64,000 bases of DNA, from NCBI GenBank assembly GCA_008632985.1, contig QPGO01000096.1:124001-188000 (forward strand), written 5' to 3'. Positions 1 through 64,000 of the stretch are shown one piece after another. Within the stretch, counting starts at the first letter, position 1; every line of letters starts with the position of its first letter. The translations under genes were made by a program, and so were the position numbers. Below the pieces are notes generated by a model. The model saw only the letters and a list, made by a program, of their open reading frames with translations, was not told the DNA's origin and ran no database searches. This stretch comes from Psammoneis japonica. Lineage: Eukaryota.

Positions 1-1040
1 ACCCATTTGCCGCTGCGTGGCATTGACTGTGTTTTGATGCACCTTCCTCTTTTTGCATGACTGACAGACCTCTCAGACAATGCACACATGCACGCGCACA
101 TGGCATGTGTGGAGTCCAACCCGTTGGCAATTGTGGCGGTGTGAGCAGGTGGAAGAGCTGCCAAACAGCCAAAGCAACCTGATCTTGGCATGCCAGACAA
201 CCAGATGTTTGCTTGGCATTTGCACACAACAAGAAAGAGCTGTCCAAGGGTTGCTTGTGCTGGGGGAATGGCAGCAAAACTGACTCCCAGATGTGCTCAC
301 CACCCATGCAACAAGACAGATGAGAAAATGTTCATGATCCAATGCATTGTGTGCAAAAGTGCACCAAAAACTCATGGGACTTGGCAAAGAAAGGCGCACA
401 CACATGACTTCCTTCGATTCACACCAAACAAGGCCCCACACATGACAGCTCACTTTGTGAGAAGAGACACTTGCTGGGCTGGATTGTCAAGCCCTGGATG
501 GCCCTTCTGCAGGGCACAGCAAGGTGTTGTCTCTCCTGGACAAAAGAAAAAAGGAGGTTGGTTGAGGTGCTGATTTTGCTCTGTGCTTTTGATGCTCATT
601 TGTGGCTCACTTGTCTGGCAGTTGTTTTGCACTGTTGCTCAGTTGGTGTTTTTTGTCTCTGTGGTGTGTTCCCAGCTGTTTTGCACCTGTGCAGTTTCTG
701 ATCATCTTTGTTTGCTGCCAGTGCTGTTTCACATTGTGAGCTTGCTGTCATCTTGTTCTTGATCTGTGGCCCTGATGTTTCAACCTGATTGTGCCAGCCA
801 AGATGCTCCAACTCGTCCTCAAGAGATGTGGCTTCTGCAGCCCATGACTGTGGACATTCTTCTCGCACACAAGCTCCTCTGGCACACCCCTGATCCCCCC
901 CTCAAGACCTGGTTCTTGCTCACATTCAAGCAAAGAAAGATCAGGATACTCTGGCTCTTCTTTGACATCCTTCAGTGCCTCCAATGTCCCCTCAAGACCC
1001 CGCTTGAAGATGTCGAAAAAATTCATCAGCATCATCACGC
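1..1040. other. TpA/CpG-depleted hypermutated block 1 (decayed repeat or gene, family unknown)
   Basis: Reading by eye I find a single TA (947) in the first ~1085 nt. TG/CA-rich. Overlapping ORFs are rich in Cys/His/Trp/Gln and nearly lack Tyr. Confidence 0.85.
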
Positions 1041-1384
1041 GTGACCAGTGCGGTGCCGGAATGCCGCGCAGCGGCTCTGTCGCAACGTAGCTGTAAGGCC
1101 CTACCGCAGTGTAGAGGCGATGTACCATCAGCCGTTGCATTAGATCTCTAGCTAGAGATTCTCTTTTAAGAAAGAGGACCAAGAGGTTTTGAATAATTGG
1201 TGGATGTTTCGATTTCTTGCAGAAAGATGCGCCACCTCTGCTGCGTCCAATGCCACTGAGGACGCAATATGCTTTGAAAATAAATAGAAACATTACACAT
1301 GCAGCAAACTTTAGCCTCTACTCGTACCATGGACAGCGTAATAGAGAACTCCATCTGCGTTACTTCCCCCCATTCATCTTGACG

Positions 1385-3288
1385 TTAACATTCGTTTGCG
1401 TTCTCCCCTACACTCACGGGTAACGATTTGCGCTTACCATTCGGTCCAAGCCAGCTTAACCCTTCTTGTTCAAGTCTCGCGATCCGTTCATCAGTTAGTT
1501 GTGACTTTTTGCCCCTCAGTTTCAGAGAATATTCTTGCCTCTGTTTGCTTACCCATTTTCCCAGAGGCGGGTTTGCGGCATGCGCCTGCGGCACGTTGCA
1601 ATGTCCAAACTCCGCTTTAAATTCCCGCAACTGCTCAAAACGAGCCTCCCAGCCAACACTAGGGGGCTTGAGGCGCCACTGAAAGCCTATTGCATCGAGA
1701 CGCCTTCTTTGCTCTGCGGTGAGGGGTGCAACGCGAAACTTTGTATTCAGGTTTCCTCCCGAAGCCGCAATCATTTCCGAGTGCCTTTTCTTCTCACGTT
1801 GCCACCTGACCCACTCTCCGAGAGAGCTATTACGCTGCGTGGCATTGCAATGCCCGTTAATCTTCTTGAATTTATCAATTCATTGAACTTGTTGTCCCAT
1901 GCCTTGTTCCCTGAATTCCACGAAAAGCCAATCGTGTCCAGAGCCTTGATGCGTTCCTCTGTCATTACATTGTGCTTGTCTGAATCACGATTCGCGTAAT
2001 AATTACACATTTTCGAGACCCAGACCATAAGTGGACCCTCATCAACGTTACAGTGTCCATGCTTTTCTTGGAATTCCTTCAAGCGTTGGTAGTGCATGTC
2101 CCATTCAAAGTCATCAATGGACCAAACAAAGCCAATAAGGTTGAGCTTGTTGATACGTTCCTGCACCGTATCATTATTTTCTTCTGGCAGCTTGTCACCA
2201 TAAAGCCGACGCTGCTCGTTGACCCAGATACCAAGCGGTTCTTGAAGTACGGGCACGTTGCAATGGCCGTTTGCCTCCTTGTATTCTTCGAGCTCTTTAA
2301 AGGACTTGTCCCACTCGTATTGCTCGACATCCCATAGAAAGCAAATGCCATCAAGCTTGTCGATACGCTCTTGGATAGCCGGTTCGTTTTTACCAAACCG
2401 CTTTTTGGCATACTCGTGACGCTGGCGATCCACCCATGACCCGAGTTGTCCCTGTTCCCTTTTCGGCACGTTGCAATGTCCGTGAGTGGACTTGTACTCT
2501 TGCAACTCCTTGAATTTCTCATCCCATTCAAACTTATCCAAATCCCAAATGAATCCAATGCTTTCGAGTACATCAATACGTGCGTTTGTCATCGTATCGT
2601 TGTTGGTTCTTCCAATCTTGACTCGGTAAACCTCTCGCTGGTGGTTTACCCAATCGCTAAGCGGAACCACAGTTTTTGGAACATTGCAATCTCCTTCTTT
2701 CGCCCGATACTTTAACAGCTCAAACAGCATATCGTTCCATGAGGCAGCCGGAAAGTTCAGATTTGGTCCAGCAGGTGGGAATAGCGATGCAGCATCGGCA
2801 GCAGGCCGCTTGCGTGGGTTATCCTTGCCGTTGCCCCATGCTTGCGGCATCGTCACGTGAGGCGGTGGAGGTCCTGGCGGAGCCTGAAACGGAACACCAG
2901 GTGCTATAGGAGGGCCTCTCCAAGGCATCATTGGGTGATAAGGAGGAGGAACATGATGCATTGGTGGGTAGGGAGGTAGATGAAAGAGAGGACTGTTTGC
3001 ATGAGCCGGTGGCGGAGACTGCGTAGCATTTGATCCTGGAGCCTTTGCAGCAGGCGTCGTCGATTCAGCGCCCGGGGATTTTGTACCAGGAGTTTCTTGT
3101 TGAGTTTCACTCGGATTAGCAGCTGCAGCAGCGCTATCCGTAGATTGAGAGGGCTGATTCAACGACGCCGCTGGAGCGGCACTTTCTGAAGCAGTGTCAG
3201 CACCTGAAGCAGTCGCCTTCTTCTTTTTATTAGAGGAGGGACCAGGTGAAGTTTTCGATTTGCTCAGCCGCGCTTTCTTAGGACTCAT
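1385..3288 (-). CDS. Helicase-associated (HA) domain repeat protein with six HA repeats and a Pro/Ser-rich N-terminus
   Basis: Repeats of W..(F/Y)..L..(Y/F)K...GHCNVP...LG.WV..QR...RI..L..IGF.W in ORFs 1771..3357 and 1385..1774, joined by a frameshift near 1870. Start taken at MSPKKARL. Confidence 0.85.
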
Positions 3289-3715
3289 GATTAGATGTTT
3301 AGCGTTGGTTGTACCAAGATGAAATAATAAGACGCGGCCAGAAGAAGCAGCTAGCACGAAACTGCGCCATGGGCTCGTTGTGTTTTGCGTTTTGGTGAGG
3401 CGAGTGGCGAGAAGACGTCACCCCTGAACAGCAATCATTGCATAAAATAAGCATGGCTAATATTTTAAAAATACCGGTACGTACAATCTCCGTTGAAGAA
3501 ATTATAGGCATACAAATCTTAGAAAGAATATATACGACATGAGTTCGCGGGGTTGGGACGGAAAGCTGATGTTGAACTACCTCTACTCTAGTAGCTAGAG
3601 TAGTTGTATCGACCACCAAGACATACACTACAATGCTACGGCTAATTTGGGGGTACAGTATATCTTTGCATTATTTGAGTTTGTACAAACGCAACAGTGA
3701 TGGTGTAGAACGCGC

Positions 3716-5375
3716 TCAATCGTCAAATGGATTGGAGGATCGTCCACCTGCAGCATTCGACGGTGGGGCTCCTCCCGCAGACCATGGGTGCGCAGACGGC
3801 GGGTCTCCATAGGCCCCAGTAGCAAACGATGGAGGATCCAGTGGAACAGCAGGCGCCATGGGTACGTTGCTACCATAACTGGAATACATGCTAAGCCCGG
3901 GTGCGGATGGTGGAGGCGGAGGAGGAGCCGCTGGCGCTGGTGCAGGAGGACCACCCATGGACGCCGAATCGGTTGACGCCATACTTAAAGACCTTCCGTA
4001 CGAGTTGGGACCAAGAGGAGGGAGAGAGTTGCTACTAGCTCTTCGTGCAGGCGATTCACCAAAGCTCATGGAGCCAGTGGCATCTTGTACCTGTTCCATT
4101 GATGGGGGTGGTGCAGACGCTCCAGCTACTGCCAGCATATCCGAGGTTGTCATGCTGTAGTTGTTGTATGAGCCCGTGGCGGAGTTGACACCCGAGTTAA
4201 AGGAACTCATTGAAGAGGCCCTGCTCAAGGCGTTCGAATCGGAGGATGCCAATTGCACGGGCAGTCCACCAATACCTTGTGGAGAGACCGTTCCAGGAGC
4301 CAAAGACGGCCCGTCTCCATACACGGGAGACGTCACGCCAGCAGTGCCACCCATAAATCCTCCACCTCCGAATGCACCACCCGACTCCAACGCCAATGCT
4401 CCTCCTGTACTCTTGCCAGTTGTAATCTCCGATGGCTTTCTCTCCGCCAAGTCCTTGAGACGAGCTTGCGGGGTGAGTCCGTGCTTATCTGCCAGAGCTT
4501 TCAACTGTGCAACAACCTGATTCAAAGCCGACATTGCCTTTGATTCATCACTGCTCATGGTTGAATCAAATTGCGCAAGTTTTACAAGCATGGGATGGAG
4601 GTCTTTCCACGCCCGATCTGTCACTTCCTCAATTAGAATGCACATGTCTGTAGCAAACCTATTGTAGTGTTCCTTCGCCTTGACTAGTTTTTCTTCGTTT
4701 CGCGCTAGTTTCTCTGAAGTTTTCGCATCCACCTGCTTTCCGTTTGCGAGTGTTTTGTTGGTGCTCTGACGCAGTGATTCCACTTTTCCTTGATAATGAT
4801 CTAAATCACGTCGCAATTGTTCGGCATTCTTGATGCCGGCGGATATCCGATTCGTAACTACTTTATCCCATTCAATGGCATACTCCACAATGTACTGATT
4901 ATACTTGTCTGAATAAGCACCGGATCGCTTTGCATAATCCAAATGAACCGACCTGAACGACACCACAGATGTGTCTCCGTCCTGCGGTAGCTTTCCGGCG
5001 CAATCATGAAGAGGTGTTTTCTCAGCAATCATGCCGATGCAGTTTGCCACCTATGAAGTCAACAGAAAAGCAATCGTTAGACAGGAACCGCTTGTATGCC
5101 AGACTATGCAATGCAAATCTGGTAACAGGTTCTTTTCTTGCATCGCCGTAGAAGTTCACGTGAACATGTACGACGCGTACCTCTGAGCGCGTTTTCGCGA
5201 TTTCTTGCATCGCCGCATGATGATTTTTGAGCGAGATGATGAGACTCTTTAGCTTTGCTTTCAAAACATTGAACCGTTCTACTAGAGCATCAAGATCAGC
5301 ACTCCTATTCTGTGATTTGGAGCCGCCAATGGCTTCCTTGAGCCGTACGCCCACTCGAGCCTTTGCTGGGGCCAT
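3716..5375 (-). CDS. BAR-like coiled-coil endocytic protein with Pro-rich tail ending in NPFDD; 2 exons
   Basis: Exon 1 5375-5181, GT-AG intron 5180-5051, exon 2 5050-3716, in frame (TRSE|VANC). Helical N-terminal half (RRDLDHYQGKVESLR), polyPro, terminal NPF (EH-binding) motif. Confidence 0.75.
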
Positions 5376-5785
5376 GGTCAAAAGGAACGGGCACACACAA
5401 AATGACGGATCTTTGCTGTGACCGTTGCTCAGTACAATCAGACGCAGGGATGTACATGCACGGACATCAGTACAGATTCTACGTATGAATACTCCGATCA
5501 ATCCGACTTGAACGTCATTCGCACGTCAGCATTGCAGAGAGCGAGCGAGCAGTCTTTTGAGCTCACATTTTTCCGTCACCACTACAACGCAAATCTCTAC
5601 TCTAGCTCTAGCTAGTTGTATCAATGATTGGCTAGCTACTAGGAAGTTTTCCTTTTCTCCCACCAATAAAGACATGACAACAGGGAGAACTACGGCACTA
5701 GACCCACTCACTTGTATGTGCTGTTTTCCCAAAGCAGTAGAGTAAGTAGTAGGACGTGTCTCTCACTAGCTTGCCCGTTCCCCCC

Positions 5786-7353
5786 TTAGTCAGATGCAAG
5801 AACGTAACCGTCCTTACGTTCGAATGAATCATTGGCGCTTGACGGATCGCCCATGGTCCACACAATTAGTGATCCATCTTGGGCACCAGAGACAAACCTA
5901 CCATTTGCCATGGTTTGAACTGCCGTCACGCCAGATGAGTGTCCGTGAAATGTATGGACGCATTCCCCAGTCGATGCATTCCACAACTTGATGGTTTTAT
6001 CGGAAGATCCCGACAAGAAGCTGTGGCCGTCTTTCGTTACAGAAATACAAGTGACGGGGGACGAATGCATTTGAAAAGTGCGAATGCGCACTCCCGATGC
6101 GATATGCCACATTTTGATTGTATTGTCCGTTGAACCAGACAGGAAGCAACCGTTTTGATGGAAGCAATGCATGTTGTACTTGAGTTTCCATCAAAGGTGC
6201 GAATACAACTCTCGTCTTGGTTTAAATCCCACAATTTGATGGACCCGTCCCCACGTCGAGATCCCGAGACGAATCTGTCCGTTCCGACCAAAGCCAATGC
6301 CCACACCTCATCAGTATGCCCTTTGAAGGTCCGCATGCATTTCTCACTTGCAAGACTCCACAATTTAATGGTGCCATCGTACGAGCCTGAAACGAACCTG
6401 TCTTTGTCAATGGCTGCTACAGCGAGAACATCAAGAGCATGGCCTAGAAAGGTTTTGATGCAGTCCCCAGTCATCCTATCCCAAGCCTTTATCGAGTAAT
6501 CGCAAGTCCCAGAGACAACTATGCCACCGTCCTTGCCAAGTGTAGCTATACAACTGACGTAGTGATAATGCCCTTCAAATACTCGAATGCATTCTCCCCA
6601 TCTGGATATTTTCCAAAGCTTCACTTTGCTATCGAACGACCCGGAAAGAAATTTGTTGCCGTTGATCGAGACCAAGCAAGTTATTCTATTATCATGTCCC
6701 TGGTGCGTTCGAAGCGGTCCGCTCGGAACCAAGACTTCATTTCGCAAGTCGTACACATCAGCGACCTTGATCAAGGCATTGTAGAGCGACGACAATAAAT
6801 TAGCAGCAGCGAGACCGTTTAATTGCAGTCCACCATTTTCATCCATTCCTTCAAGAAGTGACGTTATGATCGTTTGAGGAATATCTTCCATAAATATTCC
6901 CAAAAGAAGTATAAAGCCAGCTGAGGCTTCCTTGTCCAAGAAACGATCCAAACGTTTGATTGCTTTCTTTGAATCAAACACAATATAGCCTCGAAGGACG
7001 GAGTATTCTCGAATCATGTCACAAACTGTTCCAATATGGATAAGCAGAGGACGAATTAGGCGAAACAATATCCGACATGCAATGTGCATCAAGTGGCCGT
7101 CTGACGCCACCAACGCCCACACCAAGCTCCCCATAATTGTAATTGCCAGCTGCGATCGAAGAAGACTGTGCGGGATGTTGTGGTTTTCCGATGCGAACCA
7201 AGTATCATACCAATACCACCAGTCTAACATGACATCAACGTCTTCCACAGCAGAGGTCAGCAAGTCTCTTGCTTCGAGCTTGTGCTTTTCAAGGCGTCCA
7301 TTCCTGAGACGTTGGTTGGGAGAAAACAACCTTACCAGAAAATGGGCAACCAT
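5786..7353 (-). CDS. Membrane protein with C-terminal WD40 repeat propeller
   Basis: Hydrophobic helices with an EDIPQ motif, then about 7 GH...VSGS.D..IKLW repeats. ORFs 6037..7365 and 5786..6172 joined by a frameshift near 6160. The 5' end is uncertain. Confidence 0.8.
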
Positions 7354-8223
7354 GACGGGTGACAATGCAAAGGAGAAGTTATCTATCTACAGTAGCGCTT
7401 AGCATAGTGAGTAATGGCAGGCATACTGCATCGTTTTCGCATCAGCAACTAGCATTCATAGTAAATTTACTTGTTTTGTCGATCGTCATGGCTATATCAT
7501 GGCGTTGCCGCAGAAAAAGCAAAACGGAAAACGGTAGGGGCCCTAGATGTAGTATGTTGCAACATATATATATATAGTATTCAGCAATGAGGAACAAATA
7601 TACTTTTTAAAATTTTGTTCACGACAGCACAGCAACCGCGTCCCGATAATGCGAATGCAAGTTTGTCCAAAAGCTATTCGCTGTGCTCGTACGAGGGGCA
7701 TAGCTTTTTCAATTCTTTGCTTTGTTGATGGGAAACCTAGAGAACGAGCGCACTAGCTTGGAAGTAAAAACTCTCTCGGACTGACTGAGTTGGAAGGAGG
7801 CAGCAAATACGGAAACGACAGGGACTTGTGGAAGATCTTTCGTTTTAAAGCAACTCAGATGTCATGTTGATTTCCTCTACGTAAGTCTGTCTTTGATGGT
7901 TGTTAGAGGAGACCTCCGTGTGGTACGTATTGTTTCCGTAATTGCATCATTGAATGTCAAACGCAGCCACCCTCGACAAATAAATGAGTGAGCAAATAGT
8001 AGCAGACGAACTGACTACACGTTCAAGTTCTGCACCTACAGATCATCATTCTTACACCAGCACTGATAACTGATAACCACAAGAGAAAGAAAAAGCCCAA
8101 TCTCGACCCCTTTACCGAAGAGTAGACATTTCTCCAACGTTGCTGTCGACACCTTGGATTTCGAACGAGTGATATTTGAAATCTGAAACGGTAATGGTAC
8201 CGGAATGCCAATGCAAAGTCCAT

Positions 8224-8643
8224 TTACTCAACCTCAACGCATACTTCCCCACGATATGGAAGCATTACATTGCCAGCCAAGTTTGAATGCACAGTGACCT
8301 CGCCCTCGACCACTAAATCAGTTTTTCCGCGTCTCATCACGCTAGCTCCGGCTGCAGCCACGCCACTGTAGGTAAAGTCGGCAGGAACATTCACAGTCTC
8401 TCTTGACTTTCCCGCTACTGCAAAAACCTTGGAGCTACTCCCATCCACAATCAGCGTAGCGTCCGACTTCTTGGAAATCTTGTAAGAAACACGTTGCACC
8501 TCGAGAGGCGAAGCGTTTGGATTGTAAATCTCCATCTCGACATTGAGTGTTCCTCCCTTTGTGAAATCAAGGCGCTGAATTGAAACATCTTTGACACTAA
8601 CTTCTGGGTTAAGCGTGGTGGTACGATACAAACACTGGCCCAT
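8224..8643 (-). CDS. LEA14/WHy-domain (LEA_2) protein
   Basis: P.VSV..V......(L)NVEMEIYNPN..PLEV....Y.I pattern. First ATG gives MGQC. Confidence 0.75.
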   Translation of the reverse strand: MGQCLYRTTTLNPEVSVKDVSIQRLDFTKGGTLNVEMEIYNPNASPLEVQRVSYKISKKSDATLIVDGSSSKVFAVAGKSRETVNVPADFTYSGVAAAGASVMRRGKTDLVVEGEVTVHSNLAGNVMLPYRGEVCVEVE

Positions 8644-8829
8644 CTTATTAGTTACAATAGCCAACCAAACAGCCTCTTCCCTTTCGCTTCTGACTGGTTG
8701 CTATGGTTACCGTATCTTGCGTATCTCGCTCGTCGAGCGTCGTCGGGGTGGGTCTACCTCTAGCTACCATAGCTATCGTTGCGTGCGCGCGCGTTGCATT
8801 TTCCGGTGCTATAGTCTGATTGCGTCTGC

Positions 8830-10720
8830 CAGCTGCCAGGTCGTGTCATGAGTTTTTCCTTGGGGCAAGTGTTCTCTGTTGGTGACACGCGGTTTCCGTC
8901 ATCTCTCTCTTTCAGCTTTCAGGCGTTTTGTCACAGTCTCAGCACCCAAGCTTCCTTGAAAAAATTGACTTCTCTGGCATGAAGTCATTGTTTCTTGAGA
9001 TCAATTTAGCCAATTTGCAAACTTGTTGTGGTTTGTTGTTTTGAAGAGTGACAACTGTGGCAGCAGCCTCTTGCTTTGTGAGGCTGCAACTCAGTGCATG
9101 TCTCTTTTTTGTTATGAAGTGCAGTTGTCCCTGACTTTAACCCTTTGTTTGAGCTACCAAGCTACCACCACCCATCAAGGTGGTCATTGATGGTGGGTGC
9201 AGAAAGCATGCAAAAAGGTTGCCAGGCACCCCCCTCCTGCTGGGGGAATTCAGGGGCTTCACCCAAGTGTGACACGAAGAGCAAAAATCAATGTGGTGAT
9301 GAGTTCAGTCTAAGAGCCAGCACCTGGCTTTCAGGAGGCACAATGTTGCCCAATGTTTGATGCCAAGCCCAGCTTCTGTCACCTGCTTGTCAGTGGCATC
9401 ATCTGGCATTGACAACAAGCGGCTGGCTTCGCGACAAAATGGTGTGAGAAACCCATCCCATTGCTGGCTCCTTTGAGTGTGCAGGCTCTTTTTGGGTGTT
9501 TCTGCAGCTTTGGCTGAAAATTGTGTGAGCTGTTGCAGCAGGTGACATGCAGCATTTTCTTCCACGGAGCACCACACTCTCCTTCTCACATGCTTTTCCT
9601 TGTCTCAGCTGTTGCAGGCCTTTGAAGTTTGAAGCACCCTGGTGTCACAATTGCAATGATGCCTGCTTGCTTGGATGTGCATGAGAGCCTGCAAAAACAG
9701 GATTGAAGATCTGCCGGTGCAAAAATCCAAAGAAGAAGAGAGCCGCGGCAATTGACAAAAAGAGAGTTGACAGCCCAAAGCAAAAATGAAAGAGTTGTCA
9801 AACACAGCATCTGGTGCCATCCAAACAGCAAACCAGAGTGCTCAGCCTCCAATCGCAGTGGAAAAGTCAGCAAGTGTGAAACAACAAGTGAGCCCAACAA
9901 GGAATGTCAGCCGTGCTTTGTGCACGCTGCTGCCAGAAGGGCCAGCGGTGCCAACAGCTGCTGGCGTGGGGGATTCTTGCTGGTCCATGCCACTGGAGAA
10001 CCACATGTGCACCTGCACATGTTTGCAACCCAGGCTGGCTGAAGTGTCATGTGCAAAGAGACAACATTGCCAACTCCTTGCCAATTTCTGAACAACAGCC
10101 AACCATGCAATGCTCACACCTTTCATTTTTGCTCTTGTTGCTGCCATTGCCATTCTTGTTGTTCAGTCACATGGCAATTGTTCCTGTTTTTGTGTTGATT
10201 GCAAGGAGTGTTGTCTTTCAAATTGTTCAGCAGCACGCCATTGCCTCACCCAGAGACTTTGGATGGGGGGGTTGACCTTCCCCAGGCTGCTGCAGCAGCC
10301 TCTCATGAAGCACTTTTTCAAGCTCTTGTTGTGTGGCAACAGTTGCTGCTGCTCTTCCTGTGGCTTTAAGCCAAACCCCCTTGCCTTGGTGCTCAAATGT
10401 CAGCCCAGATGGCAAGCTGGAGCCAGGGACACCCTTCTTGTGTCAAGCTTGCCTTTTTCTGTGCTGGAGTGCCAGCAGGTTTTGAAGCCACCAGCATTTC
10501 ATCACACAGCTTCAGAGCACAGCTGCAGATGAGCGAGTGTGACATCAATGATGACGCCGCCAGAAGGGCACAGCAACATGGAGAACCAGCTTCACAGCTG
10601 AGCTGACCAGTGGCTCGCAGCAATGTGATGAGTCTCCATCTTGCCCCACACCCACCCTGAAGCTGTGCAGCCAGCTCCTGAGCTTGCAAAATCCAGCTGT
10701 GCAGCCAAAAGCGACGACAC
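8830..10720. other. TpA/CpG-depleted hypermutated block 2
   Basis: A few TA at 9000-9315, essentially none from ~9320 to ~10720. Dense overlapping Tyr-free ORFs. Confidence 0.85.
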
Positions 10721-11039
10721 ATTAACAGGAGCCCCAACCCCCCATTCAGGCTCATTTTGCAGTCTGATCTCACGGCGCAGCCAACTCCGAATGAAAATTC
10801 GCGCGCGGATGATTGATGGAATCGCGGAATCGGCACGTGCTATCCTTCCGACGTCAGTCAACCCAATCGCGCGCCACTTTCAACTTCCACGGGTGACAGG
10901 TGACAGCGACCACTCTCACCCACGCACCCCGTCACTGCTGATCATTCGTTGATGCACCAAAGATCACACGTCAAGTAGGCCCTAACCCGCCATCGCCGCC
11001 TAATTGGGAGCACCAATTCGGTCAGAGACCATAACTGCA

Positions 11040-11534
11040 ATGTCTGTTCAAGATGCTGTCGTATTTTACGGAGGAGAATTGTCGTCAGACATTGCCCATC
11101 GACTACAAGGAGTGCTTTCTTCTCTACTCAAAGACGTGAAACTGATTAGCATGTCTGATCGAGGTTTCAAATCCTTAAGCGAAAAGAGTGGCACCACATT
11201 GGCTATTTTTGTGGTCCAAACTATAGAAAATGAGTCCCCGCCCGAAGAAGCAGGACCATGTGTTCGATTCTTCAAGCGCAAGACGCATCCCGAAAATCTC
11301 CTGAACTGTCAGTTTGCTGTTCTTGGTTTGGGTGATTCCAACCTCCTGCTCGATCGACAACACACTTCGGCCAAGGACTGCAACCAAGTTGCACAGCTCC
11401 TAGACTTGAGACTTGAAGCAATTGGGGGGAGAAGATTCTGTGATCGAGGAGAGGCAGACGAACGAACGGGATTAACTGAAGTTGAGCCTTGGATAGAGAA
11501 ACTCACTGCTAGAGTCGGGGCGGCGACATCGTAG
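11040..11534 (+). CDS. Stand-alone flavodoxin-like domain protein (diflavin-reductase FMN-domain type)
   Basis: FAVLGLGDSN, CN...LDLRLEAIGG, GEADERTGL..VEPW motifs. Confidence 0.8.
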   Translation: MSVQDAVVFYGGELSSDIAHRLQGVLSSLLKDVKLISMSDRGFKSLSEKSGTTLAIFVVQTIENESPPEEAGPCVRFFKRKTHPENLLNCQFAVLGLGDSNLLLDRQHTSAKDCNQVAQLLDLRLEAIGGRRFCDRGEADERTGLTEVEPWIEKLTARVGAATS

Positions 11535-11672
11535 CCAGAGTGCATCTATTTGTATTCTGATTTAAAGGCGTCTTAGCATCACTGGGTGGTTTATCTCTTG
11601 TAGAAAGCAGATGCTGTTAATCGTCTTATCGAGACTCGGTACTTCGAACCCATAATCGTTGAATCCCTCGCG

Positions 11673-12593
11673 TTATACTACAATCTTATCAAATTCGCTT
11701 TGCAATGCATCCAATTGATTTGTATACAGCATATTGACACTCTTCATGCTGGCGAATAGATCGTTTGCAGTCTCTTTGATTTCTTTTTGAATCGCTGGGG
11801 TTATGCCCACGCCGTCTTCTCCATGTATATCTAGCAAGATACCTAACCAATAGGTACCACCATAACTAGTATATATTTCTTCCCCTTTCTTGATCTTTTT
11901 GGTTGCCACCGTTGCTATTATGGGTGACGGGCCAAAAGGAATGTGAATAGAGTTCTTTGTAAGTTTTGTAGCTCGGTAATACTCCAAGACGCCTTGTTCG
12001 GAGTTTGATTCGACCGTTGCGCCGTCATTAATAAATTGACTCACCCAACCAGGCACAATTTCCCGCTCGGGATTAACGTCGAGGTAAAGTGGTTTTTCTG
12101 AATCGCCCAATACAGAAGGCCGATTGAATATGGGTTGGTCGGTACAGTGAAGGTATCCGGACTTGCTGCTGGGGTGAGTTTCAAAATATGCCGCATCATC
12201 TGGATTCGACACAACAAAGGGCAACTCGCTGTCTACACCAAGAGAATGGGATGGATAAAACGAAATGATCGTGTTGGCTTTAATGGGCTTTTTGGCAAAC
12301 AGTCCAAGGCCGGCTCCTGGTATCGACGATTCTTTGATTTCAGTGTGTTTGTTCACTTTCGACCAGAACGTTTTCAGTGTGGGATTGCCTTGGCAAAAGT
12401 CAGAGCTCATGACAACATTCATCTTTTCAAGGGCTTCTTGAAGTGTGCTCGTGGCGTCGGTCTCCGTTTGGTCGGTGGCTGTCGAGAGCAAACAACATGA
12501 TGGTCTTGATCGACATCTGTTGGTTGAAACAAGTCCAGATGTTTTGTCGGAAAACAAACAAATCCCAAAAACCAGGAAAATCACTTGAAACAT
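11673..12593 (-). CDS. SET-domain methyltransferase-like protein with N-terminal signal/transit peptide
   Basis: ESSIPGAGLGLFAKKPI, FIND, ATKKIKKGEEIYTSYG..YW motifs. Hydrophobic leader followed by a Ser/Arg-rich segment. Confidence 0.8.
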   Translation of the reverse strand: MFQVIFLVFGICLFSDKTSGLVSTNRCRSRPSCCLLSTATDQTETDATSTLQEALEKMNVVMSSDFCQGNPTLKTFWSKVNKHTEIKESSIPGAGLGLFAKKPIKANTIISFYPSHSLGVDSELPFVVSNPDDAAYFETHPSSKSGYLHCTDQPIFNRPSVLGDSEKPLYLDVNPEREIVPGWVSQFINDGATVESNSEQGVLEYYRATKLTKNSIHIPFGPSPIIATVATKKIKKGEEIYTSYGGTYWLGILLDIHGEDGVGITPAIQKEIKETANDLFASMKSVNMLYTNQLDALQSEFDKIVV

Positions 12594-12945
12594 CCCAGAA
12601 ACGGCGACTAAAAACGAGAAGGATGTGTGTGTGTGTGTTGTATGTTGACGGTTGAATAGAATAGATGAAGTTTCAGATGTGTGATTCTGTTGATGAACAC
12701 CGACCCTTAACCTGAAACCAACCTGTTGTCGAGTGAATCACGGATGAAGAGAAGATTGAGTCCCGCTTTCATTCAATGCCACGTCAAACATCCTGTAAAA
12801 GTTCACCCCTGCGTCAGCGTCAGTGGCACTATGGGATGTGGTTGTGTGTGATGTGTGATGATGTCATCACATGCGTTGAGAAGAGAACATTCGTATAAAG
12901 GCGGATACACATGTATGCACAAGTAATCTCCTGCATCCCATGGCA

Positions 12946-14730
12946 CCCCTAAATCTCGAGCCGCCTCGAAGGGACCCCACCAATTGAGCACTTTTGGTGC
13001 TCTGCAGCGCCGCGAAAAAAGCACGCGTCCCAGCAACCTTGCCATGATGCTTTCAGAATGTTCGTCCCCTCCCACTTCCGACGAAGAAGCGACTGACGGT
13101 GCTGATGTTGTCAACCCCACTGCAACAGGCAATGTTGTTGAAATTGCCGTCGCAAGCCCATTGCTTCCAAAATCACACCTTGTTTGCTGACACTCTGTTT
13201 TTTCAGCTCCGCCGCCTGCCGAAGCTTCTGGCATGAATGACAACGCCGCTTCTGCCTTTCCCACATCTGCCACGCCCGAAACGTTTCCCAACCCGGCTGG
13301 TGCAAGAGGCAATGGTGTCGCTTTGTCTCTCATTGGCCCCAAACTGATGAAATCATTTGGTGCCAACTGGCACCATTTTTGTGTTGCTGCGCAGCGCCTG
13401 CCACTCATTCTGTCACCAACACCAACGCAATGACCAATGTTCCAGTGGATGACACCCCCGGTGCCTTTCCTGCTGCGCACGGTCCATCAGGTGATGACAC
13501 ATGTGTCATGCATTGCTGTTGTGTGCCAAAAATGCCAATGGCACTGTTGCACTGTCTCACGCCATTTTTGCTCATGCTCCACAGTGCATGCCACTGCTTC
13601 TGTTGCAAGAGTGGTTCATCAGAAACAATGAGCTGAGGGGAGCAAAACAGAAAGACGGTCCCATGTGCCAACGTTGGCAGGCGATGCATCATCTCCATGA
13701 AGCGTTTCATGTGAGATGGATTCTCGTAGACCTCACCCAAATGAAAGCCAGCAACAGAGCCATGGCTGTGCTGTGGGGAGGCTCTGTGCATTGATTTCCG
13801 GTGCTGGTTGGAGCCAAGCGACAGCAGGGGGACTGCGGCAAGGACAACGCCGCGAGTGCAAACTCCAGCAACATCTCAAACAAGCGATTTGCCACCACCT
13901 GTGGGTCGGACTGGCAGACAAGGTCTGGCGGAACATTTGCGAGAAGACTCAATTGAGCTGGACCTGACCGCGGTCTGCCAACCATGTGGATGCTTGCCAA
14001 AGACGTTGACAGATGCAGTGTCGAAAGTTTGGGAGGCACAGGTCGAAAATGGGTTGTGGCCCGCCATGGTGCAAGCAGTGGCATGCACTGTGGAGCATGA
14101 GTGAAAATGGCGTGAGATGGTGCAACAGCACTGTTGGCATTTTTGGCACACAACAGCAATGCATGATGCGTGTGTTGTTGCCTGATGGACCAGGCGCAGC
14201 AGGAAAGGCACCGGGGGTGCCATCCGCCGCAACACTGGTCACAGCATTGGCGTTGGTGATAAAATCAGTGGCAGGCACTGCGCAGCCACAGAAAACACAA
14301 AGGTGTTAGTTGGCGCCAAACAACTTCGTCAGCATCAGGCTGATGAGAGACAAAGCAACACAACCACCTGTTGCACCAGTCGGGTGAGGAAAGGTTCCGG
14401 GCGTGGCAGCCATGGGAAAGGCAGAAGCGGCGTTGTCATTCATGCCAGAAGCTTCAGCAGGCGGTGGAGCTGAAAAAACAGAGTGTCAGCAAATGAGGCA
14501 TTGTTTTGGAAGCAACAGGGCTGCGACGGCAATTTCAACAACGTTGCCTGTTGCAGTGGGTTAAATGTCATCAGTGCCATCGGTCGCTTCTTCATCAGAA
14601 GTGGGAGGGGACGAACATTCTGAAAGCACCATGGTGAGGTTGTTGTGCCGCGTGCTTTTTTCGCGGTAAAGAGACGGCTGAAAATTGGTCAATTGGTGGG
14701 GTCCCTTCGAGGCGGCTCGAGATTTAGGGG
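12946..14730. mobile_element. Foldback-like element with ~655-bp inverted arms around a decayed RecQ-type helicase fragment (hypermutated block 3)
   Basis: 12946-13599 is the reverse complement of 14073-14730, with termini CCCCTAAATCTCGAG...CTCGAGATTTAGGGG. The spacer reads on the minus strand VRPTGGGKSLV*D...VPLLSLGSNQ...TVFLFCSPQ. Confidence 0.75.
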
Positions 14731-15123
14731 AGAGCATGGTTCAGGATTTTTCCTGCAACTATTGGCATTTGTGTACAAATGTAATTGTCTTTACATTTAT
14801 ACAAATATAAAAATGCCATGACGTGAGCATACATCACCATCCATGACATCACCAACCACACTCTCCACTGACGCAGGGGTGGTAAAAGTTGAAAGTCAGA
14901 CGATGGGAGAATCTTTGCGAATCTTCGCGTCTGGCCTCCCACCGCACAACAAGCAAGAAGAGAACGCGAAAACAAAAACCAACCAACATCGATCACGACC
15001 GACAACACCAAAACAACGACAGTGTCATACACTCGACATTAAGCAACAACGAAACACAACAGCCATAACAAAGGCGATTCATTTGTTTGAACTTTTCCTT
15101 ACCATACGATAGAAAGTCCCACA

Positions 15124-15645
15124 ATGTCTGGCGATGCTGATTTTGCTGATTTCATGGCGCGAGATGCTGCCGCAAAAGCTGCTGCGGCTGAACACGCAGA
15201 ACGCATGGCTCGGCATCAGGTACGTTTTGTGCCTGTTACGTCTTTTTCTTATTCAATTCTAGAGTATCACTCACTGCGTGGTTAAATTTAGCTCTGGAAA
15301 GAAACAACGTGGGGAGGCAAGTTTTCGACCTTCCTTACGAGTTTGGGAGACAGGCCTTTTTTCCAGGCCGTGATTAAAGCGTTGGAAGATCAGCAACAAG
15401 GTACCTCCGTACCCGCTTTGCTTTTGAGAAATTTTGCAAGACTAGCAATTATCTTTGCTGCCATTCTAGCTGTATATATTCTTGGGAAAATCATTCAAAT
15501 GGTTGTTGGAAAAGAAATTACAGCGGAGCAAAAGGTTGTAATTGTGGAAGAAGTCACGAGGGGTGAAGCAGAGAAGGAGAATAAGAAAAAAGCGACAACT
15601 CAAACAAAGCCTCGACGAAGTGCTCGACAAAAGAAAACAGATTAA
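15124..15645 (+). CDS. Small hypothetical membrane protein; 2 exons
   Basis: ATG 15124. GT-AG intron 15220-15291 joins in frame to ORF 15343..15645. One TM helix and a basic tail. Confidence 0.65.
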
Positions 15646-15662
15646 GTGGCAATCCTTACTTT

Positions 15663-18600
15663 TTATCGTTTTTGATTGTTTCGCGACTTACCGCGTCCTT
15701 TTCGACGATTATTTCCTCGTCCACTGTTATTATGTTGCGACGGCAAGTGGTGATATGGCTGAACAATGTCTGCTCCGGTTAATTCCCGATTCCCAATAGC
15801 AACGACCTCTCGTTCCAATAAAGTGCTTACGGCTTGAATCATGGCTCGTCCTTCAGCACTGCCAGTCACATCTTCTTCGGGAGAGACAATCTTTTTCAAT
15901 AACAACACTTCCATTTGGGCGCGAAGGTGTTTCACTAGCGTAGCTGGCTTTGCTGAAATCTTGAATTTGAGCCAGTCGTCCACGGTAACCACGCCATGAC
16001 GATGATATACTTTTAGGCTACCACCAAAGAGAAGAAGCGCAAACTCACTCACAGGAGTGCAATCTCGGACGTAAGTCTTGCTCGTCTTGACAATCTCGTG
16101 ATAACAGCAATACCGACTGTCCAAGCTTTTCGATGAAAAGGATATTGTACAAGGATGAAGATAGACCTCTCCCTTGGTACTCTGAAAGGCACATTCACCA
16201 GCTTCCTTGTCGCCCTTCAACGGAACTCCACTTGTTCGAACCAATGAGCGTGGAGCAACAATGATATTCGGGTACAACCCAGCACAGAGTACCGCCTTGA
16301 CGAGAGCCATGTTGCTCTCATTCTCGTTTGCAATCTTGCATGTCGTTTCCAGAGACCGTTGTTGCGGCCCCTTTCGACCAGATGCCAGACGAAAACCTCT
16401 GGGGAGAAACCCGATATCCACAAGGAGGTCCGCAAACTGCCGGCGCAAATCTTCCATTTGAAACAAAGTCATGCGACTCAAGAAACTTTCCCTCAAGAAC
16501 GCTTGTGCTGCCTTTTCACCCTTGCTTCTTCGGATATCCTTCCATTTCTGAAACGCAACCAGCGTCGTCAAGTGGTCGCTCCCCTGTGTTGCAAACTCCT
16601 GCCGTGCGGCATTGGCTTCGTCACGTCGGTCAAAAGGACTCAAGAATGGATTTCGTGCCGACATGGAGGCCGCAATCGTAAGTGCGGGATCAATACAGCC
16701 AAAGAGTGCCCCGTATATCATCATTTTACCGACACGCGGGTCTACGGCAAGGTAGCCAAGTGAAAGCCTAGTGCCGTCAAACCGCTGGCAACATTCAGCG
16801 TGCTACAAGATGTCGCCGCTGCATCTCGTCCCGTATCTTCCCCACCCATGTCGCTTTTCCTCTCGCCCCACTCACAATCGACAGCACCAGCCCTTGCAAC
16901 AAATCAAGAGAATTCTGCATGGCAAGTGCAGAAGGAGGATTGAGGGCTTTCGCCAAGAACCCACTGGGCTCGCCAAGGTCCAAGAGCAATACTTGAAGCG
17001 TAAGGTCCTCCAGACCAACACGTAGCATCTCTGGTAATTGGTACTCGGACATGTCCTCCTGAAATGTATGACTACACAATGTTGCTTGTGAGAGATGCAC
17101 AAGACAAGAAAGGCGTGAAACAACACCGATGAAACTACTGCAAGGTTACCTTGAATACATGTGGTATGAGATTCCTGGACGGACACGACCAGCTCGACCT
17201 CTCCGTTGCTTGGCCGAAGCTCGACTCACCCAGCATTCGACAAGAGTTGGCATTTGATTGACTTCATCTTGTCGATTCTCTTTGACACGCCCGCTGTCAA
17301 CCACAAACACCACATCTAGAATTAAAAATTAGCATGAGAAAAGAGTGAGAACCAGGTAATGGCGATCACTAGAACGTTGCTGTTGCAGACTAAAACAGAA
17401 GTACCTTCAATCGTGATGGAAGTTTCTATAGTGAGATTGCAGGCGAGGAAGACGCCAAGTTAGCGACGAAGCACATCGGACATTGATGATGTGTTTTTAA
17501 AAGCCAGCATAAGCACTTACCAGCAATGTTTGTTGACACGACAATCTTACGAACGCCTTCGGGTGGAACGTCAAAGACTGCCTTCTGCTCCGCAGTAGTA
17601 AGCGATGAGTGCAACGGGTAGACTACCACCCTGGACGGGTCTGTGAACACCTCAGTTTTGTACATTTCTTCGATCGCTTTGGTGATTTCCATAATGCCAG
17701 GCAAGAACACAAGGATTGCGCCCTCCTTCTCATTCAAAACGATATGCTCCAGTAGCTCCGCGAGAAGTTCATAATTTATCACAGATTCGTCCACTCGTGA
17801 CAGCGAGTCAATAACGGTTGAGCTGTATTTTGGGTACATTTTTCGCATTGCCGACTTGGACCATCGTCGAGCTTTGCCCGGGGCTACCTTGAGAGCATAA
17901 TCAGAGTCTTCCTTTACTTCGTAACCGGTAATCTGAAGGATATGTTCAAGTCGATGCTCCGTCACTGGAAAGGTGCGACCGGGGATTGATACGACGGGAC
18001 ATCCCGAGAAGTATGCTGAGAACGAATCAGCATTTAAGGTCGCGGACATGAGAATCAATTTCAACGACTTCCTGCGCTGCAGTAAATCTCTCAAAATAAT
18101 CAACAGAAAGTCCGTGTTGATGTCCCTTTCATGTACCTACCGTTACGAGCACGAAAGGAAGAGAACAAAATTTGTCAGTTTGTGTTCTGAATTGCATCAG
18201 TGAACGGCAAGAAAGAAGAAGTTATGTCGTACCTCATCCACAAAGACGTGCGACACAGATGCCAAATCTGGATCACATTGCAGCCTCCTCATCAGTATAC
18301 CAGTCGTGCACAGAAGCAACCTTGTTTTTGACGAGCGCTTGTTTTCCAGTCGAATAGAATAGCCCGCTGTGTCACCAACACGCTCGCAACGCTCTGATGC
18401 AACTCGTTCAGCAACACCAATCGCTGATATCCGCCGAGGCTGCGTAACAATAATGTTTGCACTAGCACCTGCATTCCGCATTATGAGGTCGTCCAGAACA
18501 AGTTGAGGCACCTGGGTGGTTTCTGGGTACAGGAAGAATCACAAAAAGATGAGAGATGTCGTCAAAAGTGAAGAGGAGCACTGTCGATCAAACTTACTTC

Positions 18601-21573
18601 CGCACCCTGTGTCTCCTGATATCACTGTTACCTGGTTCGAGTCGATGGTTTCGATAATCTCCTGTTTCATTTCGAATGCGGGGAGACTAACACCGAAAAA
18701 GATACCGTGTCAGAACGTCAGCTGCCCAACGAGCATTAAGCATGGCGCTGCTAACTTACCGTCGCCTTTGACTCATCATTTTGTAAAACTGCTGCGGACT
18801 TTTGCCTCCCCGGGAAGGAGATTTTTTCATTGCGAGATCAAGATTTGTCTGCTTCTTGGCCCAATCGTCGGCAGACTTCCGCATCCTCTGGAGCTCCTCG
18901 CGAAGTCTTGTACTTATTCGTTTCGCTTCGTCCTGCGTTTCGGGAGTCTTTTCAACCGGTCCATAGTCTAAGGCAGGCGCCCTGGCCTCTTCTGACACTA
19001 ACCACGGCTGTTCCTTTTGTACCTTGATAACATCATCGATGACTTTTGATAATTCTCCAGTAGCAATTGCAACGGGTTCAGGTGCAATGCGTTGGGACTG
19101 TGCCCTATTGTCATCTGTTCTTACTTTTGGCTCTGACAAATGAACCATTTCACGATCCGAATGTTTTTCGCTTACTGCCGTTCCTCCGTTTTGCTTCGAC
19201 ACAGTTTCCATCACATCTTCTCGAGTTCGTTTGGCTTGCGCAGAATCCTGGTAGAATCGCCGAAGACGTTCCATGAATGCTACAGTCGTCGGCGTCGCTG
19301 CCTGCACCTTGGTCTTCGAGCTCTGTATTGCGCCATCCTCAATATTACCATTTCTTTCGATATTTTCGGTCTCCACGTCAAAACCGTTGGACTCCACAAA
19401 AGCTTTGCCCTGCGAAGAAGAAATTTTGGCATCCTTCGCATCCTCTACCTCATCCTCGTCTGAGGACAGCAAGTCTTCACCACTCTCACGAAGGCTTTGC
19501 TTTCGCGCTTTGCGTGCCGCTGCTCGCGCTTCATCAGCTGTTTTTCCCTCCAAAAACGCCGAATTCATGGCACCCCGTGCAGCTCGTTCTGCTTCGTCTT
19601 GAATACGCTCTTTCTCGCGCTGTCGAACGGTTTGCTCCGCAAGATCATATCGATGTGTCTTTTCCTGTCGCTGTACTTGTTCAATTCGCTTTGCCTGAAG
19701 CAAACGTTTCTGTTCATTCTCTTTTTCTATCTGTTCGCCGCGATCGTATGCCTTTTCTGTTGCCTTTAGCTTTGCACGCTGACGTCGACTCAAGTTGCCA
19801 CCACTGCTGTCATTGTCTATTTCAGTGTCGTCGACAATGTGTCCTGCTTCGTGGCGGAGGCGAAGCTGCTCAGCTTCTATTTCCTTGTGTATTGCTTCTT
19901 GATAAAATCCTTTTGCATTTCGCACAAGTTTGAGGAGAGATAGTCGACCAAGGTAAATATTGCAGGTTCGCCAAGCAACTGTTGGGCCTGTCGAATCAAT
20001 TCGACATTAATTTGTCGCAGCAACGATGGAGGTAGCGTAGGATTCGAAAACAAGAGAAGCGGCGCTTCCAAAACCGGGTAACCAGGTTGTTCAAACACAT
20101 GGAGTTTACAATCTTCGTTTCGAGCTGGAGGTTTCAAGTCGTCGGTTGGAGAAATGTGTACAACAACGCGGTTCTTGTTGACTTCAAGGGCATCGTCGTA
20201 AATGGCGACCAAAGCTTCCATCTCTTGCTCTCGTTCTTCCTTGGCGAATTCTAGGTCGACTTGAGTAGGCTCTGTATCATTTTCTGTGTCACTGCCAACA
20301 GTTTCGTCCCGCAATCTTTTCAAAAGGAGCAAAAGAGCTTCTTCATCTTGAAGGGCAGGAGGAATATTGTTTGCAACAATCGTGTGCTTTGTTTCCCGAC
20401 AAGCCTCTTCAGCTGCGCTTGCTGAAATCCCAATCGCACAAAGCCCACCGTCCGGGCCTGAACTTGTACATTATCACGCCACTCTTGATCGTTTGTCAAG
20501 GGAGCGGCAAGAGAAATTGACGCGTGTGGAATGGGTCGTGTTTTCCCTGTACCCATAAAGGAATGGTGCGACTGCCAAGGCTCGAGTTTTGTTTCTGCAT
20601 TTTCGGATTGGCCTTGAAACCATCGTTGAGTTCTTGTTCAGTTAAATGCAGACACAACCAGTCCATGGCTAAACCGAGCAACTCTTCCGTTTTTTTGAGT
20701 TTGCAGCATTTTTGTTTTTCGCATCGCCATTGCTTTCAGAATTTGGAACGGACCATTGGTTTTCCACCGCAAAACAAGCCCGGTCAGCCTGTTCTGGCGA
20801 GAATGATAAACTTGACGTCAAATGCAGATACAGTGGTGATAGTCTCAGTTTGGTTTTTAAATCATCTTCCTTGTTTGGCAACTCGACGTCTCCATTCTCG
20901 CGCTCCTCGTTATTTATGCTTCCGTCGTCAGAAGCTCCATCTTCTTCCAACTGTACGTTTTCTCCCAGCTCATACACAGATTGAGGCGTCGGACCCGACT
21001 CGTAATTTCTTCTGTATCGTCTTCGTACTCAGATACGCAGCACTGGAACGAGCTGCTGGAGCACTCGTTCCCTCCAATTGAGAAGCATGGGAGTAGTGAT
21101 CATTGCTGTAGTCGTTCGTCAGTTCTTCCTCCTTTTCTGAACCACTGCCATCCACCGTTGATGCTTCTTCTGGATCTACTGTTTGTTCCTGCGACTCCAT
21201 AATACCCAATCTGTCAACAGTTTAGTAACTAATTCAATCGATTCCTCTGATAGAGTCACTTCATCCAGCTTTGAAACATCCACGCGGCCCAGCGAGTGAA
21301 ATCCCTGAGAAGAGGCTGTGGCATTTGTGGTCTGGCTCTTGCTCTCTACTCGCTTTGACAGCTTATCAATGACGGAAGCGTGTTGTCCACCACGACCGCC
21401 TCTACCACCACCACCACGACTTCCTCCTCTTCCGGCTCCACGTCCTCCGCCGCCATTTTTCTTCTTGTTTTTGTTTCTCAGAGAAGGAGGAGGCTTTGAA
21501 ATCGAGCTCGAGAAGGAGTATTACGAAGCTGTGCTGCTGCTTGCTGTGCTCTTTTGTTGTTGCAGCGACCCAT
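15663..21573 (-). CDS. DEAH-box RNA helicase, DHX57/DHX29-like (RGG N-terminus, RWD, helicase core, HA2, OB-fold); multi-exon
   Basis: GDTGCG(K)TTQ, TQPRRISA, DEVHER, MSAT, FLPG, PLHS, STNIAETSITI, QRRGRAGR, SDHL, HP..I motifs and RWD (EMEALVAIY...YP). Several introns and frameshifts. Start approximate. Confidence 0.9.
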
Positions 21574-21859
21574 GATACTCTATGCTTTGTCTTTTCCAAC
21601 TCTTGCAAAGCGAGAGACGCTATCTCACAACGGGAAAGGGGACGACACAACATGGTCGCATGGCCCATTTTTTGTTTCGGTGGCGGGTGGCGGCCATGCG
21701 GAAAGGTGGTGGGTGGCGGCGCGCGCGGCGGGAACCCACAAAATGTCCAACCTACGAGGACTGTACATAGAAATTGTATGGTGTTGGAGCAATTTTGCGC
21801 TTACAGAGGGACGAAGAAGCGAATAATGCACGGTGCGTTTTGAACATGTGTTTTTTTAA

Positions 21860-23760
21860 ATGCATCTTCACATTTCACACCAAGCACCAAAATGACAATT
21901 TTTTTGACAGGACGATGGAGAACAACGAGACAACAATGTGGGGTTGGAGTGGTTCTCGCCATTTGTGACACTCAGTGTGTGAAAGCAGATGCCATGGGTC
22001 AATCGAACACAAGAGGCAAAATGGCCACAGACCAGCCAAACTGCTTGTTTTGCATCTGAGATTTTCTCACAAACACATGAATGGCTTTCATGTGTGTGGC
22101 TCCCATTGCCGCCGTTGCACATGATGTCGCCACACATTCCGTTGTAACCAACACAGCATTGGCGAGACTCATCATTGCTGTGGTTGGAGAGCCATGGGAC
22201 ACCATCTCACAGCCTCTTTTTTGTCTCATGCCCATCAGCACACAAGCAAGAAGCAGAGAAGCAGTGCCAGGCGCGCAACAACACGGTGGTTCAAACACGA
22301 AGTGCCAAGCTGACAAAACATGCCAAAAAGTTGTTTGAGGTGCTTGCTGCAAGTCAAAAGAAGGTGCTTCCATGCAGCGACAAGGAGCTCATGACAGCTC
22401 TTGTCAACACAACAGATCCAGAGAAGAGTCCGTGACACTTCAAGTTTCCTGGGGCCAGTGCCGCCGGCACGTTGCTTGGTGAAGGTGGCTGTGGGTCATC
22501 AGCAGAGTGTCTCATTGTGAGTCTGGATGCGAAGTGTCGCTCAAAGGGATCAGCATGTTGAGTCAGTGTTGTTGGCATTGTGCAAGACAACAGATTGAGC
22601 CACAGGCTTCTTTTGACCATCCAGGTGTGGTTTGTTTGCATGGGTGGCATTTCTGTCCCACAGCGGATTTCAGCGATGCCCCACGCAGCTCAGAAGAAAG
22701 TGACACCAATTCAGCAAGTGATTGGAGCTCAGAAGAAAGCAGCAACAGCATGCTCGCTTTCTTGCTTCAAAGCAGAAGATGCCAGTTTCCCAAAGCATTC
22801 ACCACAATTTTGATCTTGGAGCTCTGCCCCAATGGCTCCTTTGATGATCTCCTCCTCTCAAAAACTGCTGCCTCAAGGAGAGAAAGACATCACTCACCAC
22901 ATGGAGAGCATTGCCTCCTCGATGCATCTCTGCTTGCGCACTCAGTGCAAAAAGTCATTCATCGAGATGTCAAGCCCTCAAACATCTTGCTGGTGGCCAG
23001 TGGAGCACCAAAGATTTTGGACTTTGGCTTTTTCTGGTTAGAGACCCAAAGCCCAGTTGCTTTTCACTCTGTCAAACTTCTGGTTTTGGAGCTCCTGAAG
23101 TCACGAAAGTTGGGTGTTGCAAGGATTTGGAAGGACCGGGTCATGACCAGCATGTCAACTTGTGGAGCCTTGGCATCACTGGTTGCTGCCTCTTGGTGGA
23201 CAAGTTGCCATTTCCAATCTCTGACCTTGAAGTCTCTCAACACACCTCATTGGCTTTTCTGGAAAAATGTGCTCTCCACACCAGGAATTTGGTGTGTGTC
23301 GTGCTCAGGCCAAAGACAGCAAAAAAGAGAGTTGATGGAGAAAGCGTTGCAGCAACCCCATTTTTGTCAAAACCTTCATTTTTTAACACTTTTTTGTGAG
23401 ATTGGCCTGAGGTGGGCCAGGAATGGCTGCTTCAGGCTGGAAGCCTTGGACTTGAAGCTCCCTCAGCTTGAATTTCCTCCTTTTGTGTCTGAGGGTGCCA
23501 AAGACTTTTTCTGGGGGCGGTGGTCTGTTGCAGGCCAACCCAGGGGATTGCAGCATGTCCTTGGACAACATTCCAAAGCACCCCTGGATCCAAAACTTCA
23601 GCAAGAAACAAGTTTGCAGGACAAATGACTTTGGTGGAGAGAGAAAGAGTGTGGCAGGGCACAAAACTGTGAAAATGGTTGGTTTTTGAATGAAGCCACA
23701 TTTTCAATTTGCGAGACGACGACAGTGCAATGGATGCATGCTTTCAACACTGAAAGATTG
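21860..23760. other. TpA/CpG-depleted hypermutated block 4
   Basis: TA very rare. The 373-aa ORF 22507..23628 contains no Tyr. Confidence 0.85.
22440..23628 (+). pseudogene. Ser/Thr protein kinase pseudogene (Aurora/CAMK-like)
   Basis: LGEGGCG, HPGVVCLHG, IHRDVKPSNILL, DFG, APEV, VNLWSLGI, KLPF, FPPFVSEGAKDF, KHPWI spread over several frames. Confidence 0.8.
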
Positions 23761-24264
23761 TCCAACACTAACAGGCTGTTCATTTGCCATTCTGATCTAG
23801 AGGGATGCCAGGTGTTTGATTTCGATTTTCCCAATCTGATGGCTCATGGATGTCTCCCCACTTTTCGGCAATGCGCACTCACATTTACGGTTTTTGAGAC
23901 TGCGTGATTGACAAATGCTTTCAACTTTGTTGATGCTTGCTGCTGATCCCAAATGACGAGTCGTCAGTTCTCTCTCTAGAGAGAGCAGAGTGGTCGTTTT
24001 ATTAGACCGTCGATCCAACTCTTTCACCCCGACAGTTCGAGTGTCGCGGAACACGATTCACACGAGACTGGAGTGATTGAGTCGTCCTGATCACGAATCG
24101 CATGTTGCGGAGTCGCGCGGTGACCGCGCGACCAACGACAAAGGTCTGCCCGCGCGAAGTGTTGATGAAGGCGGGTGAGGCTGAAGGCATCGAAACGCCC
24201 AACAAAACCCCATCATGATTCATGATGGATGAGGAGACGGTGGCTTTGTGGATAGTCCAAGAAG

Positions 24265-27200
24265 ATGGACACCGCTCAGGTATCGCTTGCTCATCGCCAG
24301 TCAAGCTCTTTTATTATTGATCCGGCGTACTGTACTCCTACGGTTGATAGAAGTGGAGACTGTCAGGAAGAAAAATGGCACTACGGTGATGCAGAATTAG
24401 AATGCTACCGCCTTGCTCTGCTGCGCAAACGAGTAACCGGTGCAGAGCTCAATGTCTATTACCCAGGATCCTACCATATCCCTGTATGCAAGGGATTCTT
24501 TCGTTTCGAGGTGAAGTCACGCGATCAGAATATTTCGTTGCGGTCAAACGGAAAAGTGACTGTAAGGGCTGGGACTGAGGTCGTGTACGAGTCGGAACAA
24601 GATGATTATGATACGTGTCCTGACACTCTTCACAACGTCGTCCTCAGAAACTGCAAAGAAACTGATTCTGGAGTATGCATAGCGGTACAGGTCATTACTG
24701 ATCAAGATAACAGTCCTCCCGAGCCACCTTGCCTCTGTGTTATTGCACCTGCTCCTGCTACACATTGTGAGTGGAGCACCACTGGCACATCCAACTGGTC
24801 TCCCACAAAAATATTCTCGGCTCTGAGCCCCCTTTCTCCTCCACATCTTGAAGAAAAGGCTAACCTACAGATAGTGAGGCCCCAACGACAAATTGGGGAC
24901 CATGTTTATGACTTTGGTTGCGAGTTGCTGGGTCATGTGGTGTTTGAACTGCCGCAGGATTGGGATCATGATACGGTTCAATTGCAGGTCGGAGAGACTA
25001 TCCAAGAAGCGCTAAATTCGGATCCAAAGCTTCGGGAGCAGTCGACAGCAATCGTCAAGACAAACGACTTTACGCAAATGTGGCAAAGCGCTCATCTTCT
25101 TGCATTTCGTTACGTAAAAGTGCAGGCTTCAGATGTGTCTTGCAAGGCTCATTTTCATCCTGTGCAATACCATGGAGCATTCGCTGCCTCGGACAATGTG
25201 CTTACTAAAATATGGATGAGTGCTGCATACACGCTGCGACTGTGTATGCATGACTCTTTTATTGTGGATGGAATCAAGCGGGATCGTTTGCCGTGGACAG
25301 GTGATCTTGCCGTGAGCCTCCTTGCCAACGCCTATACTTTCAATGATAAAGAGAATGTTCGGAGAACTTTGACTGCCCTCGGAAGGAATGGTATCGAAGA
25401 ATGTGATGTCAATGGCATTGTAGACTACTCCTTGTGGTGGATAGTAACCCAGGACTTATATCAGTTGTACTATGGTGACATGGATCATTTGAATCGAGAA
25501 TGGTCAAGAATAGAGGATGCGGTTAATTGCCTTATAAAACGTTGCAGCGACGACACGGGATTCTTGGAGATTGATAAGGATAGGCACTGGGTATTTGTTG
25601 ATTGGGTTGATAGTGACAAGTCAACTGCATTGCAGATTCTTTTTTGGTGGGCTTTGGAATGCGCAGCAAAGCTGGCGAATAGACAGAATCATCGTCCCAT
25701 CGCCATGCAGTGGCGGAAGTGGCAAGATAAAGTAAAGGAATCCCTTGTAGAGCTCTGTTGGGACAAAAATGCTCGATTATGGCTTGGGACTCCCAACCAA
25801 GGTACTGATTATTCAAGGCACGCGAACATATTGGCTGTGATATCTGGTTTGTCGTCCAAGAAGAATGATAACATTGCCAAGGCACTTCTTGGGACAGCGA
25901 TAGCTCCAGTCGGAACTCCCTACATGAAGTTCTTCGAGTGCATGGCTTTGACATATTTATCTCAAGACGGTATAGGCGAAATGCGTAGCTACTGGGCGGG
26001 CATGTTGGCAAAGGGAGCTACCACATTTTTTGAGGCGTTCGATATTTCAGAGAACGATGTGGCCTCTTTCTATGGAAGACGCTTTGGACGCAGCCTTTGT
26101 CACGCGTGGAGTGCGGGCCCAGCACAATTTTTCCCGGCCACGATCCTTGGTATCCGCCCACTTCAAGATGGTTGGAAAGAATGGACGTGTAGGATTAACC
26201 TTGATGGTCTAGATTTTGCGTCAGCGTCGGTGCCAACACCCTTCGGGCGTCTGGAGGTGGAGGCCTCGGCGAGCAAACTCGAATTGCTGTGCCAAATGGA
26301 ACTACCTTCAAGGTAAGGATGCATCATATGCTGGACCAATGATGTTGGAGTTCAAACCAGAAGATCTTAGGAGCACAATTCGTCGACGACGATACCTTGA
26401 GGCTTGGTCCGCGCCATACAAATTGGCATTACTATCCCTACCACGTTATCCATCAAGTCCGCAGATAAGTGAATTGATATCCAAATGACTGATGTTCCTA
26501 CCGTCTACCAACTTCCAAACGACGAAGTGGTATATGAGCTTCATTGGATTTGATGGAAAGGGTATCAGTCGTTTGTTGCCGAAAGCATGACCTGGTGACG
26601 TGGACAAATCCGATTGGCTATGGGATACGGAAAGAAGGTGATTTTGATTATGGCGGCCGAGTTCTCGGTGCATTTCTTTATGAGGATTACAATGTTGGAT
26701 CACGCGTGTCCTGAAACGCAAGGATGGCAAGTTTTGGTCTTTGTACGGAGCATACGAAAGAGGGGAGGCTATGAAATTGATCCAGGTTACGAAGGCTTAT
26801 CATCCAGCAATGATGGTCTAACATGGGAGCGTGCAAAGGAGGACTCTATTCTCTCGGTGCATAGTCCTGATGCTGGTGATTGGGAAAGGAGCTCGATCTA
26901 TCAACCGTGGCTTTTAGAACACAATGGTCAATACTTCAATTTCTACAATGCAAAGCAGACGCCTCCTTGGACTGAACAAATCGGACTAGCTGCGTCAGAA
27001 GATCTTTTCAATTGGAAAAGATACGAAGACAATCCTGTTCTTGCGGTGTGCCCCAACACTTTCGATTCTCAATTTGTTGCTGACGGAAAGGTGTTCCGGA
27101 CGGGAACAAATGGGTCATGTTCTACTTTGGCGTGGGTCCGACCTGGAACGTTGGTGCGCATATTCAAGTAGCTTTTTCCATGGATCTGCTACATTGGCAT

Positions 27201-27392
27201 ACCGAACAGACAACCGCTTTATGACGCCGGTGGTCATCCAACCGGTCTAGACAAGGAGCACGCCCACAAGATTTCTCTGATATGGAATCCTGCAATGAGA
27301 CATGGTACATGTATTATTGCGCAGTCGGCAACAAAGGTCGTGGCATTGGACTTTTGACAAGCAAACCAATCGATGGCAGCCTACCGGTTTAG
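24265..27392 (+). CDS. Alpha-L-rhamnosidase (GH78), apparently fused to a C-terminal five-bladed beta-propeller glycoside hydrolase domain; no introns seen
   Basis: YDFG.EL.G, AFRYV, DGIKRDRLPWTGD, FVDW, GATTFFE, SLCHAWSAGP, VPTPFG. Downstream fragments (WYMSFIGFDG, SNDGLTWER, IYQPWL, DNPVL, WYMYYCAV) continue through frameshifts to TAG 27390-27392. Confidence 0.8.
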
Positions 27393-27439
27393 GTATGGCA
27401 CTGACGTAGGCTCCTACCAAATCCAAGGAACATGAAACC

Positions 27440-28850
27440 AGTCTCTTTCACCTTCGGGTATTTCCATGGCTTTACTTCACAGCGAGATGTCCGTTGTTCC
27501 CAAGCTTTACGTATTCATTTTCTGCACGCGCCCGGGTTGCTCCGATGCCAAGTTTGTTATTCAGCTCGACCAGTCTCCGTATCGAACAGTCCCCATTCCG
27601 AATCATGCATGTTTACCATTTTCGCACGGCGCGGTTACCCTGGTGCTCCCAAAAGATTGGCTGTGGCGTTCTTGCTCGTCTAAACCGATGTAAAGCTCTC
27701 GCTTTCAAGTTTCGGGATTCTCTCTCCTTCAAGAAGAGACGGAAACTAGCTGCCACAAACATCATATCTTGTAGCTACAATGTCGAGCATGATCCACGGC
27801 TTGTGATGAATGCGTCCAGGGATGGTGGTTACGCATTTTCCCAGCGAATGAAAAAGGGAGTTGCAATTCCGCCCTCGTGAACCCGCGCTCTTGAGCAACC
27901 GAAATGCGTATTTGATGCGTTTGCCCATAGAAGATCATAGCTCTAATAAAAAGTTCAATCCGCCTCGCAACCTGCACTTGAGCAGCCGAAACGGCGTATT
28001 TGGTGCGTTTGCCGATGAAAGATCATGGCTCGTTAAGCCCCGGGGTTCTAGTAGGATTGTTGCCGACTATTGTATGGTTGTGTCCCGTCGTTAGCAACAG
28101 TGCCATAGAATTGCAGGCCAATGACCTCTTCCCCGCACTCTTTTACGGACTCGGCACATCCGCCATTATCAGAGAAGAGCATTAACGGTGTTGTCAAGCA
28201 CATCTTTGTCTTTAGAGCCTTCACAAAGCGACCAATGCCAAAATCCATTACATCAATCATGGCTGCATACGTTGCCATAAGGAGCATGATTCCAGTCCTT
28301 GTAATTCGCTTCTTTCCCAGGTGTGGCATTGATGTCAAGTGGAGAACAAGCCCAACGGTTTTTAACAAGGCCCATTTGCTTTGGTCTCTCACCCATTGTC
28401 ACTGGAGCTCATCCAGACTGTGTTTACATTTGCCTTGGTGTTTGGACATCACCTCTGGTGGAGCATGAAGTTGCCAGTGAGAGGAGCCAAGGAACACCAC
28501 ATGCAGAAAGAAGGGCCCACATGCACCATGAAGAATGTGATGCACTTCATCATTGACTGCATCAGTGTGGCAGTGGTTGCTGGGTTTTTCTGGCTGGGCT
28601 TTGGTGTTTTTAATGAGTGGTGGCAGAGATCACAACAGCTGCCTGCTCCCCCTGGGATGCTGCAGTGCTCACCAAATTCTTGCTGCACAGGCAGTGCACA
28701 GCTTTCATTTCCAGCCTTTTCTGATGCAGCACTCTGGCAAGTGCGGGGAAGGCAATCTCCACCATGGTGCTGTTTCCCACACTCACATGCATTTTGCATC
28801 TGCTGGTTTTCACAACTTCTGCAATGTCCACACCTTGGTGTGCTTTTCCA
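27440..28850 (-). pseudogene. Arylsulfatase (S1 family, bacterial AtsA-like) pseudogene, 5' half hypermutated
   Basis: YAAMIDVMDFGIGR, FSDNGG, NTPFR..K, HEGGIATP, IFWEHQGNRAVR. Upstream, decayed PFFLH...HWQLHAP...KHQGKC and IPGGAGSCCD. Confidence 0.8.
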
Positions 28851-30800
28851 AGGCCGTGGTTGTGTGCCGTGTGCACAACACCAGATTGATGTGAGCAAAG
28901 GGACTTTTGATGCCAGTGCTTTGGGCAGGAGAATTCTCAAACTTGTCCTTCCTTGCACATTTGATGACTGAGAAGATCTGATGTTTCTGTTGCCACACCC
29001 ACTGTTGCACCTTTTCCAGTGTGCAATTTGGCACGCCACTGTGATTTGACTTGGCTGGTTGTTGGCACCAGCACTCATCTTCCCTGAGTTGCTGGGAGCA
29101 CAGCAAAGCAATGCTTGGCAAAACATTCCAGTGATCATGATGGCCCTTGAAGTGCTTGGACTTTTTGGCGGGACTCTCTGGAGCACTGCTCAGCTCAGCA
29201 TTTAACTGTGTGCTGGTGCGCTGCTTCTTTGTGCTCTTCTCTTGGTTGCCAAACAACATTTTGTTCACATCTTCTCTTGCCACATTGTAAACTTTTTTGC
29301 CCAAGACCATCTTTCTCCAGCCACACTTTGGAGATGAGATGGTGCAGAGAGTCCCAAACAATGTTGGCCCAATGTTGGCCCCACAAGAGGTTCCAACTTC
29401 TGCTGGTCATGTCGGGTTTGTGAGTCTGAGAGCCTCACCCACAAACAGGCCATCTGCTGCATGCACTGGACACACTGCAGCAAGCTTTTGATGCAGCTCC
29501 ATGTCTTTCCCAACTCCAGCGGCGCATGTGCACAACAGCGCTGCTGCATTTCTTCAATGTGGGGGCACTTGCAGAGCTGTGTGGCTTGCTTTTCATAATC
29601 TGGGGCAGCATGTCCAGCACAGATGGCTCAAATTTGCTTTCATGGCATCAAGGAATGTGGTGCTGCCACAGCACACATCTGCAGCCACTTTTTGCATGGT
29701 TTGCGTCATTCAAGCAACAGCCTTGGTCCTGTCTTCAACATCACACTCCAAGCTGGAGTCAAAGTCAGAGAGATGTGGTCTTTCAGAATTTGAAGAAAGT
29801 CTGCTGCTTCAAGACCACAGCAGCCAGTTTCTGGTGGGTTGTTCATTGCAGCTCTCATTGGCCCAGCCAAGTCCGTGTCTCTGGAAGATGCTGGGCTTTT
29901 CCACCCTCATCAAGGGGCTCGAAAGAAACAAGCTTTTGTGCTGATCCATCATGCGATGGCTTTGCTTCTGAGTGTGCTTTCTGTGTTATGCCCCAACACT
30001 GTGGCAAATCCCTGATCACCACAAGCTTGCAATGCTGTCAAGTGCAACACCTGTTTTCTTCATTGCCAGAAACAGCTCTCCACAAATGGGGTGCCAGGAC
30101 AACACAGTTCATGCTGCACACTGAAACAAATTGGCCATGCCCACAAGCATCCTGTGCCTCTCAACACCCTGTGTTTAAAGAGTTGGGTTTTGCTCCTGAG
30201 GCGAGACAGTCAATGACTCATGCTCTTTTGACAAGCTTTTGAGCTGCAAAACAGCGCTTGCTTGAGGAGCTGATGGCCGGCATGACAACGGCAATGAGAG
30301 ATCACCAGCATTCTGCAAATTAGTTGACGCAGCTTGCAGCTGACAATCATGAATGAAAACAATTTGTGCTCTTGGCATGAGAGAAAACAGCTTGATGGGT
30401 TTCTTCTTCTTCTTCTCTTCCTCAAGTCCAGTGTCTTCTTGTTGTTTGCTCTGCTCCACACTTTTCCAACAATGTACGGCCATGCCATCATTTGTCATCT
30501 TGTCAGGGAAACACTCATCAGCCAATGTCTTCTTGGCATTGCAGTGCATTTCTTCATCTTGTTGCTCTTTGGCAGTTTTCTCTGGGCCAGGCGTGGGGCT
30601 GCGACATTCTTGTTGAGTCTGGTGCTGAAAGAGTTGGAGACAGCATCACATCGCCAAACTCAGGATGGAGTGGTGGGTGTTCAACAAAGAATTGAGCCAT
30701 GATGGAAGCAACAGTGCCATTTGTGGTGCCCCCTGCATTTGCAGAGAGATGAGAAATGGGAAACGGAGGATGCGTCACTTTGCTTGCTGGCCAAAGCGAC
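28320..30800. other. TpA/CpG-depleted hypermutated block 5
   Basis: Very few TA, TG/CA excess. Overlaps the 5' half of the sulfatase and unidentified decayed sequence. Confidence 0.85.
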
Positions 30801-31039
30801 CCACGTAACTTGACATTCATCTGAGAACTCATCGCAAAAATTCCAAATTCCAAAAGCCAACAAGCGCGCTCGTCCGTCCACCGACCGCAGCATGACCAGC
30901 ATCATCGCACGACCACCGCAGTTTCCATGATGAATGACATGACCGCAGTGCATAGTCTAGTCTAGTCGATGCTCTGCTAAGCATCTCCGACGAGACCTCA
31001 ATAACTGGTTGCAATTTTCGAACAGAGCATTCAAATCCA

Positions 31040-33867
31040 ATGTCATCCTCGCAAGACTTGTTGTCGTCGGCAGTAGAAAGCTCTCTGTCATTACGACTCG
31101 ATTCGGATGTTTGTGATTACATTACATCCCTGCTCACGGACGATCCACACGATGAGGATGCACGCGAGGCAGTCACGGCTCTGGTGGCTGGCTCTCTCGA
31201 AGACGAGGACGCTGACGAGGTTTGTTGTCAATTCTTTCAGCTCTTGGATTTTGGTATTGTCGGAAGTGATGCGAGTAGTATTCCATCCGAAAAAAAGGAC
31301 TCTGGATCGCAGCCACTTCGAAAGTTGGAACAGTCAGTCACCATGAAACACCACGACGTGGAGACGTTTGCTTCCGGTCTATCGGCAGAACCCGTGGACG
31401 ACGTCATGGGAGATGATACTACTGGAAAACAATCACAGATTGCCTCGTTTTATGCCAACATGATTGATCCATCCAAGAACGAGGCAGCCATGTCGGAACG
31501 AGCACGACGCAAAGCACGACAACGGGCTCTGAGACTCGAAATGGAACAACAAGAGCGACAGAGAGAAATTCAACACAATTTATCGTTGCTAGAACAAGAT
31601 GAGAGGGAAGAAAATGAAGAACAAGCCATGCTCAATGCTTCTTCTGACAATGCCTCCAATGTACACTTTACCAATTTCGATTTACCCAATCTCCGGGGTG
31701 GCGGACCGGACTTGTTGCAAAACACATCACTCACGCTCGCTTGTGAACGACGTTACGGACTCATGGGACGCAATGGATGTGGCAAAACAACCTTCTTGAC
31801 TCATGTGGCTACACGACAAACCGATGGTGCTGTCCCCAAAAATATGAGCATGCTCTTGGTACGACAAGAAATCATGGGCAACGACTGGACGGCTGTCGAG
31901 ACGGTGCTTAAGAGCGATGTCAAACGAGAAAGTGTAAAGAGATTCATTGCTTGGTGTGAAGAAGAATTGGAAAAGTTGGAAAATGGTGCTGCTGTCTCTA
32001 CGAAAACGATTAGTACAGACGAAATTGAAAAAGACAAGGGCAGCGCTACTACTGGTGCTGCAAACGAAAAGCCACCATCAGCTTCCAAGGGACGTCAAAA
32101 GTTGCGAGATCGAAAAAAGCAAGCCATGCTGAAAAAGCAAAAGGCTGCCAAAGGTGCGACGGATAAAGAAGAACCGTCGTCCAAGGAATCCATTGAGAAA
32201 AAGAAGACACAGCTGTCGCAAAAAGCTGGCACGTGCCTACGAACGACTGGCTCAAGTCGAACAATTAGACGGTGGGGATCCGGAACCACGAGCCCGTAAA
32301 GTATTGGCCGGACTGGGATTTTCAACAGAAATGCAAGACAAGCCCACTCAGGAATTATCGGGTGGATGGAGAATGAGAGTGTCACTCTCGTGTGCACTGT
32401 TTGCCAGTCCGTCACTATTACTTTTGGACGAACCTACCAACCATCTGGATCTAGAGTCCGTGTTATGGCTGGAGCGGTATCTAACAACAACCTTCAAGGG
32501 AACGCTCGTGGTGGTATCGCATGATCGGTACTTTTTGAACGAGGTTGTGACAGACGTGGTGCATTTCTACAGAAACAAGCTCACGTCGTATCGTGGAGAC
32601 ATTTCCAACTTTGAGGCAGTCCGAGAAGAAGAAAAGCAACGACAGCTGCGTCTTCGTGAAGTACAAGAATCCAAACGTGCTCACTTACAAAAGTATATTG
32701 ACTTGCACGCACAAGCTGGAGAAAACGGAGTCAAGGCTGCGAGACAACGAAAATCGAAAATGAAGAAACTAGACAAACTCGGTGTCATGGCACAAGAGGG
32801 TAAGAAATGGAAGGCAAGCTATGACGGCGATGCAGAACAGGTGGAGGAGTTTGTAGAAGATGAACAGGTGGTTTTGAAGTTTCCGGATCCTGGATCTTTT
32901 GAAAATGATATGGTACGACTTGAGCAAGTATCCTTTGGATACAGCGAAGACAAAATCTTGCTCGAGAACGTAGACCTGGTACGTGATACCGCTGTGTCTC
33001 GTCGTTTCTCTATCTCTTGATTGACTCACCTAGTGTGCTTGCATTTTGTATCATATACAGAGTATTGGTTTGAAATCTCGAGTGGCGCTACTCGGAAGAA
33101 ATGGTTGTGGAAAGAGCACACTGATCAAGCTTGTGGTTGGGGCGCTACACCCTCTCAAGGGTAAAGCGGTAAGTTCAGTTTTGTATGGTTTGCCGAGATC
33201 CAAGATATTGGGGTCGAGTCAATTTTCATTCCACACCATTGGAGCTGACTTTGATTGTATACTTTGCTTATGTGGCATGTAGACAATTGATGGTCGGGCC
33301 AAGATTGAATACCTTGCCCAACATCAGTTGGAACAGCTTGATCCCGACGGTACACCAATGCAGACAATGATTGATCGATACCCTGGTGATGGCGGCAATG
33401 AGCACATTCTTAAGCTTCGTAGGTATCTGGCCAACTTTGGCCTTGGAGGAGAGATTCTTCCCAAGCAACGCATTCACACCATGTCAGGAGGACAAAAGTG
33501 CCGATTATGTCTGGCTTGTGCCATGTATAGGAAACCACACTTGCTTATTCTTGATGAGGTAAGGCACTAGAAGAGCATGTGATGAATCTTCCTTTCCCGC
33601 CGTAATGTAATTCACACCGCGCACTTTTTTGTTGCAACGTAGCCAACGAATCACTTGGATCTTGAAACGACCGATGCTCTCATTGAGGCTATTCGAAACT
33701 TCCAGGGTGGGGTACTGCTTGTGAGCCATGACCAGCACTTGTTGACAAGTGTTTGCAAGCATCTCTACGTCTTACAAGACGGCAGCTTGGAGCTCCTGAA
33801 GCAAGGAATGAGCAACGGCGAAGCTTTTGAGGCATACAAGAAGGCTGTCATTCAGGGTAGAAGATAA
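31040..33867 (+). CDS. ABC-F family ATPase (GCN20/ABCF3-like); 4 exons
   Basis: Two cassettes: [26 protein letters not shown] and [23 protein letters not shown]. Introns 32979-33060, 33169-33282, 33559-33642. Frameshift near 32220. Confidence 0.92.
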
Positions 33868-33997
33868 AACGATGCGTAACGTACAGTTAGCCTCACTAAT
33901 TGACTATGCCGGTAGAGTGCGAAGCGGCAACTAGTCAGGTTGACACTTTGATGTATCGAAACATCGTCGTGTTCTCACTGCTGTGGTCAGCGATGAG

Positions 33998-34233
33998 CTC
34001 TACTCTAGTAGAGAGCTCCATATTCTTAATCCAGTCTCTAGAGAATTGGTTGACACTACATTCAATAGCAGCTGCCAGCTAGCTAAGGTAGGCTAGCTAT
34101 AGAGTAGCCCTCTACTCTATAGTAGAGAGTTACCCTACCCAAAAACGAGAAGACTATCTACTCCCTACTTACTCTCTACTCTAGCTAGAGAGCTAGCTAG
34201 CTAGTAGTAATAGAGTAGGCTAGAGGTAGGCCC
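33998..34233. repeat. CTAG/CTAC/GTAG-rich low-complexity intergenic tract
   Basis: Dense TAGCTAG, CTACTCTA and TAGAGTAG words. Shorter versions occur in other intergenic spacers. Confidence 0.7.
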
Positions 34234-34708
34234 TATTGCGAACAGGCGCGTGAGTTCCTAAAGAACATTTTTTGATTCCATCCCATACCGGTACATACTG
34301 TACCTCGTTGATTCTGATTGGATATAAGCGCAAATTGCAAACTTCCGGAACAAACCCAAGAAGTTTTTCGACACCTGATCAATATGAAGAAATACATCTC
34401 TGAGGAAAGCATCAAATTCTAGTCCAATGAATTTGCAATGATTCAGAACTGGTGTCAGCCTATTCACTAAATAAATCGCAACGGAAAGATACTTCGGTCT
34501 CGACGTCAGCGTGACAATGAGAATGCAACAGAACCACTCAAAAATTGATTTTTCTGGTTCGGGGGTTGTAATTGCGCGACGCTATGACAATGCGTAGGTT
34601 TCTACGTGACTTCCGTACTGAGCACAAAGATCTGCAACGGCATGTTGTGAAAGATCTTCTCACAAATTCAATCGGGTTCGCACTGTGAGAGCAAAAAGCA
34701 AGACCATC

Positions 34709-35848
34709 ATGGCTACCAACTTTGACCGCACCAATCCCATGGCTGGCCTCCCGCCGGCTAAGCTCCTCGAAGATGGTGGATACACTCCTCAGTTCAAGGA
34801 CGTTCTTCTCCAGGAAGAAGCTCTGTTGACCATCAAGACGACCTTCGAAGCGAACCTCAAGCAGAACGCAAACTTGGTCCGCGTTTCTTGTCCCATGTTT
34901 GTGACACAAAAGTCGGGTTTCAACGATAACCTGAACGGAACCGAGAGGCCTGCCACCTTTACTCCTCGTGACTTCCCCAAGACCAAGCTCGAGGTTCCTT
35001 TCTCTTTAGCCAAGTGGAAGAGGTGGGCCCTTCACTACTACAACGTTCCAGCTGGAAAGGGTATCGTCACCGATTTCCGCGGCTTGCGTTGCGACGACGA
35101 TGTCGACTTCACTCACTCTCTCTACGTCGACCAGTGGGATTGGGAAAAGGTCATTACGGACGAAGATCGCACCGTGGATACCCTCAAGGAAACGGTCAAG
35201 CAAATCTACAAGTCGGTATACGACACTGAACAGACCGTGTCACAAAAGTATGGTATTGAAGCCGTACTTCCCAAGGATATTGTCTTCTGCTCTACCGACG
35301 AGCTTCTGGAAAAATACCCCCAAGCTTCCCCCAAGGAACGCGAGAACATTGTCTGCAAGGAGCACGGCGCTGTCTTCCTGATGGGAATTGGAGGACTCAA
35401 GGCTGACGGCACCCTTCGCCACGACGGTCGTGCCCCAGATTACGACGACTGGATCACCCAGAGGCCCGATGGCGGACATGGCCTCAACGGTGACATTCTT
35501 GTCTGGAACGAACTCCTCGGGCAATCCTTTGAGCTCTCCTCCATGGGTATCCGTGTCAACCCGGAAACCATGGAGAAGCAGCTTGAACTCTGCAAGGTCC
35601 CCGAGCGCAAGCAATTCGTTTGGCATCAGATGCAGCTCGATGGTACTCTTCCCCAGACCATTGGTGGAGGTGTTGGACAAAGTCGTCTCTGCCAGTTCAT
35701 GCTCCGGTGTGCTCACATTGGTGAAGTCCAACATGGATGGTACAATCCCGACGAGGTTGCAGAACTCCGCGAGCACGGAATTCGTCTTCTCGGACTTGGA
35801 GAGTACGACGAAGATCCTTTGGCCAAGAGTCGCCATATCAGTGCCTAA
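34709..35848 (+). CDS. asnA: Asparagine synthetase A (aspartate-ammonia ligase)
   Basis: DNLNGTERP, SLAKWKR, HSLYVDQWDWEKVI, HDGRAPDYDDW, LNGDILVWN, FELSSMGIRV, LPQTIGGGVGQSRL. Intact and intronless. Confidence 0.96.
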   Translation: MATNFDRTNPMAGLPPAKLLEDGGYTPQFKDVLLQEEALLTIKTTFEANLKQNANLVRVSCPMFVTQKSGFNDNLNGTERPATFTPRDFPKTKLEVPFSLAKWKRWALHYYNVPAGKGIVTDFRGLRCDDDVDFTHSLYVDQWDWEKVITDEDRTVDTLKETVKQIYKSVYDTEQTVSQKYGIEAVLPKDIVFCSTDELLEKYPQASPKERENIVCKEHGAVFLMGIGGLKADGTLRHDGRAPDYDDWITQRPDGGHGLNGDILVWNELLGQSFELSSMGIRVNPETMEKQLELCKVPERKQFVWHQMQLDGTLPQTIGGGVGQSRLCQFMLRCAHIGEVQHGWYNPDEVAELREHGIRLLGLGEYDEDPLAKSRHISA

Positions 35849-36291
35849 GTTTGTGTTGGCAATAATTTGATTATTCATATTGTACATGATTACGACAGAG
35901 TCCACCACTTTGCAACTACGTTTTAACAGAGAGCCGCATACCTCTCGCGCATATAGTCAGGACTCTTTTGTCGTTATATAAAAAAATAATAGATTGCGCT
36001 TAGCGACTTGCAGAAAAACATTTGTCATTTTATGATGCTAATTTAGAAGAAAAGGCGGATGTGGCTCCAGATTGTGTGTATATTGAGAGAAACGAACAAC
36101 CAATCTCACGTTGAGTTTTGCTGCAGCATGCCGCAACATTTTATTTTTTCTTTGATATTCGCTCGGGAGTACGTAACATGCCGCCCTTTTCCTTCGTACC
36201 GAACTGTAAGGTAGATAGCTGTAAACAATGCATCCGTTTTGTCTACGTAAATATGGAGAAACTCAATCAATTTTTTAAGTATGAGTTTTGT

Positions 36292-37649
36292 TTACGTGTT
36301 GTGCTGTCGACGATGCAGAACAGTTCTCCCCCTAAAATCATCTCGAGAGAAGCGCCAGAACGCACGTGTGGACGAGGACGTTTCGTCTTGTTCCGTGTGT
36401 TGAACACTCACTTGGAGTTGTGGCTGTGTTGCAGTTTCGTCCAGTGTTTGAACCTCTTGGTTTAACGTTTGCGGCTCTTCAAGCTGAAATGGTGGCATGT
36501 CACCCCCCGACCCTCCCTCGTCTTGTTCTTGTCCTTGTCGTGTTGGATATTGTGGTGACGCAACATTGGGCGTTTGACAAAGTGGGCACACGTTGCGTCG
36601 TGGTAACCAAACCTTCAAACAGTCAACATGAAAGACATGATTACATGGCAAGGCCCCAACCCTGTCTCCATCATGTATCTCTGCAAAACAGATTGTACAG
36701 CTTTCCACATTGTCGTCTGCGTCATCGTCATCTTGATTCTGATTGTCTGCCACAGAGCTATCCTCGACAGTATGGTGTGGTGCTTGGTATCGTTTCGTTT
36801 TTAATGCAAGCTGTGTAGGAACCTCAATGTCTTCGTTCTCCAACGCAGCCAACTGGTTTGCCTCGGTTGCACGCTGTATTTCCTCCAGAATAACATCTTG
36901 TGGGTCTCGTTGTCTTCGGCGAAAAAATCTCCAACGACTCCGTCTTGAATTTCTTCATTATTGCCTCCCATCATTTGTCGAATCAAATCCTCATTGAGGG
37001 ACGGATAACAACACTTGGCCACGATGAATTGACGTGCATTTCGTCCTTGCTGTGTGCATACAAAGTAAATCAGGAGCGCCAAGTACCACAAAAGGATGAC
37101 AGGCCAAGCATTACGAACAAGAGACGTTCTGGAACTGTTGGAAAAGCACCCGACATTGGTGACATCGTACAGATCCCATGGCTGCGGGATGCCGCATATG
37201 GACTTTTGAATTGGGCAGTAAGGCTTTGACAGGTTTGTGTATAAGTCGGGAAAACAAAAGCACTGTCGCACGTATATCACATCGTCCTCATTGACATCTT
37301 GTTGTTGCATGAATTGTTCTTGTGCATTTCTATTATTTGGTGATATAAACATGGCTGGTGATTCGCCTCCTCGTAAGTTTCGATTATCATCTGGATCTAT
37401 ACTGGGAGGGACCAAGCCACTGCCTCCAGCCCCGTCTCCTCCACCACCGCCGGGAGTGGTTGAATTACCCACAACAGCAACAAAATCTCCCGAAACTGGA
37501 TCTCGCACAGCCGCAATCACGGGCATTCGTGTCAGACTGCAAGCTCGCTGAAACCGGTTGAACGAAGCAGAGACAGAGACTGTATCTTTGCACAGTAGAA
37601 CAACCCATCCCGTCAACAGGATTTGTAATCTTGCTCTTTTGAAACCCAT
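36292..37649 (-). CDS. Membrane-anchored RING-H2 E3 ligase-like protein
   Basis: Signal peptide, TM helix, CTIC..EIHDGD....LPCNHVFHVDCL..WL....CPLC. Frameshift near 36900. Confidence 0.85.
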
Positions 37650-37948
37650 CAGTTTGTCACATCGAATTGGAGTCCATCCATATTATGAAGTAAGTAGGCT
37701 ATGACGCTATGGTATGTTGTGTGAAAGCACACAGTGAAAAGCACGACGGATTGTCACTTCTCGTTGTTGTGAGGAACTTTTTCGCGGGAAACCACACCAC
37801 ATTATGATATGCTAAATAAATCGCAATATAAAAAGCTACATTCATTTTAAAATATCATAAATTGATTTTTCAACTGTCGACGTTCAGACGGAACACGTAC
37901 CAATCGCAAAAATATCAATTTTCGATTTTCGATTTTCTCCCTCCGACC

Positions 37949-38814
37949 ATGGTGAAGCAAGAAACAAAGGCCAGATCCAAGTTATGGTACCTCTTTTTGA
38001 TACCACTTCTTGCCCTTATTGTCCACTATGCTGTTGTATTCTTTACTGTCGATACGCCACCGCCAGATTTTGGTTCGGGTCAAATGTTTGATGTGATTGC
38101 CACGCGCTACGACATGATCAACCGCGTCTTGGCCTTTCGTATGGATGTCGGTTGGAGAAAACGCATGGTACAAGTCATCAAGACAAACACTGGCTATGAA
38201 TCGTCTCCTAGACTCTTGGACATGGCCACGGGAACAGCAGATGTCGCACTCTTGTTGGCTGATGCAATCCCAACAGCAACGGTAATTGGAATGGATCCGT
38301 CGTTCAACATGCTTCAAGTGGGACGCGACAAGGTCAAGCAAGCCGAGTTGCATGATCGAATTCGACTCGTCCAAGGAGATTCACGCACGCTATCCAAACA
38401 TTTGGAATCTCCCAATCAGAAATTTGACGCAGCCACCATGGCGTTTGGGATTCGCAACGTGCCGGAACGACACGTTGCACTCTGTGAAATTCATGCCGCA
38501 CTCAAACCGGACGCTACATTTTGCATATTGGAATTCTCGGAGCCTCCCGAAAACTCTGGATTTATTCGAGATCTGGCGCGATTCTTTATTCGCAAGGTTG
38601 TGCCCGTTCTGGGGGAATCTTGAGTGGCGCACCACGAGAATATCTCCACTTGCAAAACTCGATTCAAGATTTTCCTTCTCCGCCAGAGTTTGTCAGTTTA
38701 CTGGAAAACCTACAATGTGAGACTGGGGAATTTCACGTGGAAGAACTCATTCAAATGAACTTTGATAGCGTTCAGCTATACGTGGCAAAAAAGGTGGCAA
38801 AAGAAGTAAACTAG
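37949..38814 (+). CDS. UbiE/MenG/COQ5-family SAM methyltransferase
   Basis: MFDVIATRYDMINR, LLDMATGTADVA, FDAATMAFGIRNV, ILEFS, YLQNSI..FP. Frameshift in a G-run near 38612. Confidence 0.88.
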
Positions 38815-39495
38815 CAAACATGTTGTGCTATGCCGGGCGCTTCGTTGAGGAATTGAAAAGGAGTCTAGTTTCATTTATGAAATTGATATTCTGTATTTTT
38901 ATTGATATCACCTTTGCTTGATGGCATTGCAAACCTACTATTCCGTAACAGTTGCAAGATAGAGTTTGACTCTAGAAGTAGTCTTGATCGATCCTCTACC
39001 TACCGGTATTAGTACCTGGTACTCGAATAGCAGTTTGACTCAAGAGCGTGATCTGGAATACGAAACAGCTATTGGATCGCGTAGGCAAAGGAGACTCTAA
39101 AGAGGAAACCTTGACGCCATGAAACTAGTAGTAAGGCTATCCGCCCCATGCTTCAGCCCATCACCGCACACTGCCGCGACAGTCGGGTGAGAGATGAGGT
39201 GGCGACACACGAACTGCGGAACGTTCTGGAAGTCGAATCTGTTCTTCGTGACTGAGGAGCGCATGACAGACCAGAGCATACGTCATTAGAAATCAAATAC
39301 GACTCTGAATATTTCTTTTATTATGACTCAGTCCGCCATTGAATGCATTGTGATGGTCACTTTTTGGAATTTTCAGCTGGCAACTCCGTCTAAATCCAAT
39401 ACGTGGTTGGATTTTTGGCAAGAGTCCGCAACACTACTTGCTTTAGGGTTTTGCAGCACGTGCATTCTCGTTGCGAATTCAACCAAGAAGTAGCC

Positions 39496-40981
39496 ATGAT
39501 GAAGATCTCTGCTGCTCTTCTAGCACTTGCGCTCGCGAGCTCGTCGTTGTGTGTTCAAGGACAAACCGTGTTGGAAGTTGTAGAGGACTCTGCCAACCAC
39601 ACCACACTTGCAGCCGCAGTTGACGCTGCCCAAATGCGATCTCCGATTTTTTGGATGACGATTCAGCTAGCTTTACGTTGTTCGCTCCTGACAATAGCGC
39701 CTTTGCTACTCTTCCAAATGGCACCGTAGGGCTCCTCACTTCTGAACCGTGGCAGAACCACCTCGTTTGTGTTCTTCTGGGACATGTGTATGGTGGTGAG
39801 TCTTCGTTGATCGTACTTGCAAGACATTTTGTGTTGTGCTTTTTAGTGCTGCTCACTGACTCCTGCATTCGTGTTTTTGCGTTTCTGCAGATGCGGCCGT
39901 CAACTCATCTTCCATTACAGATCCCATCTCCGTCGAGTCAGAAGAGGACGGTTTCTTCTTGAACTTGACGCGCAGCGGTGATACCGTCAGTGTGAATGGA
40001 ATTCCCGTCACGACCCCTGATATTCCGGCTTCGAATGGAATTATCCACAGCATCTCCGCAGGTGTTCTTCTACCTGATTGTGTTGCCAAGAATATTGCAG
40101 ACGTCCTCACGGAGTCCGGCAACTTTACAACTCTTCTCGCGGTGGTCAATGCTGGCAATTTGACGGGCCTTGTCACAGCCCCTCCTACTCCTGAGGGACT
40201 CACTGTTCTAGCGCCCAATGATGAAGCGTTCGCCGCGGTCCCTCCAGAGGTTACCAATTATCTCCTTGGCAACACCACGGCGCTTAGGGACGTTCTCTCA
40301 TACCACGTTATCGAAAGCAACTTTATCCCCACCGAGGATGAAACGGTCGAGTCTGCCCTAGGAGAAGATCTTGAGTTCACTGTTGATGACGATGAAATCA
40401 CTGTGAATGGAAACACCTTAGTCGAGGTTACAACGCTTGCATCGAATGGTATCGTTCACGAGATCGATGCGGTGTTGCTGCCCCCCAATTTCGCACTCCC
40501 GACGCAAGCTTCGGAAATGCCGTCGGCTGCTCCTTCATCCCTAGCTACCGGTACTAGCGAAACGCCATCCCAGGCACCCACGGTCGAAGGTGCGACGACA
40601 TCCCAGGAACCCACGGGCGAAGTTTCTTCAGAAGCGCCGTCCCAGGCGCCCTCGGTCCAAGCCTTTACGGGCATGCCATCCCTGACGCCTACCGAGACGG
40701 CCACAATCTCCGTAGCTCCTACTAGCACCCCAGGGCCTACCGCGATGGCCACCTCCGCATCTCCTACTAGCACCCCAGGGCCTACCGTCACGGTCACCAC
40801 TTCCTCCGCGTCTCCTACTAGCACCCCAGGGCCTACCGTCATGTCTACGGGTGCAGGTTCACCCATGCCTACCGCGACTGTAACTTCGTCCATGCCCTCC
40901 ATTACTCCAACGACTTCTGGAGCTACCAAGGCCAGCGTGTTTGCTGCTCTTGTTGCAGGAATTGTGACTCTCTTTTTGTGA
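39496..40981 (+). CDS. Fasciclin (2x FAS1) cell-surface protein with Ser/Thr/Pro-rich stalk and hydrophobic (GPI-like) C-terminus
   Basis: Signal peptide; TLFAPDN.AF, ASNGIIH.I..VL, TVLAPNDEAF, LSYHV. Intron 39796-39890. CCTACTAGCACCCCAGGGCCTACC repeated three times at 40718-40838. Small frameshifts. Confidence 0.88.
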
Positions 40982-41199
40982 ATCTTTTGAATCCGTGTCA
41001 TTTTTGTGAAGCTATTGTGACTTTAAAGTAATAGTGCTTGTTTTGGTTGTGTTTGAGATTTCCAACTACAATGCATGAGCTACAACACATGAACTAGTTA
41101 CATGAATTTCGAAACAATGGATGCCTCCACTGTAGTCGGCTGTCCAAATGAAAAATAGTTTCTCTGAAAGGGCTTTCAAGGCTACAAGCCTCTTTTCTT

Positions 41200-44100
41200 T
41201 AATGCCCTCCCAGCTCCTCATCATGGCAGGAAACTTCATGCTTTTGACACGGAATGGACGCCTTTGGGCACCCATCCTTTTTTTCCACCTGCTCTGCTAT
41301 GTTGTGCTACAAGTGCTCTGCCTCTTTACATGTTGGGGCTGGGTTGGGTGGTGGTGTAGTGGTTGCACAGCTCAAGCTCGGTCCCACAGTGAACTCATGT
41401 CGCAAGGAAAGGTGTGTTGCTTGGGAGGCATTCTTCCGCAAAGACTGCACAGCAAATGACACAATTGTCAGCATGGATCAGTTTTTGCAACAACACACAG
41501 TCTTCTTCATGCACCACAAGGCCAGCAATTTCCACTGGCATGATTTTGGTGCTTGCATCCTCAGCTGCCGGTGCTGCAAAATTCCTTGCCAGGAGCATCA
41601 GTCAAAGTTGTTTCAGGACTGCCATCCCAGGCGCCTTCAGTCAAAGTTCCTGGTGTGGGAATGCACCCACTCCACTCCTGCCAGCACCTTGACACCTGTT
41701 GTCATGGCCACCACCTCCTCCAAATCTCCTGCTGGCACCCTGTCACACCAACCCCAATGCGCCCACTGTCATGGCAGTCAACATCAGCTGCTCACCCACA
41801 GCCTCAGGTGCACGTGTGTTTCTGGTGTGCAACCTCTCACACTTGTTGTGTCACCCTTCTCAGGTGGCTTTGTGCTGGGTCTCACAGGACAGTTTTGGCC
41901 ATTTCTGCCAATGGCACACCCTCATTTCAGCATGACAAACAACAGCTCTTTCAGAGAATGAGAAACACATGCATCAACGCCTTGTGGCCCACATGCTTGT
42001 TGTCCTTTCTGGCAATTTTTTGCAGATTCTGCCAATTTTTGACACAGGGTGCAGCACCTGCTCTGTGTGCTTCTGAAACAATCGCCCACAACCGCTTTGT
42101 CAAATTTCTGAACTGCTTTCATCCACACACATCTCAGCCCTCGATGCTCTCTTTGTTTCTCTCCCATTGGCCAACGGGCCAATTGTTCTGCACTTTGTGT
42201 GTTGCAAGATCTGTCTCTGTTGTGGCACTTGTGAGTGTGCACCAGAAACACCCTTCTTCATTGCCCTTTGATGGCCATTCATCTGCTGCATTGATTGGTG
42301 CTTCTGCACAAGATCTGGTGTTGTTTCGGCTCATGGGAAACATTTCCACTGATGCCCAACTCACTTGTCATTAGACTCTCCTTTTTGCACTTGCCAGCTC
42401 TGAACAACCCTGCTCTTGCTTTTGGCTTGTCAAGCTCTCACTGCTTCAAGTGGCAAACCTTTTGCTTTCACTCCAGCACCCAGAAGTGCCAAGCTGAGTG
42501 TGTTTCTGTTGAAGGCAAGGTGTTTTGTTGGTGGCGGCAATGTTTTTTCCAAGATCTTGCAACATTTTTGCAACCCATTCTGAGTGCAACTGTCCTTTGC
42601 TTTCATTTTGTGGATCTTCCAGCATGTCCAATCCAAAAGAAAGCAACAACCACCTTCTTCCCATGTGTTGTCAGTTTGTTCCAACCAGTTGTCTCTGGCG
42701 GGCACCACTGCAAGGCAGCAACATGACTGGCCAACTGCACCAGCCTCTCCTGCATCCCCAGTGGGGTGAGCTGGAAGTGTGGGTCAGCCGGCGCAGCTGG
42801 GCAACAAAGGTGCAAGAGAGCTGCAAACTGGGTTTGAGTTTTTTTTTGCTGTCAGTGCATGCTGGTGCAGGGTCATCCATGTCCACAGGGAGGCTGCAAC
42901 TTCATCCATGCCCTCCATTTCTCCAGCAACTTCTGGAGCTGCTGAGGCCAGCATGCTCGCTGCTTTTGTTGCAAGAGTTGTGGCTGTGTTTGTTTTGTAA
43001 ATCTTTTCAGCCCATGTCACTTTTGTGAAGCCACTGTGACTTCAAAGCAACGGTGCTTGTTGTGGTTGTGTGTTTGAGATTTTGCCAACTGTGGTGCATT
43101 GTGAGCTCCAGTTGCATGATTTTGAAACAATGGATGCCTTCACTCTCAAGATCACTGTTCAAACAAAAATGGTTTCTCTAAAAGGGCTTTCAAGGCTGTG
43201 TGCCTTTTTACTTTGACACCACTCTTCAGCTCAGCATCGTCACAGCAGGAAGCTTCATTGTTTTTTGTGACCCCCTTTGGCAGTTGACCATCCTTTGCCA
43301 CCTGCTCTGCTGCCATGTTGCACAACATTGCTCTGCCTTTTGATGTGTTGGGGCTGGGTTGGCGGCAGTGTGGGTGGCTGCACAACTTGAGCTTGGCTCC
43401 CCACTGGAAACCCATGTCACAAGAAAAGGTGAGTTGCTTGTGAGCTGCACTTTTCCAAAGACCACAAGTGTGGATCAGGTTTGGCCACAATTCACAGTGC
43501 ACTTTGTGCACAACAAGGCAGGCAATTCCCGCTGGCACAATTTTCAGTGTTTTTGCATTGTCAGCAAGCTGCTGGCACCACCAACAATTGTCTTGAGAGC
43601 CTTCAGTCAAAGCTCCTGTGGCGGGAGTTCTGTCCAAGATGCCTCCCCGATTGTTGCAACCTCTGAATCTCCCACTGGCTTCCCATTGCCTGTCACCATG
43701 GCTGCCACCTCCTCCAAATCTCATGCTGGTGGCACCCCATCAACTGCCCCAGCACCTGTGCCGTTGTGGCTGTGGGTGCAGGGACACCCATGCTTTTCGA
43801 AGCAGCTGTGACTTCATCTGTGCCTTCATTTTTTCCAATGACTTCAGGAGCTGCCAATGCTGGTGTGCTTGCTGCTTTCATTGCAGCAGTTGTGCTTCCT
43901 CACCTTTTTTTGAATCCTTGAGCCTGTGTGCTGCTCTTTTGTGAAGCTGTTGTGTGGCTTTGAAGCAACGGTGTTTGTTTTGGTTGTGTGTGTTTGAACT
44001 TGCCAGCTGCAGCGCCAGCTGCATGAATTTTGAAACAATGGATGCGCCCACCTTTCTGATCCACTGTCTGAAGGAAAATGATTTCTTTCCCAAAGCTCAA

Positions 44101-44440
44101 GGCAGCTCGGTTGAGAAAGCTGCTTTGTTGCAGCTGTGCATTGTTGCAGTGGACCATGGAGCAGTTTTGCTGCTGATGGCTTGACAGGAGAGCCCTGCTC
44201 TCTGCTCTCTGGACGACACTGCTGCTCTGGAGAGCCATGGTCACACCTCACACAGACAACACATCTGCTCTGTTGGCATCTTTTTTTCACATTCATTTTC
44301 ACTTGATTTGCCAATGGCACATCGGCCCAACAATGTGCTCAGTTGTCTCATGCAACATGTTTCTGGGGGTGTGCTTTCTCTCTGCCTGCTCTGTGCTCTC
44401 TGCAGCAGATGGAGCAGTTGCTGCTGTTAGCTCGACAGAG
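41200..44440 (+). repeat. Hypermutated block 6: degenerate tandem copies of the fasciclin 3' end plus flank, with a ~1 kb unrelated insert
   Basis: 40500-41540 realigns to 41540-41800 + 42860-43530 and to 43540-44060, with TA/CG replaced by TG/CA. Confidence 0.85.
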
Positions 44441-44742
44441 TCCTGCTCTCTACTCTCTAGACACTGCTGCTCTAGAGAGCAGAGTGGTCGTGCCTTACAC
44501 AGACAAGTGACACATCTGCTCTGCCAGCATCCTTTCTTCACATTCGCCAAGCATTGCATTCATGCATTACATTTTCACTTTATTCACTGAAAGCACATCA
44601 GCCCAATAATGCTTAGTTGTCTCGTATGTTTCTCATAGCTTTCTACGGTACGTGGTATCCTTTTTGCACGATCTTTCTGCTGAAAATAGCGAGGCGATCG
44701 CTTCAGTCTCATCATTAACGTGACGATTGACGATTCAACCTG

Positions 44743-46155
44743 ATGGCCATGCGTTGCTTTGCCTTCAGCAATAAGTCGCAAAGATGGAACGCCGCAAAAA
44801 GGCGCTTGTTATCTATGACAAATAATGGCCCATTGGATCAAATTTGTGAGCTGGCTGCGTCGAATTTAAAGTTTGGTCCCGGCGCTACATCAGAAGTCGG
44901 AGATGAGCTTCGTCTCGTGTACAGCGCCAAGCGAGTTGTGGTCTTTACCGATACCACAATCGATAAACTGCCTTGCATGTCTATTTTGAAAGAATCTTTG
45001 GAAAAGAATAAGTTAGAAGCTGTCACGTATGACCAAGTCCGGATCGAACCAAGCAGCGTCAGTTTCCAGCACGCGATTGAATTTCTTCAGAATCAGCAAT
45101 ACGATGCGGTGGTGGCGTTGGGTGGCGGATCGGTGATCGACACAGCAAAGGCAGCTAATTTATACGCTACTTTTCCAGCCGACTTTTACGACTATGTAAA
45201 TCCACCAGTGGGGCGAGGCCTACCAGTTCCGGGGTTGGACAAGGGAAGTCTACCGCCGCTCATTGCAATTCCACTACCGCTGGTACCGGCAGTGAGACCA
45301 CCGGAGTCGCCATTTTTGATGACTTGGCAACAAGAAGCAAAACGGGGATTGCGAATCGTCGATTGAAACCAACTCTGGGAATTGTAGATCCAGAAAATAC
45401 AAAGACTCTACCACCGGCCGTTGCCACCTACTCGGGCTTGGACGTGTTGTGCCATGCCATTGAAAGCTACACGGCGTTGCCCTTTGATCAACGACCGAAA
45501 CCTACATCCCCAGTGGATCGACCCGCCTATCAGGGATCTAATCCGATCAGCGATGTCTGGTCCATGTTTGCTCTAGAAACTGCAGCAAAATACCTACCAC
45601 GTGCTGCCTTGGCGAGGATGACGAGGCTCGTTCCAAAATGTTAATCGCCAGTTCTGCCGCTGGCATGGGATTCGGAAACGCGGGAGTTCATTTGTGCCAC
45701 GGAATGAGTTATCCTATTTCGAGTCAGGTTGAATCTTATCAACCAAGTGGGTACGACTCGGTTGATCATGCTATTGTGCCGCACGGGCTGTCTGTGATTG
45801 TCACAGCACCATCTGTGTTTTCCTTCACAGGCCAAGCCAACCCCGACAGACACGCAGCCTGTGCCAAAATACTGGCATCCGCCCGTCTTGGAGACGCAGA
45901 TCAACTGACACCTTCCATGACTCGTGATGATTGGAGTGGAGACGACGCTGGTTTGTGGCTTGCTGATGAAATACGAGAATTGATGCATTCGCTCAAGGTT
46001 CCCCGGGGTATTCGGGCAATGGGATACACTACTGAGCACATTGCTTCCTTAGTTGAGGGCACGCTTCCACAACACCGAGTCACAAAATATCGCCACGACC
46101 CGTTGGTCGAGAGGAGTTAGACACCTTGTTTCGCAACGTACTGAATGATTCTTAA
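44743..46155 (+). CDS. ADHFE1: Hydroxyacid-oxoacid transhydrogenase (iron-containing ADH family)
   Basis: ASNLKFGPG...EVG, GGGSVIDTAKAANLY, DYVNPPVGRG, GLDVLCHAIESYTA, RPAYQGSNPISD, FGNAGVHLCHGMSYPI, LPQHRVTK. Several frameshifts. Confidence 0.92.
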
Positions 46156-46709
46156 GGTTGCAAGTTGCAGAGCAAAATTTTTTGACCCTGTAAAGTGTCA
46201 AGTCCATACCCGTTTTGTTTCTATTACGGCAGACAAATACCGGTATCTCGTGCCGTTCCGAGAAAATTCTTGTCCGGTCGCGTTTTGCCTCTGGTCTTGT
46301 TTCGCGAACCCGGCAAAGAGGTCTTTGGCGTGGTATTGAGTCGTGATGAATGCGTCAGTATCTACTCTAATCATAGAGGAGTCGCAACATACGTACTTCG
46401 ACCGTCGATTGTGATCCCACGCCACGGCGATCACTTGTTTTCGTGTAATAGTACAGCATGCCAATGATGTGACGAGACCCGGAAAAGCAAGATCACGCAT
46501 CACATCGAAGTTCGAAGGTGTTCCAGTCGAATTTTTTCGCATACGTCATCGACGTCATCAGCCGTAATTTCTACGTGATTTCGGTACACGGCATTGTCGT
46601 TTGTGACTCACAGATCTTGATCCGTGATGTTTCTCTCATTTTTTGGCACAATCGGACGACCCGCTCACAATTTCTTGCTGACCGTTTTGCAGAGTATCAC
46701 AAGTTCACG

Positions 46710-47728
46710 ATGAAGCTTTTCATTGCCGCCTTGTCACTTGCCCTTGCGGGCTCCGTCTCTGCTCAGTCCATCTTGGACACTGTCAAAGACTCTCCCGACC
46801 ACGGCACACTTGAGCAAGCTGTAGGCGTTGCTCCAAAAGCGATTGCTGACGCGTTGGGAAACGAGAGTTTGAGTTTGACGTTGTTCGCCCCGGACGACAT
46901 GGCGTTTTCTGCCCTCCCTGAAGGTACTGTGGGACTTCTCACTACTGAGCCGTGGGAGAACCATCTTGCTTGTGTACTTTTAGGACATGTCCATCCCAAC
47001 GCCGTCAACTCGTCCTCCATCCCGGAGGGAACCACTTTGGTGGACTCACTTACCGAGGGTTACAAGTTGAACCTTACGCGCAGCGGTGAAGCCGTCAGTG
47101 TAACGGAATTCCCGTCACTACTGCCGATATTCCGGCTACCAACGGATTCATCCACAGCATTTCCGAGAGTGTTCTCCTTCCTGATTGCGTCACCAAGAAC
47201 ATTGCCGAGCTCGCGACGATGAATGGAAACTTCACGACTCTTCTTAAATTGGTGGGTGATACAAATTTGACAGATGAATTCACGGGGGCTCCAACGGCCG
47301 ACGGCCTCACGCTCATGGCTCCGACAGACGACGCTTTCTCCAAAGTCCCCAGTAATATCCTTGAGTTTATTGGGGGCAACGTGACTGTTCTAACCGAAGT
47401 GCTCACCTACCATGCTATTCCTGAAAACGTGTTCCCCACCGAATCGGGATCGGTGAAGTCCATTCAGGGAGATGACATTATGGTGGATGTTGATGGCAGC
47501 ACTATCAAGCTAAACGGTGCCAGTACAGTTCAGGGAACGGCTTATGCATCGAATGGAGTCATCCACATTATCGATACGGTGTTGCTCCCTCCCTCTTTAT
47601 CTCTTCCGGGAACGCCGATGCCTACTGACGGTCCGGAAACGCCGATGCCTACTGACGCTCCCTCGGGAGCAGCCAAGGCCGGTATGCTCGCCGCTGCGGT
47701 TGCTGGAGTGGCGGCTCTTATTCTTTAA
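46710..47728 (+). CDS. Second fasciclin (2x FAS1) paralogue, intronless
   Basis: Signal peptide. GTVGLLT.EPW.NHL.CVLLGHV shared with the 39496 gene. TLMAPTDDAF, ASNGVIHIIDTVLLP. Frameshift near 47100. Confidence 0.88.
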
Positions 47729-48240
47729 TAAAGTGCATTTTAAAAGTAGTTGGACCAAGTAATTGTATCATTGTGGTATCTAGAGTTATTCAACGGTTAA
47801 TCGAACCTTTCGCTGATGAGTTGGGAATTGGTTAGACCTTTTTGATAAACGTGCTACTGTACTACCAGCATCGAGCCGTGGCTCCTGGAGCAGCTAGCTA
47901 CAGTAGTAGGGCCCTTTACAGTCCTACGGTACAGTAGCTGAAGGCGAAAGTGAATGAGTCAGGGAGGATGAATTTTTTAGCGCGGGAACATTCCTTTCAA
48001 GCAGATGAGTGTATAAATTACTGTATACATATTTAAACTCTTGGAAACTATTCAAAAAGTGATACTCAGAATTTTCTCAACTTATGAAGCCTGTCCGTAC
48101 GTACGGTATGGTAAGTAACAGGATTGAGTTGAGATGAGACGAGAGATCAAAGCGACACTTTCAACTTGAACACAACAACATCATCGCTTGTTGAGACGGT
48201 CACAATACCATATCATACGAACTTCACTGCGTCGGAGGCC

Positions 48241-50300
48241 ATGTCCAATCGCAACGGAGATGACTTGCTTGATCCCTCGTTATTGGAGGGTTTGTCAGAA
48301 CAGGAAAGAAGCGAAGCATTGGCAGCTGCGGCTGCTGCTCGACGTGCAGAAGAACGCGCTGAACGCAGAGCTCTTGAAAGGGCCATGGCTCAGCGAGAGG
48401 CTCAAAAGCGGCAGGAAGAGCAGCTGAAAGCTGAAAATAGCAGCGGGGGTAACTTATCATCCAAGAATGGTATCGGTAGAAACAGCAACAAGGTCGTTTT
48501 TGTTAGTCGAAAGCAACGAATGGCCCAGCAACAACGAGAGAGGATGCAAGAAAAGCAGACAAGTCGAACAACGCACTGCCTCCACGGCTCACACAACCGC
48601 CGCAAGCAAGAAATCAGCTGCTTCATCTGAATCAAAGCAAGTAGAGCACCACAATCTGTCTCAGTCAGAACTCTCTTCGATTAAGAAGTCTACTTGGGAA
48701 AGCAAAGTACCGCTTCAACGCTGGAGGAAGAAGCTGCGAAAGAAAAGAAACGGCGCAAGGATAGGTCCAAGAAGAAAATGACGTTCAAGTTTGAATGGGA
48801 TGCTACGGAAGACACGTCTCAAATGCAAGAAGACGAACAAGCTATGCTTGCCTAATGAATAGACGTAAAAAGAAACCGCGTCTCAGCAACACGCAGACGC
48901 TGTGGCAACCATTGATTCAGCCATGACGAAACCTCTTGCAAAAATGACACCGAGAGATTGGCGTATCTTTAGGGAAAATTACGATATTACAGTGAAGGGT
49001 GGAAAGGCACCACCACCGCTTCGATCGTTCGAGAGCCCTCTCCGGGATTGCCGTCGCTTCATCATGCACTATTGAATCGATTGAAACGGTCTTGAGGTAC
49101 AAAGATCCTAGTCCGATTCAACGACAAGCCATACCCATTGGGCTGCAGAAGCGGGACTTGATTGGAGTCGCCGAAACGGGAAGTGGAAAACCGCAGCCTT
49201 TGGTATACCTCTTTGTCAGTACTTGTTGCAGCTCCGGTCAGAGTTCTTGGATCGTGTGGCCACTGAAGGCCCGCTGGCTCTCGTCATGGCTCCTACTCGA
49301 GAGCTGGCTATGCAGATCGAGGAAGAAATGTCCAAGTTGCTGAGTAACAGAATAAAATCACAACTTTTGTGTTGTTGGAGGACAGCCCATTCAGCAACAA
49401 GCATACAGACTCCGCCAGGGAGTCCATATTGTGGTGGGAACGCCGGGTCGTATAACGATTGTGTGGAAATGGCATACCTCGTCTTGAATCAGTGTTGTTA
49501 CATAGTCATCGACGAGGCGGATCAATGATTGATTTGGGCTTGCCCCTCAAATGGAGAAGATTCTAGATGCCATGGGAGGATTGTTGAAGTCAGAGGATGA
49601 GGCGTTGACGTATGAACAAGAAATGGAGGATCTGAAACGGACCAACGACTTGCCACGCCACAGACTTACGACAATGTTTAGTGCTACCATGCCACCCGAA
49701 GTGGAACGCCTGGCTAAACAGTACTTGCGTCATCCCGCAATCGTGAGCATTGGCGACCAAGATTCTGGCAAGAATGCGAGAATCACCAGCGTATTATTTT
49801 CTGTCGTCGCCATCGCAAAAAGAAAAGGCACTGCGTGATTTGTTGTCGAATGGTAGAAACGATGATAAAATTATTGTCTTTGTCAATGAAAAGAAACACG
49901 CCGATGGCGTGGGTCGCATGGTGGAACGAATGGGGAGGCGTTGCGTCGTTTTACATGGTGGCAAGTCCCAAGAGATTCGCGAAGAAAATCTCGAAATCTT
50001 CAAACGCGGTGGAGTGGTCCTGGTTGCCACTGATGTAGCTGGACGGGATTAGACATTCCAAATGTACCATTGCATCAATTATGATCTGCCAACGCGGTCC
50101 ATTGAAAACTACACCCATCGTATTGGACGCACGGGTCGTGCGGGTAAGGCTGGACTTGCTACATCTTTCCTGACGGAGGAAGATACGACCATTATGGCAC
50201 CTCTAAAGAGCTACCTGAGAGTACGGGCAACCCTGTTCCAGACAAGCTAGCTAGACATCCCGCAGCTACTGCCGGTTCCGCTGGGAGTCACATTACGTAA
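48241..50300 (+). CDS. PRP28: DEAD-box splicing helicase Prp28/DDX23
   Basis: [87 protein letters not shown]. Many frameshifts. Confidence 0.92.
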
Positions 50301-50762
50301 ATAATGTCAAAATAACTCACATGGAAAGATTGCGAGAGACACTGTACGTATTGTACTTAAATTGCGATCAGCTTACGGCACAGCATTTTCCTTATCTGGC
50401 TTCGGCTGTGATAAATAAACAGTGTTAATAGAGCGAACAGGTTGGCAAGCCTAAATGAGTATAAAAGAGCGTGTGATGAGCTATTCCACAAGGTATCGAG
50501 CGTCTCGAGCAATTTCAAATTATGAATTACCTGGCTGGTGAATGAAAAATCTCTTATTAAAGCTCTGACATTTTGCTTAGTATCTTTCTACATTTTCTAT
50601 TTATTTTCGGAACGCCGAAGGCGGAATTGAGAATGGAGAAGCAATAGCGCATTTTGCAACAACATCTTCAGTCTTCAGCGACTATCACTCGATGACACCG
50701 CCAGCCGCCATCAACGCTACTAGCACGTCCAGTTTTTACGGCTGCTTCATCGACGCACATAT

Positions 50763-51630
50763 ATGGTTCATTCGAGATTCCAAATAGGCAGACTCTCTGC
50801 ATTCTCTTCGTGTTTGTTGGCTTCTATTGCAGGTTTTCGTTCCGGGTCGCTTTGTGTACCAAGATCCATCAGATCCATCATGTCAGTCGATTCGTCAAAG
50901 AAGAGAACGACTGCTTCCCACCCCATTGTTTTCGTCAGCTGACGAGACCGGCGATACTGATGCCCCGTCGTCGTTGATCGTATCCTCGCTTCATAACCTG
51001 GGAAGCAGTAACGATAACAGCAAGATCCAGCTTGTGCTGGCAAGTCAGAGCCCTAGACGACGCGAAATCCTCGACATGATGGGGTTGGCTGAACGCTACT
51101 CTGCCACCCATCTCCTTTGGACGAATCTGCGCTTCAAAAGAGACTGCAACAAAACCATTACCCAATAGAATACACGCAGACACTTGCACAAGAAAAGGCA
51201 AACGCAATGGCTGCTTCTTTGGTGACGGGAAATGTTGAGGGCAAACAGACACTTGGAACTCTGGTTTTAGGATCAGATACCATTGTTGATTTGAATGGAA
51301 AAATACTGGAAAAGCCTTCTAATGCAAATGAAGCCAAGGAAATGCTACAAAACTATCTGGCCAATGGCACTCTGTTCATACAGGTGTCTCGATATATCAT
51401 GTCTCAAGCGACTCTGTAACGGAAATGTCATGCTTTGTCGACACTGCCGAGGTCAAGTTTGCAGTTTTATCCGAGCAGGATATTGAAGCATATGTAGAAA
51501 CGGAGGAGCCAATGGATAAGGCCGGCTCATACGGAATACAAGGAGTGGGTGGCCAGTTGGTAGAGGGAATACAAGGCGACTTTTTCACAGTAATGGGCTT
51601 GCCCATGCACAGAACCAGCATAGCCTTGTC
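50763..51630 (+). CDS. Maf/YhdE-family nucleotide pyrophosphatase; 3' end runs into the assembly gap
   Basis: LVLASQSPRRREIL, GSDTIV...ILEKP, EPMDKAGSYGIQG, GDFFTVMGLP. Frameshifts present. Start approximate. Confidence 0.85.
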
Positions 51631-51863
51631 NNNNNNNNNNNNNNNNNNNNNNNNNNNNNNNNNNNNNNNNNNNNNNNNNNNNNNNNNNNNNNNNNNNNNN
51701 NNNNNNNNNNNNNNNNNNNNNNNNNNNNNNNNNNNNNNNNNNNNNNNNNNNNNNNNNNNNNNNNNNNNNNNNNNNNNNNNNNNNNNNNNNNNNNNNNNNN
51801 NNNNNNNNNNNNNNNNNNNNNNNNNNNNNNNNNNNNNNNNNNNNNNNNNNNNNNNNNNNNNNN
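51631..51863. other. Assembly gap (233 N)
   Basis: Run of N. Confidence 0.99.
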
Positions 51864-53600
51864 GTGCTTCAAAGAACTGTTTCAGCCACAACAGGAATGA
51901 GATCTCTGACTTGAATGACATCATCATCAAGAGCAACATGACACACCACACAGTCTGTCGCCTGCTCAAAATCCAACTTTTCCAAGGAGATTGAATCACT
52001 TTGATGTCAGCCTGATCTGTGAATTGACTTGTCAATGTGAGCCTGCATTGTTTGTTTGATCCATCAAATGGAAGATGCCAAGCAAGTGCTGCTGAACATC
52101 CATGCTGGGCTTGCCAGCAGAATTCCCAGACTTGTCAAATCCACATGTGGCAAATTCCCATTGCACTCTCTGGTGGGGCAGCAGGCTGTTGCAGAGCACT
52201 TGCTCACTCCCATTGAGAAACAGAGCAAAAACTCAGGAGAGTCTTTCACAGTTGACAAGCCTTTGTTTTTTTCTTCTCCTTTTTGAAGAGATTTTTTTGA
52301 ACAGCCATGGTCAAAATTGTTGCCACCATTCTTGTCAGACCAATCATTCTTCTTCAAGCTCACTGACAAGGCCAGGAAAAAGGAAATTGAGAGCTCTGCT
52401 TGAGATGAGTGTCTGTGTCAGAGGGCACTCTCAACTTGGCAGCATGCATGTGTGAGCCAACAGCTCAGCAGGAGGTGACAGCAAACCCAGCCAACAGAGT
52501 GACAAATCTAATCATTGCCATTGCGGTCAGAGTGGCTAGGCAGCATCTCTCACAACTTGGCTTGTGACTGCGCACTGGGAAAGATGGCTGGGGTCTTGCT
52601 GCTTGTTGTTTCATCCCAAGGGGCTGGAGGCAAACAAGGTGTTGTGGCACACAAGGAAGAGAAGCTGTCCATTCTCAAATGCAAAGTTGGCACAAAGGCC
52701 ATTTCAAACAGTGGCTGAGCTTTGAAGAGCAGTGCTTGTTCTGGCTCAGGCTGTCCAAACATTGCACTGTCATGCAGTCTTCATCAGGAAAGAGCCTGGT
52801 TTTGTTTGCTGCCTTCAGCTTCTGGCAGAAGCTGCAAATGCTGGTGTGACTGACAGTGCTTGGAGGCTCAGTTTCTCCAAGTGGGAGCAAAGCACCTTTG
52901 GCACATCGCCGTCTTTTGCAGCCTTCAGCATTGAGGATGCTTCTTTTGTGAAGGCTTGTTCTTTCTCTTCAGGGCCTCACTTCAAGTCCACATGCACTCA
53001 TGTTCATGCAAGCTGGGGTGAGGAGGATGAGAGATGAGAGCTGAGCCAGATGTCACACCTGCTTTCGAGCCCCCAAAGGCTCGGGTGACATGGTCGACAT
53101 GCTGCATCCTGCATCATTTGCTGCCAGCAAAGAACAAAAGCAAACACCAATGCCAACCTGGCTCTAAATCTGAAGAACTCTCATCAAAAAGAAGGAAAAT
53201 CAATCACAAATGACAGCTTGTCATGACATGCCAAACAATGAAAACACACACCACAAAGTGCCTGCAGCAGGCATCCCTGCCGCAGCCACCAATGACACTG
53301 CCGTTGCTGTGACAGCGCAGGTGCAGAAGGAGCACATGGTGCTGCACAGAATGCCTGTCACACAACCCGCCAGCAAGAAATCACACAGCACCTCCACACG
53401 CTGTGACAAAGAAAGTGTCGCAGCTCCTGTCAGAGGCAACACACAGATCCTGGCCACATCACACCTAAAATGACCCCAGTGGTTGCCAAATCTGTGGCCA
53501 CAGACATGAAAAAAGCGGAAGAATTTTATGTGTGATTGTTGGGATTGTGAGATGTGGTCGGAAGCAAGTTGGCTGGGGAAGTCTCCCCCAAGCATGTCCG
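51864..53600. other. TpA/CpG-depleted hypermutated block 7
   Basis: TA rare, TG/CA excess, overlapping Tyr-free ORFs. Confidence 0.85.
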
Positions 53601-53815
53601 GAAACTCATGACCATTGAGAACCACAAAAAAAAAAGCGCGGGAAAATGCTCACCCCGTAGAATCAATACGGAGTTCTACAGCCATCACTTCCATCGCCTC
53701 ATTCATGGCCATCGCAAAAATTGCTACGCAAAACTACCAACACATTTTTTTTCTTTCAACGCACTTGATGCTTTCGCTGATTCATCAAGGTCGTCAATTG
53801 TACAGGACAGCGAAC

Positions 53816-55849
53816 ATGAGATTTCCCCAAGCAGCTACTTTTCTAGCTGCAGCCTTTGCGTTCCTTCTCCTACTATGCCTTACAGGAGGATCATGGGTGT
53901 CGAAGAAGCATGGCGTGTTCTCTCACGCTTCACTTTTGTGAGCAGCTCTCGGTTGTGCATGGCTGGTGGTGAAGACGACGGCGATGATTGGTTCTCCGAT
54001 TACAATCCAGCAGACTATGAATCATACTCTCCTCAACGAGAATATAGAAGGGATGACTCAACGTATGGAGGACGCAGTCGTCGTTCTGCCAACTATGGTC
54101 GCGTCGGTCATGATTATGAGCGCGACACTTCTCGAGATAATTCCAATGTCGACGAGGACGTGATTAACGACCTTTTGGCTGAGCGATTGCAAGCACGCAA
54201 AAGAGGAGATTTTGACACGGCCGATGGTATCCGGGATATGCTGTTGAAGGAGCATTCTGTCGCTGTCTTTGACCGAGAAAAGACGTGGCGACAGGTGTTC
54301 ACCATCGTTTCGACAGCCCACGGGACGAAGGGCGCCACGTCGTCAGCAGCAGCGTAGCTTTGGACCGAACGGTCACGATTATGAGTACTGCTCTGATGCA
54401 GGACCAAACACGTCAACTGTAAGCGATCGTGACATTCATACCTTGCTGGCAGAAAGGCTTCAGGCAAAACTGAATCGCGACTTTCGAACGGCTGATAATA
54501 TCCAGTACAATCTCGCAGAAGAGGGGGTCTACATTCACGATGGATTCAAGGATGGAGAGCCGATGGGATTCCTTTTGGCGACTTGAGAGGACCGCAAGAT
54601 AATCGCAGGGATCGGAATCGTCCCTACTTGCAGTCGGAACACTCTTCTAGTCTTGATCAAGACGAACAAGAAATGATTGAAGAACTTGTAGAAAGAGACG
54701 CAAATGCAAGGAATCTAGGGACTATCTCAATGCTGACTCGATTCGTGATGACTTAAAGGATCGGTTCAATGTCTTTATTGACGATCGATTGCGTGAATGG
54801 AGCGTGGGTGGAGATTTTGGTGATGCACAAAACCAGGCACGTCAAATATCAGAGACCATGAGGTCGAGATCATATGCAAAGTCGCCAAAGAGCTCACCTG
54901 ACGTCCTCCAGAAGTAGAAGATTACATCCAGTCCAAGATTGATGAACGCATGGAAGCGAAGCGTAATCGGGACTTTGAAATTGCTGACGAAATCCGCGAT
55001 TCTCTAAAGGAGATTACAACGTTGATATTCAAGACAAGTTCAAAATGTGGTCGGTTGGGGGAGACTTTGGAGATGCTGTACCAAGAAAACGCAAAGCTCC
55101 TGGGAATATGTCGTCGGGGAGGAGGTAACCTGTCGGAAGAAGATGTTCTAACAATTACCGGTATGCTGGCTGAACGGTTCCAAGCCCAGCGTGACAGAAA
55201 CTACAACTTGGCAGATGGATTGCGTGACGAGCTTAGAGAGACATTTCAAGTCGCTATTGATGACCGGAGTCGTGAGTGGCGTGTAGATACGGATGAATAC
55301 GTACAGATTGCGTCCGAACTTGGCGCACGAGAGCTCTCGCCAGAGGAGGTAGCCGAGGTTCAAACGCGGCTGGAGCAGCGTGCAGCTCTTAAACGAGAGC
55401 GAAACTATGAGGCTGCAGACAGGATTCGAGATGACTTAATGGCTGATTACTCAGTCAAGGTGGACGATAGAACCAAGGAATGGAAAGTGGCAATGGGAGT
55501 TGGAAACTACAAATTCGAAGCCGAACGCCGCCAAGCGGACATTGAACTTGACGATGTACTGGAATCAGCTTTGGATTCCGTTGAACTTGACGATGTACTG
55601 AAATCAGATTTGGATTCCGTTGAGGACGATGATGACCTTGATGCTGAGCTAGACGCTCTTTTGGGTTCCAGCGATATAGACGGACCTGACTCTCTCGCAG
55701 AGGTCCCCTCCATTTCAATTAATGCCGAAGAATCGCCGGACGAGCTGTCCAAGCTCACCGTCGTGCAGCTCAAAGAGAAGCTACGAGAGGCTGGCAAGCC
55801 TGTCAGTGGAAGAAAGCAGGAGTTGGTCGACCGGCTACTAGGTGTGTAG
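53816..55849 (+). CDS. Protein with targeting leader, six CysRS-anticodon-domain-like repeats and a C-terminal SAP domain
   Basis: Six ER..A...R(D/N)(F/Y)..AD.IR..L.....V.I.D...W units across frameshifted ORFs. LSKLTVVQLKEKLR..G.PVSGRKQELVDRL matches SAP. 39-nt tandem repeat at 55542-55619. Confidence 0.75.
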
Positions 55850-56201
55850 CTTATTTCGACGGCATGAAATGACGAAGCAAGCCATGTCGAATGACCTTAA
55901 TCCGCTGAGCGACCATCGACGCTATGCTCACAGTCAATGCACAAGATATGGAAAGATTTTAATGTAACTTAAAGTGTACGATATGTCGCCTTGAATAGTG
56001 CAGCGGAATGAGTTGTGATTTCCATAACCCATTAAATGCCATGTGGGGAGAAGAAAGTGGGGAAATGCCGTTCAATTGGAACAATGTAGGTGCCCAAGAT
56101 AGGTGGCCGCAATGCAGTAATCTGGCCATCCTGTGGTATTTAGCTAGCTGGCGGCGTGACCCTGAAAGGATCAAGGACGAAAGGCTGCCTTGTCTGCACT
56201 C

Positions 56202-57817
56202 TTAGAGCTCAATCCCGAGGACTCGTAGCCTCGATGCCTTTGGCCGCACATGCAAATTCAGGTCTTCGCCAACAAGTCGATCACCAATCTTAAGTTTCCG
56301 TAGCGCAAGGAAGCCAGTTAGCTTCGTACGATGAGTTAATAGATTCTCCTTCATCAGTTTCTTCCGGTTATCGTGTACAGTCTGGTTCACACTCTTAATC
56401 TTTGCACGAAGGTGCAAAACATCCTGTTGGAATTCGACGGCGCTCTCTGTACTGTTTTCGTGGAGCTTCATCGTGTACATCTGCGACAAGATTTCTTGCC
56501 CATTGCTCATTTTGGCATACTGCTGGTTTAGAAAAGCCATGTCTACTTCCTCGTCCATGTAGCGGTTGTAAATGAGCTCGTAATTTGTCCCTCGCGCCTT
56601 GTTTCGAAAGAAATCTGCGAATTCGTCCTCAATTTTGCCGTGATTCAAGTCCCCTGCAAATGTTCGTTATCGTATGTTCATGTCAGGCGTCAACAGAAAT
56701 AGCAGGAAAACAGCGCAAGGGTAACTCAACTTACAAACCACATACGTGAAGTCCACCTTGTCGATCAACTGCTTATAAAACATTCGATAGGTGCAATCAT
56801 CGCCATATTCACGTTGCCATCCCGGCATGTCAAAAAAGGCAAAGTCGCTAAACTCGGAATTGGTATCAGCCACATCAAGTACATTGGGAAGAGTAGAACC
56901 GCAGATGGTATGCGTGATATCATTGATATGGCCCATCATTTCGCAGTGACGGCGACGTTCGAAATCATCCGAGCGGATTGGATCCGAATAAGGTGCGCCT
57001 AGAGAGATGCACACAAACTTGTCCGTAGTCGGTGCAGGAGCACTCTGTGCTGTTGAATAAGGGTGCCCCAGTAAAGCAGAAATAATGGTGGTCTTTCCCG
57101 TCGACCAAGAACCAGCGAATGCTTGTCAAGTAGAGCAAGTCGTGCAATCTGAGCAAAACTACGAAACGAACAGAATACCTGCATGGGTCGTGCAACATAC
57201 TCACCTACACGGACTCTTCCGGAGCAAAAGTTCTGACTGACCTCTTGCGAGCCGAAACCTTGCATAACATAGTTATAGCGACAACACAATGGCGAAGAAT
57301 CCTGTAAGCAATGAATGGGCGTCACAAACGCGACGAGATGAAGGCAGAGGAGGATGCCATATCCCAATACGAGTAGAACGTGGACTGCGTTACGAAAAGG
57401 CGGCGTATTCCATTGGTTGGAAGCATTCTTCGTGGTAGGCATGGTGATGAAAAAGCGAAAGACCGATCCTTGAAACGGCCTTATCGAAGCTGCAGTATTT
57501 GCTTTTGACAGCTCCTCATAGATCTTCTCGTAGTTGTTCTTCCAACTCGACGAATGGTACAGCAGCATTACAAACCAGATCGTGACAAAGAAGTTCTCGT
57601 AAGCTTCTAGAAGCACTACATCAGAGTAGTGCAGATACAGTATTCCCGCCGCACAAACTGTGAGAGAGCACCAATGAAACTTTGCGATCCAATCCGTTGC
57701 TATGATCCAATTCACCAACAACAGAACATACGTCAACAGACCAAAAAATACAACTAGCTGGGCGTTCTCCCGTAAGACAGCAGGAAACCAGATGCTCTCG
57801 ACAATCTTGCCAAACAT
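56202..57817 (-). CDS. Multi-TM protein with EHD/sarcalumenin-like P-loop GTPase domain; 3 exons
   Basis: Splicing out introns 57122-57204 and 56654-56734 gives [13 protein letters not shown] (G1), [14 protein letters not shown] (G3), VVWD and IYNRY. N-terminal hydrophobic helices. Confidence 0.72.
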
Positions 57818-58019
57818 AATAGTGAGACTTTTTAACTAAAATTAAGCGAGATAGATAATGCGGCAGGTCTCTGGTGTCAGTGTCATGATAGAGAAAATAG
57901 TGTTGTGCGGCAAGTGGCAAATAATAAAGGGAGATCTGAATGCATGAAATCTCCGTCCGGCCGCCGACCGACGACGACTCGAAAGGCCTCCTTCGAGCCT
58001 CCCTTTCTCTGGCGCGGCT

Positions 58020-60600
58020 TTTGGTGTCAGATTGTTTCAGAGCACCTCATTTTTCCTTGCTCTGAAACATTGTGTTTTTGCTGCTGAGTCATTGAGTTGT
58101 TGTTGTTGGAAAGGCTGTTCTTTTGCCAATTGTGCATCATGATGGGCTCTGCCTCCTCTGAAGCAGCACTCGCGCTGCCTGTGAGAACACGAAATCACAG
58201 CAAAACAAGTTTTTGCATTGCCCAACTTTGACCAAGGTGCTGAGGCCTTTTGCAAACATGCATTGTTTCAAGAGGGTCACAATCATCAACAATGCCAGCA
58301 GGATCGGTGTCGTGTGAAGGCGTTGGTGCAGAGTTGTGAGACATCTTGATGAGGTGGGGCGATGTGACATGTTCTTTTGTTGCCGTGGTGTGAGAGGCAA
58401 AAACTTGCTGTTTTTCATCCTCCCTTTGAGGTGACTTGAGAACAAGGGGAGGACATGGTTTGTGGTTTTTTGTGGCACTGTCGGTGTTTGTGTGCAAATG
58501 CACAATGAAGTGGACTGAAAGATGCGCGCACAAAAATTTTGTGATGCGAACATTTCATTGCCATGACATCTCAAACTGCGTTCTCCACTTGCAAAGGGAT
58601 GTTGTGTTGAGCCCTGAAGACAGTCTTTTTGGCTTGTGTGCAGTTGACAAAACTGCTGCCATGGCTGCCAGCACATGTTGGGCATCACACCACATTTTGT
58701 CTCCTTCAGCTGCCTTGTCATTGCAAGGAGCAAGAGAGTCACAGCTCTCCATTGCTTTGCATGCATCAAAGAAGCCCAAGTTCAAGAGTGCTGCTTGTGG
58801 ATTTCTCGCTTGTTGGGAGCTGACCTCTGGCAATGCAAGACAAGCTGAGGCATCATTGCATGGTGACAACATCATGCAATGCCCTTGTTTCTTTGCACCT
58901 TTGAAAGTGTTGGCAGCAGTGGCAGGGGTGATTTTGTTTTGCACGCATCTGTGCCATGACCAGAGCACTCCCCATGTGTGCATTTGTGGGTGGTGGCAAG
59001 TTGTCTTTGTTTTCATTTGTGGCTGTGGCCTTCTTCATCACCCCAACACTGTTTTGCATGTCATGCAAACTGCAGGCACACTTTGTCCAAAGAATGGAGC
59101 CACCTGCTGGTCACTGCCCTTCACAGTGCATGTCAGCACAAATGGTTGCTTCAACACAAAGGAGGTGCTGAAAAGGCTTTCTGTCATTCTCTGACATCCT
59201 TGATGACAGCATGCTTTGTTCATGCTGGTCTTGCTGCTCTCATTCACTGTGGCAGTGTGCAAGCAAAACAAGTCTCAAATGAGTTGTTTTTTGGCACAGA
59301 CCTCTGACCAGCATGCAAGCAAGCCATGAGTGCTGTCAATGTCAGGCTGAAGTTGCGCAGATTTGGCAGTATCCCAAGCAAATGTGCCAAGATGAAAATG
59401 AGTTCCAGATCAGAAGTGGCTGAAATCACAGCCATGTCTTGTCTCTTCACATTCTCTTCTTCCCAAGAACAAGTCAGAGAGCAACATCTGCACAGAGAAC
59501 AAAGTGGCAGGCTGCCTCTCCTGATGCTGTGCAACAGCACAGGAGCTGCAAGTGGATGACAAGGGGGGTCCTTAATGAAGAAGACACTCTGATGCAACCC
59601 CCACAAAGATGCAATCTGTGAGCAGATTTTCTCTTTCATTGATCCCAGCCCAACACAGCAATGCCACATGACATGCAGGCAAGAACAGACAGTCATCCAC
59701 AACTCTGTGCATGCACAGACTCAGAGCAAACATCACCTCCTGCAGCAATCACATGTGCACACCAGTGCAGACAAATGTCACTTCCACACTTGATGAGAAA
59801 GAACAAAATCTGTGGGCCATGGCAACAAGTTTGCTGCAGTTGTTGCAGTCTTTGCACTTCACTGTCCTTTTCAGATTTTGTGCATTTTAGGGGACTTGGC
59901 TGCGCCACTCAACTTGGTCAAGGGCATGTGTTTTGAAATGTTCCAACTGACCCATGACTTGCCCACATCTGCTGCCACCATGTTGGGACCTTGTGGACCA
60001 CTTGTTGAAGATTTGACAAAATGGTTGACTTGGTTGGGTGGAGTCATGCTGCAGGTTGATCCAGGGCCAAAGCTCGCAAAGAAATGAGCTCAGTTTGCTC
60101 ATCTGGAATTTGGTGTTGGGGATTTCCTGTGGTGCTGGTGAACTTGCCATCCAACCAAGATTGAGACAAGATTGTGCAGGGCTAGCTCCTCTTGGTGAGG
60201 GTTGACAACAGGGTGGCCAAGAAGACTGGTCTTCTCTTGGTGACACAATGTCTGGACACATGGGCACCTTCATGATGTCCTTGATTTGCTGACTGATGTT
60301 GTCAAGAACAGTGTTGTAGGAGACTGCATTGAAATGGGTGTTTGAAGGGGAGGCTCTTTGATTTTTGCATGTGCCATCTCACATGCAGGCAAAGAATCGA
60401 ACAAAATGTGTTTGTGATTCTTTTTGTTGGGGACTGCTGCCTCCACCTCAATTTTTGTCAAGTTGTCGCTGGGACAGTGACTGTTCGTGCATGCAATGAT
60501 TCAACAGCATTGTGAATCTGTGACAGTCTCACCAGGAGCAATGCCGCTGCAACAATGACATGACAGAAGATGAAAAACTGACAACTGGCGGCTGCCCAGT
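58020..60600. other. TpA/CpG-depleted hypermutated block 8, probably a decayed minus-strand gene or transposon ORF
   Basis: TA nearly absent. Protein-like remnants in ORF 58555..59016. Confidence 0.8.
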
Positions 60601-60954
60601 GACCACCCAACTTGGGTCGTGAATCAAGTCGTCACTCTGGGTAATGAAGTCGTCACCGACAATTACGCAGAAAAAGGTAAAGAGGCGATGGGCAAACTGC
60701 CAGTGAACAATGAACTGGTCAGTCTCGCTCGCTGATTTGAAGCGAATCAAAGAAGCTTAATGAATCGAATTTTCCTGACAATAAAGGCCTTCAACCATTG
60801 CGTGGGAAGTGACACATTCAGAAGGGCAACTACAGATGCGTTTTGAGCGTTGAAGAAAGCATGGCATTGTCGTCCCTTCCAATTCCAACTTGTAGTATAT
60901 GATCTCTATTCACATTCTAATGTACGAGTGCTTAGTAGCGACAAAATAGCGATT

Positions 60955-62539
60955 TTAAGTATCAACCCCGCATAAGCCGTTGGACTTGTGATGTTCTCCT
61001 TCAACCATGCTCACTATGGACTGCATGGTCATCAACAATGCGCTGACGAGGACGACAACACCAATACTGAACGCAATATAAGAGTTACGCGCGTGCATTC
61101 TCATCAGATACGCGAGAAGGATCTGCCCAAACAGCGTAGAGACAAACCCAAAAGAAAAGCAGACGATGGCATACTCTGGAACGAGCAGTCCAAAAACGAC
61201 GTAAGAGGTTGTCGCCGTGGTACTGGTAAACAGAATCATGGTGGCTGACGTCGCAGATGCCACTGAAGGCGAGGACGAAGAAAGCAAAACGGAGTAAGAA
61301 GGAGTAGCCATGGTCCTTTGCAAAACAGGTTGGTTGCTTACCCGCAGGGTGAACGCCCATTTGCAGCATCAATGGTCCCTTAACAATCCCACCGCCTAAT
61401 TTTCGTCGCAAGAAGGAAGACTATGAGATTCAATTGAGCATGCCATTTTTGAAGAACAATAGTACGCAGCACTCACCAATTCCAAACATTCCGGCAAACA
61501 ATCCCGCGAGAAAGCAGATGGCGGGGTACACAAGAGTTGTTCTGGAATCCCAATGGATGTCGCCCTCGACGTATTTGTAGCCAACACGGTCCTTCATTTC
61601 ATAACGACGAGTCAGCCAAGATCGAACAAACAACGTCACCACGGCGACTGAAAGTAGAATCAAGGCATTTGCAGTCCAAAAGGTTGCTGACCCGCATGTA
61701 ATTCCAAGCGGTGACACGTAGGCACCGCCTCCCTTTGCTAGGTTGATGACTAATACAAAGAAAAAGAGTGCGACAATGACAATGATCGCTCCTAAGGGTG
61801 CTCTCCGCTCTTCGTTCAATATCTGGGTCAGCTCATCGTTCACGGGCATTCCATCTGAGTGTATGCTCTCTCCCTTTACGACTAAGCAACTGAGCTCATT
61901 TGCCGAAGCTAGTTTCTCACGATTTCGAATCTCTCTAGTCTCTTTTCGATACATCTGTATCGCTTTGCTAAGCGTTTTTCGTGCTGTAAGGGTGAGTAGC
62001 ACGATGAGCATTATCACAATGACCGTCTCTGAGAGCATGCTGTTGATCCATGTGCCAACGACTGCTCCTGCGATGGTCACGGGTTCCATGATGAGAAGCA
62101 GCTGCCAGTCAATTAAAGGCCGATCCGCAAGGGGATGCCGCTGTCGAACATTCAATATAAGGTTAGCCAGTGCTCCACCCAGCACAGTCACATTCGACAA
62201 AGGGATTGCATGTTTGGGACTGAATCTCATAACGAGAATGTAAATGGGAATGAGGATTCCCCCGCCTCCAATGCCGCCGCCAGCAGCTAAAACCAACCCC
62301 AGAAAACAGAGAAAGAAACCTGCGTAGTCAGTTGGTTCAAGAGGGAACAATGACTCATGGATCTCTTCGTAAACGTGATCCCCTTCTTTGAAAACCCTCT
62401 CCAGTTCCTCTTCCACGGCCACCGGGAAAGTCACATTGTCGTTCGTTTCGTCTTTGGCGTCGACAAATCTCAGCAGAGTTCCCAAAAGTATCAGGAGGAG
62501 CGCTGGGGATAGCGTTGAATCCTGAAGCTTCCAAATCAT
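60955..62539 (-). CDS. TauE/SafE (TSUP) sulfite-exporter family membrane protein; 3 exons
   Basis: AAGGGIGGGGILIP, AIPLS, RHP...RPLID, MEP...GA..G, GMFGIG|GGIVKGPLML, HPA|VASATSATMILFTS. Introns 61396-61476 and 61263-61341. Confidence 0.9.
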
Positions 62540-62829
62540 TGTTGATGTGCTTTAAGAGCGAGAAATGTTGTAGTGCAAGCCGAGTTTAGCCACAGTTTCA
62601 TCGCCAATCGCAACCAGAATCTAACCACAATTTGAAATTGCAGCAGACAACTGGGTGTCAGGTGTCAGCCGACCGTTTTGTGACATGCCGTGTGGAGCGA
62701 GCGAGCGTGGCGACATACATGCGACATCTCTATCGTGGTTGAAGATTCGCTCGGTTGGGGTGAGATTCATTTGAATCGCGACTCGATTGGCTTGCACGCC
62801 GTCTTGTCAGCACAGTGACGCAAGGATGT

Positions 62830-64000
62830 CAAATTACACAAACCCATTCCTAGAATGATCCATGCCCCAGATGCAGCTCCCAAGACTTGATGCATGCATT
62901 TGTTGGCTGTGGTGCAAGCTCCTCCTGTTGCTGGAGCATGGCCGACAAGTCGCAACCTGGCACAGCTCATTTTGTGGAGATGACAGAGAAAAGAGGAGCA
63001 GCAGCGGAGGGGTGCCCTGAATTTGACCAAAATGTTTGAGGCTGCAGGCCTTTGGCACAGCAGTCATGTTGACAGGGATGTTGATGGTTGTCCAGTTGAC
63101 GCATTTTTTTGGGTTGTCCACAGGGCTCTCTGGGGCTTGGACATTCGAACACCACACTGGAGCCACCGCATGGTCAGCGAAAGCTTTGATTTTCTCTCAC
63201 ACATGATTGATCACCTCAGCATGTGATTGCAGTGTTTCAAAAATTTTTTGCTTGTTGAAAGAAGATGGGAACCCATCCAATTCTAACTTGGCAATGTGTC
63301 TGCCTGGCTCAGATTCGTGCTGTGGCATGTTGTTTGGAGAAGGAAGAATTCACTCAACTTGGACTTTTTGCAAAGAACAGAGGCAACAAAAGAGACCTTG
63401 TTTCTGAACATGTTGTTTGGAAAAGGAAGAATTCACTCAACTTGAACTTTTTGCAAAGAACAGAGGCAACAAAAGAGACCTTGTTTCTGAACATGGTGAG
63501 AGATGTTGAGAAGAGCAAAAGCTTTCCGACAATGAGCAGCCAACTTTGCTGCCCATTCTGCGGCTGCTGAGACAGGTGTTGTTGGATCAGCAAACAATGG
63601 TGCATTTTGGGTGCCTGGATGTTCTTGCAGGCAAGGAGAGTCATTTTTTCGACAGAACAATGTCCAAAACCCCGCAAAAAATGCTCGTGGCATCCATGAA
63701 TGACCATTGCCAGAAGCAAAGGGCAGGCTGGAGTGGCAACAATCCCGTCAGCAAAACACGTGCTCTTAAAATGCAATGAACAGCCCAAACAATTTTCAGC
63801 AAACACAACACAGGAACAGAAGGGAAAAAATGCAAAGGAGACCCTTGGTGAGCTGACAAATTGGCTGGCTGACTTTGACATGTGCTCATTCCCCCAAACG
63901 GCATCTCGAGCCTCTGGCACAGGTGTCACGGCCATTTCTTTCTTTGTTCCCACCATTTTACATTGAGCTGCTTGTTGCTTTGCCATGGCCAAACAACACT
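62830..64000. other. TpA/CpG-depleted hypermutated block 9
   Basis: TA nearly absent. Runs off the window end. Confidence 0.85.
63326..63495 (+). repeat. 83-bp direct tandem duplication (2 copies)
   Basis: CATGTTGTTTGG(A/G)...GACCTTGTTTCTGAA at 63326 and 63409, differing by two G/A transitions. Confidence 0.85.

What the first reader, a model, noticed from the sequence alone, without database searches (positions are those of the whole stretch)
1..64000. Domain-restricted erasure of BOTH TpA and CpG to TpG/CpA: a candidate undescribed 'reverse-RIP' hypermutation system
Seen: nine bounded blocks (~1-1040, 8830-10720, 12975-14660, 21860-23760, 28320-30800, 41200-44440, 51864-53600, 58020-60600, 62830-64000) have almost no TA (one in the first ~1085 nt) and few CG, while adjacent genes and spacers use both freely. 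Where identifiable, the blocks hold duplicates, a foldback element and pseudogenes. Established: CG->TG/CA follows deamination of 5mC (diatoms methylate repeats at CG, via DNMT5). Fungal RIP does the opposite to TA: it creates TA from CA/TG. Inference: a second targeted process drives T:A->C:G transitions in TpA in the same silenced domains. Candidates are adenine methylation or deamination in TpA, thymine oxidation (TET/JBP-type, 5hmU/5fU), or error-prone repair recruited to methylated chromatin. I know of no description of this, but cannot search the literature.
Basis: partly seen in the sequence, partly recalled or inferred. Interest (0 to 1): 0.92.

Follow-up and report, generated by a model that had tools for sequence, protein, structure and literature searches.

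The report
TA- and CG-erased silent DNA blocks
About a quarter of this diatom-like genome window consists of bounded blocks of dead or mobile DNA in which nearly every TA and most CG dinucleotides have been turned into TG or CA, the footprint of a targeted hypermutation so far reported only in a chlorarachniophyte alga.

Summary
Nine blocks (16,745 nt, 26% of the window) hold 41 TA (obs/exp 0.04), against 1,845 TA in 47,005 nt outside (0.58). CG obs/exp is 0.25 against 0.96, and TG/CA rise to 1.75/1.85. Pyrimidine-purine steps total 24.2% inside and outside, so TA and CG were converted to TG/CA by transitions.

Direction is visible. A fasciclin gene's unmutated 3' end has two degenerate copies inside a block. 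Its 34 aligned TA sites became 21 TG, 8 CA, 2 CG, 3 other and 0 TA.

Contigs of a public DNA run reproduce part of one block without a substitution, so an assembly-only artefact is unlikely.

The blocks are unrelated to each other: a mobile foldback element, a kinase pseudogene, tandem gene-end duplicates and six stretches of unknown origin.

The TpA half is no longer undescribed. A 2026 preprint shows TpA-to-TpG/CpA hypermutation of integrated viruses in Bigelowiella natans. I found no report in diatoms, none of near-complete TA erasure, none with non-viral targets and none with co-located CpG decay.

The best reading is silencing-targeted adenine deamination at TpA plus 5mC deamination at CpG. 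The enzymes are inferred. Interest 0.78.

The parts
1..988 (.). Block B1 (open at the window start): TA/CG-erased DNA of unknown origin
   Evidence: 1 TA against 38.8 expected; 10 CG against 54.2. Right edge: TA change-point 1088, CG 1001. No Pfam hit in 8 ORFs.
8913..10876 (.). Block B2: TA/CG-erased DNA of unknown origin, filling the space between two ORFs
   Evidence: 9 TA against 77.1 expected; 37 CG against 107.7. Change-points: TA 8813/10976, CG 8925/10712.
12771..14887 (.). Mobile foldback element; its interior 13025-14567 is block B3
   Evidence: Inverted arms 12946-13599 and 14073-14730, 84% complementary. Word depth 520-810 against about 57 for unique flanks. One contig joins 12770 to 14888, skipping 2,117 nt. 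Interior: 4 TA against 60.6 expected but 65 CG against 84.6. The outer ends still carry TA.
21925..23698 (+). Block B4: protein kinase pseudogene
   Evidence: Pfam Pkinase in two different frames (E 1e-10 and 2e-6). The HRDVKPSN and DFG motifs lie in one frame and APE in another. 3 TA against 69.6 expected; 31 CG against 97.3. Word depth 51-64, i.e. single copy.
28464..30853 (.). Block B5: TA/CG-erased DNA of unknown origin
   Evidence: 9 TA against 93.8 expected; 28 CG against 131.1. X1 contig record 4 matches 28506-29662 with 0 other letters. A second contig at the same place differs by 114 letters plus 72 gap letters over about 1 kb. The 270-aa ORF has 0 hits among 1.84 billion representatives.
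40700..41200 (+). Unmutated source copy: 3' end and downstream flank of the fasciclin gene (ORF 39860-40981)
   Evidence: Pfam Fasciclin E 5e-31. Keeps TA and CG. Aligns to two copies inside B6.
41428..44351 (+). Block B6: degenerate tandem copies (offsets about 2,016 and 2,928 nt) of the fasciclin gene end and its downstream DNA
   Evidence: 4 TA against 114.8 expected; 30 CG against 160.4. Copies at 42716-43230 and 43640-44100. tblastn of the fasciclin ORF hits the block.
51864..53427 (.). Block B7: TA/CG-erased DNA directly after an assembly gap (N run 51631-51863)
   Evidence: 3 TA against 61.4 expected; 14 CG against 85.8. N run.
58023..60564 (.). Block B8: TA/CG-erased DNA of unknown origin; holds the longest TA-free run (1,445 nt)
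   Evidence: 5 TA against 99.8 expected; 22 CG against 139.4. TA-free run.
62936..64000 (.). Block B9 (open at the window end), with an 83-nt tandem duplication at 63326-63495
   Evidence: 3 TA against 41.8 expected; 18 CG against 58.4. TRF: 2.0 copies, 97% matches.

Best explanation
The blocks are stretches of non-genic, silenced DNA: a mobile foldback element, a dead kinase gene, decayed tandem duplicates and unidentified inserts between active genes. Two transition processes act inside the same domain boundaries.

Track 1 converts TpA to TpG or CpA. Most likely this is enzymatic deamination of adenine to inosine in DNA, on either strand, by a TadA/ADAT2-type deaminase, as proposed for Bigelowiella natans. 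It runs nearly to completion.

Track 2 converts CpG to TpG or CpA by deamination of 5-methylcytosine in DNMT5-type methylated DNA. It is roughly ten times slower.

Both tracks end at TG/CA, which neither attacks, so the sequence freezes in a TA-free, CG-poor state that destroys reading frames. Active transcription units next to the blocks are spared, so the trigger is more likely chromatin or silencing state than sequence repetition.

Shown: the composition, the direction of change, the TpA and CpG specificity, the shared boundaries and the different kinetics. Inferred: the chromatin trigger, methylation of the blocks, and both enzymes.
For: (1) Mass balance. TA+CG+TG+CA is 4,052 of 16,745 dinucleotides (24.2%) in blocks and 11,366 of 47,005 (24.2%) outside. 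The TA and CG lost equal the TG and CA gained, and G+C is unchanged (0.49 against 0.48).

(2) Polarity. The parent 40700-41200 was compared with two in-block copies. Its 34 aligned TA sites became 0 TA, 21 TG, 8 CA, 2 CG and 3 other. Its 26 aligned CG sites became 2 CG, 9 TG, 8 CA and 7 other.

(3) Context. Transitions hit 33 of 74 A/T bases in TpA against 44 of 340 elsewhere (OR 5.4, p 6e-9). They hit 19 of 54 C/G bases in CpG against 45 of 309 elsewhere (OR 3.2, p 7e-4).

(4) Independent resolution. At the same ancestral site one copy has CA and the other TG. The foldback arms show 18 TG<->CA doublets against 0.5 expected from background transitions.

(5) Kinetics in the foldback arms. About 33 ancestral TA sites are almost all lost. 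Per-arm CG loss is 0.29, and background transitions are 0.028 per base per arm. TpA is therefore roughly 50x background and CpG roughly 6x. Across blocks, 3-12% of expected TA is kept against 16-77% of expected CG.

(6) Shared domain edges: 16 edges, TA and CG change-points 21-530 nt apart.

(7) Real sequence. An X1 contig at depth 37 matches 28506-29662 with 0 substitutions. Among the 40 of 693 variant rows shown, 12 of 13 inside blocks are transitions in pyrimidine-purine steps against 8 of 26 outside (p 4e-4). Two of them are TA kept in other copies.

(8) Precedent. In B. natans 230 of 231 de novo mutations in two silent viral inserts are A>G/T>C, all at TpA. There are 124 TpA-poor/CpA+TpG-rich clusters, and a low-TpA CDS subgroup has mean TpA frequency 0.0018 (here 41/16,745 = 0.0024). 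An ADAT2-like deaminase is proposed.

(9) DNMT5a loss removes methylation in a diatom (abstract and passages of PMC9998398).
Against: No methylation, chromatin or expression data for these blocks could be obtained. No genome is held, so no deaminase, DNMT or TET/JBP gene could be sought.

T>C on one strand equals A>G on the other, so sequence alone cannot say which base is attacked.

The polarised test rests on one parent segment of about 500 nt assumed to be ancestral. In those old copies, background transitions are already 13-15%, so that comparison alone demands only roughly a ten-fold excess.

The library type of run X1 is not on record, and X1 may be the data the window was assembled from.

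The foldback family is multi-copy in a TA-free form. Part of its state is therefore inherited, not acquired at this locus.

B. natans shows no CpG component, so the two tracks may be unrelated neighbours rather than one system.
Confidence: 0.7

Rival explanations
1. Same targeted TpA erasure, but the attacked base is thymine. A TET/JBP-type oxidation (5hmU/5fU-like) in TpA within silent chromatin mispairs with G and gives T>C.
For: Sequence cannot separate T>C from A>G on the opposite strand. TpA is palindromic, and both outcomes occur at the same sites. I recall, from no call, that dinoflagellate 5hmU is enriched at TpA.
Against: No call gives any evidence for modified thymine in diatoms. The B. 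natans authors favour adenine deamination. I recall that the natural target of ADAT/TadA, A34, follows the invariant U33, which predicts a TpA preference without extra assumptions.
Confidence: 0.12
2. A true repeat-induced process. Duplicated DNA is recognised by homology, as in fungal RIP, and then mutated. Blocks that now look unique were repeats when they were hit. Diatom DNMT4, a relative of fungal RID, could serve the CpG half.
For: B6 is a set of tandem duplicates, B3 is a multi-copy element and B9 carries a tandem duplication. Diatom DNMT4 groups with RID and has no known function (passages of PMC9998398).
Against: The duplicated parent segment 40876-41200 keeps its TA and CG. B4 and B5 have single-copy word depth. 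No block resembles another block or any other part of the window. The hypermutated NCLDV insert of B. natans is single-copy.
Confidence: 0.1
3. Sequencing or base-calling artefact. Dense base modifications in silent chromatin are misread, so TA and CG are really present.
For: The window has a scaffold gap next to one block. The library type of the supporting run is not on record, and that run may be the assembly's own data.
Against: Word-graph contigs of run X1 at depth 37-57 reproduce block sequence. One has 0 substitutions over 1,157 nt. Symmetric misreading of a palindromic step would give conflicting strands, not clean contigs (inference). The copies also differ from the parent by indels and transversions: 14 and 31 transversions, 10 and 14 gap blocks. 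The erased sequences carry real decayed homology (kinase motifs).
Confidence: 0.04
4. Selection rather than mutation. TA and CG are avoided in these stretches because something cuts, inserts at or senses them, for example a TA-specific nuclease or transposase, or RNA-level sensing of UpA/CpG.
For: The foldback element spreads in a TA-free form while its outer ends keep TA.
Against: The blocks include a frameshifted pseudogene and decayed duplicates with no detectable function. There is no purine/pyrimidine period-3 signal in 7 of 9 blocks, against 11 of 12 genes with signal-to-noise of 4 or more. The exact mass balance and the random TG-versus-CA outcome at the same site in sister copies fit neutral mutation.
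Confidence: 0.04

Closest known systems
TpA-targeted hypermutation of integrated viral DNA in the chlorarachniophyte Bigelowiella natans (Mettrop et al., bioRxiv 10.64898/2026.01.13.699255; abstract, Results and Discussion read; supplements closed)
   Same: A:T>G:C transitions only at TpA, giving TpG/CpA on either strand. Confined to bounded, silent regions. Leaves TpA-poor, CpA+TpG-rich clusters, with residual TpA frequency of about 0.002 in the most affected sequences.
   Different: A different supergroup lineage (a stramenopile-like diatom against a rhizarian). Erasure here is nearly complete and covers 26% of the window. The identified targets are a foldback element, a host-type pseudogene and duplicates of a host gene, not recognisable viral DNA. 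CpG is erased in the same domains, whereas the preprint never mentions CpG. No de novo rate is measured here.
Repeat-induced point mutation (RIP) of filamentous fungi
   Same: Irreversible, domain-wide transition hypermutation that kills duplicated or mobile DNA and skews dinucleotide content. A possible enzyme link exists through the DNMT4/RID relatives of diatoms.
   Different: The direction at TA is opposite: RIP makes TpA from CpA and lowers G+C, while here TpA is destroyed and G+C is unchanged. Both copies of a repeat are not hit here. No link to meiosis is known.
Methylation-driven CpG decay (5mC deamination) in methylated repeats, as in vertebrates and in methylated diatom transposons
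   Same: CpG>TpG/CpA. CpG obs/exp about 0.25 in the blocks against 0.96 outside. Rate about 6x background in the foldback arms.
   Different: It explains only half of the pattern. It never removes TpA. Methylation of these blocks was not measured.
Deaminase editing of retroelements and viruses in animals (ADAR A-to-I on double-stranded RNA; APOBEC3 C-to-U on cDNA)
   Same: Hypermutation by deamination as a defence. ADAR prefers a 5' U, i.e. UpA (as cited).
   Different: Those act on RNA or on single-stranded cDNA and leave strand-asymmetric marks in retro-copies. Here both strands are hit in place, in DNA-level tandem duplicates and in a DNA foldback element.

Membership tests
B. natans-type TpA hypermutation of silent DNA | Changes are A>G/T>C at TpA, giving TpG or CpA | tested here: met
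   34 parent TA sites became 21 TG, 8 CA, 2 CG, 3 other and 0 TA. Transitions hit 33 of 74 A/T bases in TpA against 44 of 340 elsewhere. There are 18 TG<->CA doublets between the foldback arms.
B. natans-type TpA hypermutation of silent DNA | Confined to bounded regions that are TpA-poor and CpA+TpG-rich | tested here: met
   Nine blocks with TA obs/exp 0.04 and TG/CA 1.75/1.85. Edges are sharp to within a few hundred nt.
B. natans-type TpA hypermutation of silent DNA | De novo rate orders of magnitude above the rest of the genome | not testable with these tools
   There are no mutation-accumulation data. Indirectly, the rate is roughly 50x background transitions in the foldback arms.
B. natans-type TpA hypermutation of silent DNA | Targets are integrated viral or other foreign DNA that is transcriptionally silent | tested here: inconclusive
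   The identified contents are one mobile foldback element, one kinase pseudogene and one set of host-gene duplicates. Six blocks have no hit: of 81 ORFs in Pfam, 2 hit Pkinase and 1 is a weak hit. Searches gave 0 hits. No RNA run is listed.
Fungal RIP | C:G>T:A transitions, mostly CpA>TpA, raising TpA and A+T | tested here: not met
   TpA is erased, not made. G+C is 0.49 in blocks against 0.48 outside.
Fungal RIP | Triggered by sequence duplication; all copies are mutated | tested here: not met
   The duplicated segment 40876-41200 keeps its TA and CG. B4 and B5 have single-copy depth. The blocks are unrelated to each other.
Fungal RIP | Depends on a RID-type cytosine methyltransferase homologue and acts before meiosis | not testable with these tools
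   No genome is held. Diatom DNMT4 is RID-related but of unknown function.
Methylation-driven CpG decay | CpG>TpG/CpA with local CpG deficit | tested here: met
   CG obs/exp is 0.25 against 0.96. Of 26 parent CG sites, 17 became TG or CA and 2 were kept.
Methylation-driven CpG decay | 5-methylcytosine present in the affected domains | not testable with these tools
   No bisulfite, EM-seq or nanopore data are available here.
ADAR/APOBEC editing of retro-copies | Strand-asymmetric editing of an RNA or cDNA intermediate | tested here: not met
   Both TG and CA outcomes occur within each copy. Per-block (TG-CA)/(TG+CA) is -0.09 to +0.10. The copies are tandem and adjacent to their source.

The most novel reading that the evidence does not exclude
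Diatoms run an enzyme-driven genome defence that marks non-genic or foreign DNA by chromatin state. It then erases every TpA by deaminating adenine in double-stranded DNA, alongside 5mC-driven CpG erasure. The same TpA system operates in chlorarachniophytes, so it would be an old, widespread SAR-lineage or even pan-eukaryotic immunity module. It would also be a natural TpA-specific DNA adenine editor, and it may shape a large share of diatom intergenic DNA.
Probability: 0.35. Interest if true: 0.9.

Novelty: new variant of a known kind. Interest (0 to 1): 0.78.

Why it matters
If this is real, it would extend TpA-specific hypermutation, so far reported from one chlorarachniophyte preprint, to what looks like a diatom. 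That makes an old, shared defence more likely than a lineage oddity.

It shows the end state of such a system: DNA with about 0.2% TpA, no Tyr codons and no TAA/TAG stops. Plain dinucleotide windows can find this state in any assembly.

It also shows that the system is not limited to viral inserts and that it shares domain edges with CpG decay. That ties it to the silencing machinery and gives an easy handle for finding the trigger.

There are practical consequences. Gene finders will call long false ORFs in these blocks. Homology searches fail on them unless purine/pyrimidine coding is used. Silenced transgenes in diatom engineering may be mutated. The enzyme, if it acts on double-stranded DNA, would be of interest as a natural adenine editor.

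Tried and rejected
- **Whole-genome search:** none is held, so no genome-wide windows and no search for deaminase, DNMT or TET/JBP genes were possible.
- **Metagenome scan with the AsnA protein, to collect other diatom contigs:** 590 relatives were found and 80 loci kept. Only L001 (1.4 kb) and L002 (2.5 kb) are diatom-like at 72-73% identity. The other 78 are 45-51% identical and look bacterial. The scan was useless for testing other diatoms.
- **Identity of the blocks:**
  - Pfam on 81 block ORFs of 90 aa or more gave 2 Pkinase hits and 1 weak CK_II_beta hit (E 0.006, below cut-off).
  - phmmer of the 270-aa B5 ORF against 1.84 billion representatives gave 0 hits.
  - Word-seeded searches of the 276-aa B6 ORF and the 381-aa kinase ORF gave none.
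  - ORFs of 240 aa or more: 5 seen against 1.8 expected by chance, because only TGA stops remain. ORF length is therefore no evidence of coding.
- **Searches for repeats among blocks:**
  - A purine/pyrimidine 28-mer search gave only the B6 and B3 relations plus chance-level singles.
  - tblastn of 230 non-block ORFs against the blocks hit only fasciclin against B6, plus an edge overlap at B7. blastn of blocks against blocks gave only internal repeats.
- **Purine/pyrimidine period-3 signal:** weak in 7 of 9 blocks. It does not prove they never coded.
- **Expression:** no RNA holder is listed.
- **Coverage by the other runs:** run X2 has no cover on 22006-24006 or 28676-30676, and X3 has none at all. 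A part without cover is no evidence.
- **Earlier notes of this scan:** nothing for this genome or for these words or this sequence. One unrelated phage TA desert turned up.
- **Literature:** no diatom report was found with the searches. PMC4504042 matched 'tpa' only through the word 'Tpase'.
- **Considered and rejected:**
  - GC-biased gene conversion: it is context-free, would raise G+C and cannot remove CpG.
  - ADAR editing of hairpin RNA followed by retro-copying: the elements and duplicates are DNA-level.
  - 6mA deamination: wrong context and wrong chromatin.
  - Low complexity.

Full report
**1. What the window is**

The window is nuclear DNA of a diatom-like alga.
- An AsnA gene (34622-35848) is 72-78% identical to diatom proteins. 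Named hits are Nitzschia inconspicua (76%) and Thalassiosira pseudonana (74%).
- Neighbouring ORFs carry HA, WD40, SET, DEAH-helicase, rhamnosidase, ABC, fasciclin, SAP and TauE domains. That HA-domain expansion is typical of diatoms is recalled, not tested.
- No whole genome is held for this window.

**2.

- Sliding 500-nt windows show nine stretches with TA obs/exp of 0-0.2, CG of 0.0-0.8 and TG and CA of about 1.5-2.5. Genes and ordinary spacers between them have TA 0.3-1.4 and CG 0.7-1.4.
- TA-free runs reach 1,445 nt, against a median TA-to-TA distance of 17 nt.
- Pooled, the blocks (16,745 nt, 26% of the non-N window) hold 41 TA (obs/exp 0.04) and 255 CG (0.25). The rest (47,005 nt) holds 1,845 TA (0.58) and 2,578 CG (0.96).
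- TG and CA rise from 1.20/1.17 to 1.75/1.85.
- Per-block Poisson p values for the TA deficit are 6e-16 to 1e-43.
- The blocks are not simple repeats. Ordinary intergenic DNA is not TA-poor: obs/exp is 1.44 at 33751.

**3. The composition is a product of transitions**

- The four pyrimidine-purine dinucleotides together make up 24.2% of dinucleotides both in blocks (4,052 of 16,745) and outside (11,366 of 47,005). G+C is the same (0.49 against 0.48).
- So what TA and CG lose, TG and CA gain. This is expected if TA and CG were changed by transitions that keep the purine/pyrimidine pattern.
- The smaller shifts are the by-products expected from changing the T or A of TA and the C or G of CG. These shifts are GC up, AT down and GA/TC down.

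**4. The direction can be read**

- The fasciclin gene at 39860-40981 and its downstream flank (to about 41200) keep normal TA and CG. Two decayed tandem copies of this segment lie inside block B6, at offsets of about 2,016 and 2,928 nt.
- The parent's 34 aligned TA sites became 21 TG, 8 CA, 2 CG and 3 other in the copies; none is kept.
- Its 26 aligned CG sites became 9 TG, 8 CA, 7 other and 2 kept. TG and CA sites mostly stay as they are.
- Transitions struck 33 of 74 A/T bases in TpA against 44 of 340 elsewhere (OR 5.4, p 6e-9). They struck 19 of 54 C/G bases in CpG against 45 of 309 elsewhere (OR 3.2, p 7e-4).
- At single ancestral sites the two copies took different routes, CA in one and TG in the other, as expected from hits on either strand.
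- Caveats: the parent is assumed to be ancestral; the sample is about 500 nt; and these copies are old (13-15% background transitions), so this comparison alone needs only about a ten-fold excess.

**5. Two processes with different speeds**

- The arms of the foldback element in B3 (12946-13599 and 14073-14730, 84% alike) differ by 18 TG<->CA doublets, where 0.5 are expected from independent background transitions.
- About 2 of the 18 doublets can come from CG. That implies about 33 ancestral TA sites, almost all lost independently in both arms.
- CG shows 21 conserved and 17 singly changed sites, a per-arm loss of 0.29. Other positions differ by transitions at 0.028 per base per arm.
- TpA therefore decayed roughly 50 times faster, and CpG roughly 6 times faster, than background.
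- Across blocks, 3-12% of expected TA is kept but 16-77% of expected CG.
- The two deficits nevertheless share their edges: at 16 boundaries the TA and CG change-points lie 21-530 nt apart.
- Residual TAs are enriched in TAA/TTA context: 41 of 82 strand-symmetrised trinucleotides, against a 21% share outside the blocks. This hints at a flanking-base preference.

**6. What the blocks are**

- They are unrelated to each other.
- **B3** is the interior of a 2,117-nt foldback element that is multi-copy (word depth 520-810 against about 57). One contig of the same run lacks it, joining 12770 to 14888, so it is or was mobile. Its outer ends keep TA.
- **B4** is a protein kinase pseudogene. HRDVKPSN and DFG lie in one frame and APE in another.
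- **B6** holds the fasciclin-end duplicates.
- **The other six blocks** gave nothing. Apart from the two Pkinase hits, Pfam gave only a weak CK_II_beta hit in B7, below cut-off, among 81 ORFs. Three sequence searches found no relative. Long ORFs there are expected by chance, because only TGA stops remain.
- Seven of nine blocks lack the purine/pyrimidine period-3 signal that 11 of 12 genes show.
- The blocks fill whole gene-to-gene intervals, leaving about 100-450 nt of normal sequence next to the flanking ORFs.
- The duplicated gene end itself is spared. Together with the single-copy depth of B4 and B5, this argues against a homology trigger and for a silencing or chromatin trigger. That last step is inference.

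**7. The sequence is probably real**

- One public DNA run of the same coded organism holds 72% of the sampled words of 21001-31000.
- Its contigs cover all 30 bins of 12001-32000. One contig (depth 37) matches 28506-29662 with no substitution. A second contig at the same place differs by 114 letters and 72 gap letters over about 1 kb. It is either the other haplotype or a paralogue.
- Differences between the run's contigs and the window are 477 transitions to 173 transversions.
- Of the 40 of 693 variant rows shown, 12 of 13 inside blocks are transitions in pyrimidine-purine steps, against 8 of 26 outside (p 4e-4). At 13620 and 13803 other copies keep TA where the window has CA or TG.
- This fits a process that continued after the copies separated.
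- The run's library type is not on record, and it may be the assembly's own data. Independent confirmation is still needed.

**8. Comparison with what is known**

- **The B. natans precedent.** In mutation-accumulation lines of Bigelowiella natans, two silent integrated viral regions mutate at about 6e-7 per site per generation. 230 of 231 changes are A>G/T>C, and all of these fall on TpA. The genome has 124 TpA-poor/CpA+TpG-rich clusters, and an ADAT2-like adenine deaminase is proposed (bioRxiv 10.64898/2026.01.13.699255; abstract, Results and Discussion read; its supplements are closed). That text mentions neither diatoms nor CpG.
- **Literature searches.** Seven full-text searches found no report of this pattern in diatoms.
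- **The CpG half.** Diatoms methylate transposons through DNMT5a, and they carry DNMT4 proteins related to fungal RID whose function is unknown (PMC9998398, abstract and passages). This fits the CpG half.
- **6mA.** Eukaryotic 6mA sits at ApT in active genes, does not deplete its target, and is absent from P. tricornutum (passages). This weakens the 6mA idea.
- **Fungal RIP.** It works in the opposite direction at TA and hits all copies of a repeat, so this is not RIP.

**9. Verdict**

The core inference, a second, TpA-specific T:A>C:G process in the same silent domains as CpG decay, is supported by sequence evidence.
- Most likely mechanism (confidence 0.7 for the process, much less for the enzymes): silencing-targeted adenine deamination at TpA plus 5mC deamination at CpG. 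Both converge on TG/CA.
- The finding is a new variant of a kind described once, in another lineage. What is new: the diatom-like host, near-complete erasure over a quarter of the window, non-viral targets, the coupling to CpG loss at shared boundaries, and relative rate estimates.

Noticed in passing
window 12771-14887: The 2,117-nt foldback element is an insertion polymorphism. One contig of run X1 joins 12770 to 14888 with 25 other letters between. The outer roughly 170 nt on each side are TA-rich, while the interior has almost no TA. It is either a nested insertion or element ends kept by selection for mobility.
   Followed up: partly
window 28506-29662: Two X1 contigs lie on the same stretch of block B5. 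One is identical to the window and the other is about 11% different with many indels. Most long pieces shown over the flanking genes differ by 0.1-0.5%. This may mean the blocks are hypervariable between haplotypes, or it may be a paralogue.
   Followed up: no
window 51631-51863: A 233-N scaffold gap abuts block B7 directly, so erased blocks may be hard to assemble.
   Followed up: no
window 39860-40981 and 46473-47728: Two fasciclin-domain genes lie about 7 kb apart, 64% identical over 701 aligned nt. The first has a 51-nt coding tandem repeat at 40687-40841 and an unusually strong purine/pyrimidine period-3 signal of 68.
   Followed up: partly
window 33751-34250: A spacer upstream of AsnA has TA obs/exp of 1.2-1.4 and G+C of 0.41-0.47. 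It is the opposite extreme to the blocks and a useful internal control.
   Followed up: no
window 12251-12950: The 5' part of the SET-domain ORF (11673-12737, minus strand) next to the foldback element has TA obs/exp of 0.2-0.35 and TG of 1.5-1.9, with normal CG and CA. This could be codon usage or leakage of the TpA process into a gene.
   Followed up: no
all blocks: Because TAA and TAG are gone, block DNA gives long ORFs in all six frames. The mean is 36 codons and five ORFs have 240 codons or more. Automatic gene callers would predict tyrosine-free false proteins here.
   Followed up: partly

Follow-up and report, generated by a model that had tools for sequence, protein, structure and literature searches.

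A dead arylsulfatase duplicate is crossed by the abrupt edge of a mutagenic domain, inside which TA and CG steps have been converted almost completely to TG or CA and outside which the same pseudogene keeps them at background level. The pattern is very probably the product of YR hypermutation that is bound to position and acted on a gene already dead. The edge lies in a window of 64,000 nucleotides (G000:C98:124001-188000, the whole stretch of DNA analysed here) from a 91-Mb eukaryotic assembly. An earlier note on this stretch had proposed that the mutagenic domain covers just part of the sulfatase gene, and the fates of TA and CG steps by position bear this out.

Two-state segmentation of TA and CG content across the window calls nine TA/CG-poor blocks, 17.3 kb in total, all of them with abrupt edges. 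Pooled over the nine blocks, TA O/E is 0.04 against 0.58 in the rest of the window and CG O/E is 0.22 against 0.97, with GC content the same in both. The distance from block edges to long ORFs ranges from 92 to 6229 bases and follows no rule, by a crude measure in which introns and frameshifts split the ORFs. At the far end of the block that overlaps the sulfatase (Table 1), CG recovers at about 30590-30800 and TA is scarce until about 30950, unlike at the sulfatase edge. Elsewhere in the window, another block (22483-23625) is filled by a purged protein-kinase relic, and an inverted repeat (12946-13599 and 14073-14730, about 660 bases, 84% identical) spans a block with TA loss and milder CG loss (O/E 0.54). 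Positions 40836-41547 and 42864-44086 comprise a Fasciclin 3' end and its decayed duplicates in the next block.

Table 1. Features at and around the edge of the mutated domain (window coordinates).
Feature	Position	Strand	Remarks
Glycosidase gene, GH130/GH32-like, convergent	26376-27371	+	sole long copy found; candidate active neighbour
Sulfatase pseudogene, 3' part, about codons 266-546 and stop	27414-28308	-	outside block; dead; TA and CG at background
Tandem duplication, units of about 90-100 bases	27846-28031	-	inside 3' part; TA and CG kept
Edge of mutated domain	28280-28393		from site lists and change-point likelihoods
Sulfatase pseudogene, 5' remainder, codons 66 to about 265	28309-28900	-	in block; TA and CG to TG/CA
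Purged block overlapping sulfatase	28309-30797		from segmentation; TA O/E 0.06, CG O/E 0.17
Relic adjoining gene break	28911-29263		one other copy at G000:C17, about 808.6 kb, likewise purged
ABC-domain gene	31040-33020	+	first ATG 243 bases from the block's other edge

A search of the genome for an intact paralogue of the window copy found one on the same contig, about 110 kb away (C98:263406-265046, DNA search). It is an intronless ORF of 546 aa that matches the Pfam Sulfatase family above cut-off (PF00884, E 8.7e-59) and carries the CxPxR motif, the C, P and R of which are invariant in 30 of 30 aligned rows. Set against the S1 formylglycine-dependent sulfatases, the paralogue is a full member and the window copy a pseudogene without codons 1-65. 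The DNA search returned the paralogue as the only close relative of the window copy in the genome; a protein search gave 60 matches, none of which, besides the paralogue and pieces of the window copy, scored better than 5e-19. Among the matches listed, the nearest named relatives of the sulfatase include diatoms and a Planctomycetes-labelled record, the named eukaryotic ones being Attheya, Thalassionema, Cyclotella and Thalassiosira; judged by these, the source of the window is probably a diatom.

The window copy aligns to codons 66-546 and the stop of the paralogue, from 28900 down to 27414 on the minus strand, so that its 5' segment does align to sulfatases, from codon 66 onwards. The protein motifs quoted in the earlier note all lie on this strand, in differing frames. 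Missing with codons 1-65 are the start, the metal-binding Asp pair and CxPxR; for these codons the paralogue is the only close match among the 60 genome matches, and nothing in the window rises above shuffled background. What is left contains stops and indels and has no open frame, and it carries insertions as well as deletions of 7, 10 and 13 bases that the base-drops of the assembly do not explain. The suspected local duplication of the NTPFR..K..EGG segment is real, with units at about 27944-28031 and 27846-27943.

Both halves of the window copy have decayed without constraint. A comparison restricted to columns that 13 or more of 14 close homologues conserve gives 44 differences in the window copy and one in the paralogue for the block half (97 columns), and 20 and two, respectively, for the outside half (117 columns). 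Pairwise dN/dS between window copy and paralogue is 0.53 in the block half and 0.47 in the outside half, close to the expectation for one neutral and one constrained branch, which argues that both halves are unconstrained. For most of the time since duplication no constraint has acted on the 3' half, yet it has kept TA and CG. The retention of TA, CG and Tyr that had been noticed there thus stands, but this half too is a neutrally decayed pseudogene. Because the two halves are equally dead, the spared 3' half included, the mutator did not kill the sulfatase gene.

Positions 28309-28900 hold 3 TA steps where 24 are expected (P 7e-8) and 4 CG steps where 36 are expected (P 8e-12), the expectation being taken from the rate in 27420-28308. 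With the paralogue as reference, only 1 of 29 TA steps is kept in the block half (13 have become CA, 12 TG and 3 other) and none of 25 CG steps (12 CA, 11 TG, 2 other), as opposed to 20/30 TA and 29/45 CG kept in the outside half (Fisher p 2e-7 and 2e-8, respectively). The strands are balanced, at 13 CA versus 12 TG for TA and 12 versus 11 for CG, and such an equal effect on both would argue against editing of RNA or of a retrocopy intermediate. Change-point likelihood places the edge at about 28280-28390. The last converted sites are at 28322-28325 and the first kept CG is at 28307-28308, with a lone TTAA survivor inside the block at 28363, and the TA and CG edges agree within about 45 bases. 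A CG 'halo' beyond the edge was considered and rejected (5/14 versus 6/31, p 0.28).

At the codon level, none of the 16 aligned Tyr codons of the block half is kept (9 are now Cys, 6 His and 1 Gly), and 4 of 5 are kept outside. The change had been read from the letters as TAY to CAY or TGY in the 5' half with Tyr kept in the 3' half, and the paralogue and homologues polarise it in this direction. In an alignment of 29 homologues, chosen among 120 listed, the window residue occurs at just one of the 16 Tyr positions (codon 222, where 3 of the 29 have His), so the homologues do not simply share His or Cys with the window copy. Where Tyr is invariant in 29/29 homologues, all six positions in the block have lost it and all three outside have kept it. 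Arg codons of the CGN type behave similarly: CG is kept in 0 of 5 in the block half (two are now Gln, two His, and one is interrupted by a gap), and 9 of 10 ungapped codons outside still encode Arg. The attribution of Arg changes to CG loss is directly seen for Arg to Gln and Arg to His; the stop in DELQ*QW, however, is a Gln codon changed from CAA to TGA and involves no Arg codon.

The two halves provide a control of equal age. In a comparison that leaves out columns near gaps, transversions relative to the paralogue amount to 28/533 in the block half and 31/689 outside (p 0.59), and transitions at non-YR steps to 22/237 and 23/338 (p 0.34); YR transitions amount to 82/296 and 28/351 (p 3e-11). 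The equality of the first two classes indicates that the halves are of the same age and differ at YR steps only. Transitions of every kind at first seemed raised in the block, but this effect was gone once YR steps and near-gap columns were removed. Saturation makes the estimates for the block half lower bounds, with at least 1.73 hits per site at TA and 1.99 at CG, compared with no more than 0.14 and 0.28 outside; the excess over background is thus at least about 12-fold for TA and at least about 7-fold for CG. A 3' half that is dead and yet spared therefore rules out three causes of the edge: selection acting on the sequence, repair templated by the paralogue, and a homology trigger on the gene pair.

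The letters themselves are supported by contigs from two sequencing runs of one sample, possibly the assembly's own source. Contigs over 28506-29662, 28083-28348 and 27635-27869 show 0 substitutions relative to the window, the first being a contig of 1161 bases that backs the letters of the block. They exceed the assembly in length by 4 in 1157, 4 in 266 and 8 in 250 positions. Across 26500-30950 the assembly misses single bases relative to short contigs at 3-4 per kb, and up to 8 in 250, so that one-base frameshifts and deletions in the window are unreliable. Other contigs differ from the 3' half of the window copy at 20/249, 15/237 and 7/159 letters, the paralogue counts over the same stretches being 33, 29 and 17. 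We read these contigs, 4-8% divergent over 27463-28348, as a second haplotype, the divergence of which is about half of the distance between window copy and paralogue. One contig presumed to belong to it skips the tandem duplication (joint at 27943-28038), and this haplotype, judged by length, also seems to be frameshifted. Elsewhere in the genome, a dCMP-deaminase-like gene lies in a 3.3-kb stretch that occurs in two copies of 99% identity (L032 and L033, on C41 and C317), possibly a haplotig.

Homology between the window and the paralogue locus runs past the sulfatase as far as 26872 and is interrupted by a gap of 264 bases on the paralogue side. The long glycosidase copy sits in the window and only glycosidase remnants occur at the distant locus (L004 7160-7350), for which reason the window is probably the source locus of the duplication. 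The present state is one of reciprocal loss, with the glycosidase kept in the window and the sulfatase at the distant locus. The history suggested by these comparisons, which largely demonstrate it, is that a segment spanning the sulfatase and the glycosidase's 3' part would have been duplicated about 110 kb along the contig, that the distant sulfatase remained functional, and that the window sulfatase would soon have lost constraint over its full length together with codons 1-65, apparently unrelated DNA now standing at its break.

The glycosidase ends about 940 bases from the block edge. Contigs show insertions at 26756 and 27097 relative to the assembly, and the frameshifts of this gene are probably assembly deletions and the gene itself is probably intact. 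Within 24265-28900, a rhamnosidase (PF17389), the GH130/GH32-like glycosidase and the sulfatase form a cluster without introns in the alignments; the rhamnosidase frame may extend into the glycosidase, and in one homologue (P0010, which clusters with a Thalassionema record) glycosidase and sulfatase are fused. The group is possibly an old bacterial-type carbohydrate cluster.

On the other side, the relic starts about 11 bases from the gene break. Its first segment (28911-29062) matches the C17 copy at E 4e-27 with YR steps pooled, the best shuffled control reaching 1e-9; the second (29169-29263) matches at E 4e-10 only, but is collinear. Between 28900 and 30800, a Pfam search of 18 open frames gave one sub-cut-off DUF match and nothing else, phmmer against 1.84 billion representatives gave 0 matches, and the best Atlas value, 0.80, is uninformative. 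DNA searches of the same genome with this stretch returned the window alone and protein searches the C17 copy or none, in a setting where purged copies of the relic would be difficult to detect. The earlier note had the mutagenic domain spreading into the gene from a neighbouring repeat. The adjoining DNA does have a second, likewise purged copy, but neither an identity nor further copies emerged; such a spread is plausible and partly supported. The data fit spreading out of the relic and equally fit exclusion by active genes nearby, and the two are mutually compatible.

The footprint is that of a region-bound mutator, which struck both strands of a 2.5-kb domain reaching about 590 bases into the dead gene, turning CG and TA into TG or CA and leaving other sites alone. 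We suggest that this domain is a silent CG-methylated chromatin island, like those that diatoms place on repeats; the foreign DNA probably seeded it, and active genes at both ends would have set its limits. In this account, CG loss would be deamination of 5mC. TA loss would call for a reaction of its own, for which enzymatic deamination of A to inosine in DNA at TA is the likeliest candidate; it may run about 2.7 times faster where a pyrimidine follows. Targeting by chromatin domain is likely, and the likeliest of these parts; a seed on the adjoining relic has slightly the better of the argument, and adenine deamination as the chemistry of TA loss is evenly poised. The account as a whole, a dead duplicate meeting a region-bound mutator on a silent CG-methylated island with 5mC decay and TA deamination, is reasonably probable.

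The context of surviving TA steps in the nine blocks bears on the reaction at TA. They number 3/1010 in RYRY, 19/2206 in mixed and 23/959 in YYRR contexts, and TA retention (0.014, 0.053 and 0.203, respectively) fits two per-strand rates with a ratio of 2.7. Counting against such a flank rule, it agrees with the direction of change at only 7 of the 13 polarised sites that are informative and disagrees at 6 (P about 0.11-0.23 under the fitted preference). A survey of the genome gave 9 deaminase matches and 27 unclassified cytosine methyltransferase (PF00145) matches, and singled out no candidate in either set.

By sequence, A>G on one strand is indistinguishable from T>C on the other, and the TA change in the same domain could instead begin at T, through oxidised thymine paired with G or through T:G repaired towards C:G by a glycosylase in methylated DNA. 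The sequence outcome would be identical, and the coincidence of the TA and CG edges within about 45 bases would suit a single 5mC-linked repair system. T:G repair should, however, also turn over TG, and flips between TG and CA number 11/93 in the block, close to the 6 that background change and subsequent purging would give (P 0.04). Moreover, CG and TA part at the block's other edge, as described above, and the hypermutable regions of Bigelowiella carry nearly TA changes only, 230/231 in the accessible text of the preprint (bioRxiv 10.64898/2026.01.13.699255). We consider a start at thymine unlikely and retain adenine deamination as first choice, with the thymine route second.

More doubtful still is a recombination or conversion junction between wholly purged and unpurged pseudogene alleles. 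A crossover would produce the same edge, and divergent alleles do coexist over the 3' half, as the second-haplotype counts attest; against it, all nine blocks of the window are abrupt-edged, and repair from the paralogue itself is excluded by a 3' half that is still 12% divergent with transversions at the same level. We rate RIP-like mutation triggered by homology of the sulfatase duplicates as very improbable, even though the gene has two copies on a single contig and the transitions are saturating and on both strands. RIP gains TA and leaks into flanks. Here TA is removed, not created; over the matching stretch the paralogue still has its 29 TA and 25 CG, and neither the 3' half, just as much a duplicate, nor the tandem duplication has been purged. 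A homology trigger for the sulfatase pair is refuted by the spared paralogue and the spared 3' half, although a RIP-like trigger may still have acted on the adjoining two-copy relic. Finally, uniform mutation with selection keeping TA and CG in a useful 3' half, or a base-calling artefact, is scarcely credible: single-base deletion errors do occur in the assembly and some frameshifts are accordingly false, but such errors leave the insertions and the deletions of 7, 10 and 13 bases unexplained, and the reading is refuted by contigs that confirm the substitutions in both halves and by the conserved-column replacements of the 3' half (20 versus 2, with dN/dS 0.47).

The nearest published match, and the sole matching paper found, is a preprint on Bigelowiella natans, a rhizarian, the accessible text of which describes TpA hypermutation of integrated viral DNA (TA>TG and TA>CA, both strands) measured in mutation-accumulation lines, in viral regions of 25-186 kb where TA is partly depleted (Rho 0.45), and puts adenine deamination forward with the enzyme not shown (Mettrop et al., bioRxiv 10.64898/2026.01.13.699255). 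That portion of the text contains none of the words CpG, diatom, spread or boundary, and it reports neither CG loss nor sharp edges. As in Bigelowiella, TA in the window block has turned into CA (13) or TG (12) at 25/29 sites, and the mutation is region-bound, at least about 12-fold over background and saturated. In contrast to the TA-only change there, the block also loses CG (25/25), and it spans 2.5 kb with near-complete TA loss and an edge within about 100 bases. The Bigelowiella target is viral; here, in a probable diatom, 590 bases of the block are a dead host gene and the remainder gave no identifying match, and the process is read from its footprint and not from a measured rate.

For the CG component, the available text of Hoguin et al. 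2023 (PMC9998398) describes isolated CG-methylated islands on diatom repeats, DNMT5a-dependent in Phaeodactylum, and that of PMC6604790 gives CG as the most mutable step in Phaeodactylum. Decay of 5mC in DNMT5 islands resembles the CG>TG/CA change at 23/25 block sites but leaves the TA loss unexplained. RIP, described in the accessible preprint text as homology-directed and C>T (bioRxiv 10.64898/2026.01.13.699255), resembles the block in that dead, repeated DNA carries transitions densely on both strands. Unlike in RIP of ascomycetes, where both copies are mutated, the paralogue and the 3' half of the window copy are spared, and half of the block changes are A>G/T>C, with TA lost. A literature search in an incomplete collection found nothing on TA-plus-CG purged blocks in diatoms, and TpA is absent from the available text of PMC12344493. 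By analogy, the process appears to work like a Bigelowiella-type TpA change joined to CG decay, and not like RIP.

In most purged blocks mutation is confounded with selection, since what has been spared alongside is functional DNA. At the sulfatase, a single dead gene of uniform age runs across the edge, and its intact twin supplies the reference; the edge is thus set by the mutation process, and duplication alone is no trigger. This indicates a mutation process aimed at a stretch of chromosome, not at a gene or a duplicate, and makes the sulfatase edge a precise site for asking which chromatin mark changes at the border. If adenine deamination is indeed the reaction, the mutator would amount to a naturally occurring adenine editor of chromosomal DNA, and would widen the range of a process so far reported from one unrelated alga. 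We tentatively suggest that a genome-defence mutator of this diatom lineage could edit adenine in chromosomal DNA at TA, recruited by silent chromatin and not by homology, with a fixed border kept by active genes; as an equally tentative corollary, this putative mutator might be a chromatin-guided counterpart of RIP with opposite chemistry, spreading a few hundred bases into host DNA. On the practical side, an excess of Tyr to His/Cys and Arg to Gln/His changes in diatom gene models can flag dead copies.

Follow-up and report, generated by a model that had tools for sequence, protein, structure and literature searches.

The spacer downstream of a fasciclin gene in the diatom Psammoneis japonica contains a sharply bounded domain of 3070 bases (41358..44427) from which TpA and CpG have been almost totally lost. 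It holds two degenerate tandem copies of the 3' end of the gene, in which the lost steps have been resolved at random to CA or TG, and its limits do not match those of the repeats. All positions are those of the window, the whole stretch of 64,000 nucleotides that was analysed. The best explanation, and a fairly probable one, is a bounded domain of silent type in which transitions at TpA and CpG reached saturation and rewrote copies B and C and the tail of copy A.

The fasciclin gene and its tandem copies

The fasciclin gene F1 (39496..40981, + strand) was recognized from its ORFs, homologues, sequence, composition and a gap relative to its paralogue. Its product carries a signal peptide and FAS1 domains, together with a stretch rich in Ser, Thr and Pro and a C-terminal tail of hydrophobic character, and belongs to the FAS1 family by its match to Pfam PF02469 (E 4.7e-31; 108 bits, against a curated cut-off of 22). 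The composition of F1 is normal (TA observed/expected (O/E) 0.64, CG O/E 0.94) and its one intron (approximately 39796-39890, 95 bases) has kept 2 TA and 4 CG. Although the initial annotation described the gene as intact, in this assembly it carries an apparent one-base frameshift near 39630, where there is a gap relative to the paralogue F2. In view of the frameshift, F1 is at most a putative functional gene. F2 (46710..47728, + strand) is also normal in composition, has a one-base gap relative to F1 and matches PF02469 in two frames (102 and 39 bits). The two genes are 71-78% identical and are without the depletion signature.

The 3' end of F1 is copy A (approximately 40530-41547), after which come the degenerate copies B and C. 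The part of copy A outside the depleted domain (40530..41357, + strand) consists of the coding end and a 376-base 3' flank, which have kept 21 and 15 TA, respectively (36 in all). TA is retained at synonymous positions (CCT ACT AGC, three times), while the flank is already poor in CG (5 CG, O/E 0.28). The tail of copy A (41358..41547, + strand) lies inside the domain and has 0 TA and 3 CG in 190 bases. Compared with its counterpart in B, it shows double differences in which CA faces TG at 41373, 41508 and 41541.

Copy B is in two parts. The first (41548..41800, + strand) corresponds to the Ser/Thr/Pro-rich part, has 0 TA and reads CCTGCCAGCACC and CCTGCTGGCACC where copy A has the motif CCTACTAGCACC. 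The second (42864..43544, + strand), which comprises the C-terminal tail, stop codon and 3' flank, has 3 TA and 5 CG and matches copy A (40850-41547) at 72% over 730 columns (BLAST, E 8e-102). Between them lies an insert of 1063 bases (41801..42863) with no counterpart in A, which is equally depleted (1 TA, 11 CG). Neither a Pfam domain nor terminal repeats were found in the insert, and since both of its ends draw extra contigs from a public sequencing run it may be a repeated element. Copy C (43545..44086, + strand) is shorter, has 0 TA and 7 CG, and over 43761-44051 matches copy A (40836-41130) at 69% over 308 columns (BLAST, E 2e-28). It is clear that the homology of A, B and C is far beyond chance. 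All 14 strings quoted from the gene and its copies in the initial annotation are present where it placed them, except for TTTTGAAAC, which is at 44028 and not 44027. The string GAGCTGC is also present at two unrelated places in the window.

Fate of TpA and CpG in the copies

The fate of each dinucleotide was read from a three-way alignment of A, B and C, with copy A as reference; the Ser/Thr/Pro-rich part, whose MAFFT alignment is unreliable because of internal repeats, was excluded from substitution counts. Not one of the 18 TA of copy A that are aligned with B has been kept (now TG 7, CA 6, TT 2, CG 1, GA 1, GG 1), nor has any of the 16 aligned with C (TG 7, CA 2, TT 2, CG 2, AG 2, CT 1). 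Together with the E values above, this confirms the pattern of TA differences between gene and copies reported in the initial annotation, although not every example given there concerns TA, the fourth and half of the first being changes at CG. A parallel decay of CpG, absent from that account, accompanies the loss of TA: 0/12 CG were kept in B (CA 5, TG 2, other 5) and 1/9 in C (TG 5, CA 1, other 2). The remaining dinucleotides of copy A are 30-80% kept in B and C.

With A taken as ancestor and B and C, which are not fully independent samples, pooled, A>G or T>C changes were found at 25 of 63 bases in TpA and at 38 of 348 elsewhere (0.40 vs 0.11 per base, Fisher p 1.7e-7). Thus, the excess at TpA over other such transitions that is expected if TA was specifically lost is present. 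Similarly, C>T or G>A changes affected 13 of 36 bases in CpG and 32 of 309 elsewhere (0.36 vs 0.10 per base, p 1.5e-4). The preference for TpA is not exclusive, as A>G is also raised at ApT (16/74, 0.22) and ApC (12/74, 0.16) relative to ApA and ApG together (10/200).

The proposal that the two copies resolved a single ancestral TA differently, one to CA and the other to TG, was borne out at 40881, 41013 and 41024, and ancestral CG is split in the same way at 40911, 40936 and 40994. At the sites where both B and C became TG or CA, 8/14 are the same and 6/14 different, which is the expectation for independent coin-flips, and whether a step became CA or TG looks random. Among adjacent double differences, the exchange of CA and TG far outnumbers any other kind (11/26 between A and B, 10/32 between B and C), and it makes up 17/30 of those between the arms of an unrelated inverted repeat in the window. 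In the comparisons made inside depleted DNA (B with C and arm with arm) each other adjacent double type was seen at most twice. At other sites the copies have diverged freely (identity 75-81%).

Neither general AT-to-GC drift nor biased gene conversion was accepted as the cause, since A>G and T>C outside TpA occur at 0.11 per base as against 0.10 for the reverse transitions. A narrower form of biased repair or conversion, for example by a mismatch-specific glycosylase or by short-patch correction of T:G to C:G in silent chromatin, combined with CpG decay, would give products identical to those of deamination, and sequence cannot tell a lesion from a repair bias. Very-short-patch repair is held responsible for the depletion of CTAG in enterobacteria. 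Nevertheless, this explanation is quite improbable: besides the lack of a general bias outside TpA, removal of 97% of TA would need a TpA-specific supply of mismatches.

Direction of change

As the closest fasciclin relatives in a homologue search are all distant (at most 52% protein identity, best local; matches mostly bacterial or without an organism name), most single sites were polarized by argument rather than by parsimony. Majority-rule polarization of the three copies was uninformative, since B and C are both without any aligned TA and the majority consensus wrongly puts the change in A. At the six sites with TA (three) or CG (three) in A and with CA and TG in B and C, only a TA or CG ancestor gives one step per lineage. 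Reversed polarity, with A having gained TA and CG, was rejected; it needs an ancestral gene end almost without TA and CG and opposite transitions in A, and it also fails on block DNA that is free of homology and equally depleted. The copies lost TA and the gene did not gain it, as the initial annotation had proposed.

F2 served as outgroup for the 21-codon C-terminal tail only. At 40924, the sole TA site that F2 can test, it agrees with B and C, and thus the TA at 40924 arose in A. Three further tail codons of copy A carry G>A or C>T changes that are private to it relative to F2. The difference between GAGCTACC and GAGCTGC, which had been offered as an example of TA loss, probably arose through G>A in copy A, since G is also what the paralogue has at that position, and in the repeated CCTACTAGC motif a TA ancestor is not favoured by parsimony alone. 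Copy A, which the initial annotation took as purely ancestral, thus differs from F2 by changes of its own at four tail codons.

Limits of the depleted domain

The domain, which was delimited by composition counts, contains 4 TA where 122 would be expected at the out-of-block frequency (Poisson P ~1e-46) and 32 CG where 168 would be expected (Poisson P ~1e-37). TA O/E is 0.04, TG+CA O/E is 1.88, CA/TG is 1.7-1.8 and GC, at 0.50, is unchanged (0.49-0.50), while CG O/E is 0.17 compared with 0.96 outside blocks. Composition returns to normal on either side over a few hundred bases. Under an assumption of equilibrium, the dinucleotide counts of the domain give a rate of A>G at TpA approximately 89 times that of C>T at CpA, and a rate of C>T at CpG approximately 11 times that of A>G at CpA. 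The approximately 11-fold excess at CpG falls in the range known for methylated CpG.

The domain takes in the last 190 bases of copy A, the 1063-base insert in B and 341 bases beyond C. Its limits (41358 and 44427) differ from those of the repeats (approximately 40530, 41547 and 44086), which indicates that the domain is targeted rather than the duplicates as such. A second small repeat (44156..44545, + strand; 86% identical) straddles the right limit, with one member, 44156-44294, inside and the other, 44409-44545, outside; TA in the outside copy is TG (3 sites) or CA (1 site) in the inside copy. The retention of TA at synonymous positions and in the 376-base flank of copy A is inexplicable by selection, and thus the gene lay outside a targeted domain and was not spared among equal targets. 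This is at odds with the claim of the initial annotation that duplicates are targeted and the functional copy spared, as the domain ignores the limits of the repeats. Since CG is low and TA normal in the flank of copy A, the TA and CG processes may not share one boundary.

An alternative is point mutation triggered by homology, a mirror image of fungal repeat-induced point mutation (RIP), whereby TpA and CpG of duplicates are mutated and the effect leaks into unique neighbours. Repeats are concentrated in depleted blocks, with several of the nine repeat pairs of the window lying in them or at their edges (including the A/B/C tandem copies, a 650-base inverted repeat, a 140-base repeat and a 90-base tandem). 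The changes postdate duplication in all three repeat pairs analysed, and parts of the unique-looking insert, drawing extra contigs as they do, may be repeated elsewhere in the genome. However, A and B began as identical sequences, yet every tested TA of A has been kept over approximately 830 bases while its last 190 were rewritten, and the mismatch between the limits of the domain and those of the repeats again argues against recognition of homology. According to the accessible text of a preprint (bioRxiv 10.64898/2026.01.13.699255), the hypermutated region of Bigelowiella natans is single-copy. In addition, the F1/F2 pair is untouched, though it may be below a recognition threshold. A homology trigger is therefore considered unlikely.

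Assembly support

Contigs from the public run, made from the same organism, cover 30/30 bins of 40000-45000 and bridge both limits of the domain (contig 40812-41547 on the left and contig 44285-45000 on the right). Over the rest of the domain, contigs of 191-1394 bases have 0-7 differences each from the window, and thus over 100 of the expected TA are absent from these contigs too. The region is not the product of a collapsed assembly, a prospect the initial annotation had raised; as the public run may be the sample behind the window assembly, the agreement is not independent support.

That the pattern as a whole results from collapsed or chimeric assembly, or from miscalling of modified bases (5mC as T, modified A as G), is barely credible. 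One-base gaps do occur in the assembly (the frameshifts of F1 and F2), with single bases put in by public contigs, and at 15 substitutions the window is contradicted by the only contig that covers the site. In about 8 of these the contig reads TA or CG and the window TG or CA, and in only 2 the reverse holds; the differences are thus enriched for TA or CG set against TG or CA (10 of 15). Such disagreements are equally well explained by allelic differences of an ongoing process, and the agreement of contigs over the rest of the domain and across both limits stands against an artefact. Of the interval 40000-45000, run X2 reaches only the genic ends (40000-40992 and 44763-45000), and it was not taken as evidence on expression.

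Proposed mechanism

In this diatom nuclear genome, the intergenic DNA that separates the fasciclin gene from its next neighbour would form a bounded, chromatin-type domain, inside which two context-specific transition processes would have run to saturation. Change of A:T to G:C at TpA would give TpG or CpA, depending on the strand hit, and change of C:G to T:A at CpG would give the same two products. Copies B and C and the last 190 bases of A would have been rewritten in the domain after duplication, while the gene, its intron and its 376-base 3' flank lie outside and have retained TA. By analogy, the TpA process may be an event of the same kind as the hypermutation restricted to TpA in B. natans, and probably proceeds through an enzyme akin to tRNA adenosine deaminases that deaminates adenine in DNA. 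For tRNA adenosine deaminases, the natural substrate is an A with a U before it. The CpG process could be ordinary deamination of 5-methylcytosine in methylated silent DNA, and the domain would be set by silent or untranscribed chromatin rather than by sequence homology.

More tentatively, diatoms might possess domain-directed editing of DNA adenine resembling that of the chlorarachniophyte B. natans, and hence possibly ancient in the SAR supergroup, which here ran to completion. Such editing would strip all silent DNA, host pseudogenes included, of TpA while methylation strips it of CpG, forming an irreversible layer of silencing or genome defence. A bolder version has a single deaminase acting on both A and C and leaving both footprints.

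Comparison with known systems

Localized nuclear A-to-G hypermutation at TpA has been the subject of one report so far, a 2026 preprint on the chlorarachniophyte B. natans (Mettrop et al., bioRxiv 10.64898/2026.01.13.699255). Its accessible text describes mutation-accumulation lines in which, of 231 mutations in two silent viral inserts, 230 changed A to G or T to C, each of them within TpA and at a rate approximately 1000 times the background. The targets were integrated giant-virus and virophage DNA, and an ADAT2-type candidate enzyme was proposed. Common to both systems are the conversion of TpA to TpG or CpA by strand, the restriction to bounded regions beside normally mutating DNA and independent of copy number, and a long-term footprint in which TpA is low and CpA+TpG is high in window clusters. 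A full-text literature search found no report of localized TpA A-to-G hypermutation in diatoms.

The two systems also differ. The host was a rhizarian and is here a stramenopile, and the targets, viral inserts in B. natans, are here host-derived pseudogene copies and intergenic DNA rather than foreign DNA. The rate excess of approximately 1000-fold was measured in B. natans, whereas that of approximately 90-fold here is inferred from equilibrium counts. Judging from the same accessible text, TA O/E was 0.45 in the viral region, compared with 0.02-0.04 here, where the process is saturated, and 124 clusters were found in a genome of approximately 95 Mb, whereas here between a quarter and a third of the gene-dense window is covered. 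Decay of CpG accompanies the loss of TpA here, while CpG is never mentioned in that text, and a weaker A>G excess occurs here at ApT and ApC, whereas only TpA was affected in B. natans.

RIP in ascomycete fungi is similar in that context-specific transitions irreversibly wreck non-genic or duplicated DNA after duplication and leave a dinucleotide footprint (available text of PMC2621366 and PMC7296669). In RIP, however, change of CpA to TpA creates the step that is destroyed here and lowers GC, whereas here TA is depleted and GC is unchanged, and both members of a duplicate are mutated, whereas here A keeps 36 TA, B 3 and C 0. Methylation of cytosine in diatom transposons is described in the available text of PMC9998398. 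Decay driven by 5mC, as in vertebrates and plants, likewise turns CpG into TpG or CpA, and here CG O/E is far lower in the domain than outside blocks; it covers only the CpG half of the pattern and has no effect on TpA, and methylation at this locus is presumed. Hyper-editing by ADAR changes A to G in double-stranded RNA, with a preference for a 5' U and on both strands, and is restricted to animals. It acts on RNA, whereas the changes here are fixed in genomic tandem copies with no sign of an RNA intermediate.

This locus adds a before-and-after comparison within one genome, giving the direction and strand symmetry of change, and evidence that homology is not the recognized feature. It also adds evidence that the process can saturate and reshape a large share of intergenic DNA, and a spatial link between TpA loss and CpG decay. 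If general in diatoms, the process would bear on silencing and erasure of DNA in the genome, on estimates of neutral rates and on the difficulty of recognizing pseudogenes and old transposons in these genomes. It would also open a search for natural DNA adenine deaminases, which to our knowledge have so far been known mainly as engineered base editors. Should diatoms indeed have domain-directed adenine editing, with methylation removing CpG, the two self-complementary pyrimidine-purine steps would have been nearly eliminated from between a quarter and a third of a gene-rich region, a reach comparable to that of fungal RIP with the opposite chemistry. Since diatoms are genetically tractable, the mechanism is directly testable.

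Depleted blocks elsewhere in the window

Blocks of this kind make up about a quarter to a third of the gene-dense window, are sharply bounded and recur between genes. Gene-derived sequence within them (fasciclin copies and a kinase pseudogene) has a TA O/E of 0.02-0.09, compared with 0.58 in the genes of the window. The kinase pseudogene (22483-23625), which is of host type and was identified with Pfam, has His at two conserved kinase tyrosines. When 85 block ORFs were compared with Pfam, the matches were two ORFs of the kinase pseudogene and one weak match below threshold. None of the 85 matched a transposon or viral domain, although heavy decay could hide foreign origins, and the suggestion in the initial annotation that host duplicates are targeted as well as transposons has, as regards transposons, no support in the window.

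The sharp bounds and the recurrence between genes are also what might be seen if blocks were functional elements under selection to avoid TA and CG, for instance so as not to contain promoters, stop codons, transposon target sites or nuclease sites. Selection is nonetheless a most improbable cause, because the blocks hold decayed, frameshifted gene copies with no domain beyond the kinase remnant, the choice of CA or TG looks random between copies (8 same vs 6 different) and other sites diverge freely. Stretches that are poor in ORFs and not depleted are intron-split genes, with Pfam hits in 13/63 ORFs. An atlas look-up of the AsnA gene returned bacterial clusters only.

Loss of TA and CG steps in the fasciclin copies

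The fasciclin gene F1 (ATG at 39496, stop at 40981) is followed by two degenerate tandem copies of its 3' end. The 3' end itself (copy A, ~40530-41547) consists of the last ~450 coding bases of F1 and ~565 bases downstream. Copy B (41548-41800 and 42864-43544, with 1063 unrelated bases between its parts) and copy C (43545-44086) follow head to tail. In BLAST comparisons, A shows 72% identity to B over 730 columns (E = 8e-102) and 69% to C over 308 columns (E = 2e-28).

In a three-way alignment of the copies, none of the 18 TA steps of A aligned with B was kept (seven became TG, six CA and five another dinucleotide), nor were any of the 16 aligned with C (seven TG, two CA, seven other). Loss of CG was almost as complete, with 0 of 12 kept in B (five CA, two TG, five other) and one of nine in C (five TG, one CA, two other). 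Dinucleotides of A other than TA and CG were kept in the copies at 30 to 80%. Substitutions were counted with A as ancestor, in the undepleted part of A only and with B and C pooled, although these are not fully independent. A>G or T>C changes affected 25 of 63 bases in TpA versus 38 of 348 elsewhere (P = 1.7e-7); C>T or G>A changes affected 13 of 36 bases in CpG versus 32 of 309 elsewhere (P = 1.5e-4). As a single hit abolishes the target, the ceiling per base in TpA is about one half.

The initial annotation had proposed that TA is converted to TG or CA in duplicates of a host gene while the functional copy is spared. Its observation is confirmed: the excess over other T>C and A>G transitions that it implies was found, and its quoted strings were all located where it had placed them, save one that was off by one base. 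Two of its examples of TA change are actually changes of CG, and the parallel CpG decay in B and C had gone unmentioned. Outside TpA, A>G was seen at 16 of 74 bases before T, 12 of 74 before C and 10 of 200 before A or G (40836-41357 compared with B and C).

F1 had also been described as intact. Relative to F2, a paralogous fasciclin gene (46710-47728), it has a one-base gap near 39630 (39629-39631) that shifts its reading frame, and F2 has a frame-shifting one-base gap at ~47100 relative to F1. These gaps may be assembly indel errors or genuine lesions; errors are suspected because contigs from a public run of the same organism insert single bases into the window sequence at several places.

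Direction of change

Majority polarisation of A, B and C was rejected: both B and C have lost all TA, so that the consensus assigns the change to A. Direction can be read from sites at which B and C disagree. TA in A is CA in B and TG in C at 40881, 41013 and 41024, and CG in A is split in the same way at 40911, 40936 and 40994. With one step per lineage, only a TA or CG ancestor gives such a split. CA versus TG accounts for 10 of 32 adjacent double differences between B and C and for 11 of 26 between A and B, three of the latter within the depleted end of A. An inverted repeat of 650 bases (12946-13599 and 14073-14730; 85% identity) is unrelated to the fasciclin copies and lies wholly within a depleted block. 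Its arms show CA versus TG in 17 of 30 adjacent double differences, together with 14 single differences of CG versus TG, indicating that they were rewritten independently, after duplication. In these three comparisons every other kind of adjacent double difference occurs at most twice. Pairs of CA and TG are what the loss of a single self-complementary step yields, as either of its possible outcomes. Where TA or CG of A was resolved to TG or CA in both B and C, the product was the same at eight sites and different at six, as would be expected for independent hits.

Loss is also indicated by former protein-coding DNA (B, C and a kinase pseudogene) that is now nearly TA-free, since a coding ancestor could not have been without TA. 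The pseudogene, a frameshifted protein kinase on the forward strand (22483-23625, second frame 22848-23396; Pfam Pkinase, E = 1e-10 and 2e-06), lies in a depleted block. In alignment it has histidine at two conserved tyrosines of solved kinases, which weakly supports loss of TA.

As an outgroup, F2 was usable for the C-terminal tail only. At GCT ACC (40924), F2, B and C alike have G and A alone differs; the TA at this site, put forward in the initial annotation as ancestral, thus most likely arose in A. Three further tail codons (TTT, ATT and ACT) likewise set A apart from the others. These A-specific changes show that copy A is not a frozen ancestor. At the repeated CCTACTAGC motif, TA is not the choice of parsimony alone.

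Limits of the depleted domain

The last TA before the depleted domain is at 41357 and the next after it at 44428; inside, TA occurs only at 42372, 42998, 43179 and 43209. The domain (41358-44427, 3070 bases) therefore contains 4 TA versus 122 predicted from the frequency in the window outside depleted blocks. It has 32 CG versus 168 predicted on the same basis, TG plus CA are at 1.88 times expectation, and GC is unchanged. Depletion in the 1063-base insert of copy B equals that in the copies. Terminal repeats were looked for in the insert and none was found; it may be a repeated element that also exists in shorter forms elsewhere.

The left limit of the domain falls within copy A, 190 bases short of its end, and the right limit 341 bases past copy C, between members of a 140-base repeat whose outer member has kept TA at four sites where the inner one has TG or CA. 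The coding part of copy A keeps 21 TA, synonymous positions included (CCT ACT AGC, three times). The 3' flank of F1 (40982-41357, 376 bases) keeps 15 TA (observed/expected, O/E, 0.52), and the F1 intron (95 bases) keeps two TA and four CG. As 97% of TA was removed next door, selection does not explain retention at synonymous, flank and intron sites, indicating that the gene lies outside the target. We infer that the target is set by position, not homology. The proposal of targeted duplicates and a spared functional copy is thus partly supported: the copies were rewritten, but the gene escaped by lying outside a domain whose limits ignore the repeats.

The same 3' flank is CG-poor despite normal TA (5 CG, O/E 0.28), and CpG decay appears to set in at the stop codon, ~376 bases before the onset of TA loss. 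Low CG where TA is normal hints at separate boundaries, and hence separate causes, for the TpA and CpG processes.

Other depleted blocks

The window is gene-dense eukaryotic nuclear DNA with few, short introns, a GC content of 0.44-0.55 and a single run of 233 N. Among named relatives, its helicase ORF is closest to proteins of raphid pennate diatoms, with 58% for Cylindrotheca and 53-56% for Nitzschia; unnamed matches reach 71%. One protein encoded in the window has four helicase-associated (HA) domains. An ABC-F gene (30956-33020) is broken into two overlapping frames, which may reflect assembly indel errors or genuine lesions.

The twin depletion is repeated in about nine blocks, with core intervals of 17.6 kb in sum; looser segmentation places ~21 kb of the 64 kb in blocks. 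The pooled cores have O/E of 0.04 for TA, 0.29 for CG, 1.74 for TG and 1.81 for CA, and TA O/E is below 0.15 in 58 of 255 500-base windows. Besides the fasciclin domain, blocks lie between genes at 1-1087, 9000-11000, 12951-14561, 22000-24000, 28426-30900, 52000-53500, 57926-60641 and 62852-63958. AT is mildly depleted in blocks (O/E 0.78 versus 0.94) and the GC dinucleotide is enriched (1.32 versus 1.05). The block at the right end of the window holds a 90-base tandem repeat (63326-63498, 97% identity), a young duplicate that could help to date the process.

The blocks contain 85 ORFs of 90 codons or more, in which Pfam matches were confined to the two kinase-pseudogene frames and one weak, sub-threshold match, with no transposon or viral domain. 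ORF-poor undepleted stretches are mostly intron-split genes, with a Pfam match for 13 of their 63 ORFs. Within the window, the long spacers between genes are depleted blocks, whereas transcribed units and their introns are undepleted. From this arrangement, silent or untranscribed chromatin is proposed as the determinant of the blocks.

Mechanism and known systems

The equilibrium counts, which give rates only if equilibrium holds, imply A>G at TpA ~89-fold faster than C>T at CpA, and C>T at CpG ~11-fold faster than A>G at CpA. An ~11-fold excess is in the usual range for methylated CpG. At TpA the simplest chemistry would be conversion of adenine by deamination into hypoxanthine, a base that pairs with C. 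Enzymes that deaminate adenosine in tRNA naturally act on U33-A34, a context that the 5' T preference matches. The preference also fits the ADAT2-type candidate enzyme proposed for Bigelowiella natans (bioRxiv 10.64898/2026.01.13.699255). A repair bias as the source of TA loss appears unlikely.

In the same preprint (bioRxiv 10.64898/2026.01.13.699255), mutation-accumulation lines of B. natans gained 231 mutations in two silent viral inserts, of which 230 are A>G or T>C, all in TpA. These data are a direct precedent for the direction of TA loss and describe the nearest known phenomenon, with which the present case shares chemistry and regional confinement. It differs in host lineage (a diatom), in its target (host-derived here, viral there), and in its saturation, extent, accompanying CpG decay and weaker ApT/ApC component. 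CpG, diatoms and pseudogenes are all unmentioned in the preprint text. Fungal RIP is a functional analogue, but when its defining features were tested the chemistry here proved opposite and one copy (A) had escaped. A full-text literature search, with most subscription journals outside its coverage, returned no report of a TA-erasing footprint in diatoms. The locus amounts to a clean natural experiment on a kind of local hypermutation described only very recently, here more extreme and in a new lineage.

Comparison with other sequences

For comparison, 26 metagenome loci around relatives of the helicase gene were used (199 kb, 761 windows). TA O/E was below 0.15 in only one of the 761 windows, in contigs biased to unique genic DNA. 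Relative to these genic-biased loci, the extent of the process in Psammoneis japonica is exceptional. The single metagenome window below this value lies between genes on a contig from an environmental diatom (L010), in a patch of 700-800 bases (~12940-13740). O/E there is 0.07-0.20 for TA, 0.25-0.32 for CG and ~2 for TG/CA, a twin signature that may reflect the same process in another diatom.

The public contigs, which possibly come from the window's own source sample and whose support is not independent, disagree with the window at 15 places where a contig is the sole cover. Ten of these have TA or CG in one version and CA or TG in the other, the contig usually being the holder of TA or CG. 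Differences include 40933, 41300, 41780, 42041, 43327, 43530 and 43595, and a CA/TG double at 43545-43546. They may be alleles from an ongoing process or assembly errors, for example at modified bases. The depletion picture is unaffected, because the contigs also lack the expected TA. Contig depth is several-fold above the surroundings at both ends of the insert in copy B (41837-42003 and 42672-42838), and single contigs jump 707 and 173 bases in this region (joints 41919>42627 and 42651>42825).
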